A DNA stretch of 29,656 nucleotides. Origin: Fonticula alba ATCC 38817. Its lineage: Eukaryota > Protista > Nucleariida. This document shows, piece by piece, positions 1-29,656 of this stretch (the stretch's first letter is position 1; the number at the start of each line of letters is the position of its first letter). The translations under genes were made by a program, and so were the position numbers. The stretch lies in the NCBI GenBank assembly GCA_000388065.2, contig KB932304.1; one strand, written 5' to 3'. Under the pieces are notes generated by a model. It made no database searches. It saw nothing but the letters and a program-made list of their open reading frames with translations, and was not told the DNA's origin.

Positions 1-46
1 GACTCGAACCCATTCACAGGTTTTACCTGCTCTTTCCTAGACCTGA
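1..46 (-). ncRNA. tRNA-like element A (D-armless, no anticodon loop; 3' end cut off by window edge)
   Basis: Minus strand TCAGGTC-TAGGAAAGA-GCAGGT(AAA)ACCTGT-GA-ATGGG-TTCGAGT-C...; homologous to elements at 9337-9395 and 18417-18474. Confidence 0.65.
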
Positions 47-120
47 AAAAAAAAAAAAAATTATTAAATGTTTTTTATTTAATAAATAAAAAATCTATCA
101 GGGATTTTTTTTATGGTATC
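1..120. repeat. ~120-bp dispersed direct repeat, copy 1 (copy 2 at 9349-9467)
   Basis: Near-identical sequence containing the tRNA-like element, a poly-A tract, ttattaaatgtttttt and the hairpin AAAAAATC-tatcagg-GATTTTTT. Confidence 0.95.
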
Positions 121-151
121 TATTAAACAAAGCAGGGAGCTGTTTTGTTTA
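86..151 (-). terminator. Two stem-loops between orf214 and element A (terminator/processing-like)
   Basis: AAAAAATC/GATTTTTT (88-110) and AAACAAAGCAG-ggag-CTGTTTTGTTT (125-150, 11 bp with one G.T). Function is inferred. Confidence 0.45.
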
Positions 152-190
152 GTTTATATTCAGTTGTTTTGGTAGTAGATTTTTTAGTTA

Positions 191-835
191 TTACGTGAGT
201 GATATTGTGTTCATGTATGTTTGTACGATTAGGTCAATGTTTAGGTTGTCATTGATTGCTTGTTTTGCAATGAATGCAGTGTATCTGTTAATATCTACCA
301 TGTTTATAATATTTGAGTGTATAGGATCATTTATTTTGTTAAGTGTTATGTTTAGGTGTTTTGAGCCCTGTTCAAAGAATTCAGCTCTATTGTATTTTAA
401 GCATGCTCTGAGCATTGATATGTCCATCGTTGCATCATACTCTTTTAATATAAGTTTAAAATTATGAGTTCCGTTTTTAATAAGCCTTTCAGCTAGTTCT
501 TTATCTTCTTTTGTCAGTTCAACTTCCCAGCTGGGGTAGCCTAAATAGTTTGTAAGATCCTGACAACTTTTGTTTAAGATATTATCAGGGTTGTTTCCTA
601 ATTCTCCAAATACTGTTGTCTCTTCTAATGTTTTATTGTTTTTTTGAATTATGTGCCTCTGTAACTTCTCATAAATTTTTATCATTTTTTTTTTAGTTGT
701 ATGATCTATCTCTATAGTTTTAGTTGTATGATCTATTTGTATTATTTTAGTAACTTTATGAGCCTGAGTCTCTTCAGTTACTTTATTATAAAGTCCCAAG
801 TATTTAAACATAATATTTAAATAATATTTAATCAT
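191..835 (-). CDS. Orphan hydrophilic ORF, 214 aa (orf214)
   Basis: Long ORF in AT-rich DNA; ATG overlaps the rps4 stop by 8 nt; internal 27-bp tandem repeat (IQIDHTTKT/IEIDHTTKK); no family recognised. Confidence 0.7.
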   Translation of the reverse strand: MIKYYLNIMFKYLGLYNKVTEETQAHKVTKIIQIDHTTKTIEIDHTTKKKMIKIYEKLQRHIIQKNNKTLEETTVFGELGNNPDNILNKSCQDLTNYLGYPSWEVELTKEDKELAERLIKNGTHNFKLILKEYDATMDISMLRACLKYNRAEFFEQGSKHLNITLNKINDPIHSNIINMVDINRYTAFIAKQAINDNLNIDLIVQTYMNTISLT

Positions 836-3644
836 GATTTGGTTTATACGCTCTATTTAGTTCTTCTTTATAAGGAATGATTGTGCTAGGGACCTCCCCA
901 GACAAATCTACACGGTGACCTAACAAAGCCTTGTAATCTTTTTTAAAGTGCGGCATAAGATTGGCTAAACTGTTGATATTTTGTTTTGTTTTGTTTTTAG
1001 GGTTGTTACTTTTATAAATTCTTAAGTTTTTAATAGTTAAATATTTATCTATTTGGGGTTTTTTAAGAATATTCTTATTTTGTTTCTGGCTTAGAATTTT
1101 GTATCTCTTTTTAAGCCTTACTTTTAATTTGCGTCTATGCTGTTTTTTGATTCTTACGCGTAATTTTAATATAGAGTTTAGTATCTTAACAATTCTATAT
1201 TCTTTAGCTTTTAGATATTTGTTGCTAATAGATTCAATGTATCCTTTTTGAAATTCTATGTTTTTAAGTATATTTGGTAAAATAGCTACTTCTTGTTTAT
1301 TTATAGCTAGTTCACAGTAATTTGTTATTGCTGATAGGAATTCAGCTACTATATTAGTAAACCACCCATTAATAATGTATCCTCTAGTACGGAGTAGATG
1401 CCAGTAAATAGATTTATTTACTAATCTACAAGTATTAGTAGGTACACTGAATAATGAAGGCTGGTAAATTCTTCTCATTAATCTTTGTTTAAATTTTCGG
1501 TTATATCTAGGCGCCCATTTATAACGAACAGACTTTAAAGATTCAATAGATAAATATTTTTTAATGTTTGCATATAAATCTCGAAATACTATTTTAGTAG
1601 TAATTCTACGTAATCTATATGAAATTCTTTTTCTTTTGCCTCTTCTTTTATTATATAACAATTTATTAAGTGTAGTCCTAGAACGATGTCTTCGTTTATA
1701 CCTTCTAAACTTAATTCCACTCAATAATCTTCTAGCAGCCCTTAAGCCTGAAGCTCCCGAATTTAATAAATTTAAAAGAGCTGGTAATTTTAATGAATTG
1801 TTATACATACCAATAATATTTTTAGGTTTTAACCTAAAAATTGATTCTGTTAAAATAAACATTTTATTATATACTTCACTATATAATTGATCAGAAACTT
1901 GACCTTTTCTAAATAACTTATATGATGATTTACTTAAATAATTTAATGAAATTATTTGTAGCTTTAAAGCCCATTTAATATTAAACATTATAGCCTTAAT
2001 CATAGCACTATACTTGCTCATAGACACCCTTCTTAATATTCTAGAATACCTACGACCTAATTTTTTAACAACATTTATTAATGATAAGTTAAATACAGTT
2101 TTTGTTGGCATTACATCTAATCCGTAGAATGAGGGCTTATACACCGCAGAAAAATTAGTTAATAAATTAACTTTTCTAAAAAATTTAAAAAATTTATAAT
2201 CCGATACAAAATTATAAACCCAAGGAAGATTAAACTGTAGTATATCCCCAGCACTTAAAACTTCATTTCTAAAGCTTTGCCTATCATTTATATTTAAAAA
2301 TTTTCTATTTACTAATTGTCTACTATGGTATATAGTGTCAGATAAATGCATATTAAACAATTGAGCATCCAACCTATTAATAAACAAATATTTACTAAAT
2401 ATATTGACATATGACCTTTTATACCTAGTTTTAGATATATCCATCTTATAAACCCTATTTAAAAATCTTTTTTCTAAAAACCCATAATAATTCGCAACTC
2501 TATTAGGAAGCTGTAAATATATTTTTCTTTTAACCACTCTATGACGCTTCATATATTTTTTAAATCTTTTTGGTAATGACTTACGCTTCCCTGTAGATTT
2601 CATAAGACGAATTAACCTTCTAATACCATTAACTATTTTTTTTCTTTTTCCTCCAGTAAACCAATAATCTATTTCTCTTTCTGTAAAATATTCATTTAAG
2701 TCAAACTTTAAGTCAATAGTCTGTGGACGTTTAAAATTATTTGTTATTATAACCCAACGTTTTTTAATTACATTAGTAAATTGATTTTTTTTTAAAAAGT
2801 ACATATAATTACTAATAACTGGATTAAAGTGCTTAATCTTATGATATTTAGCACCTAACCTATATAAAACAGACATAGGCTTAGTCAGTTGAGCAAAAAC
2901 TCGGGCACTGTCAATAGTAAAATAAGAATTAATTAAATTTTTTCTAATAGATAATAACCTATTATAAACTGTATAAATATTCGTAAAATTAACTGAATTT
3001 AATCTCTTTAAATATTTATTTTTAAATAACTTATAACGCTTAGCCTTTATAAATCTTCTTAAAAAAAAACTCCTAAAAATTTTTTTATAGCGAGAATAAA
3101 ATACTGGCCTTCTTTTATACTTGTTCAAATAAAAAAAATACAACATCGCCCTAATAGACTTCTTATTTTTTTTTTTAGATCTTATTTTAAAACCAAATAA
3201 AAAATGTTGAAACTCAATAATCAAGTTTTTCACTAACTTCAACAATGAACCATATGAATCAACAGCTTTAGTTCTTAAAAACAAAAAATTTTTATTAACT
3301 GCTGGAACAGACAACTTAGCATCCAAAACTAAAAAACTTTTCAAACCATTCTCTTTATGCAAAGAAAATTTAGGAGGAAGTAAACCAGGATAAAAATATT
3401 TAAGCTTCAAAGAGTTGTGGTGCGGAGCCCTAGAATACTGATAATGATACTTAATACGCCTAGGCTTAAACACCGTAGTATATTCTTTATTACTAACCCT
3501 AAAGTCTTCACTCTTTAACGCATAAATCTTCCTATACAACTCCAGCCTAGAATAAAATGACTTTCTCATAAACTTAGCACGAAACCTCAAATGACGAGGC
3601 ACAAAAGAAGACAACAAAGGACTATTTACAAATGCTGCATTCAT
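828..3644 (-). CDS. rps4: Mitoribosomal protein S4, greatly expanded (938 aa)
   Basis: S4 RNA-binding motif NRLDAQLFNMHLSDTIYHSRQLVNRKFLNIN...LSAGDILQF; C-terminal PHFKKDYKALLG...IIPY resembles the S4 C-terminus; K/R/Y-rich insertions. Confidence 0.85.
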   Translation of the reverse strand: MNAAFVNSPLLSSFVPRHLRFRAKFMRKSFYSRLELYRKIYALKSEDFRVSNKEYTTVFKPRRIKYHYQYSRAPHHNSLKLKYFYPGLLPPKFSLHKENGLKSFLVLDAKLSVPAVNKNFLFLRTKAVDSYGSLLKLVKNLIIEFQHFLFGFKIRSKKKNKKSIRAMLYFFYLNKYKRRPVFYSRYKKIFRSFFLRRFIKAKRYKLFKNKYLKRLNSVNFTNIYTVYNRLLSIRKNLINSYFTIDSARVFAQLTKPMSVLYRLGAKYHKIKHFNPVISNYMYFLKKNQFTNVIKKRWVIITNNFKRPQTIDLKFDLNEYFTEREIDYWFTGGKRKKIVNGIRRLIRLMKSTGKRKSLPKRFKKYMKRHRVVKRKIYLQLPNRVANYYGFLEKRFLNRVYKMDISKTRYKRSYVNIFSKYLFINRLDAQLFNMHLSDTIYHSRQLVNRKFLNINDRQSFRNEVLSAGDILQFNLPWVYNFVSDYKFFKFFRKVNLLTNFSAVYKPSFYGLDVMPTKTVFNLSLINVVKKLGRRYSRILRRVSMSKYSAMIKAIMFNIKWALKLQIISLNYLSKSSYKLFRKGQVSDQLYSEVYNKMFILTESIFRLKPKNIIGMYNNSLKLPALLNLLNSGASGLRAARRLLSGIKFRRYKRRHRSRTTLNKLLYNKRRGKRKRISYRLRRITTKIVFRDLYANIKKYLSIESLKSVRYKWAPRYNRKFKQRLMRRIYQPSLFSVPTNTCRLVNKSIYWHLLRTRGYIINGWFTNIVAEFLSAITNYCELAINKQEVAILPNILKNIEFQKGYIESISNKYLKAKEYRIVKILNSILKLRVRIKKQHRRKLKVRLKKRYKILSQKQNKNILKKPQIDKYLTIKNLRIYKSNNPKNKTKQNINSLANLMPHFKKDYKALLGHRVDLSGEVPSTIIPYKEELNRAYKPNHD

Positions 3645-4472
3645 ATAAAATTAAATAATAGACATAAGATAATTAATAACACAAGCAAACACCAAACAAT
3701 TTAAAAATCACAATTGGCTAACAGTAGCCAATATAACATACAACTATGTAAATAAAAACATACTCGTTATTCATTAACAAGACAACCCATAGTGTTCACC
3801 AACTACCTAAAACATACACAAATTAAGAACCGACCAATAAAAATTTTATATAAATACCTACAAATAAAACAATAAAAACACATAAAAACTCACTAAACAC
3901 CAATAATTATCATATTATAACAGACCCCATACAAATAGTAAACTTATTTACAAAAATAAATGCTAGGAATGAAAACGAATCTGAACATGATAATAAACTA
4001 AAAATAGTACCCATCAAGCTAGAAGAAACAAACACTGGAATAGATAGCCCCCCTAACATATGAAAGGTTTGAACACGTAGAAAACCACCGAATTTAGTTA
4101 GCCACAGAAGATGCAAAAACCCAAGTCTATTACCAAAGTAGTATATAAAACCCACCACATACTTTCAATCAGGGTTAATACATACCTGACCATCTACACT
4201 CATAACATTTAACAGCACTAAACACCAGATAATATAACCATAACAACCACCCTCTCCTAAAAACCAAACCAAAAACCATATAAAAATAAAACAGCCCTAA
4301 TAGACCTACTTACCATAGCCACTAAACATAAAATTAAAAACAGATAATACACCAAACACACACACAAACAGCCAATAAAAAACAACTACAGATATAAAAT
4401 AATAAACAAAGATACAAAATGATAAGACAATAAAACTCACCATAAGACCTAAAGCCAAATCTAATACATCTA

Positions 4473-4529
4473 GGAGTTTAATTGGAATCGAACCAATGAC
4501 CATATGCTCTACCACTGAGCTATAAACTC
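4473..4529 (-). ncRNA. Anticodon-less tRNA-like element (trnK-derived) overlapping the ccmF stop codon
   Basis: GAGTTTA-TA-GCTC(AGTGGTA)GAGC-A-TATG-GTC-ATTGG(TTCGATT)CCAAT-TAAACTC-C; acceptor and D-arm identical to trnK at 13315-13386; anticodon arm replaced by 4 nt. Confidence 0.85.
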
Positions 4530-6221
4530 TTTATTTATATTATTATTATGTTGTTTTTTGATGGTTTTGAATAGTGTTATGATTGTTATGATTGTTATAA
4601 TGTGTGGTGTGTAGTATTGCTTAATGTTTAGGAATTGTTGGTTTTTATTTATGATGAGTTTAATTGTGTGGTCGCTGTGGCCTAATATGCAGTTGTATAT
4701 TCTTGATTTGCTGATGTTTATGTTCTCTGTGTTTCGTATTATTAGTTGTATGTTTTCTGTGTTTTTGTTATTGTAGTATAGTATTTGTGCTATATTGTAA
4801 ATATATGGTTCTTGCTTACATGTTTGTAATTTATATAGGATTAGTTTATAGCCCTCTGATTCTAAACATTGTCCTACTGTTATAGCTATTTCTTCTTCAT
4901 GTTTTATACATAATGCTATTGTGATGTATAGTAAACCTCCTAAAATCATAGCATGGATTATTCTAAAGTTTTTAGATTTTAATAACTTTGATATAATAAT
5001 GGTGCTTACTGATGTATAGACTATATATGAAAGGTTATATGTATAGTATACAGAAATATATAATATTATTATATAAGATATATACTTTATATTATTGATA
5101 GAATTTATTAAAAGGGGTATTATAAGCATTATAAAACATGTAAATATTAATAATGGAAGCAGGACTATACTTTCAAAATCTTCAGGTTCTAACTTAAAAC
5201 CCACCATATTGGGGTGTAATGCATGAACTAAAAATAAAATTAAAGTTATTAGAAACAAAAGAATAGTTACAGAAAACAACAAGGATTTAGCCATTATAGT
5301 ATTAAATGATCTATACTCCATAAATGATACTTGTATTATATAAATTATAAACATTAATAAAACAAATATTAAAAAAATATAATTCTCAGATTCTGAAAAA
5401 CTATGAACGGACTGTAATACACCCGTCCTAACTAATAATAGAGACATTATAGGAGAAATCCAAAATATTATGAATATAATATTTTTTATATTAATAAACT
5501 TATTAAAATTACGATAAAAATATAAAAAATGAAGAATTAATACACTCAATATAAATATAAACATTAATAGGCCCTCTATAGGGTCCCAAGTCCAAGACAA
5601 AGTATTTATATCCCAGCTCCATAAAATACTAAACATCAATGAAGTTCCTAACAAATAAACAATGTGAGATAAAAACCTCTTATGCTCATAAAAAAATCTT
5701 TTTACTGAACTTACTTTTAATAAGCTCAGATAACTTAATGATAATACTAATATATATGAATAAGCAATATATAATATTATTGGATGAAAAATCATCATGG
5801 GGTTTATTAATTGCTGATTTATTTCTTCCGATACAAATTCTAAAGGAAATAAATATAATTCTATTGGTTGTAATATACCTATATATGTGATTATAAATAT
5901 TAATAATATTAATAACTCTTTTTTATAATTAGTAGAATTAATATCATTTAATTCTTGAATTAAATGGGTTCTTACAATAAAAGATATTATTATAATTATA
6001 AAGTATAATAAATAAATACTCTCAAAATTATTAAAAATTAAATTAAAAAACGTAATGATTGAATTATCTTTTTTTAAATCTGTTAACTCATCATGATAGA
6101 AAATTAAATTTATTAATAGGCCTAAAATACTGATGCTGCTTAATGTTTTAATGTTTTGTTTTATAAATAAAGGACTTAAAGTAATTATAGAAAGAGTTAA
6201 TAATTGTAGTGAATAAGTCAT
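4509..6221 (-). CDS. ccmF: Cytochrome c maturation protein CcmF (System I heme lyase), divergent
   Basis: LINPMMIFHPIILYIAY (cf. xQDPxLxIHPPxLYxGY), SWTWDPIE (cf. WFWDPVE), LVRTGVLQSVHSF (cf. LVRSGxLxSVHSF). Confidence 0.9.
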   Translation of the reverse strand: MTYSLQLLTLSIITLSPLFIKQNIKTLSSISILGLLINLIFYHDELTDLKKDNSIITFFNLIFNNFESIYLLYFIIIIISFIVRTHLIQELNDINSTNYKKELLILLIFIITYIGILQPIELYLFPLEFVSEEINQQLINPMMIFHPIILYIAYSYILVLSLSYLSLLKVSSVKRFFYEHKRFLSHIVYLLGTSLMFSILWSWDINTLSWTWDPIEGLLMFIFILSVLILHFLYFYRNFNKFINIKNIIFIIFWISPIMSLLLVRTGVLQSVHSFSESENYIFLIFVLLMFIIYIIQVSFMEYRSFNTIMAKSLLFSVTILLFLITLILFLVHALHPNMVGFKLEPEDFESIVLLPLLIFTCFIMLIIPLLINSINNIKYISYIIILYISVYYTYNLSYIVYTSVSTIIISKLLKSKNFRIIHAMILGGLLYITIALCIKHEEEIAITVGQCLESEGYKLILYKLQTCKQEPYIYNIAQILYYNNKNTENIQLIIRNTENINISKSRIYNCILGHSDHTIKLIINKNQQFLNIKQYYTPHIITIITIITLFKTIKKQHNNNINKEFIAQW

Positions 6222-6281
6222 TCCTTGGAGAAGCCTAGGTAAAATAATGCTCGTATGACCCGTACATAGTATTTATGGTAT

Positions 6282-6878
6282 TTATGTAGTGATTAGGTAT
6301 AGTGTGCCAAGGGCTGTGGCAATTGTTATGTTGTTTAAGATCATGTCTCCGTATGTGCTTGGGATAGAATTATAGAATTCTGATTTAGTTTTTATATTTT
6401 GGTGTATTGAGTTTATATCACCTATTGATATTTTTATAAAATAATAAAGTGTTGTTATTGTGATGATTGTTATAATGTTTAGTTTGTTATTATATGTTAT
6501 TATGTAATAGTAGCATATAATAAGTATTATATCTAATATTTTTTTATCTACTATAAAAAAATTACCCCATATAGCTTGTCCCCATATAATCCCACTTATA
6601 AGTGTTATTATAGAGATATTTAATAGTAGAAAGGAAATATTTTTTATTTTATGTGTAGTTTTAGTGATGTATAGTATACTAATGGGTATAAGGCATATAG
6701 TAACTATAATAGCTAATGGGACATGTACTGAGAACATGATAGTTAAATCACCCTGAGTTAAGTCTATAATAGGTTTTGTTTTAATTCTATTAATAAGAGT
6801 ATAACTTTCGGAGATTATGATTATTAATAGCAGACTTTCTATGAATTTTTTAAACATACTTTTGTTTTTTTCTTTCAT
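6282..6878 (-). CDS. ccmC: Cytochrome c maturation protein CcmC, divergent (start may be the ATG at 6857)
   Basis: [13 protein letters not shown] (cf. QGxxxRIxYxHVP), [16 protein letters not shown] (degenerate WWD motif), SIHQ (cf. TLHQ). Confidence 0.85.
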
Positions 6879-7248
6879 TTAGTAAGACTCTTCTTCCATA
6901 TTTAGATCTCCCTCTTTTTCTAGATAAAACAGGTGCAAGATCAAATTTCCCTCTAACTAGCGTATAATTAACTCCAGGCAGGTCTTTTATTCGGCCCCCC
7001 CTTATAAGAACATAACCATGTTCCTGTAAGTTATGACCAATACCTTTAATAGCTGCTGTAGCATAAAAACCAGTAGTAAATCTAACAGTCGCCACCTTTC
7101 TATTAGCTGAGTTAGGTTTTTTAGGATGTGCTATAAACACAGATGTACAAATACCCTTTCTTTGAGGACATTTATTCAACAATGGGGACTTAGACTCATT
7201 TTTTTTTTTTTTAACCCTAAACTTAACACACTGATTAAACGTTAACAT
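6850..7248 (-). CDS. rps12: Mitoribosomal protein S12
   Basis: [45 protein letters not shown] motifs. Confidence 0.98.
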
Positions 7249-8411
7249 TTAATTCTTTTTCTAAAAGAAAACAGCAATATCATAACATTTTCAAATATAC
7301 CTACTAATGGGTTTATGATTAAGAAATAGCTAAAGTAGAACACAGTCGAGTATACTCCGACTATAGTATATGGTGCTTCCATTGGAGCTCCACCTAAGTA
7401 TCCTAGGATTAAGAAGTTACCTACAAATATCCAGAATAAAAATTTATGTATTGGTCTAAATGTAGCAGATCTTACCCATGCAGTATGTAAGAAAGGTAAT
7501 GCTAATAGTATTAATATAGCCCCTATCATAGCTATTACTCCTCCTAGTTTACTTGGTATAGAACGTAATATAGCATAAAATGGTAAGAAATACCATTCTG
7601 GAACTATATGAGCAGGAGTTACTAATGGGTTTGCTGGGATATAGTTATCAGGGTGTCCCATTACATTAGGATAGAAGAATACGAAGAATGAAAATAATAA
7701 GAAAAATAATATAAATCCATGTATATCTTTTACAGTGAATAAGTCATGTAATCTAGTTTTATCCATATGGGATTCAAATCCCATAGGGTTATTAGATCCA
7801 TGCTTATGAAGTGCTAATATGTGCATTATAACAAGTCCAGCTAATAAGAAAGGAAGTAAATAATGAAGACTAAAAAATCTATTTAATGTAGCATTATCTA
7901 CAGAGAATCCTCCCCATACAAATTGAACAAAATCTTGTCCTATCCAAGGGATAGCTGATAACATGTTTGTTATAACTGTAGCAGCCCAGAAACTCATTTG
8001 TCCCCAAGGTAATACATATCCTAAAAAGGCTGTACCCATCATTATTAGGAAGATTATAACTCCAATAGACCAAACAAACACTCTTGGTTTAGTATAAGAA
8101 CCAAAATATAATCCACGAGCTATATGAACATAAACAAACATAAAAAAGAATGATGCACCATTAGCATGAGAGTATCTAATTAACCAACCTAAATTAACAT
8201 CCCTCATAATATGCTCAACACTAATAAAAGCCAGATCTACATGAGGAGTATAATGCATAGCCAATACAACCCCTGATGCTATCTGAATAACTAAGCAAAT
8301 ACCTAAAATAGAACCAAAATTCCAGAAATAAGAAATATTAGCCGGAAGAGAAGATTCAACCAATGCCGAACTCAAATGAGACAAGCCACTTAATCTTTTA
8401 CTAAGCTTCAT
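7242..8411 (-). CDS. cob: Apocytochrome b
   Basis: [47 protein letters not shown] motifs. Confidence 0.99.
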
Positions 8412-9183
8412 CTAACATATTATTAACCCAAGAAATATAGTTATCCATTTTTACAGATTCCACAACGATAGGCATAAACCCATGTTGAACTCCACATATT
8501 TCACTACATTGTCCAAAGAATACTCCTTCTCTGTTAATAATCATAGAAGTTTGGTTTAGTCTTCCTGGAATCGCATCTAACTTAATTCCTAAACTTGGAA
8601 CAGCCCATGAATGAATAACATCTGAAGATGTTATTATTAATCTAACATGAGTGTCCATAGGAACAACCATTCTATTATCTACTTCAAGTAATCTAAATTG
8701 ACCTAATTCTAAATCTGATGTTGGTAGCATATAACTATCAAACTCTATAGACCAAGCATGATCTGAATACTCATATGACCAATACCATTGATGACCCACC
8801 ACTTTAATTGTAACAGCCGGATCAATAACCTCATCCATTAAATATAACAATCTAAATGAAGGAAAAGCTATCGAAATCAAAATAAACGCCGGAGTCACAG
8901 TCCAAATAATCTCAATTAATGTACCATGTCTAATATACTTATGAGAAAAAAACTCATCTTTAAACTCAAATATAATAACAGATAATATCCATGTAACAAA
9001 AACAGTTGTAACAATTAGATAAAAAAATATATGATCATGCAATGATATTATACCTTGCATAACAGGTGTAGCAGGATCTTGAAAACCATACTGTAAAGGA
9101 TACGCTATATCTAAATTCATCATTTTATAAATTTTTATATTTTTACGTAGGATACAAATTAATAGTAAGACATTGTATATCAT
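8401..9183 (-). CDS. cox2: Cytochrome c oxidase subunit 2
   Basis: [36 protein letters not shown] (CuA ligands). Confidence 0.99.
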
Positions 9184-9336
9184 CTTTATAAAAATAGTAG
9201 CTAATTAGGCATAACCTAATTATGCTGCATAGCTACCCAGAAATAAAAAATTATTATTAATCTCTAAAACTCTTAAGACTCAACTTTTTCTTTTTTCTTT
9301 CTGTTCTCTCTAAGCTTCTGTACTTATTTTAAATGC

Positions 9337-9395
9337 GCCAGGCAAGGGGATTCGAACCCATTCGCAGGTAAAAACCTGCTCTTTCCTAGACCTGG
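9337..9395 (-). ncRNA. tRNA-like element B (59 nt, D-armless, tetraloop hairpin instead of an anticodon arm)
   Basis: CCAGGTC-TAGGAAAGA-GCAGGT(TTTT)ACCTGC-GA-ATGGG(TTCGAAT)CCCCT-TGCCTGG-C; acceptor CCAGGT/GCCTGG pairs; canonical T-loop. Confidence 0.75.
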
Positions 9396-9467
9396 ATAAA
9401 AAAAAAATTATTAAATGTTTTTTATTTAATAAATAAAAAATCTATCAGGGATTTTTTTTATGGTATC
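9349..9467. repeat. ~120-bp dispersed direct repeat, copy 2 (copy 1 at 1-120)
   Basis: Direct sequence comparison. Confidence 0.95.
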
Positions 9468-9498
9468 GTCTTTGTTTATATTTAATATTTGTTATTGT

Positions 9499-9702
9499 GC
9501 TGTATTAGATTTTTTTTTTTATTTTATCTCCTATCACTGAGCATTGTAATATTAGACCATTTGTTTCCTAGTGTTTTTTATTTTATTATTTGGGTTTAAA
9601 GCTGTATTAGATTTTTTTTTTTATTTTATCTCCTATCACTGAGCATTGTAATATTAGACCATTTGTTTCCTAGTGTTTTTTATTTTATTATTTGGGTTTA
9701 AA
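9499..9702. repeat. Perfect 102-bp tandem duplication (2 units)
   Basis: 9499-9600 and 9601-9702 are identical (gctgtattaga-T11-attttatctcc...tgggtttaaa). Confidence 0.95.
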
Positions 9703-10553
9703 CTCTGCTAGCTATTGAAAATGCTAGTGGATTTTAAATTGATTTTATGGTCTTTTTATAGTTTACTTTCAGGGAAATTTTATGGCTATGTTTACCTTTA
9801 TTGTAAAGTTATCATAGTTCTTCATTCTTCTTGTTAATTGAGAAGGTTTTTTTAACAGTAATTTTAAGCACTTTTAACATTCTGTTAAATATTTTCCTGG
9901 GTTAGTAGCTATTTATTTGAGATTATAATTCTTCTACTTTCATGCTTAGGATTGGTAAGTTTCTGGCTTTATCTAGTATGTGCTATAACTAATAAATTAG
10001 AGATAATTTATTATTATATAGGTTCTATTCTCTATTAATTTTTATTTTATATCTGCAGGAGATTATAATCAGTCTCTTTCTATAACTAACTACATAGATA
10101 TTAATTTTCAAGTACTTTATACAGTATTTTTTATAGGCCCTCTAATAAGATACTAACATTAATATCCTGAGTTAATAAGTTTTATTTTAGATAAAACTTA
10201 GGTTAAATTTATATTGCAGATATTTATAGAAATTTAGAGGGCTAATACATCTTGAAACTAATTATTAGTGATACCCAAATCTGGTTCATACTAGAACGGC
10301 ATGATCAAGTGTTGGCCGAGAATAGACGATTATTCCGTAACTTTATGTAAAATTATCAGGGTTTTATAACCTAGTAGATAATTAAGTTATATACAATTAA
10401 TATTAATGTTAGTATCTTATTAGAGGGCCTAATTTATCTAAAATCTTAGGGTAAAATACTTGTATTTAGCCCTACTGTAAAATACTATGGAAATATTATA
10501 GCAAAATTAATATTAATTTGGCCAAAGGCTGTTAACTTAATTATTTTGTGTTT

Positions 10554-12784
<2,231 letters not shown>

Positions 12785-12817
12785 TTATGATTTGTTTATA
12801 GTATATTGGTTGTTTAT

Positions 12818-12890
12818 GGCGGACTATAGGATTCGAACCCATGACCAACAGAATCACAATCTGGTGCTCTACCAACTGAGCTAAGCCCGC
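12818..12890 (-). tRNA. trnH: tRNA-His(GUG)
   Basis: Cloverleaf; acceptor GCGGGCT/AGTCCGC; loop TTGTGAT; C73; the -1 base is T, not G. Confidence 0.95.
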
Positions 12891-12901
12891 ATAATTTTAG
12901 T

Positions 12902-12973
12902 TTGAGAAAATGGGATTCGAACCCATGCGTCATGAAATCAAAATCCATTGCCTTACCACTTGGCTATTCCTCA
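12902..12973 (-). tRNA. trnQ: tRNA-Gln(UUG)
   Basis: Cloverleaf; acceptor TGAGGAA/TTTCTCA; loop TTTTGAT. Confidence 0.95.
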
Positions 12974-13229
12974 ATGGAGTTTCCTCCTTATATTTTGTTA
13001 ATATTAGTTCTTAAATTTAGTTAATTTTTATTAGAATTAGATAAAACTTCTCTAACTAATGATACTTTTTCCATATTAACACAATATGAATATATCATGT
13101 TATAACTAATTGTAAAAAATACACAAAACATAAAAGAAAGATTAAAAAAAGTTAATAAATCTACTTGTGGCATAAAATATAATATATAATGGCTATATTA
13201 TCTGGAAGATTATTAATATATTATCTATT

Positions 13230-13312
13230 TGAGGGCGATGGGATTCGAACCCATGCTCACATTCGTGGATAGATTTACAGTCTATTGCTTTAAACCGCTC
13301 AGCCACACCCTC
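13230..13312 (-). tRNA. trnY: tRNA-Tyr(GUA)
   Basis: Cloverleaf with long variable arm; loop CTGTAAA. Confidence 0.95.
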
Positions 13313-13314
13313 AA

Positions 13315-13386
13315 TGAGTTTAACAGGACTCGAACCTGCGACCAACGGATTAAAAGTCCGCTGCTCTACCACTGAGCTATAAACTC
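13315..13386 (-). tRNA. trnK: tRNA-Lys(UUU)
   Basis: Cloverleaf; acceptor GAGTTTA/TAAACTC; loop CTTTTAA. Confidence 0.96.
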
Positions 13387-13506
13387 TTATTTATAAAGTT
13401 AAATAACCCCCATTCAGTCTAATTTATTTTACTATTCCTTTACGATCTAGTGTCGAACAGATTTAAGCTTCTAATATAATAGCATTTATTTAGGCTATAA
13501 CGTAGG

Positions 13507-13555
13507 AATTTCCTAATCCTGAAGAGATTGTCGTATCTTGCCCTGTTAGGAAATT
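13507..13555. promoter_or_regulatory. Inverted repeat in the divergent trnK/trnL spacer (candidate bidirectional promoter or origin)
   Basis: AATTTCCTAA (13507-13516) / TTAGGAAATT (13546-13555), with inner GAGAT/ATCTT pairing; lies between head-to-head genes. Confidence 0.4.
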
Positions 13556-13582
13556 ATTAGTTATGTTGTTATTCAAAAAATA

Positions 13583-13667
13583 GCCCGCTTGGTGGAACTG
13601 GCAGACACGACAGACTTAAAATCTGTTTTCAGTTTATGAAGTATTGGTTCGAGTCCAATAGTGGGTA
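13583..13667 (+). tRNA. trnL: tRNA-Leu(UAA)
   Basis: Cloverleaf with long variable arm; loop CTTAAAA. Confidence 0.95.
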
Positions 13668-13669
13668 TT

Positions 13670-13741
13670 GGGCTTATAGTTTAGTGGTAAAACGTTCCAC
13701 TCATGATGGATACTACGTGGGTTCGATTCCTACTAAGCCCA
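13670..13741 (+). tRNA. trnI: tRNA with CAU anticodon, probably tRNA-Ile(CAU, lysidine type)
   Basis: GGGCTTA/TAAGCCC acceptor and GTTT/AAAC D-stem resemble organellar trnI(CAU); loop CTCATGA. Identity is inferred. Confidence 0.8.
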
Positions 13742-14061
13742 ATGCTCCCGATCTTTTGATCGTAGCATACCACTATGATAGTTTATGGATGTATCTTTCG
13801 CACACACACATGCTCAGATATTACCTATCTCTTAATATTGCTTTTAGGCCACACAATATAATTTATATTTCATTTTTTTAAATGAGATTTGTTTTTTAAG
13901 TATTTATATTATAGTTTGTTTTAATTATAAAATTTTTTTTTATGAAAAATATTTTATTTGTGTATGTTCCAGCTAGTGAGACACTAGTGTGGGTTGTTAG
14001 TGATTAATTCAGTTGTGGATCAAAATTTAGATTTAGTTATTTTACTATTAGATTTATATTT

Positions 14062-14940
14062 ATGTATAATAGGTTAGATTTAATGGAGTTAAAAGCCTTA
14101 TATGAAAACATGATAGCCCCGATTTTATCTATTATTTTATTTATAGTTAAATTTTTGATGTATATAATTGGAATAATTTATATATCTAAAATACAACCAG
14201 TTTATATATCTGAAGTTTCATCGGACTATAATAATAAGTATTATTATTATGTTATTATTGTGATTTTTATTTTGGTTGTATATGGTTTGATAAAGATTTT
14301 GGGGTATTTTAAACCAGGTCTTTTTAGTATGAGGGGGTTTGTTTTTCCTTCTGCTTATTTGGGGGCTTATAATCTGATTATTTTTTTAGCTGGTAGGTTT
14401 TTCTCTAGGTTTTTTATTAGGTTGCTGTCTTCTTTGGTTTGGGGTCATGGTCTGACGGGTTATTATGCTTTTAGGGTAATTTTGGCTTTGTTTCCTTTTG
14501 TTTTTTTGGTTTGTTTTTTTAATTTTATTAATTTTGGGGGTTCGTTGGGTTATTTGTCAGTATTAGTGCCTGTGGGGTTTGTTATTTGGATTTTTAAATG
14601 TTTTTTATATTCATTTAAAAAGTTTGTTTTAACTAACTTGGAAATGATGTCTGACTTGTTGTTTGTTTATGTGTTGGGCTCATCTCCAGAGGAGGAAGTT
14701 GCTCTTATTGACATTGAGAAGTTGAATTTTAAATTGACTTCTCTTGCTTTTACCTTAGAGTTTAGAGAGGAGGACATTCCTCAGCTAAAACAAAAGTGGC
14801 TTTTGTTTGCTAGTGGAAAGTGTTCTATTTCTTTATATGACAATTATTTTAGGTTGGTTGGCTATGTTGCTATAGCCCTTAAAATCTTGGCTTGGGCGAA
14901 TATTTGTATTATTATGATGGATATGGGGGATGTTTCGTAG
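14062..14940 (+). CDS. Orphan multi-TM membrane protein, family A copy A1 (292 aa)
   Basis: Several hydrophobic spans; shares YIIxxIY and PxxFxxWxxK/RxxxxSFxxFV with orf275, orf208 and orf137, and KLTxxA with orf275. Confidence 0.8.
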   Translation: MYNRLDLMELKALYENMIAPILSIILFIVKFLMYIIGIIYISKIQPVYISEVSSDYNNKYYYYVIIVIFILVVYGLIKILGYFKPGLFSMRGFVFPSAYLGAYNLIIFLAGRFFSRFFIRLLSSLVWGHGLTGYYAFRVILALFPFVFLVCFFNFINFGGSLGYLSVLVPVGFVIWIFKCFLYSFKKFVLTNLEMMSDLLFVYVLGSSPEEEVALIDIEKLNFKLTSLAFTLEFREEDIPQLKQKWLLFASGKCSISLYDNYFRLVGYVAIALKILAWANICIIMMDMGDVS

Positions 14941-15346
14941 GTTTAGTTCTAATATTTTTAATGTAAGTTCCCCAAGAATGTATTATCATGCTGTAAAATT
15001 AGATTGGGATAAGATACCCAAGTATAAAAGTCAGCTTTCTGATCTGGGGGTATGCCCAAAGCATCTTTTAATAGTGGACGAGAATAGGACAGATGAGAAT
15101 GGTACTGTGCCTCTTATTAGTCAGGCAACTAGTAAGCCAGGTTATAGTTACGAGTCATTCTTATTAGACGAGAATAAAAATATTATTGGGGAAAACAAGC
15201 CCCAGCACCTGTTAAGATTTCAACAAAATAAAATTAGGCTTGATACGCAAGATTATAAATATATTAATAACAGTGAAGAATATTTAAATAGCCATAAAGA
15301 AAGTATAGATAACAATTTAAATATCGTTACAGATAATTCTGAGTAA
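14930..15346 (+). CDS. Orphan soluble protein, family B copy B1 (138 aa)
   Basis: Overlaps the A1 stop by 11 nt; HLLIVDE...ISQATS...SFLL...NIIGENKPQHLL aligns with orf202. Confidence 0.75.
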   Translation: MFRRFSSNIFNVSSPRMYYHAVKLDWDKIPKYKSQLSDLGVCPKHLLIVDENRTDENGTVPLISQATSKPGYSYESFLLDENKNIIGENKPQHLLRFQQNKIRLDTQDYKYINNSEEYLNSHKESIDNNLNIVTDNSE

Positions 15347-15359
15347 ATAACTATAAGGG

Positions 15360-15413
15360 ATAATCCCCAAGGGGATTATTCACAAACATAAAAACAAATA
15401 TTATATTTGTTTT
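15360..15413 (+). terminator. Two stem-loops between B1 and the chimeric tRNA
   Basis: ATAATCCC-caag-GGGATTAT (15360-15379) and AAAACAAATA-tta-TATTTGTTTT (15391-15413). Confidence 0.5.
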
Positions 15414-15414
15414 A

Positions 15415-15488
15415 GAGAATGTAGCTCAACTGGATAGAGCGATAGCCCTCTTAGCTATAGGTCATGGGTTCGAGTCCCATCATTCTCG
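15415..15488 (+). tRNA. Chimeric tRNA-like gene: Arg(UCU) D/anticodon arms on an Asp acceptor/T-arm, with aberrant anticodon loop
   Basis: GAGAATG-TA-GCTC(AACTGGATA)GAGC-G-ATAGC(CCTCTTA)GCTAT-AGGTC-ATGGG(TTCGAGT)CCCAT-CATTCTC-G; compare trnR 26369-26442 and trnD 26128-26201; has C33 and U37. Confidence 0.8.
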
Positions 15489-16203
15489 TTTTTATATATT
15501 TTATAGTTCTTTTATGTATATTATAAATTGCGTTGTATTTTTAATTGTTATATTAACAGTTAGTACATTTATGTTTTAAAACTAATTATTTAGTAGATGT
15601 TTAGGTGGTCTTTTATGATCTTTAATGCTATTTAATTCGTGTTTTGTTTTTTATTTTATGTTATTTCTTATATTTTAATTTTAGCTATTTTTAGGTGTGT
15701 ATTTTGATTATATAATTATTTGGGTTTTTTTTATATAAGGGGGTGTGTACAAGAGTATAAATCTATTAGCTGTATGTTTACTATAGAAGATATCATACAT
15801 TTATAAAAACTAATGGTATTTAATTAAATGATAGTTTTTATGGTTGTTTTGTCTGTTGATGTACTTTTCTTAAGTTTGTTTTTATGGTTTATGTTGTTAT
15901 ATTACTATCTGTTCTTTTGTTGAATCTGAATTTGTAGGGGGTTTATTATCTTGTTGGGTTTAATTGTCATAGTTCGTTGATTTAGTTTGTTATTTGCTGA
16001 GTTTGTTATCTGATAGCTTTTGTTTTGTTCAAGTATATTTTTCTATCTATGTCTTTGTACGTAGAGGTTACTTAGTTGGTTTTGCTCTATGGTTATGTTA
16101 TTAGTTGGTTGTTATTCTTTTAGTGACTGTAACAATTGTTATAGTATAAATAAAAATTTTATATAAGTTTTATTTAAAAAGTTAAGGGGTATACTATACT
16201 ATA

Positions 16204-16263
16204 TTATTTTATTTGTAGATTTTCTTTTAAATTAAAGAATTCTATAACAAGTTTCTTTCTCAT
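16204..16263 (-). pseudogene. Remnant 5' end of a family B gene (psi-B4)
   Basis: ATG 8 nt after the reconstructed A2 stop; MRKKLVIEFFNLK aligns with the orf202 start MKGDLIKHVFNLR; stop after 19 codons. Confidence 0.55.
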
Positions 16264-16271
16264 TTTGTTTT

Positions 16272-17016
16272 TTAAAGAATTATAATTAAGGAAATAAAGC
16301 TGAATGCTAATATTCTTGTATATATAATTATATCCTGATATTTTAATAAAGTGTCTCTAGGTTTAATACTGTAAAGAGCTAGTGCTTGTTCAACTAATTG
16401 GGGGGGTATGAGTTGAATTTAGGCCGCTTTCAATCGCCGATTTAGTTAGCCCTACAATTATTTCCTTAGTAATTTGATCCTTTGCTACACGCTCGAGCTC
16501 TTGTTCATCATACACTAGTAATTCTTTTAAAGCTTTTATTTTGCTTTCTATAAAATTTTCAAAAGATATTCTTACCATCCTAATAATCCAAATAGACAAA
16601 TTAAAAGGTACTATTAATATTACATATTGTGAAGATATTAAACCTAAAAAGAATAATATTAATGCTATTAGGTTTATAATAGGTTGGGTTATATCTGTAA
16701 TAATTTTCAGTATACTTAATAGGCTAGAGCTGCTTCGGCTTAATCTTACATGCATTATAAATTTATTGTAATATTCCAGCCTATAGTAATTTCCTATTAG
16801 ATGAAATAATACTTCAATAGCATTCCTTGATGTAATTGGTAATCCTTCAGTACCGAGTTTAAACTTTACTCGTAAATATTTTACGTATATAAAATATCCT
16901 ATTAAAATAATAAGTACAAAGATGTATTTCCATTTAGAATAAACAGGTAAGTCTCCTACCATTTTAGCAGTATGAAATGGTAGATATATTAATTGTATAA
17001 TATAAATAAATATCAC
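16272..17016 (-). pseudogene. Family A copy A2 (orf208 plus frameshifted C-terminus, ~247 aa if repaired)
   Basis: Gap-free paralog of orf275; GTG start only. An extra C in the C7 run (G7 at 16400-16406) shifts the frame; the continuation QLVEQALALYSIK...IYTRILAF matches orf275 DLVEKLLMLYKFK...FYARVFMW. Confidence 0.85.
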
Positions 17017-18416
17017 AACTACACAACATATTTAAATATAATATAATACCCCCCATTATTAACCCCTTATATATAATATTCAAGAACTCCCCTATAACAT
17101 AGGTATAAAGTAGGTACATTACTAATACATAATAAATACTAGATTTATACTAACCAAGATATTTTTACTTAAGCAGGACAGATGCATAAAACATGCACAT
17201 AATATTTAATATACGCACAAACCAACAAAACAGCCCTATAACAAACCCCACCTCAATTAATTTAAACTAAGCTACAATAATATAAAAGGAAGAATCAACT
17301 AGAACCCATAATATATACTTACTTTATAACTTACACTAGTATATTTATAAGAGACACCTAAAACACTATAAGTTATAAGTTTTATACTAAAATATAATAT
17401 ATTAACAGCATAGAAATATACTCGTATATATTATGGGCAGATTACCTGCAGAACAAATATCTAAATAAAAATAGACAGGCATAAATTAAGCTATAGATTA
17501 CAGTGAAGATGCCTATCACATAATATATACTACCAGAAATGTTTACACCTATTAATTTATAACACATAAACCCCCCCCACTAAACCAGTGTTATAGGCAC
17601 CTATCCTAATACCATATTCATAAAATACTAAAATTAGTATATTTCACCAGAGGATTCTAACTCACACAAATCATTTCTTTTACCGATAAAAGCCAGATTT
17701 AATATTCATATTTTCAAGAAAGGTTTAAGGTATTTACAGTAATGCTATATTATATACACTCAAATTAAATCACTTGAGTTTATATAAACCTAAATATATT
17801 TAACTATACTGGAAAATACATACACTATAATCTGAATTTCATAAGCCAGTAGTTCTAACAGTAACAGAGCTTAGTTAAGATTATAAAGTACTTTAGATTA
17901 CCCTCAGCCAACAAACCTTTATAGAGATGTAACCATACAGCTACTAACTTCTAACCTTTAGAAGTTATTGCCATACTCACCCTGGTAGAACACCAGCTTG
18001 TCACCAATACTAGGAATTATATAAAATAACCACTTGTTCTTCGTTACAAGCCCAACCGTATTTTAATACATAATATAACCTAATAATAGGTATATTATAA
18101 ATAAACTCAATATACTACTAACAGAATAAAACAACAAGAAATATAGACACAAAGCCAAAAACAACACTAAAACTACCATAATAGCCAATAAACATTATTA
18201 TATTAGGCCCAATACAACACTAAACTTATAATACCCCCTATTAATTAAATAAACACTAAAGCATTACTAAACTACTACTGATTTAACACTAAAACTTATA
18301 AATTAAAACAACCAAAACAAGACAATATAAAACATTCTAATATTTATTTTTTTAATCATAAACAAAGCCGACCCAAGAGGAGCCTAACCCATAAGCATAT
18401 ATCCCATTATAAAGCG

Positions 18417-18474
18417 ATCAGAGAATAGGATTCGAACCCATTCGTAGGTATTTACCTACTCTTCCAGACCCTGT
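18417..18474 (-). ncRNA. tRNA-like element C (58 nt)
   Basis: ACAGGGT-CTGGAAGA-GTAGGT(AAAT)ACCTAC-GA-ATGGG(TTCGAAT)CCTAT-TCTCTGA; compensatory changes relative to elements A and B. Confidence 0.7.
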
Positions 18475-18488
18475 AAAAACTTTATAAA

Positions 18489-18520
18489 TAAAGAAACCCC
18501 ATTTTCAATAGGGTTTTTTA
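18489..18520 (-). terminator. Stem-loop between orf202 and element C
   Basis: AAACCC (18494-18499) / GGGTTT (18511-18516), extended by A/T flanks. Confidence 0.4.
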
Positions 18521-18607
18521 GTGATTCTACAAAATTAGAAGTACTGGCTTATCCATTAATAACTATATTAACAATTTTGAGTAATTCTTGTTAGATCATA
18601 ATAAATT

Positions 18608-19216
18608 TTAATCAATAAAAATATTGTCCTCATCCTCTTTATTATAAGATGGGGGATATTGTGCAGAAGCTGATTCTTTATTAATAATTTTATCCAAAAA
18701 AACTTTTAATTCAATCAATGAGGCTACAGAGCCATGATCGGAAGTAATAAGTTCGCCTCTTTTATACGATATAAACAAACTTATTAGTAAAAGGATGTCC
18801 TTATCCTCTAATATTATTGAGGATGCATGCTCCTTGAAGTAATTAATAATTTTTTCCTCATTAATTTCTAAAAATTTATTATTATTTTTAGAGGATAAGA
18901 ACGTTAATTCTTTATTATCTATTTTTACTAGCTCTTTGGAGAGTACTATGTGCTGAGCCTTATTATCGTTATTAATGTTCCTCATCGATAATAATAAGCT
19001 TGATTTTCCAAGAGGTTGAGTGCTAGTGTAATTTGCTATTATTAAGGATTTTTCTTCTTCTTTTGTTTCTAACACTGCTAAAATGTGCGAGGATCTTAGG
19101 CCTAAGCTGGCACTGACCTGATCTCGGAGGCTTGTACTAGTAGTACTAAGTACTGCATTCTTTAAATGAAAACCACCTCTTAAATTAAAAACGTGCTTTA
19201 TTAGGTCCCCCTTCAT
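18608..19216 (-). CDS. Orphan soluble protein, family B copy B2 (202 aa)
   Basis: Starts 3 nt after the orf275 stop; HILAVLE...IANYTS...SLLL...NINNDNKAQHIV aligns with orf138. Confidence 0.8.
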   Translation of the reverse strand: MKGDLIKHVFNLRGGFHLKNAVLSTTSTSLRDQVSASLGLRSSHILAVLETKEEEKSLIIANYTSTQPLGKSSLLLSMRNINNDNKAQHIVLSKELVKIDNKELTFLSSKNNNKFLEINEEKIINYFKEHASSIILEDKDILLLISLFISYKRGELITSDHGSVASLIELKVFLDKIINKESASAQYPPSYNKEDEDNIFID

Positions 19217-19219
19217 TTT

Positions 19220-20047
19220 TTATGTAAACAGGACAAAACATAAGAATATCCACATAAAAACTCTAGCATAAAATAATTGCTCGAAAAACGAGTTTGAATA
19301 TTGTGAACCTTTAAATTTATAGAGCATAAGTAGTTTTTCTACAAGGTCGGACACTTGGTTCATAGTAACGCCACCCTCATGAGCTTCTTTCGTTAACTTG
19401 ACTACTATTAATTTACTGCTCTCATTGATGGCTATTCGTTTGATTTCAGCCTCATCATAAAGCATCAAACTCTTTAAAATTCCGATATAAGTTTCTACAA
19501 AAGTATCAAATGAAATATACCAGATTCTGATAACCCAAAGGCAAAAGTTTATGGGGATAATAATTAGCATGTAGCTCGTGCTAATTTGCCCTATCACAAA
19601 TAAGAATATTAATAGAAGATTTACCATTGGATGTATAGCCCCTATATAAAATATAAATAAGTTCATGACATAGGTACCTTTACGCCATTTTTCAATATAA
19701 TTTAAGAATCTATTATAATATTCGTCCCTATGCTTATTTCCTACCAAATGAAAAAATACTATTAAAGCCATCTTAGCAGATATTACAGGCCCCTCTTCTG
19801 GAGAATAAACGTATTTACGAAAATATTTAATATATGTTAAATATCCTATTAAAATAAGTAGTACAAGAATATATTTCCATTTAGAATATGATGCTAAGTC
19901 CTCTACCATTTTAGCAGTATGAAAAGGTAGATATATTAATTGTATAATATAAATAGTTAATGGGATTGTAATTGGAGTCAATGACACTGTATAGTAGAGA
20001 GGATCCTTTTTAAACTCTGTAAATATTGCCATACACTTAATTTTCAT
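19220..20047 (-). CDS. Orphan multi-TM membrane protein, family A copy A3 (275 aa)
   Basis: Intact ATG ORF with several hydrophobic spans; paralog of orf208, orf292 and orf137. Confidence 0.85.
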   Translation of the reverse strand: MKIKCMAIFTEFKKDPLYYTVSLTPITIPLTIYIIQLIYLPFHTAKMVEDLASYSKWKYILVLLILIGYLTYIKYFRKYVYSPEEGPVISAKMALIVFFHLVGNKHRDEYYNRFLNYIEKWRKGTYVMNLFIFYIGAIHPMVNLLLIFLFVIGQISTSYMLIIIPINFCLWVIRIWYISFDTFVETYIGILKSLMLYDEAEIKRIAINESSKLIVVKLTKEAHEGGVTMNQVSDLVEKLLMLYKFKGSQYSNSFFEQLFYARVFMWIFLCFVLFT

Positions 20048-21903
20048 TATAAATTTATAAACATCAGCTTTAGTCTAAGATTGTATATTATACATATATA
20101 TATATAATATTCAAATCTCATTAAACACCAAATAATAATAACATAAAATAAATACAAGAATTTTAATACAAAATATAACGCTAATAAATTCTAAATATAA
20201 AATTAATGTATTTATTAATCCTTAAGGTCAGGGTTGCTAAGGTCTTGTCAGACGGGTTAGTTTCTCTGGGGCTTATGGTACACCTTATTTAGTGTGGTTT
20301 ATTCACCCTATATAAGTTATATTTGATTTTTTTATAGGATATTGGTGTGGTAGGTGCTGGTTCTATAGCTGTGTATTTGATGGCTATCTTCTCCATTTTT
20401 ACTGAGGTTTGTGTGCTCTGTGTTATCTGAGTGTTAGTGTTTTCCGTGCTTTGGATGTTTCTGTGTTTCAGCTTATAATTTTTAGTTTTGGTGTGTTAGA
20501 CTATATGGTAGTGATTAGTTATGTTGTTATTATATATATTCTATATCTTAATATATATTATTTGTTTTATTGTGGTGGTATTTATGGTCTCTAGGGTGTA
20601 AGAGTTTAGCTTCTATTCTAATACTTTTTAGGTGTGTATTTTCTTTAGCTGTTTATTAGTATTTATAGACTTGTAGGTTTTTCTAGTTTGTTTAATATAT
20701 TCTAGTTAAGGCTGTGGTGTTTGTAATATGTACGGTTTAGATGGTGAAGTAACAATCTTTATAGGAGTATGGGGATTATATTTAATTGTTTTATCGTAAT
20801 CTTAGTTGTGTATAAATTACCCTCTAGAGGCTCTATGTTGAGAGAAGGGCTGGTTATGTATTAGTTTTATATTTTAAGTATCTGTTGTATTGATTGTAGT
20901 CTCTAGCCTTTTTAATTTAGATTTGATTATAGGAAATAATTTTTGACTGTGGTTTATACTTGTTTGTATTTACAAAATTTAAGGTTTAATTTTTATTTAA
21001 TCTATTGGGTATATTAGTATTAGATCTAGAGGTATTGTTATGGTGTTTTAGTACATTTTTTATTCAGTTATGTATGTTTTCCTGTTACTTCAGTAATTTT
21101 ATTATAAATTACTGTTATAGTATACTTATACTGTGATCTAATTATAGTAGCTTGTGGTTTGGTACAGTTAGTGTACGGACTAACAGGCTGTCTATACCTA
21201 TTATTTATAATCTGTTGGCAGTGGTAAGATTCTATAGGGCTATTTTTATGTTGAACCTGATGGAGATTTTCCTCTGTTATGTACTGCTTAGTCTACTACA
21301 ATAGCTCTATAGCTAACATAAGAATTTTTGTTATGTTTTATTAAGTACTATTGGCATAGTTTCTATTTGTGTATCAGCAGCTGTTTTATTCGTATAGTTA
21401 AGCTGTATCTGGGCTTAGTAGTGCTCTGTGTTTATTATCCTGTTATGAGATGTATTCTCATGGTTTGTTGTTATAATGTATGTACAATGGGTATATTATA
21501 TATAATATACCTTTCTATATGGTGTTCTAAGAATTTAAATTATGCCTTGTTATAGCGTGTTTCCTTGAAATTATTAAGCTGGAGCTTTTATTTAGGTTAC
21601 TATACTTTCTTTTAATAATGTTTATGATCTTACTTAGAACCATTATTTATTTTATTTGAGTGGTGTATAGTTTCGGTACTTAAGTTTATTTTGGTTTTAT
21701 GTTCATTTCTGTGTTTTATGAGTGTAATAAAGTTAAGTTTTAGTTGAGTGCTAATTCAGGGTGTTTTTTTTTTATTTAGTTAGGTCTTACTATGGGCTGT
21801 TTAGCTGTAATTTGCTTTTGGTGTGTACTATGTTTTGTTGTTTTGGCCTATAGGTCCTTGCAGAATATTAAAGTATTGTTTCATTAGTCTGGTGGTATTT
21901 TAT

Positions 21904-22719
21904 TTAGTTTAGTGTTGGGCTGTATGGCCAGTAGTATACGCTTATAAACATGAATATCCATACTATATCCACGAAGTGGTAGTACCATGCACAAGTGTCG
22001 AATCCTACATGGCTTGAGTTTGTGTTTAATCCGTATACAGTTCTGTATAGGCATGTTATTAAATAGATTGTTCCTATTATTATATGTATCCCATGAAATC
22101 CTGTACACATAAAGAATGTAGATCCATATACAGAGTCAGCTATGCTGAATGTAGAGTCTATGTATTCTAAGAATTGAAGACCTGTGAATGACATTGCTAA
22201 GATGATAGTTATTAATAAAGACACAGTTGTATGAGGTTTATTTGCTGTAATAATAGCGTGATGTCCCCATGTTAATACAACTCCAGATGCTACTAGTACT
22301 ATCGTGTTTAATAATGGAACACTTAAAGGGTTCAATGCTTGAATTCCTTTTGGAGGCCAAACCACACCTAAATCTACTGAAGGAGCTAAGCTTGAATGAA
22401 AAAACGCCCAAAATAAAGCTACGAAAAACATTAGTTCAGATACTATAAATAAAATAAACCCAATTTTTAATCCTCTTTGTACTAAGTATGTATGACACCC
22501 AGATAATGTACTTTCTTTTGAAACATCTACAAACCAACAAAAAAATGTTAACAATACTAATAAAAACCCTATTAATAATGTGCTAGATCCACCATTGAAT
22601 CCATGCATAAACAGAACAGCAGATTTCATGCTCAACATTAATGAAAAAGCCATGAAAATAGGCCATGGACTGTTATCTAAAATATGATAAGTATGATTTT
22701 TATATCTCATAAAAATCAA
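21904..22719 (-). CDS. cox3: Cytochrome c oxidase subunit 3
   Basis: HTYHILDNSPWP, FIVSELMFF, FWAFFHSSLAP, VWPPKGI, PLLNT, TGFHGIH, AWYYHFVDIVW. Confidence 0.99.
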   Translation of the reverse strand: MIFMRYKNHTYHILDNSPWPIFMAFSLMLSMKSAVLFMHGFNGGSSTLLIGFLLVLLTFFCWFVDVSKESTLSGCHTYLVQRGLKIGFILFIVSELMFFVALFWAFFHSSLAPSVDLGVVWPPKGIQALNPLSVPLLNTIVLVASGVVLTWGHHAIITANKPHTTVSLLITIILAMSFTGLQFLEYIDSTFSIADSVYGSTFFMCTGFHGIHIIIGTIYLITCLYRTVYGLNTNSSHVGFDTCAWYYHFVDIVWIFMFISVYYWPYSPTLN

Positions 22720-22756
22720 GTTTAAATTTTAATTATTTTATTAATACAAAATAATC

Positions 22757-22828
22757 CTCTTCAGGATGGATTCGAACCATCAACCGAACGATTAACAGTC
22801 GTTTGCTCCACCATTAAGCTACTGAAGA
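22757..22828 (-). tRNA. trnN: tRNA-Asn(GUU)
   Basis: Cloverleaf; acceptor TCTTCAG/CTGAAGA; loop CTGTTAA; G73. Confidence 0.95.
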
Positions 22829-22830
22829 AT

Positions 22831-22911
22831 TGGGCTAGTGTGGGAATCGAACCCAGACAAAGTCGATAGATCATGAGCCTATTAGGGAGACCACTCCCTC
22901 CGCACCAGCCT
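22831..22911 (-). tRNA. trnM: tRNA-Met(CAU), atypical, probably initiator
   Basis: Anticodon arm ATAGG(CTCATGA)TCTAT; acceptor GGCTGG/CTAGCC; T-loop TTCGATT; irregular D-arm and variable region. Confidence 0.75.
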
Positions 22912-22939
22912 TTAAAAATAATGTATTATGAATATATGT

Positions 22940-23302
22940 TTGGGTTATTCAGTTTTTAGTATTACTTAGCTACACACATTACTGTGCTTACACTTGTAAC
23001 CTATTTTAATAATTTGTAATAGTCTATTACATCTGAGTTAAAAACTAGCTTAAAGATGTATTTCCTGCTTAGATGCTTTCAGCAGTTAATAGTTCGATAC
23101 GTGGCTACCCAACGATGCTTCTGGAGAAACAGTTGGTACACTATTGGTATCTCCTCCCCGGTCCTCTCGTACTAGGGTCGGCTTCTTTAAGTTTTTATAC
23201 ATTAGTAGTAGATAGGGACCGAACTGTCTCACGACGTTCTAAACCCAGCTCACGTACCACTTTAATTGGCGAACAGCCAAACCCTTGGAACCTCCTTCAG
23301 CT

Positions 23303-23337
<35 letters not shown>

Positions 23338-25191
23338 GACTCCGTCGATATGAGCTCTTGGGAGTCATCAGCCTGTTATCCCTAGAGTATCTTTTATCCG
23401 TTGAGCGATAGCCTTTCCACTAAGTACTATCGGATCACTATGGCCGACTTACGTCTCTGGTTGACTTGTTTGTCTTTCAGTTAAGCAGGCTTATGCCATT
23501 ACACTCTACAATAGATTTCCGACCTATTTGAGCCTACCTTCGCACACCTCCGTTACTCTTTAGGAGGTGACCGCCCCAGTCAAACTACCCGCTATAAATT
23601 GTCCCTTATGGTGAGTCTAGACGATCAGTAAGGATGGTATTTCACTGCTGCATTACTTGCAATCCATCTATGCTACTCTAACTGTTCGAATAGACTATTT
23701 ATAGTTATAGTAAAGATTCATAGGGTCTTTCCGTCTTACTACTAATACTCCGCATCTTCACGGAGAATGCAATTTCACTGAGTTATTGTTGGAGACAGCG
23801 GAGAAGTCGTTACACCACTCATGCAGGACGGAACTTACCCGTCAAGGAATTTCGCTACCTTTGGACCGTTATGGTTACAGCCGCCGTTTACTGGGGGATA
23901 TATAGTTAGCTCTCACCAACTAATTTAGCCTTCCAGAACCGGGCAGGTGTCATACCCTATACTTCATCTGATAAGATTTAGCAGAGTATTGTGTTTTTAG
24001 TAAACAGTCGCTCCTCCCTATTATGTGCCACCTCTTTCGAGGCCCTCCTTATCCCTAAGTTACAGAGTCATTTTGCCGAGTTCCTTCAACAATATTATCT
24101 CATAACTTCAGTATACTCTACTTGTCCACCAGTGTCGGTTTATAGTACGGTATTTAAATTTTAAGGATTAACCTTAAAATAGTTTAAAACTAAAATATTA
24201 AAATTTTCCTGAAGAAAACATTATATTATAATATTAGCCATATATAAATATAATACTTTGAATTCTCGTCCTTTAATACATAATTACCCATCATTCTTGT
24301 TAGAACTTAGGGGCCGACTAACTCTACGCTATTAACTATCACGTTAGAAAACCTTAGACATTCAGCAATAATGATTATTGTTACAATATTTACGTTACTC
24401 ATGTCAGCATTCTCTCATCTGATTCCAAAATTATATCTTTCAATATAATTTTCATATAATACAGATTGTTCTGCTACCATTAAACTCACGTTTAATCCAC
24501 AATGTCGGAAAAATACTTAGCCCCTCTACATTTTCGGCGCCAAATTACATCAACCAGTGAGCTGTTACGCTTTCTTTAAAGGATGGCTGCTTCCAAGCCC
24601 ACCTCCTGGATATCTTCGTATATATGACTTCCTTAATAGCACTTAGTATTTATTTTGGGTCCTTAATTTGTGGTCTGGGCTGTTCCCCTCTTGACTATGG
24701 ACCTTAGCACCCATAGTCTGATTGTTATAAAATATTCTTTGGTATTCAGAGTTTACTAAAATATAGTATAACATTAGTTACCCATAAATTTGCAGTGCTT
24801 TACCCCCAAAGATTAACGTATAACACTATACCTAAATATATTTCGCAGAAAACCAGCTATTTCCAAGTTTGATTAGCCTTTCACCCCTAACAACAGATCA
24901 TCCCAATATTTTGCAACATATTTGGGTTCAGTCCTCCTTTTGGATTTCTCCAACCTTCAACTTGTCCATAGTTAGATCACTTGGTTTCGGGTCTAATTTA
25001 TATAACTAACGCAATTTAATACTCGCTTTCACTAGGCCTACATCTAACGATTTAAGCTTGCTATATAAATTAACTTGCTGACCCATTATGCAAAAGGTAC
25101 GTTGAAACTATAAAAAAAGTCACAACTGCTTAATCACTTTTAGTTTCAGGTTCTATTTCACCCCCTTCCATCTACATGGGTACTTTTCATA

Positions 25192-25222
<31 letters not shown>

Positions 25223-25590
25223 TAATATGTATACTTAGGCTTAGAAGGTGGTCCTCCTATATTCAAGCAAAATAACATTCCGCTTTACTCACTCATACCA
25301 AAACAAAAAAAAAAAAAAATTCAAATCTAATACGGGACTCTCACCCTCTATGGAATTTCTAAGATTCAAACAAGTATTAAGCCTGGTCCGCACTCGCTCA
25401 CCACTACTAACGGAGTCTCGGTTGATTTCCTTTACCTGATGCTACTAAGATGTTTCAATTCACATCGTATAATCCCATTATTTAAACAGTTTTTCACATG
25501 GAAACTCTGGTATTCCAGATAAACCTACACCAGAAATATCGTATCAACGTCCAAACATATTAGCCTATACATCCACTAAAAGCTTCAAAA
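22940..25590 (-). rRNA. rnl: Large-subunit rRNA (ends approximate)
   Basis: Reverse complements of universal LSU motifs: gcttagatgctttcagc, ggcgaacagccaaacccttgg, gatgagccgacatcgaggtgccaaac, ccgccccagtcaaactaccc, tttcgctacctt, ttatgcaaaaggtacg; no intron-sized insertion. Confidence 0.97.
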
Positions 25591-25684
25591 TACTACCCCA
25601 AACAAAAAATTACATTAAAAACGTGCGAAGATAAGCACCTACGCCCTAAACAAACAAAAACAAAAAAAACAAAAAACCCAAGAC

Positions 25685-25757
25685 TCAGGATGGTCGGGCT
25701 CGAACCGACAACCTTAGGTACCCAAAACCTACGCACAGCCAATTATGCTTCATCCTG
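25685..25757 (-). tRNA. trnP: tRNA-Pro(UGG)
   Basis: Acceptor CAGGATG/CATCCTG; TAGGT(TTTGGGT)ACCTA. Confidence 0.92.
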
Positions 25758-25768
25758 CCCAAAATAAA

Positions 25769-25852
25769 TGGATAGAGTAGGATTCGAACCTACGATACAA
25801 ACTGTATAATAGTTTTCAAGACTATCTCTTTAAACCACTCAGACATCCATCC
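25769..25852 (-). tRNA. trnS: tRNA-Ser(UGA)
   Basis: Long variable arm; loop CTTGAAA; acceptor GGATGGA/TCTATCC. Confidence 0.95.
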
Positions 25853-25925
25853 ACCCCACCAGCCCCTAAAACAAAAACAAAAAAATTTTACATTTTAGAA
25901 AAAGATAAGGATACAGACATATCTA

Positions 25926-25949
25926 ACACACACACACACACACACACAC
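25926..25949. repeat. (AC)12 microsatellite
   Basis: Direct reading; lies between trnS and trnF. Confidence 0.95.
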
Positions 25950-26021
25950 TGTCCAGAGGTAGAATCGAACTACCGACACAAGGATTTTCAGTCCTATGCT
26001 CTACCACTGAGCTACCTGAAC
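25950..26021 (-). tRNA. trnF: tRNA-Phe(GAA)
   Basis: Cloverleaf; loop CTGAAAA. Confidence 0.95.
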
Positions 26022-26036
26022 AAAAACAAAAAAAAA

Positions 26037-26108
26037 AGGAGTATCTAGGAATCGAACCTAGATCAAACGAATATGAGTCGATTGTACTAACCATTGTACT
26101 AATACTCC
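26037..26108 (-). tRNA. trnM: tRNA-Met(CAU), probably elongator
   Basis: Acceptor GGAGTAT/ATACTCC; loop CTCATAT. Confidence 0.85.
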
Positions 26109-26127
26109 AACAAAAAATATATAAAAA

Positions 26128-26201
26128 CGAGAATGATGGGACTCGAACCCACGACCTTTAACGTGACAAGCTAATACTCTACCAGACTAAGTTACATCCT
26201 C
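26128..26201 (-). tRNA. trnD: tRNA-Asp(GUC)
   Basis: Acceptor GAGGATG/CATTCTC; loop TTGTCAC; G73. Confidence 0.95.
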
Positions 26202-26220
26202 TTATTAATTAATATTATAC

Positions 26221-26292
26221 TGCGGATAATGGGACTCGAACCCATAGCATTTGCTTGGAAGGCAAAGGATTTAGCCATTAATCGATACCCGC
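26221..26292 (-). tRNA. trnG: tRNA-Gly(UCC)
   Basis: Acceptor GCGGGTA/TATCCGC; loop CTTCCAA. Confidence 0.95.
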
Positions 26293-26293
26293 C

Positions 26294-26367
26294 ATGCTTG
26301 TAGCTTAACTGGATAGAGCGTTAGAATACGAATCTAAAGGTTAGAAGTTCGAATCTTCTCAGGCATA
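26294..26367 (+). tRNA. trnR: tRNA-Arg(ACG)
   Basis: Acceptor ATGCTTG/CAGGCAT; loop ATACGAA; D-loop ACTGGATA. Confidence 0.93.
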
Positions 26368-26368
26368 A

Positions 26369-26442
26369 CACACTCTACAGGACTCGAACCTGTGACCTAT
26401 AACTTAGAAGGCTATTGCTCTATCCAGTTGAGCTAAGAGTGT
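26369..26442 (-). tRNA. trnR: tRNA-Arg(UCU), canonical copy
   Basis: Acceptor ACACTCT/AGAGTGT; loop CTTCTAA. Confidence 0.95.
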
Positions 26443-26454
26443 TTTATTAAAATA

Positions 26455-26527
26455 GGACTTATAACTCAGTGGTTAGAGTATACACCTGATAAGTGTAAAG
26501 TCGGTAGTTCGATTCTACCTAAGTCCA
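26455..26527 (+). tRNA. trnI: tRNA-Ile(GAU)
   Basis: Acceptor GGACTTA/TAAGTCC; loop CTGATAA. Confidence 0.95.
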
Positions 26528-26533
26528 TAGCTA

Positions 26534-26604
26534 AAGACTATAGTTTAATGGTAAAATAGAGGCCTCCAAAGCCTTCGTTCTGGGTTCGAATCCGAGTAGT
26601 CTTG
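26534..26604 (+). tRNA. trnW: tRNA-Trp(CCA)
   Basis: Acceptor AAGACTA/TAGTCTT; loop CTCCAAA; consistent with TGG-only Trp usage. Confidence 0.93.
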
Positions 26605-26605
26605 T

Positions 26606-26938
26606 TTATGTAAAATTTGAATATATCCCAATTAAATACACTACAAAAAACAATATATGCCTACCACCCTCAAAACCAAATTCAAACTTAAATGTAAATG
26701 GAGGACAAAACAAAAAATTTGAATATAGAAAACCATAATTCGGAGCGACAAACCATGATGGATAAAACTCGGGCCTCCACCAATCATCATGATCAATACA
26801 ACCCACTATAGGAGCACCCAACTCATTTTCCATTAAACGGGAATTACTAATGTATCCCAATGAATCCACAAGAGAACCTACATCATCATTGTATAATAAA
26901 AGACACACCACTGATACCAGAAAAAACCCAGACACCAC
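26606..26938 (-). CDS. Possible orphan ORF or remnant (110 aa, GTG start) directly after atp9
   Basis: Open frame with a W/P/G-containing composition unusual for spacer DNA; no convincing start and no recognised homology. Confidence 0.3.
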   Translation of the reverse strand: MVSGFFLVSVVCLLLYNDDVGSLVDSLGYISNSRLMENELGAPIVGCIDHDDWWRPEFYPSWFVAPNYGFLYSNFLFCPPFTFKFEFGFEGGRHILFFVVYLIGIYSNFT

Positions 26939-26978
26939 TAAGTATTTTATTAGTACCCTCCCAAGTAAGCCTCTGTTC

Positions 26979-27206
<228 letters not shown>

Positions 27207-27340
27207 CTATACTAAGAACAAAGAAGACAGCCAGTTAACACTACAAACAACACAAATAAGAACACATATTAAAAAAAAAACAAAATAAAACCCACAAAAA
27301 ACACATGAGCATAAGACCCCATTAGAAATTAACCTAAGGA

Positions 27341-27413
27341 TGCACAATACAGGACTCGAACCCGTGACCCGTTCGGTGTAAACGAAATGCTCTACCAACT
27401 GAGCTAATCATGC
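27341..27413 (-). tRNA. trnV: tRNA-Val(UAC)
   Basis: Acceptor GCATGAT/ATTGTGC; loop TTTACAC. Confidence 0.95.
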
Positions 27414-28378
27414 AACTAATAAAAAAAAAACAAGAAAATGTCCAAAAATAAAACGTTATTCAATAAAAAAACACCAACAAACAAACCAAAAAACTCTTAG
27501 AACATACACGCACAAAACAAAATAATCACAACCATTACACTGGAAGAACCAAATCTAAACGTTAAATTATAATATCAAGAACATACAAAACAAGCACAAA
27601 ACAACTACATAAAAACTGTTATATATCCATATAAATTATATACATAAGATAAATTATACGAACCTAACCCATAAGCACATGCTTAACCATAAACCACTCA
27701 GGCAATAGAATACTTCCACAATACACAACATTAAGAGTATTCAGTGTAATATAATACCCACTCGTACAGTAAACACTACCAGAGTATAGGAGAGTATCTA
27801 AACAAGATGTCAGAGAGAAAGAAAAAAACAATTACTTGAGACAACAAAATAAAACCACAAGAAAACAGATGGAGTACCCACAAGTAACTTCGGCACAGAA
27901 GCGGACAACGTTTAACCACCAATGAGCAGAGGTGAATATTGGAAAACATATGTAAATTCTATAACAATTTACCAATAAGCTGTTTAGATACAGCAACCTA
28001 CTAGAATTGGGCAAAGCGTTATAAACATCACTCAGACCAGTAAAATAGGGGAAGTAACACAATACCCAGATACCCAATGGAAAGGAAAATAGAGAACGAT
28101 GGGAATCAATGAAGTAAACCCGGCAAACAGAACACCTCTCACAAATGGGTGAGGAACATCAACAAAATAATAAAAAATTATTAAATGTTTTTCTTGTTTT
28201 TGCATTTGTTTTTGTTCTTTGTCCGGAAAATTTTTGTTCTAATTGAGTAAGGTTTGTTTAGTGTGCTTTGTTATTATATAGTTATTCTTTAGAGATTTAA
28301 CTAGTATTAGAAGTATATCTGAAATCAGATAGTTATTATTTTAACTCCTATGGTTTTAATTTATCTCTATCACTCTTG

Positions 28379-28642
28379 TTATTTTATTTTATTTAAGGCT
28401 ATTTTAATTTCACCTAAATTCATTAAATCTATAGAAGAATATTCCTGAATTGCTGAAAACAACAATTCAGGGCTATTCTTGTCAATTTGTTGACATAACC
28501 TAGCCTGTTGTTTTAAAAGGTACCTAGTTTTGCTCGTATCTTCCTTTAAATACTGCTTCTCAATTATTAATAAGTCTTTGCTAAAAACGGTTGTTTGTCC
28601 ATATGGTTTAAATTTATAATCTAATATGGGCCCTTTAGACTC
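28379..28642 (-). pseudogene. Start-less 87-codon frame: C-terminal remnant of a family B gene (psi-B5)
   Basis: QTTVFSKDLLIIEKQYL aligns with orf202 QHIVLSKELVKIDNKEL, and NLGEIKIALNKI with SLIELKVFLDKI; in-frame stops upstream. Confidence 0.7.
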
Positions 28643-28688
28643 TTAGATCTTTTACTAGAGAGAGGTTATATCACAAGAAAGTCAATTA

Positions 28689-29222
28689 TTAGTCAATATC
28701 AGAGCAATCTTTATTCTCTAAACCCTCCAAATCAAAGCATGATTGGATAGGCTTACTAAAATGACCTTCATACTCTAAAAGCATATTTTTTGCTATCAAT
28801 AGTCTTGGCTTATCTAAAAGTGTCTTGTTTCTAAAATAAGTTATTAAGACTATGTCTTGCCCATAGATATCCTCATAAAAGCGCCCATTTTTTTCCCATA
28901 TCTCAAAATGACTGCTTTTTATATAAAGGGGTTTTGTTGGAGTTACTCCATATTGTGGTAAATTTTTAAGGGCTAAATCTAGTTGATAGGACAAACTATC
29001 AACCCTTAAGTGCTTTATAGAGTTAGAGTGAGTCATTTGTTGTATAACATGATACTTATTTAAATATTTATCTTGATAGCAGATGAGAGGGTGTTGGACA
29101 TTAACATTCGATTCGCTAGCTCTTTCTGCGTAAAGGGCTCTAAACTTAGGCTTTATCAATCCGAATTTTAAACCTGTATTTTGTTTAGTTGTACTTAGGA
29201 CAATCCTGGTAATATTTTTCAT
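28689..29222 (-). CDS. Orphan soluble protein, probable family B copy B3 (177 aa from the ATG overlapping the A4 stop)
   Basis: ATGA stop/start overlap with A4; VLSTT shared with orf202; HPLICYQDKYLNKYHVIQQMTHS aligns gap-free with HILAVLETKEEEKSLIIANYTST. Confidence 0.7.
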   Translation of the reverse strand: MKNITRIVLSTTKQNTGLKFGLIKPKFRALYAERASESNVNVQHPLICYQDKYLNKYHVIQQMTHSNSIKHLRVDSLSYQLDLALKNLPQYGVTPTKPLYIKSSHFEIWEKNGRFYEDIYGQDIVLITYFRNKTLLDKPRLLIAKNMLLEYEGHFSKPIQSCFDLEGLENKDCSDID

Positions 29223-29656
29223 ATGACTTGTAGTAACCAATAACACAAAAAAAGTCTACATAGCACTATGTACTTAGTAGTTAACCCTCTTGATACTTCG
29301 AGGTTTTTTTCAAATTCTAAATGACCTCTAGAAACTCTAGCTAGCATCATCCAGTCTTTTAAGACCGTATTCACACAAAGTTGCTCGTTCTCTTGTGAGT
29401 TCGCTCCCTCCTTGATACTAAAAACAGCAGTTGTGGTAACCCTGTCTATAGAAGTCCCTTTCTCCAGATTAAGGTCAAGTAACCCTGTATAATCACTATC
29501 CCTCCAATCTACAAAAATTTCGAAACTCTTTATAAAATTGTTTATTAACCAGCATCCAAAGCTAACGCACACACAAAATTTTAGCAAAAATACCGGCAAA
29601 TAACCCATTACTATCAGTACATAAAGAGTCATAGAAACACCCTTAAAAATAAAAAA
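29219..29656 (-). CDS. Family A copy A4, C-terminal part (frame stays open to the window edge)
   Basis: VSFGCWLINNFIKSFEIFV matches VGFVIWIFKCFLYSFKKFV of orf292; LKDWMMLA vs KQKWLLFA; upstream codons FFIFKGVS are open. Confidence 0.75.
   Translation of the reverse strand, partial: FFIFKGVSMTLYVLIVMGYLPVFLLKFCVCVSFGCWLINNFIKSFEIFVDWRDSDYTGLLDLNLEKGTSIDRVTTTAVFSIKEGANSQENEQLCVNTVLKDWMMLARVSRGHLEFEKNLEVSRGLTTKYIVLCRLFLCYWLLQVI

Follow-up and report, generated by a model that had tools for sequence, protein, structure and literature searches.

Gene order and placement of the tRNA-like elements

The window analyzed here, a stretch of 29,656 nucleotides, comprises bases 1 to 29656 of KB932304.1, a 45-kb mitochondrial contig from Fonticula alba, and its first position is therefore also base 1 of that contig. 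On the minus strand, cox1 and orf203 are followed by a short tRNA-like element (B), which is succeeded by cox2, cob, rps12, orf198, and orf570, then by a shortened tRNA-Lys (mini-Lys), and then by orf938, orf214, and element A. A third element (C) follows orf275 and orf202, also on the minus strand. All copies have the same sense as the genes that flank them. Real tRNAs bound other gene blocks in the window (His and Gln before cox1, Met and Asn between rnl and cox3, and Val before atp9), and the elements occupy gene-block junctions where no tRNA is present. Several tRNA species are absent from the window according to ARAGORN.

Ten ORFs were compared with Pfam, and a weak match to Cytochrom_C_asm in orf198 was the sole match recovered. 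Because no polymerase, reverse transcriptase, or recombinase was found in this set, which includes orf938, orf214, and the 570-aa ORF, a retroplasmid or plasmid origin is unsupported. Alignment of orf214, orf203, orf202, orf138, and orf185 yielded identities of 16 to 26%, at which homology is not secure. A homologue search with orf202 returned only orf202 itself, and C is thus left without relatives that could serve as an anchor.

The sequence-only reading of this DNA had placed all three elements downstream of orphan ORFs. This description is accurate for A, which begins 142 nt past the stop codon of orf214, and for C, which begins 134 nt past that of orf202, but it is a loose one for B, which in KB932304.1 lies 1158 nt past orf203. 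Element B is located 153 to 213 nt upstream of cox2.

Anatomy of the elements

Element B (9337–9395, minus strand, 59 nt) and element C (18417–18474, minus strand, 58 nt) are the only complete copies, whereas element A (1–49, minus strand) is truncated in its T-loop because the contig starts there. The proposal of a three-membered family with a single layout thus stands for the coordinates and minus-strand anatomy of B and C, and for A only as far as the contig extends. Both complete copies are composed of a 5- to 6-bp acceptor-like stem, a linker containing GG, a 6-bp hairpin, the dinucleotide GA, and a canonical T-arm. In B, the acceptor-like stem has 6 bp (CCAGGT/GCCTGG), the linker is CTAGGAAAGA, the hairpin (GCAGGT-TTTT-ACCTGC) is followed by GA, the T-arm (ATGGG-TTCGAAT-CCCCT) carries one T x C mismatch, and the element ends with the 3′ acceptor strand plus one extra base. 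The corresponding parts of C are a 5-bp stem (CAGGG/CTCTG), the hairpin GTAGGT-AAAT-ACCTAC, and a T-arm without a mismatch. An exact match to the motif GGTTCRANYCC, GGTTCGAATCC, is found on the minus strand at 9348–9358 in B and at 18428–18438 in C, and A carries GGTTCGAGTC as far as the contig start. B is identical in the Logan contigs L006, L007, L010, L011, L013, and L014, and C is identical in L016.

Elements with this anatomy cannot decode. The linkers, (C)TAGGAAAGA and CTGGAAGA, have no stem partner, and a D-stem is therefore absent. There is no 7-nt anticodon loop, given that the hairpin loops are copy-specific, measure 3 to 4 nt (or, with an open closing pair, no more than 5 to 6 nt), and contain no conserved triplet. 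What the elements retain is the acceptor/T-arm half together with the D-loop GG. As canonical tRNAs, A, B, and C were not called by ARAGORN, including at a relaxed threshold, and they fall below the gathering threshold of Rfam RF00005. The acceptor-like stem and the hairpin are recovered by a minimum free energy (MFE) fold of B and by RNAalifold on B and C together; MFE folding of C alone prefers a different structure, and the fold z-scores are modest (−1.4 to −2.3).

Other tRNA-like products in the same mitochondrial DNA

Mini-Lys (4473–4529, minus strand) is a tRNA-Lys without its 15-nt anticodon arm, as judged from an Rfam tRNA score of 51.1 bits, alignment, and folding. It overlaps the stop codon of the 570-aa ORF and is a second kind of anticodon-less tRNA-like element that follows the same positional logic, namely the 3′ end of a gene block. 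We rejected its T-stem as an instance of independent covariation because the same stem is present in tRNA-Leu(taa), which chimerism explains equally well. The tRNA at 15415–15488 is a composite whose 5′ part resembles tRNA-Arg(tct) (89%) and whose 3′ part, together with its flank, resembles tRNA-Asp (96%), and duplicates of tRNA-Gln and tRNA-His lie at about 32.4 kb. Among dispersed repeats the T-loop motif is the most frequent, with 31 matches against 2.5 expected.

The 17-nt T-arm of C is identical to that of tRNA-His (17/17), and the T-arm of B matches Gln/Tyr at 16 of 17 positions. Because the elements share T-arms with resident tRNAs in this way, gene conversion with real tRNAs could mimic conservation. 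The 3′ acceptor strands (TGCCTGG and TCTCTGA) match none of the window tRNAs, and neither do the linker and hairpin. With the tRNAs of the window as reference, an integration scar in the strict sense of a copied resident tRNA 3′ end, which had been among the roles suggested for these elements, is thus not what is observed.

Relations among the copies

The sequence-only reading had proposed searching with a covariance model built from the three copies. This model (R1) was run on contig positions 1–32710, beyond the end of the window, with positions 11904–32710 retrieved via cox3. It scored B at 87.9 bits, C at 81.1 bits, and A at 50.7 bits, followed by tRNA-Gln at 27 bits, and no further copies were found over this range. 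A, B, and C form a dispersed repeat family whose homologous members are detectable by a model built from them. Alignment shows a decayed fourth copy on the minus strand at about 27660–27760 (~27.7 kb), which has no R1 match. Over the 3′ acceptor strand and the flank downstream of it, this copy is 71% identical to 18380–18431, and its T-loop and hairpin are past recognition, such that not every copy has been maintained.

The 70-nt parts upstream of A (51–120) and B (9398–9467) are 100% identical, and A and B therefore belong to one repeat. Accordingly, the two cannot be treated as independent copies. Their hairpins are reverse complements of each other, and so a single inversion explains several of the differences between A and B. 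In other samples, represented by Logan contigs L007 and L010, the flank of orf214 continues into B and cox2 rather than into A.

The B and C cores share 76% identity, a level reached by none of 300 shuffles, whereas every 60-nt bin of their flanks is at shuffle level; the core is the sole conserved island between flanks that cannot be aligned. Pairing occurs in 95% of cells, compared to 33 to 51% when the partners are slid. Where the stems of B and C differ, pairing is kept or gained in five cases, two of them double changes, and lost in one. The two compensatory pairs (hairpin, C-G to U-A; acceptor stem, U.G to G-C) are real, but with three sequences the covariation is not significant, being reached by 76 of 500 shuffles. 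The earlier conclusion that covariation argues for selection on structure was therefore overstated, and the elements are real, yet the case for them is weaker than first claimed.

Leaders, upstream hairpins, and recombinant arrangements

Repeat comparison and folding revealed an AT-rich leader containing an A-run/hairpin/U-run palindrome at 51–120 on the minus strand. A second copy (9398–9467, minus strand) lies directly 5′ of B, and L006 likewise conserves the 42 nt at the 3′ end of this copy, where they stand behind a different hairpin. Repeat comparison also detected a partial third copy (28164–28192, minus strand) that is 93% identical to 47–75 and has no element after it; in DNA run X6, a loose end at 9422 leads into this copy. 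About 20 nt 5′ of C, a terminator-like scan and folding identified a stem-loop on the minus strand (18494–18516, AAACCC...GGGGTTT with a T-rich tail), which is a candidate for the hairpin that protects the 3′ end of the orf275-orf202 RNA. A terminator-like hairpin had been reported just upstream of each element. In the terminator-like scan, only the hairpin before C (18516–18494) passes; A and B are preceded by AU-only palindromes. A hairpin precedes the element in each of four contexts (A, C, L006, and L007/L010), with its shape kept and its sequence differing, and the spacing from ORF stop to element in these contexts is constant, at 134 to 168 nt.

Three different upstream partners are joined to one leader-B-cox2 module. 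In the reference contig the partner is orf203 with tandem repeats, in L007 and L010 it is orf214, and in L006 and L018 it is a cassette of a membrane ORF149 and a soluble ORF132 that is absent from contig positions 1–32710. The module is clearly a recombination junction between cassettes, and the arrangements around it are strain-specific. Because A, B, C, mini-Lys, and the Arg/Asp chimera of this mitochondrial DNA are, in addition, tRNA-like without being tRNAs, the gene order and tRNA counts of the reference contig should not be taken at face value.

Relatives of the elements were sought with the pattern AGGT-N4-5-CCTRY-GAATGGGTTCGA, which gave no genuine match in a metagenome scan and zero matches in a viral collection. 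The metagenome match L003 was dismissed as a chance match because it lies inside a GC-rich bacterial ORF. The nearest relative of cox2 (P0003, 87% identity, ERR1762251) is on a 1.2-kb contig that extends only 56 nt upstream of the gene, which is too short to reach the position of B.

RNA contigs near B

In run X16, which is labelled 'RNA?', a 53x contig (record 8) runs from 10163 down to 9398 and ends there, and overlapping contigs extend the coverage through orf203 and cox1 up to 12795. This end lies 2 to 3 nt before the predicted RNase P site, on the 5′ side of B, and words of 9184–9397 are absent from RNA runs X15 to X17. However, base 9398 is also the exact point at which the A and B copies cease to be identical, and it adjoins a 1-nt indel variant at 9397 in DNA run X6, such that a branch in the de Bruijn graph could have ended the contig. 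As a sign of cleavage at the 5′ edge of B, the contig end is therefore ambiguous. No RNA contigs were recovered over C.

Weighing the possible roles of the elements

The reading that fits best, which we hold with about even confidence, is that A, B, and C are tRNA-derived t-elements that close the 3′ module of orphan cassettes and direct predicted cleavage by RNase P and RNase Z. Processing marks were among the roles first suggested, and this suggestion has gained from the orientation, position, and constant spacing of the elements, from the conserved island, from stem differences that mostly keep pairing, and from mini-Lys, which likewise ends a gene block; cleavage itself is a prediction, and the X16 contig end can be read in two ways. 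The fit is best because what the elements keep is exactly the half, acceptor plus T-arm, on which RNase P and RNase Z rely. Their anatomy fits a minimal substrate for these enzymes, with a 5- to 6-bp acceptor stem beside a 5-bp T-stem and an exact GGTTCRANYCC motif. The element is the last part of a 3′ module consisting of an A-run/hairpin/U-run stem-loop, a short AT-rich leader, and the element itself, and this module stands after the second, soluble ORF of fast-evolving orphan two-gene cassettes within long minus-strand transcription units. According to this model, mitochondrial RNase P would cut the 5′ edge of the element and RNase Z its 3′ edge. These cuts would free the upstream cassette RNA, whose 3′ end would be trimmed back to the stem-loop and protected by it, and would also give the downstream RNA (for B, that of cox2) its 5′ end. 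Duplication and recombination of the cassette plus its module would have enlarged the family, with the module itself serving as the recombination junction. What the sequences show is the anatomy, the relations among the copies, the recombinant arrangements, and that the elements are neither tRNAs nor tmRNAs; transcription through them, their cleavage, and any selective value are inferred.

The main rival, which we judge to be possible but not probable, is that the elements are neutral debris: internally deleted or chimeric tRNA pseudogenes without a function, which arose when tRNA genes underwent illegitimate or microhomology-mediated recombination and which were carried along when cassettes and short dispersed repeats were duplicated and which appear conserved through youth or gene conversion with real tRNAs. 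This mitochondrial DNA is full of such products, including the Arg/Asp chimera, mini-Lys, and the Gln/His duplicates. The excess of T-loop motifs and the resident-like T-arms of B and C, the decaying fourth copy, the inversion of the hairpin between A and B at the DNA level, and the lack of significant covariation all agree with it. Debris does not readily account for acceptor strands, linker, and hairpin that match no window tRNA and yet are conserved between B and C amid randomized flanks, or for stem differences that mostly keep pairing and a regular placement, strand, and spacing behind ORFs. We consider it unlikely that the RNA structure is incidental and that the leader plus element acts in DNA as an attachment-site-like place for exchanging or duplicating orphan cassettes. 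The three partners of the leader-B-cox2 module, homology that breaks in the leader or hairpin, and Logan contigs that break at the module repeat favor such a role, but any 70- to 120-nt repeat in mitochondrial DNA recombines and a dedicated site is unnecessary. Furthermore, no recombinase, target duplication, or empty site was seen, and a DNA-level role leaves unexplained why C, with flanks that have nothing in common with those of B, retains a tRNA shape.

Two readings as tRNA-like functional RNAs fare considerably worse. The succession of acceptor stem, unpaired D-loop analogue, one helix, and T-arm recalls the tRNA-like domain of tmRNA, but it is very improbable that the elements are a reduced mitochondrial tmRNA-like or otherwise aminoacylated small RNA for ribosome rescue, a reading that fails on every feature tested. 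As the sequence-only reading had noted, the alanine G3.U70 pair is absent; both B and C have A-U at pair 3-70 (alignment columns 6/59). No tmRNA was called by ARAGORN, relaxed settings included (-m, 80% threshold), and in Rfam E-value mode RF00023 scores 6 bits on B from the T-loop alone and C has no tmRNA or mt-tmRNA match at E ≤ 10. In addition, there are several copies with differing acceptor stems, and a tag reading frame is absent. We give still less credence to the idea that the elements are the 3′ halves of split or permuted class II tRNAs or extremely reduced decoding tRNAs, even though the 6-bp hairpin directly before the T-arm resembles a long variable arm and several tRNA species are missing from the window. 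Each element closes on its own 5′ strand, a matching 5′ half was not found in the window, and the 3- to 4-nt loops differ between copies, that of B being the complement of that of A, such that there is no conserved anticodon. The best match in Rfam E-value mode is tRNA-Sec on C (15.5 bits, E = 1.4), with none for B, and the metazoan mitochondrial mode of ARAGORN gives only off-register, low-value calls. The elements are neither tRNAs, tmRNAs, nor recent tRNA copies.

If cleavage of the t-element-like structures is confirmed, they would represent an independent case of t-element punctuation outside the plant lineage, in a sister group of fungi, and a mitochondrion that recruits broken tRNA genes to express new or duplicated orphan genes. 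A broader but improbable possibility is that anticodon-less tRNA mimics form the end of a portable module that both sets RNA ends via RNase P and RNase Z and provides homology for cassette swapping. This would constitute an organellar, integron-like cassette system that is based on tRNA mimicry and evolved independently of plant t-elements, with two-gene orphan cassettes copied and exchanged among sites and strains. Should the elements be no more than debris, they are ordinary dispersed tRNA fragments in a recombinogenic mitochondrial DNA.

Comparison with known systems

Punctuation of mitochondrial transcripts by tRNAs is the model for animal mitochondrial DNA. The same role at gene-block boundaries is proposed here, but the Fonticula elements cannot serve as tRNAs. 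D-armless mitochondrial tRNAs of metazoans, such as tRNA-Ser(AGY), keep a 7-nt anticodon loop and decode. The elements resemble them in that an unpaired linker replaces the D-arm and the total length is below 60 nt, and differ in their 3- to 4-nt loops without a conserved triplet. An acceptor stem and T-arm with a stemless D-loop analogue are likewise shared with the tRNA-like domain of tmRNA and the reduced mt-tmRNA of jakobids, but the Fonticula elements lack G3.U70 and a covariance-model match, are multicopy, and have variable acceptor stems. In the mascRNA/MALAT1 system, a downstream tRNA-like fold directs an RNase P cut that makes the 3′ end of the upstream RNA, and an adjacent structure protects this end. 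The arrangement proposed here is alike, although mascRNA/MALAT1 is nuclear, vertebrate, and unrelated in sequence, and its mechanism has been shown experimentally.

The closest parallel is found in the t-elements of plant mitochondria, which are known from wheat, from Arabidopsis cox1, ccmC, nad6, rps4, and ccmFN1, and from Brassica orf138 (Forner et al. 2007, PMC1920247), and whose gain has been hypothesized to have occurred in the streptophyte ancestor (PMC8003010). The t-elements of Arabidopsis, for which the motif GGTTCRANYCC was the search key, define mRNA ends and are cleaved by RNase P and RNase Z; RNA ends, released small RNA, and non-templated C/CCA have been mapped for plant t-elements (PMC1920247). 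Like these, the Fonticula elements have non-canonical tRNA-like folds with a perfectly conserved T-arm motif, adjoin or overlap the ends of protein genes in polycistronic units near stem-loops, and in some cases follow chimeric or orphan ORFs, as at orf138 in plants. The proposed action is also the same, with cuts by RNase P on the 5′ side of the element and by RNase Z on its 3′ side. Unlike the plant t-elements with mapped ends, the Fonticula elements belong to Holomycota and are known from sequence and folds, and they constitute a small family of paralogues that share one fixed layout, which lacks a D-stem and has a miniature anticodon-arm hairpin, and that are tied to a repeated leader and to duplicated cassettes.

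Anatomy and folding of the tRNA-like elements

The anticodon-less elements A (49 to 1), B (9395 to 9337), and C (18474 to 18417) all read with the shared layout described in the sequence-only reading, but on the minus strand. In B, CCAGGT is paired with GCCTGG, the linker is CTAGGAAAGA, and these are accompanied by the hairpin GCAGGT-TTTT-ACCTGC, the dinucleotide GA, and the T-arm ATGGG-TTCGAAT-CCCCT, which contains a single T x C mismatch. Element C follows the same plan with CAGGG/CTCTG, the hairpin GTAGGT-AAAT-ACCTAC, and a perfect T-arm, whereas A is incomplete, cut short within the T-loop by the start of the contig. None of the three was called by ARAGORN or by Rfam at gathering thresholds.

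The MFE structure of B is the proposed fold (z = -1.9 to -2.3). For C (z = -1.4 to -2.2), a longer construct gave a different MFE fold, and the exact 58-nt construct gave the proposed one, but with a short acceptor stem (4 bp) and a low ensemble frequency (0.08). Unconstrained RNAalifold analysis of B and C recovered an acceptor-like stem and the hairpin, and in the three-row alignment 95% of cells are paired versus 33 to 51% with slid partners. Of the covariation claimed earlier, both compensatory pairs are present (two-sided changes in two pairs of this alignment, one each in the hairpin and acceptor stems), but with only three rows and 76 of 500 column shuffles equaling the observed value, the signal is not significant. 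Counted by hand and post hoc, pairing is kept or gained in five of the B/C stem differences and lost in one, which is suggestive.

Copies and tRNA origin

The AT-rich leaders 5′ of A (51–120) and B (9398–9467) are 100% identical, with A and B both belonging to a single longer repeat; despite this, the elements proper differ at ~8 positions. Several of these differences go back to one event: less one base, the hairpin of A (17–32) is the reverse complement of that of B (9364–9379), with loops AAAA and TTTTT, respectively. The hairpin difference is thus a small inversion mediated by the hairpin. In C, the loop is oriented as in A.

The cores of B and C are 76% identical, a value reached by 0 of 300 shuffles, whereas every 60-nt bin of their flanks is at shuffle level and the ORFs adjoining the elements share 16 to 26% identity with one another. 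Identical copies of B occur in six other contigs and of C in one. In a decayed fourth copy (~27660–27760), the T-loop is lost, and what survives is the 3′ acceptor strand with its downstream flank, 71% like those of C. The proposed covariance model, built from the three copies, bore them out as a family but found no further copy in contig 1–32710, where its best non-family match is tRNA-Gln (27 bits).

Judged by sequence, the elements are tRNA-derived. The linker keeps GG plus the AGAGC of the D-loop and 3′ D-stem, local alignments extend along whole tRNAs (e.g., Phe and Gln), and the T-arms match tRNA-His at 17/17 positions (C) and tRNA-Gln/Tyr at 16/17 (B). The acceptor strands and hairpin have no matching tRNA in the window. 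Other tRNA recombination products are present. The 57-nt mini-Lys (4473–4529, minus strand; Rfam tRNA, 51 bits) is tRNA-Lys minus exactly the 15-nt anticodon arm; it matches tRNA-Lys (13315–13386) at 100% identity in the acceptor and D-arm, its T-stem ATTGG/CCAAT is that of tRNA-Leu(taa), and it overlaps the stop of orf570, a 570-aa ORF with no Pfam match. A chimeric tRNA called as Arg(tct) (15415–15488, plus strand; compare 26114–26160 and 26380–26435) is 89% like tRNA-Arg(tct) at 26369–26442 in its 5′ part and 96% like tRNA-Asp in its 3′ part and 3′ flank; it closes the plus-strand orf292-orf138 cassette. A second tRNA-Gln/tRNA-His copy lies at ~32.4 kb (L015:195–356, contig about 32355–32516), upstream of an 893-aa ORF (contig 29643–32324).

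Gene order and arrangements in other samples

The window spans bases 1–29656 of KB932304.1, a contig of 45,189 nt in assembly GCA_000388065.2, and its genes are mitochondrial: cox1, cox2, cob, cox3, atp9, rps12, the large rRNA, and 20 tRNAs, plus orf198 with a weak Cytochrom_C_asm match in Pfam. The minus-strand order is tRNAs Lys-Tyr-Gln-His, cox1-orf203, 1.1 kb of repeats, leader, B, cox2-cob-rps12-orf198-orf570, mini-Lys, orf938-orf214, leader, and A; farther along lie cox3, orf275-orf202, a hairpin, and C. All three elements are oriented in the sense of the genes and occupy junctions between gene blocks at which a real tRNA is missing. The distance from ORF stop to element is 134 to 168 nt in four contexts, all with an A-run/stem/U-run hairpin ahead of the element whose sequence differs each time. 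orf938 (828–3644, minus strand) is extremely basic and K/R/N/Y/F-rich; it has no Pfam match, and 8 nt of it overlap orf214.

In Logan contigs L007 and L010, from two other samples, the orf214 flank, the 70-nt leader, B, and cox2 are joined unbroken (compare window 1–638 and 6569–9467); relative to the reference contig, these samples have either a changed gene order or a recombination isoform. Because orf214 there joins B-cox2, the case for A as a separate locus comes down to the opening 49 bases of a single contig. An extra orphan cassette, absent from contig 1–32710, pairs a membrane ORF (≥149 aa) with a soluble ORF of 132 aa (L006:1–620 and L018:1–979). Its hairpin, AAAAATTCCT-ATTT-AGGAATTTTT, has the shape of the reference hairpin and a different sequence. 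L006 (SRR35359252) continues through this hairpin into a shared 42-nt leader, B, and cox2, and L018 (SRR17204937) ends just past the hairpin, at the start of the shared leader.

Several further variants were observed. Three cox2-bearing contigs (L008, L009, and L012, from three SRR353592xx runs) all start at 9353, within the T-loop of B and not at the A/B divergence point; a sequence variant, a branch, or a genuine end may account for this start. Directly upstream of the leader of B are two tandem 102-nt repeats (9472–9675, 87% identical), and contigs from X16 and X17 (RNA) and X6 (DNA) carry one copy fewer, with a joint skipping 102 nt; L014 matches 9574–9775 at only 95.6%. Assemblies break at a perfect 32-nt inverted repeat in the orf203-B spacer (10134–10165/10400–10431, 234 nt apart). 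In L008, L011, and L012, cob is called as an ORF of 479 to 619+ aa rather than 389 aa, pointing to read-through, an inserted segment, or an intron ORF.

RNA contigs at B and C

The RNA evidence consists solely of assembled contigs. In run X16, listed as "RNA?", a 53x contig spans 10163 down to 9398 and stops there, and overlapping contigs of that run carry coverage on through orf203 and cox1 to 12795. Position 9398 is the end of the U-run, 2 to 3 nt short of where the acceptor stem of B starts, and this end fits an RNA 3′ end made at the module. However, 9398 is also the last base common to A and B and adjoins a 1-nt indel variant in DNA run X6, and therefore an assembly-graph branch explains the contig end equally well. 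Sampled words of 9184–9397 were absent from RNA runs X15 to X17, and no RNA contigs cover C.

Discussion

By analogy, A, B, and C are best read as candidate t-elements. The serious rival holds that they are neutral debris of tRNA recombination carried along with duplicated cassettes, as favored by the decayed copy, by T-arms identical to those of tRNAs, and by the many chimeric tRNAs in this mtDNA. A DNA-level role as a cassette recombination junction is shown only to the weak extent that recombinant arrangements exist. The integration scar proposed earlier was rejected in its strict sense, since no tRNA in the window matches the acceptor strands, and the tmRNA reading was also abandoned, given the missing G3.U70 pair and the lack of support from covariance models and ARAGORN. 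Loop size and the lack of a conserved triplet led us to reject a decoding or split tRNA.

Among the papers found by our literature search, none dealt with the mitochondrial genome of Fonticula or with elements of this type beyond plants and green algae; t-element gain has been hypothesized in the streptophyte ancestor (PMC8003010). In plant mitochondria, where t-elements are already known, their borders coincide with mRNA ends and they are cut by RNase P/Z (PMC1920247), whereas near B there is only an RNA-contig end, itself a possible assembly branch. Plant t-elements are non-canonical tRNA-like folds found via GGTTCRANYCC (Forner et al., PMC1920247), and B and C, with A as far as the contig start, share such a fold with this motif as putative further members.

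Follow-up and report, generated by a model that had tools for sequence, protein, structure and literature searches.

The first 29,656 nt of the 45-kb mitochondrial scaffold of Fonticula alba (GCA_000388065.2, KB932304.1), hereafter the window, bear a G+T / A+C sawtooth that is real and very unusual: the G/T-rich strand alternates every 1–8 kb, also in the middle of genes, and the upward steps at which the plus strand turns G/T-rich probably mark many start sites of DNA copying or RNA-making. We document what the pattern is and which sign it has, that neutral sites carry it, that it is rare, and that tRNA-like elements and repeats co-locate with it; the literature that we searched yielded no description of such a kilobase-scale skew sawtooth. 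The further part of the scaffold that was examined, record 31901–37203, lies beyond a run of N at 29657–31900.

A sawtooth of strand skew that reverses inside genes

Keto skew, (G+T−A−C)/N, computed for the plus strand in 300-nt windows, ranges from +0.57 to −0.52, and GC skew and TA skew covary (r=0.74, n=98 windows), as is expected of skew domains of the N type. Despite the location of the majority of genes on the minus strand, the mean over the window is −0.007. Skew is strongest at third codon positions, where it reaches 0.84, and in ORF-free DNA, which argues for a mutational origin; in orphan ORFs the first and second codon positions track it as well. Alternative genetic codes were also considered and rejected, the standard code giving the best fit. 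Steps were scored as the difference between the right and the left flanking window (w=250), a score that never exceeded 0.41 across 200 shuffles. Six upward steps lie above every shuffle at this width, and at w=150 this holds for three upward steps and for none of the downward ones. The upward steps, with their scores, are as follows.

about 150: 0.40 (w=150)
4527: 0.99 (w=250), the largest in the window; neutral-site step +1.40
6247: 0.36 (w=250)
9448: 0.47 (w=250)
14270: 0.42 (w=250)
15450: 0.51 (w=250)
18405: 0.36 (w=250), weak
20225: 0.57 (w=250)
28184: 0.56 (w=250)

Piecewise-linear segmentation of the neutral sites (third codon positions and non-RNA intergenic sites) gave 13 segments, 10 of them with negative slopes, and 10 of the 12 steps between them are upward; this model was better by 20 BIC units than the best piecewise-constant one. 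The handedness, that is upward steps and falling slopes, is kept after reverse-complementing. A skewness test on the skew increments gave P=0.06–0.12, and the 'sharp up, gradual down' shape is only moderately supported. The amplitude of the teeth does not increase with their length, units of 1.2 and 1.7 kb reaching +0.57 and +0.45, as high as the 8-kb unit. The sawtooth had been noticed by eye in an earlier note, and the keto-skew profile, the shuffles and the neutral-site segmentation all bear it out; it is present at third positions and intergenic sites, where that note had proposed to compute it. Most of the switch points listed in that note were recovered as steps, but the one placed at 13500–13900 is a slow rise, with the sharp step at 14220–14270, and that at 15450 had been missed. 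The spacing, put at 2–5 kb, measures 1–8 kb. Reversals between the switches do exist, but at 23–77% of unit length, so that 'midway' describes them only loosely.

Three conserved genes with reversals are the following.

7242..8411, minus strand: cob; sense third-position skew from +0.53 to −0.23 (block standard error about 0.17)
11159..12784, minus strand: cox1; one whole tooth, neutral-site skew from +0.61 to −0.62
21904..22710, minus strand: cox3; sense-strand third-position skew from +0.25 to −0.47, with the flip near 22300–22590

Synonymous usage in cox1 flips around 11770–11830, NNT/NNC codons passing from 81/19 to 28/44 at about 11770 (P=2.5e-8), and in cox3 from 29/7 to 14/26 at about 22300 (P=7.5e-5), the cut points having been picked post hoc in both cases. 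A check independent of the chosen cut points is provided by 80 control cox1 genes, a metagenome scan for close relatives having yielded distant cox1 genes only (81% identity or less): third-position skew differs between the first and the last part of the F. alba gene by 0.71, as compared with a mean of 0.02 (SD 0.10, maximum 0.28) in the controls, which places it 6.6 SD beyond them. The flips that had been read by eye in these two genes are thus upheld. Usage also flips within cob, orf938 and orf570 (cut points again picked post hoc), and at the 3′ end of orf570 sense-strand third-position skew falls to between −0.56 and −0.61. The borders of cob carry upward steps in third positions only, at 7245 (0.59) and 8405 (0.42), and third-position skew resets where cob, rps12 and orf203 begin.

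In orf203 throughout, and in the 3′ portions of cox1, cox3 and orf570, G/T-richness lies on the antisense strand. Cassette paralogues on opposite strands differ in sense-strand skew, in line with the independence from coding strand that had been claimed at the outset. Nevertheless, the teeth of the plus-strand cassette are displaced toward a G/T-rich sense strand, so that gene direction has some effect. Steps lie directly upstream of the minus-strand genes orf938, orf570, cox2, cox1, orf208, orf275 and orf81, and almost every step falls at a gene 5′ side or a module border. Diverging genes, as a bidirectional promoter would have, occur only at about 13400–13580, most steps lying within tandem arrays.

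tRNA-like elements and repeats at the steps

Each of the four interior tRNA-like elements has an upward step no more than 54 nt away (permutation, P ~1e-4), a co-location that had been suggested together with this very test. It recurs beyond the window, where a step at record 35100 sits beside a tRNA-Ala-like gene (35122–35194). Each of six tRNA-like elements is found at the 3′ end of the adjacent upstream gene and on the same strand, and several borders bear degenerate tRNA-like elements that probably also serve as signals for RNA processing. Other steps fall at short dispersed repeats or at either end of a 1,481-nt identical repeat. The features at and between the steps are listed below.

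1..120, minus strand: composite repeat: tRNA-like 3′ part (1–45), A-run, and AT hairpin whose loop is T-rich
3645..4472, minus strand: ORF-free block upstream of orf938; minus strand T.50, G.22, A.20, C.08
4473..4529, minus strand: tRNA-like element that lacks an anticodon arm and overlaps the orf570 stop codon (Rfam tRNA, 51 bits)
6221..6282: orf570–orf198 spacer, with the upward step at about 6247
9326..9467, minus strand: tRNA-like element (9326–9394), A-run and AT hairpin, with the upward step at 9448
12735..14215: 1,481-nt repeat, perfectly identical to record 32275–33755
15415..15488, plus strand: chimeric tRNA-Arg/Asp-like gene at the 3′ end of the plus-strand cassette
15489..16389, plus strand: ORF-free block; plus strand T.51, G.16, A.27, C.07
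17031..18405, minus strand: ORF-free block; minus strand G/T-rich
18406..18479, minus strand: tRNA-like element followed by a hairpin, with a weak upward step at 18405–18510
20048..20225, minus strand: conserved leader of orf275, a cassette gene, with the upward step at 20206–20225
20226..21903, plus strand: 1.7-kb ORF-free block downstream of cox3; plus strand G/T-rich
28164..28192: third copy of an A-run-to-T-run motif (others at 47–75 and 9394–9422), with the upward step at 28177–28184

At 1–120 the G/T-rich turn begins at about 65–150, and this segment matches 9349–9467 at 92%; the scaffold thus begins within a repeat of another step. The largest step of the window falls at the right edge of the element at 4473..4529 (4527–4530), and both borders of the 1,481-nt repeat carry upward steps, at 12690–12783 and 14220–14270. 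The step at about 15450 sits where the 3′ ends of plus- and minus-strand genes converge. The orf275 leader is an 82% match, inverted, to the orf186 leader elsewhere on the scaffold, and contains a 36-nt repeat (20167–20202) at which short-read assembly graphs branch. Inside the neighbouring ORF-free block lie a copy, in plus orientation, of the orf292 leader motif (20304–20355) and a segment, 21147–21383, that occurs in an undirected metatranscriptome contig.

No motif is common to all the steps, and no k-mer is enriched at them after multiple-testing correction. The top k-mers at the steps merely mirror their G/T-richness. Hairpins, sought at every step, are missing at 6247, 20215 and 28180, as are tRNA-like elements, and stable folds are confined to the tRNA-like subset, so that an origin sequence or structure shared across the steps was not found. 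Rfam searches of the skewed blocks for hidden RNA genes returned none (E up to 1), and block 15489..16389 has no homology to any ORF family. The ORF-free skewed blocks were also considered as decayed cassette copies; tblastn, tblastx, sensitive blastn and family HMMs against six-frame fragments recovered known members only. A search for large palindromes or inverted duplicates, as possible sources of antisymmetric skew, was likewise negative.

Proposed diverging starts of DNA synthesis and rival explanations

The mechanism that we favour, albeit tentatively, is that DNA synthesis starts at the steps and diverges from them, leaving the displaced strand open to deamination. The window would then consist of at least 10 domains of 1–8 kb each, with a strand-asymmetric process that exposes single-stranded DNA diverging at every border and exposing the plus strand on the right-hand side and the minus strand on the left-hand side. 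The borders would be starts of DNA synthesis, either leading-strand initiation zones or, equally, second-strand priming sites on a displaced strand. Deamination of the exposed DNA (C to T, A to G) would record the exposure at weakly constrained sites; its effect would wane with distance and meet the opposite effect from the next border, giving a zero crossing inside whatever gene is there. The tRNA-like elements could fold into a structure for priming, or be cleaved to give an RNA 3′ end. Both single-strand exposure as the cause and DNA synthesis, rather than transcription, as the process are what we infer.

Several observations point to DNA synthesis. T and G rise jointly on one strand, as C-to-T plus A-to-G changes on one strand predict. 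Bacterial origins display a switch to G/T-rich composition and the displaced strand of vertebrate mtDNA is G/T-rich; the handedness of the sawtooth has the sign of both. The amplitude is like that of replication-driven vertebrate mtDNA and unlike the gene-strand skew of control contigs, the skew ignores gene direction, a promoter at 15450, among converging 3′ ends, would serve no gene, and tRNA-like elements co-locate with steps both in the window and at record 35100. The 5′ to 3′ polarity of the switch, from A/C-rich to G/T-rich, the presence of the signal at neutral sites and its independence from gene strand are also those by which origins are defined from skew. On the other side stand the lack of a motif or hairpin common to all steps, the statistically modest extra sharpness of the upward steps, and some influence of gene direction in the plus-strand cassette teeth. 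Moreover, amplitude does not grow with tooth length, contrary to a pure single-stranded-time model with many second-strand priming sites, and steps at gene 5′ sides and module borders would equally fit one promoter per module. Origins 1–1.7 kb apart, one per cox1 end, would to our knowledge be denser than in any organelle, which also counts against this mechanism. The proposal of the earlier note, bidirectional origins or promoters, is supported in part: sign and geometry agree with it, the plus strand being G/T-rich to the right of the steps and the minus strand to the left, but there is no common motif or hairpin, and several steps prove to be borders of repeats or gene modules.

Second in rank, and somewhat doubtful in our view, are divergent promoters at module borders: the non-template strand, exposed in transcription bubbles or R-loops, would deaminate, with an effect decaying with distance and opposed by antisense transcription from the next border. 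Geometry and sign would be identical to those of replication, and the steps just upstream of the minus-strand genes named above, like the third-position resets at the starts of cob, rps12 and orf203, count in its favour. The plus-oriented orf292 leader motif lies 90–140 nt to the right of step 20215 and faces away from the minus-oriented orf275 leader, and RNA contigs, although undirected, include part of the ORF-free block downstream of cox3. However, the antisense strand would need to be more exposed than the sense strand throughout orf203 and in the 3′ portions of cox1, cox3 and orf570, step 15450 lies at converging 3′ ends, no promoter-like motif common to the steps was found, and net sense-strand skew is absent over the window, unlike in control mitochondrial contigs. 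It is unlikely that the teeth reflect instead the polarity of transcript units, G/T-richness of the 5′ sense strand being combined with a reverse process that starts from the tRNA-like 3′ end and turns the antisense strand G/T-rich near 3′ ends; this could, for example, be cDNA or primer synthesis from the tRNA-like 3′ structure followed by gene conversion. All six tRNA-like elements do lie 3′ of the upstream gene on its own strand, the strongest antisense skew, at the orf570 3′ end, adjoins such an element, and element-bounded units match teeth in both gene orientations. Yet the strand agreement is expected anyway of co-transcribed tRNA relics, steps 6247, 20215 and 28180 have no tRNA-like element, and no reverse transcriptase or similar gene was seen, the orphan ORFs being without Pfam match.

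Distinctly unlikely are short linear or subgenomic molecules that end at the steps and are copied inward from both ends by strand displacement, with the scaffold as their master or concatenated form. Inward copying of the adenovirus/phi29 type, known from linear viral genomes, should give one tooth per molecule, and the teeth would fit this exactly; the scaffold begins inside a repeat present at another step, short-read graphs branch at 18266–18313 and 20167–20202, at short repeats adjoining steps 18450 and 20215, and contigs often end at repeats near steps. On the other hand, branching at 30–40-nt repeats is ordinary in recombining mtDNA, a separate molecule would be needed for each of cox1, cob and rps12, and contigs from independent samples cross the borders colinearly, L004 (18284–23237) over 18450 and 20215 and L002 (10400–13367) over cox1. 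The same contigs speak against the concatenation of small replicons that had been considered in the earlier note. A mosaic history, in which segments with skew acquired elsewhere or in another orientation were joined by recombination at short repeats and the steps are rearrangement scars, appears very unlikely. It would account for the steps at about 12735 and 14220–14270, which are the borders of the 1,481-nt identical repeat, for the cassette leader edge next to step 20215 and for the dispersed repeats at most steps, but the smooth reversals in intact, conserved cox1, cob and cox3 must be products of change in place, inverted duplicates and decayed cassette copies were not found, and random joins predict equal numbers of upward and downward steps. 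Hardly credible, finally, are selection on protein or RNA composition and an assembly artefact: first and second codon positions of orphan ORFs do follow the skew, but synonymous and ORF-free sites carry the strongest signal, the ORFs across which the flips run are intact, and the sequence is the same in independent samples (99.7–99.97% identity). Palindromes, inverted duplicates, decayed copies, protein composition and misassembly thus do not explain the pattern, and double-strand breaks with 5′ resection at the steps, rejected by inference alone, would predict the opposite sign.

If the steps are initiation sites, then sequence alone would yield a testable replication or transcription map for the mtDNA of the sister lineage of fungi, and a role would be found for its puzzling tRNA-like relics. 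It is possible, if far from assured, that copying of F. alba mtDNA begins at densely arrayed start sites, roughly one every 1–8 kb with at least 12 in the 35 kb seen, and that many of these sites consist of degenerate tRNA genes which also punctuate the RNA. In that case this mtDNA would be the first organelle genome to display its complete initiation map in kilobase-scale, N-domain-like skew, a skew strong enough to flip codon usage within cox1, cob and cox3. The pattern shows mutation pressure that is strong enough to turn synonymous codon usage around, and to alter amino-acid composition, inside individual conserved genes. Phylogenetic analyses with these genes are affected, since composition varies inside a gene, as are gene finding on A/C-rich strands and skew-based origin inference in other organelle genomes.

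Comparison with known systems

Two control contigs of protist or fungal mtDNA (L043, L031) share with F. alba a G/T-rich sense strand in the 5′ parts of genes, but their skew is a square wave that follows gene orientation, without intragenic reversal. Plant mitochondria contain tRNA-like 't-elements', and tRNA genes have been proposed as alternative light-strand origins. The degenerate tRNA-like structures at the 3′ ends of coding units in F. alba are similar, and the idea of single-stranded DNA that folds and primes is common to both; unlike here, those elements are not known to be linked to a local reset of strand composition, and in F. alba the role is a candidate one. Yeast mtDNA has multiple ori/rep elements, which are promoter-primed bidirectional origins. 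F. alba, on the fungal side of the tree, likewise has several dispersed repeated elements in one mtDNA, which could be both promoter and origin, but its elements are tRNA-like relics or AT hairpins instead of GC clusters, and no promoter motif was found. We know of no report of a skew sawtooth in yeast mtDNA.

In vertebrate mtDNA, a skew gradient arises from strand-displacement replication, with a discontinuity at the light-strand origin OL (PMC3269012; PMC4182315, PMC3787671). F. alba shares the G/T-richness of the displaced strand (presumed to be displaced in its case), the large amplitude, a synonymous-site gradient that runs across genes and ignores their borders, and a reset at a stem-loop among tRNA genes, as at the vertebrate OL. 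Vertebrates, however, have one tooth of one sign per genome, whereas here at least 10 zero-crossing teeth occupy 30 kb with reversals within single genes, and the amplitude does not scale with unit length as a single-stranded-time gradient would. In mammalian nuclear genomes, the upward jumps of skew N-domains have been interpreted as replication origins (PMC2764438, PMC3320577). The F. alba pattern has the same sawtooth in both TA and GC skew and the same handedness on either strand, and its fall between jumps may be roughly linear as in those domains; unlike the N-domains, which are megabase-sized features of a few percent in nuclear chromatin, it operates in an organelle, at the kilobase scale and with skews of up to 0.5–0.8.

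Shape of the skew profile

Keto skew of the plus strand, (G+T-A-C)/N in 300-nt windows, ranges from +0.57 to -0.52, and GC skew and TA skew are correlated (r=0.74). Comparison of adjacent 250-nt windows gave the following upward steps, at which an A/C-rich left gives way to a G/T-rich right.

Upward steps (position, size; maximum of 200 shuffles, 0.41)
4527, 0.99
20225, 0.57
28184, 0.56
15450, 0.51
9448, 0.47
14270, 0.42
6247, 0.36 (under the shuffle maximum)
18405, 0.36 (under the shuffle maximum)

The largest downward change in this comparison is -0.46. With 150-nt windows, the upward steps at 4529, 28177 and 20206 are above every shuffle, as is no downward step, and a skewness test on non-overlapping skew increments gave P=0.06–0.12. 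That rises are sharp and falls gradual is only moderately supported. The earlier note had named every step listed except 15450, which it missed; where it put a switch at 13500–13900 the skew does rise, slowly, the sharp part lying at 14220–14270. Its spacing of 2–5 kb does not hold, since the units between upward steps measure 1–8 kb, and the reversals that it placed roughly midway between switches are zero crossings spread over 23–77% of unit length, five or six of nine falling within genes.

For neutral sites (third codon positions plus intergenic sites outside RNA genes), dynamic-programming segmentation showed a piecewise-linear model with 13 segments to be better by 20 BIC units than the best piecewise-constant model; slopes are negative in 10 of the 13 segments and 10 of the 12 steps are upward. 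Third-position skew on the sense strand declines smoothly within cox1 (+0.40 to -0.44), cox3 (+0.25 to -0.47), cob (+0.53 to -0.23) and orf938 (+0.72 to -0.36). The flips of synonymous usage noticed by eye were borne out, NNT/NNC passing from 81/19 to 28/44 near 11770 in cox1 and from 29/7 to 14/26 near 22300 in cox3. Third positions alone show extra upward steps at the tandem gene borders 7245, 8405 and 11165 (0.4–0.6; about 2.4–3.4 standard errors). The strongest skew is that of ORF-free blocks, with T.47, A.26, G.18 and C.09 on the G/T-rich strand. The skew is mutational in origin, not coding. It is also positional, because paralogous cassette genes differ in skew by location. Neither palindromes or inverted duplicates nor decayed cassette copies were found that account for the oppositely skewed blocks.

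Gene content and sequences at the steps

The window covers 1–29656 of scaffold KB932304.1 (45,189 nt; assembly GCA_000388065.2), has 30% G+C and is best fitted by the standard genetic code. It holds cox1, cox2, cob, cox3, atp9, rps12, a bacterial-type large-subunit rRNA gene, 20 tRNA genes and many orphan ORFs, about 31% being ORF-free and non-RNA-coding. In Pfam, orf198 gives a weak match, below the cut-off (E=2.8e-5), to cytochrome c assembly proteins, and orf938 and orf570 give none. Directly past the window end lies a 2.2-kb run of N (record 29657–31900), and an apparent 893-aa ORF spanning it was rejected as an artefact of the gap. Neither nad genes nor a small-subunit rRNA gene was found in the 35 kb seen (window 1–29656 and record 31901–37203).

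tRNA-like elements
1–45, minus, tRNA-like element
4473–4529, minus, tRNA-like element
9326–9394, minus, tRNA-like element
15415–15488, plus, chimeric tRNA-Arg-like gene
18406–18479, minus, tRNA-like element

The proposed co-location of switches and tRNA-like elements withstood permutation: all four interior elements lie at most 54 nt from a step (P about 1e-4, random placement in non-coding DNA). Past the N gap, plus-strand cassettes make two further teeth, one beginning at a tRNA-Ala-like gene (record 35122–35194), an out-of-sample repeat of this association. The steps near 65, 9420 and 28180 have in common a motif in which an A-run leads to a T-run; two of its three copies belong to a 120-nt repeat, which also has an AT hairpin whose loop is T-rich. 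No k-mer or hairpin common to all steps was found.

The steps at about 12735 and 14220–14270 are the two borders of a direct repeat of 1,481 nt, perfectly identical between window 12735–14215 and record 32275–33755, which contains trnH, trnQ, trnY, trnK, trnL, trnM and the 5′ ends of cox1 (50 nt) and orf292 (~50 codons); the copies diverge abruptly from 14216. Such a pattern suggests that gene conversion or recombination is still going on. Step 20215 adjoins the conserved leader of the cassette gene orf275, and the orf292 leader motif recurs in plus orientation 90–140 nt to the right of this step. A ~45-nt motif, about 73% identical and in the same orientation at 13850–13900 (upstream of plus-strand orf292) and 20304–20355 (start of an ORF-free G/T-rich block), could be a leader or promoter-like element. 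Two copies of a 102-nt tandem repeat, 87–93% identical, occupy 9472–9675, directly right of step 9448. The ORF-free region downstream of orf203 carries a perfect 32-nt inverted repeat (10134–10165/10400–10431, 234-nt spacer), and an independent contig has its end at precisely 10400.

Contigs from independent samples are 99.7–99.97% identical and colinear over cox1 and the steps at 18450 and 20215, which argues against misassembly and also against a simple set of small separate replicons, the concatenation suggested earlier. Short-read graphs branch at 30–40-nt repeats adjoining two steps (18266–18313, 20167–20202). Some environmental strains have a 153-nt tandem duplication (20048–20200) in the orf275 leader, beside a skew step; a soil metagenome and a second run have contigs with its junction, 20200 to 20048. 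At 17570, in an ORF-free block, a homopolymer varies in length, environmental strains having 4 or 6 extra C. Metagenomes of soil, sediment, compost, sludge and gut contain near-identical mtDNA (93–95% of sampled 31-mers; window 15000–21000), as do DNA runs labelled with other organism names; the Fonticula amoeba, or close strains, is widespread or else a common contaminant.

Possible sources of strand exposure

Deamination of single-stranded DNA leads to a gain of T and G; this is established for bacterial leading strands and, in vertebrate mtDNA, for the displaced heavy strand (reviewed in PMC3269012). At an upward step, the G/T-rich strand is the plus strand on the right and the minus strand on the left; given such a gain, each step would therefore be a point of diverging strand exposure. 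Break-and-resection hot spots were rejected, since they predict the opposite skew sign. The exposure may stem from diverging DNA synthesis, through leading-strand starts or second-strand priming on displaced strands. Alternatively, transcription diverging from the steps would yield the same geometry, and because a tooth is unchanged by reverse-complementing, neither element nor gene orientation can tell the models apart. The RNA evidence consists of undirected metatranscriptome contigs, which cover cox3 and 21147–21383 of the ORF-free block downstream of it.

We favour DNA synthesis as the likeliest source because the G/T-rich strand is the antisense one throughout orf203 and in the 3′ parts of cox1, cox3 and orf570, no net sense-strand skew remains over the window, the amplitude is comparable to that of vertebrate mtDNA, and step 15450 sits where 3′ ends converge. 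It would, however, imply extremely dense start sites, and the steps lack a common motif; moreover, nearly all lie at a module border or on the 5′ side of a gene, and longer units do not have greater amplitude.

Controls and known parallels

Among 80 cox1 genes on metagenome contigs, third-position skew of the first part minus that of the last part had a mean of 0.02, an SD of 0.10 and a maximum of 0.28, as compared with 0.71, or 6.6 SD, in Fonticula. A spread of local skew like the window's was found in none of 29 control contigs (at least 9 kb), the most skewed of which show an ordinary square wave tracking gene orientation. The sawtooth skew is thus unusual. The pattern is real and striking, a strand asymmetry of apparently new form that is probably linked to replication or transcription. 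In the literature searched we found no organelle case of kilobase-scale, high-amplitude, many-toothed skew with codon usage reversing inside genes. Among the closest parallels are the gradient of vertebrate mtDNA, which forms a single tooth whereas Fonticula mtDNA has many, and the 'N-domains' of mammalian chromosomes, which are of megabase scale (PMC2764438, PMC3320577) whereas the Fonticula teeth are of kilobase scale.

Follow-up and report, generated by a model that had tools for sequence, protein, structure and literature searches.

The window analysed here is a stretch of 29,656 nt of mitochondrial DNA from Fonticula alba ATCC 38817 (contig KB932304.1). It carries members of two gene families, the membrane ORFs A and the soluble partners B, together with one occurrence of a 1.5-kb repeat; further A-B pairs lie outside the window on the contigs C211 and C212:

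12735..14271, no strand assigned: 1.5-kb repeat, with three occurrences in mitochondrial contigs (self-BLASTN)
14062..14940, plus strand: A1, intact, membrane protein of 292 aa with five predicted segments
14930..15346, plus strand: B1, intact soluble partner of 138 aa, overlapping A1 by 11 nt
16275..17043, minus strand: psi-A2, degenerate, with an identity of 45–47% to A3
18608..19216, minus strand: B3, intact partner of 202 aa, starting 3 nt past the A3 stop
19220..20047, minus strand: A3, intact membrane protein of 275 aa
28382..28642, minus strand: possible remnant (C-terminal third; weak) of a further B copy just downstream of B4, matching positions 89–134 of the wide B HMM with E 0.006 in the six-frame set
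28689..29222, minus strand: B4, intact partner of 177 aa, in a 4-nt overlap (ATGA) with the A4 stop
29219..29656, minus strand: A4, an A copy of which the C-terminal half is seen, with its frame open up to the window end
C211 33602–34887, outside the window: A5/B5
C212 4288–5597, outside the window: A6/B6
C212 about 7090–8463, outside the window: A7/B7, decayed

Judged by sequence comparison, the four membrane ORFs of the window are true paralogues, as the sequence-only reading had proposed. A3 matches both A1 and A2: A1 and A3 are alignable over their full length (E 3e-8), and A2 (16390–17016) matches A3 (19220–20047) with 47% identity (E 5e-64). A4 was recognized by HMM, with 21.4 bits against a profile built from A1, A3, A5, and A6 only and 33.5 bits against a wider one; none of 2000 shuffled versions (global or within 15-residue windows) reached either score, the maxima being 16.4 and 18.3. 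A4 is followed in the contig by 2244 N bases, so its 5′ half is not visible. The predicted architecture of A comprises about 280 aa, five membrane segments, and an acidic soluble loop of about 80 aa, with 11–12 acidic versus 7–9 basic residues as counted in three Fonticula copies. The structure model of A was poor (pLDDT 59) and gave no fold match in a structure search; neither a DNA-binding fold nor a resemblance to any known antitoxin was seen. The copies do range from intact to decayed, as had been described: psi-A2 is truncated by a TAA stop near its N-terminus and frameshifted ahead of the C-terminal membrane segment, which lies at 16275–16418 in another frame, and both members of A7/B7 are decayed.

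It had also been claimed that each A is followed by an ORF of a second family. This is true for A1/B1, A3/B3, and A4/B4 (junctions of −11, +3, and −4 nt, respectively) and not for A2, after which no B remnant was detected in 15489–16420 by HMM or tblastn. B1 and B3 match each other with E 2e-6, B3 being a B domain with a C-terminal extension of about 60 aa. B4, the most diverged B, was missed by BLASTP and found by a 4-sequence HMM (E 1.3e-5). The conserved residues of the family are a near-invariant His (H44), an invariant Thr within a T-[ST] motif (T68), and an invariant Gln (Q93).

Overall, the mitochondrial assembly of F. alba holds at least five intact and two decayed modules. A profile search of the whole genome returned six B copies (five intact, psi-B7 broken), all mitochondrial, and no module copy on nuclear contigs. 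The repeat at 12735..14271 is 99.3% identical to C211 32275–33811 and 99.9% identical to C212 6823–5304. Within it are six tRNA genes, 50 nt from the start of cox1, and the beginning of A1, A5, and A6 (start codon and first ~70–98 codons), so that the end of the repeat falls inside the A gene; the N-terminal part of A1 is identical to A6 over ~98 aa and to A5 over ~70 aa, and the remainder is diverged. The spread of the module looks like repeat-mediated recombination, and no evidence was found for autonomous mobility. A plasmid-derived unit, also suggested previously, gains no evidence either: the modules are located among tRNA and core genes, and a domain search of the flanking ORFs scanned found no polymerase domain. 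At another copy of the 1.5-kb repeat there is a chimeric ORF with a cox1 start, and on contig C213 a different ORF begins with the first 8 A codons. Many further orphan ORFs and repeat-created chimeric starts are present in this mtDNA.

The possibility that A or B is a divergent core gene (nad, atp, tatC, ccm, or ribosomal) gains no support, since neither has a Pfam match to any standard mitochondrial family and the core genes are present separately, in agreement with the initial impression that these are not standard mitochondrial products. Elsewhere in the assembly, Pfam finds cox1, cox2, cob, ccmC, rps12, tatC, nad5, nad1, and atp6, and cox3, atp9, nad3, nad4L, and an rpl14-like ORF were recognized by eye.

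The pair is no orphan, contrary to what had been supposed, as relatives are present in other AT-rich contigs. A search with B over 1.84 billion cluster representatives gave 15 matches, 11 of them outside the F. alba genome; the remaining four were B4, B1, and B3 of the window and P0004, a fragment identical to B6. One of the 11 was a repeat-protein false positive, which leaves ten true relatives. With a second SMFF01 locus, these make up 11 outside loci, all on AT-rich contigs, and in 11 of 11 a membrane ORF lies upstream of B, either abutting or overlapping it (−13 to +2 nt) or joined to it as a fusion. In all six loci that could be tested independently, the upstream ORF or fused part is a relative of A, as detected by the HMM built from Fonticula only (L023, 9e-39; L020, 1e-35; L018, 2e-12; the L017 fusion, 7e-13) or by the wide one (L138, 1e-25; L143, 3e-13). 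L017, on a metagenomic contig, is a single A-B fusion ORF matched by the HMMs of both families, and it adjoins a bacterial-type SSU rRNA gene. Several of the outside samples contain multiple diverged pairs each.

The order A then B, adjacent or overlapping, is found in every intact Fonticula pair and every outside locus fetched, and the similarities of A and B co-vary across pairs (Spearman 0.57; Mantel p 0.0008, about 0.001). The tight coupling that had been postulated is borne out by this arrangement, the co-variation, and the fusion: A-B is a single conserved two-gene module in mitochondrial DNA. Only one pair, from two loci of a single assembly, was unsaturated; its dN/dS was 0.49 (A) and 0.51 (B). 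A value of about 0.5, and not near 1, in this one measurable pair indicates constraint. Similarity scores hint that some Fonticula copies resemble outside pairs more than they resemble one another, a point on which the tree has no resolution. Duplication and drift in AT-rich DNA, with the ORFs as by-products devoid of function, would fit the copies that are plainly broken. However, reading frames have stayed intact despite identities of 20–30%, motifs and gene order are kept in independent samples, a fusion exists, and the one measurable dN/dS is about 0.5; this explanation is strongly disfavoured and has very little probability.

As to what B might be, the AF2 model of B6, made from a 5-sequence alignment, had a pLDDT of 80.2 and a pTM of 0.75 (four other models: pLDDT 52–65). 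In a VIA-align comparison with 48,161 chain representatives, 15 of the 16 top rows were CcdB/MazF/Kid/ToxN/AbiQ/CptN toxins (Z 4.4–6.5, 88–112 residues aligned over model positions 14–145); the sole non-toxin was an Sm-like protein at rank 13, and past the toxin rows the list dropped to SH3-like domains with Z of 3.8 or less. Re-alignment of a Foldseek list placed MazF-mt3 at Z 7.1 (107/113 residues, rmsd 3.1) and CcdB at Z 7.0, all Z values for the B fold (4.4–7.1) falling short of the value of 8 under which the tool advises caution; 89 chains had Z ≥ 5, and the toxin class accounted for 47 of the 48 entries listed there. In the ESM-Atlas, a shape search retrieved PemK/MazF and ToxN clusters at TM 0.47–0.53. 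A feature search with P0005 ranked PemK/MazF clusters second and third (score 0.87), a result that was not replicated with B1; B6 retrieved unnamed clusters only.

Sequence methods did not agree. Searches of Pfam, NCBIfam, PADLOC, and PDB profiles with B were blank, none of 16 B members matched Pfam at E ≤ 1, and PF02452 (PemK/MazF) found nothing in the whole F. alba genome. With hhalign, B had no match to 80 MazF orthologues, and against 32 diverse PemK/MazF sequences it gave E 0.24 and a probability of 0.3%. The best path of this non-significant alignment is collinear over 105 columns and places the "His-Pro" of B, with the near-invariant His, on the "Arg-Pro" of PemK and "Q-x-T-S", with the invariant Thr, on "P-x-T-[ST]", positions that we take to be the catalytic Arg29 and Thr52 of MazF (E. 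coli R29, T52). From the model, we infer the CcdB/MazF/Kid/ToxN toxin fold for B, a protein of about 140 aa. The earlier idea of a toxin-antidote pair is specifically strengthened by the B model, which appears to resemble only CcdB/MazF/ToxN toxins; no sequence method agrees with this resemblance.

On these grounds, the tentative reading that we put at roughly 40% is that A-B is a toxin-antitoxin-like addiction module, in which B would be the toxin-fold protein and A its membrane-anchored partner. The fold match could instead be fortuitous, A and B being a lineage-specific membrane and peripheral pair with an ordinary mitochondrial role (accessory subunits or assembly factors), multiplied passively by a repeat-rich recombining genome. 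The negative outcome of every sequence-based toxin search is consistent with this, as are Z values under 8 from a shallow alignment and the abundance of other orphan ORFs and repeat-made chimeric starts. We consider it unlikely, given that one toxin superfamily fills 15 of the 16 top rows in an unbiased comparison with 48,161 chains, near full-length and with a clear drop thereafter; that a highly diverged multi-copy state, unusual for structural subunits, recurs in several samples; and that tatC, atp6, nad1, and the rpl14-like ORF (by eye) exist separately.

The same modelled fold would also fit a pair beneficial to the host, in which B, a MazF-like, site-specific endoribonuclease for the processing or regulation of mitochondrial transcripts, is tethered to the membrane by A, the paralogues having different targets. 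Several diverged yet intact pairs persist, the dN/dS of about 0.5 signals constraint, and the seeming proximity of some Fonticula copies to outside pairs would fit long-term retention. However, occurrence is patchy (those 15 matches in 1.84 billion representatives), intact copies have decayed neighbours, the sequences turn over at an extreme rate if this were a core processing factor, and we know of no mitochondrial RNA-processing enzyme with a CcdB/MazF fold. Such a role seems improbable.

The addiction-module reading draws on several parallels. Like MazEF, Kis-Kid, and CcdAB, A-B is operon-like, with the putative neutralizer first and small overlaps; in mazE/mazF the antitoxin comes first and one base is shared. 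As in MazEF-class toxins, and in type III ToxIN/AbiQ of the same fold, the downstream protein has ~110–140 aa, B being predicted as an SH3-like barrel with a C-terminal helix, and A-B shares with type II systems the occurrence of many diverged paralogous pairs in a genome. The Thr-Ser motif of B is collinear with P-x-T-[ST] of PemK in the non-significant alignment. In contrast with the MazEF class, B has no detectable sequence homology, a His at the catalytic Arg position, and, in the model, an added helix between strands 1 and 2; A is a ~280-aa multi-pass membrane protein, whereas type II antitoxins are small, soluble, and DNA-binding; and the pair is mitochondrially encoded and sometimes a single fused polypeptide.

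Roles could also be reversed, as in plant male sterility (CMS), with hydrophobic A harmful and B its antidote or modulator. CMS ORFs are hydrophobic mitochondrial ORFs built by repeat recombination with borrowed 5′ ends, and multi-pass A recalls them by its repeat-supplied start, the nearby cox1-start chimera, and the eight A codons heading the C213 ORF. They are recent single genes, each confined to its species and opposed by nuclear restorers, unlike A-B, a conserved family that occurs in several organisms and has its partner encoded alongside. This reversal is quite improbable: a CcdB/MazF-type protein is the toxin in every solved system of that fold (entry titles), A occupies the upstream position of the antitoxin in mazEF, and a fusion would fit a tethered enzyme with its inhibitor more easily than a pore with its antidote.

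The A-B constant 5′ region, abruptly joined to variable 3′ cassettes that are each followed by a small cognate gene, with extra and decayed cassettes nearby, recalls the cdiA-CT/cdiI modules of CDI and the Rhs orphan modules. The resemblance is organizational only: there is no homology, the constant part of A is only ~70–98 codons, and the large protein that varies sits in the membrane, in contrast to a secreted toxin. As its report presents it, the mitochondrion-encoded HpaII-like restriction-modification system of katablepharids likewise consists of two genes in the mitochondrial genome of a protist and has been proposed as a selfish element of the toxin-antitoxin type that could bias organelle inheritance; there it is described as a recent flavobacterial acquisition with recognizable enzymes and demonstrated activity (Milner et al., 2021; PMC8099122). 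In contrast, A-B, whose activity is putative, is multi-copy and highly diverged and has no bacterial relative recognizable by sequence.

If A-B is such an addiction module, it would work like a bacterial type II pair: B would be a stable endoribonuclease-type toxin of the matrix, and A, a five-segment inner-membrane protein, its cognate, shorter-lived neutralizer, perhaps a substrate of membrane AAA proteases. Should the last hydrophobic segment of A span the membrane, the soluble loop and the C-terminus would lie on opposite sides, which would complicate contact between loop and B. Recombination at the 1.5-kb repeat, by which different variable "A C-terminus + B" cassettes receive an upstream region, a start codon, and the first 70–98 A codons, probably accounts for both the birth of new copies and the decay of old ones. 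Loss of module-bearing mtDNA would poison the organelle or cell, an effect that mixing of the matrix through mitochondrial fusion could blunt; such poisoning would promote maintenance of the carrier DNA and drive diversification into many specificities. Since the module is also present in other uncultured organisms, the A-B pair may be a selfish "addiction" element.

The DNA of the window is mitochondrial. Pfam identifies cox1, cox2, cob, a ccmC-like gene, and rps12 in it, and inspection of the translations by eye adds cox3 and atp9; a large rRNA gene and 20 tRNA genes are also present, and G+C ranges over 22-44%. The contig that carries it as bases 1-29656, C211, measures 45,189 bp within an assembly of 31 Mb, and three others are also mitochondrial: C212 (17,980 bp), C213 (5,828 bp), and C214 (10,845 bp). 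Just beyond the window, C211 bases 29657-31900 read N. C211 and C212 are 100% identical at both ends, over the first 702 bp (window 1-702) and the last 7,006 bp (C211 38184-45189, equal to C212 10975-17980); they are two chromosomes that have their ends in common, or else alternative recombination isomers that the assembler collapsed. The mitochondrial DNA also contains a divergent tatC (L009:1703-2359, on C212; Pfam TatC, E = 2.4e-7), as well as large ORFs of 938, 203, 214, 316, 266, and 731 aa that have no significant Pfam match (sub-threshold E 0.056-0.44), the 731-aa ORF sitting at the right end common to C211 and C212. A dispersed repeat of 120-160 nt (85-97% identity) is tandemly arranged over a short stretch near 9.3-9.7 kb and has one copy about 240 nt 3' of B6, a gene of C212 introduced below.

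Window 828-3644, 10554-11165, and 191-835, and contig segment L008:2186-6172: large ORFs without a significant Pfam match
Window 1-120, 9339-9498, 9472-9600, and 9574-9702, C211 41046-41202, and C212 3901-4053: dispersed 120-160-nt repeat

From the sequence alone, four hydrophobic ORFs of the window had been grouped into a family of membrane proteins (A), each followed by a soluble partner (B), with copies ranging from intact to decayed. The genes concerned, and the further pairs found outside the window, are as follows.

Window 14062-14940, plus strand: A1
Window 14930-15346, plus strand: B1
Window 16275-17043, minus strand: psi-A2
Window 19220-20047, minus strand: A3
Window 18608-19216, minus strand: B3
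Window 29219-29656, minus strand: A4
Window 28689-29222, minus strand: B4
C211 33602-34887: A5/B5
C212 4288-5597: A6/B6
C212 about 7090-8463: decayed A7/B7

The four-copy A family is borne out. A2 shares 47% identity with A3 (E = 5e-64), and A1 can be aligned with A3 over the whole length at 22% (E = 3e-8). A4 reached E = 0.011 at best by BLASTP; it scored 21.4 bits against an HMM built from other Fonticula copies alone, a wider HMM gave 33.5 bits, and these scores were reached by none of 2000 shuffles, including those that preserve the local hydrophobic layout. Since the A4 frame is open through the last window base and its HMM match begins at profile position 136, only its C-terminal half lies within the window; the 5' half of the gene is hidden by the N stretch. 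The range from intact to decayed copies was likewise confirmed, by the decayed A7/B7 and by psi-A2, which is broken by a TAA near its start and has its C-terminal membrane segment in another frame. The A protein has about five hydrophobic segments, with a soluble loop of about 80 residues between the fourth and the last (11-12 acidic vs. 7-9 basic residues in the three Fonticula copies measured). A word-index search of 5.8 billion proteins gave no match to the family, and the A model (pLDDT 59) had no meaningful match in the PDB or the ESM Atlas.

Within the B family, B1 and B3 are related at E = 2e-6; B4 was missed by BLASTP and found by a four-sequence HMM (E = 1.3e-5). The A/B junctions measure -11 nt (A1/B1), +3 nt (A3/B3), and -4 nt (A4/B4). 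A B remnant was also sought after A2 and was undetected, so that the partner claimed for all four A copies exists for three of them. A B profile run over the entire assembly, as the sequence-only reading had suggested, brought the number of B copies to six; every one lies on C211 or C212, and there is no nuclear copy. The three pairs outside the window were thereby confirmed or found by the wider comparison of the mitochondrial contigs.

Over 12 pairs, similarity between A C-termini was correlated with similarity between the B proteins (rho = 0.57; Mantel p = 0.0008), which fits two genes that diverge together as a unit. In the one pair usable for this purpose, dN/dS was 0.49 for A and 0.51 for B, values that point to fast evolution under constraint. 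Most comparisons have saturated synonymous sites, and among the Fonticula copies either saturation (dS 1-3) or the repeat that they share makes dN/dS uninformative. The idea that these ORFs are junk could draw on the decayed copies, and is strongly disfavoured, in part by this apparent constraint. Of 24 RNA runs, all listed by species label only and none shown to contain this stretch, four were compared with 14060-20050 and gave 0 reads, which counts neither for nor against transcription. A complex predicted between the A6 loop (residues 178-268) and B6 received a score of 0.00, returned as "no answer," and likewise counts neither way. Two conserved non-coding blocks were observed near the pairs. 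One (window 18209-18366 vs. L009:3681-3847; 79% identity) lies 3' of both B3 and B6; the other (window 20048-20202 vs. C211 35621-35773; 82%) lies directly 5' of A3 and, inverted, 5' of an unrelated 186-aa ORF, and may be a shared expression signal.

The pair is not confined to Fonticula. Among 1.84 billion cluster representatives, the B profile had 15 matches: the three window proteins, a fragment identical to B6 (P0004), one false positive, and ten external proteins of small size, whose sources are public read assemblies, an NCBI assembly, an ENA contig, and a contig of a JGI metagenome. Samples with relatives include runs ERR1762251/2 and SRR23924980, assembly SMFF01, JGI 3300030611, and ENA ERZ28580848. 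The false positive was a 3048-aa nuclear beta-helix repeat protein (P0007), in which eight weak repeat matches had been summed. A wide B alignment run against 5.8 billion proteins (word index) returned only one external relative (P0009), B3 of the window, and P0004, and a metagenome scan with a three-sequence B alignment found only two loci, both in one assembly, adding a second SMFF01 locus. This locus and the ten relatives make 11 external loci, and in all 11 a hydrophobic ORF lies upstream of B, at -13 to +2 nt or, in the JGI contig (L017), fused to it. The A part was recognised in six. The HMM built on Fonticula alone matched the upstream ORFs of L023 (9e-39), L020 (1e-35), and L018 (2e-12), as well as the first 345 residues of the JGI protein (7e-13), and the wider HMM matched those of L138 (1e-25) and L143 (3e-13). 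The pair had been described as an orphan, a description that these loci overturn; the family of coupled, repeated pairs itself turns out to be larger than was claimed.

The JGI protein joins an A part and a B part in a single polypeptide of 471 aa; its gene adjoins a bacterial-type small-subunit rRNA gene on a contig of 25% G+C. A supported subclade of B (L022, P0010, P0012, and the second B on L021) is paired with a different-looking membrane ORF. Upstream ORFs of the type seen in L022, L139, and L141 are related to each other (E = 3e-37), and their homology to A was not demonstrable (hhalign E = 0.025, probability 2%), so they are taken as positional equivalents only. Multiplicity also occurs outside Fonticula, with four different pairs in one run and two in one assembly. 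One run that contains a B relative comes from a gut-metagenome study of ant-eating mammals. The B phylogeny is largely unresolved; similarity scores raise the idea that some Fonticula paralogues may be nearer to outside pairs than to each other. On the environmental contig L021, two B genes of different subgroups stand in tandem 3' of a single membrane ORF (773-1904), and about 5.8 kb of the 7.3-kb ENA contig (L018:1402-7285) contains no ORF of at least 90 aa (code 1 or code 4), tRNA, or Rfam match.

Several Fonticula copies are linked to a 1.5-kb repeat that takes in six tRNA genes together with the beginnings of two protein genes, cox1 (its first 50 nt) and A.

Window 12735-14271: first copy of the 1.5-kb repeat
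C211 32275-33811: second copy
C212 6823-5304: third copy
C211 31901-32324 (L007:2901-3324), minus strand, just past the N stretch: chimeric ORF beginning with the cox1 start

Because the repeat contains the A start, A1, A5, and A6 are identical over about 70-98 N-terminal residues and then drop abruptly to 20-30% identity. The cox1-start side of the repeat also enters A-related sequence at two copies: on C212 it leads to the decayed A7, and on C211 to the chimeric ORF, which is directed at A4 across the N stretch and whose visible part weakly matches the A profile (E = 0.004). This ORF consists of the first 16 residues of cox1, nine residues identical to the N-terminus of cob (KRLSGLSHL), and a two-segment membrane sequence of no known identity. 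The opening 95 nt of C213 are the same as the surroundings of the A1 start, and a different ORF there, of 359 aa and without Pfam match (L107:1-1147), begins with the first eight A codons (MYNRLDLM), another start-site capture by the repeat. Together, the repeat-borne A starts, the cox1-start junctions, and the C213 ORF argue that copies are made and reshuffled by repeat-mediated recombination. No sign of autonomous transposition machinery was found, and the proposal of a mobile module gives way to this recombination.

A possible clue to function is the predicted fold of B. With a five-sequence alignment, AlphaFold2 produced one confident model (pLDDT 80.2, pTM 0.75; beta-alpha-beta5-alpha), the other four being poorer (pLDDT 52-65). 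Foldseek returned nothing significant for it, with MazF, ToxN, and CcdB toxins at most of the top ranks. In an exhaustive VIA-align comparison with 48,161 representative chains, CcdB, MazF, Kid, ToxN, AbiQ, and CptN toxins took 15 of the 16 top places (Z 4.4-6.5; 88-112 residues aligned over model residues 14-145), above generic SH3-like domains (Z 3.8 or less). Re-alignment of the Foldseek list gave Z 7.1 for MazF-mt3 (107/113 residues, rmsd 3.1 A) and 7.0 for CcdB, and a shape search of the ESM Atlas led to PemK/MazF and ToxN clusters (TM 0.47-0.53). In a language-model feature search, PemK/MazF clusters ranked second and third (0.87) for P0005 alone, which is a lead only; B1 gave nothing usable and B6 only unnamed bacterial and phage clusters.

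Across 16 B sequences, a Thr (in T-[ST]) and a Gln are invariant and the His in D-x-x-H-P is nearly so. Searches of Pfam, NCBIfam, PADLOC, and PDB profiles with B were blank, and hhalign against profiles of 80 MazF orthologues and 32 diverse PemK/MazF sequences was non-significant (E = 0.24). The best path of this non-significant alignment is collinear over 105 columns and places the His-Pro of B on the Arg-Pro of PemK and its Q-x-T-S on P-x-T-[ST], positions that we take to be the catalytic Arg29 and Thr52 of MazF. The conserved polar residues of B would thus occupy active-site-like positions. The fold assignment depends on one predicted model, and sequence methods give no confirmation of a link to toxins. 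Both points leave room for a rival reading, in which the fold match is due to chance and A-B is an ordinary pair of lineage-specific proteins; against it stand the near-monopoly of toxins in the structural ranking and the presence, in several samples, of multiple strongly diverged copies.

The coupling and occasional fusion of A and B, a gene order with small overlaps like that of mazE-mazF, the toxin-type predicted fold, the conserved polar residues, the many diverged or decaying copies, and the patchy occurrence add up to a module that resembles a toxin-antitoxin system. Judged by defining sequence features, B falls outside PemK/MazF and CcdB, and A outside the known antitoxins; what is claimed is therefore "works like" rather than "is a." The selfish toxin-antidote pair offered by the sequence-only reading is partly supported and takes on a specific form that is open to test. 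In this proposal B would be of the toxin type and would probably act in the matrix as an endoribonuclease, with A as its putative membrane-anchored neutraliser. If the toxin is stable and the membrane antitoxin labile, being removed by membrane proteases, organelles that lose the carrier DNA would be penalised. A domesticated, membrane-tethered RNA-processing nuclease would share the predicted fold and agree with the apparent constraint, and sits less easily with the many decaying copies and patchy occurrence. The roles could also be reversed, as in plant sterility ORFs; the membrane nature of A speaks for this rival, and the toxin-type predicted fold of B against it. At its fullest, the toxin-antitoxin reading holds that A-B is the first mitochondrion-encoded family with a MazF/CcdB-fold toxin and a membrane-anchored antitoxin, present in several uncultured eukaryote lineages, diversified within genomes by cassette exchange at the repeat, and a determinant of mtDNA retention, mitochondrial genome competition, or cytoplasmic incompatibility. 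We give this tentative proposal roughly three chances in ten.

Most selfish elements known from mitochondrial DNA are introns, plasmids, or plant sterility ORFs. In a full-text literature search, no mitochondrial genome was reported to carry a MazF/CcdB-type module; the only toxin-antitoxin-like mitochondrial case found was a restriction-modification pair in katablepharids (PMC8099122). If A-B is an addiction module, it would provide a testable mechanism by which a mitochondrial genome enforces its own retention and competes with any others that share its cell, and a reason why the module diversified into so many copies. At least seven unexplained ORFs of this genome, and a set of metagenomic proteins not linked before, would likewise gain a first predicted fold (B) or family (A). 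A conserved pair of a membrane protein and a protein of predicted MazF fold, sometimes fused, would constitute a new mitochondrial protein family even if the selfish reading proved wrong.
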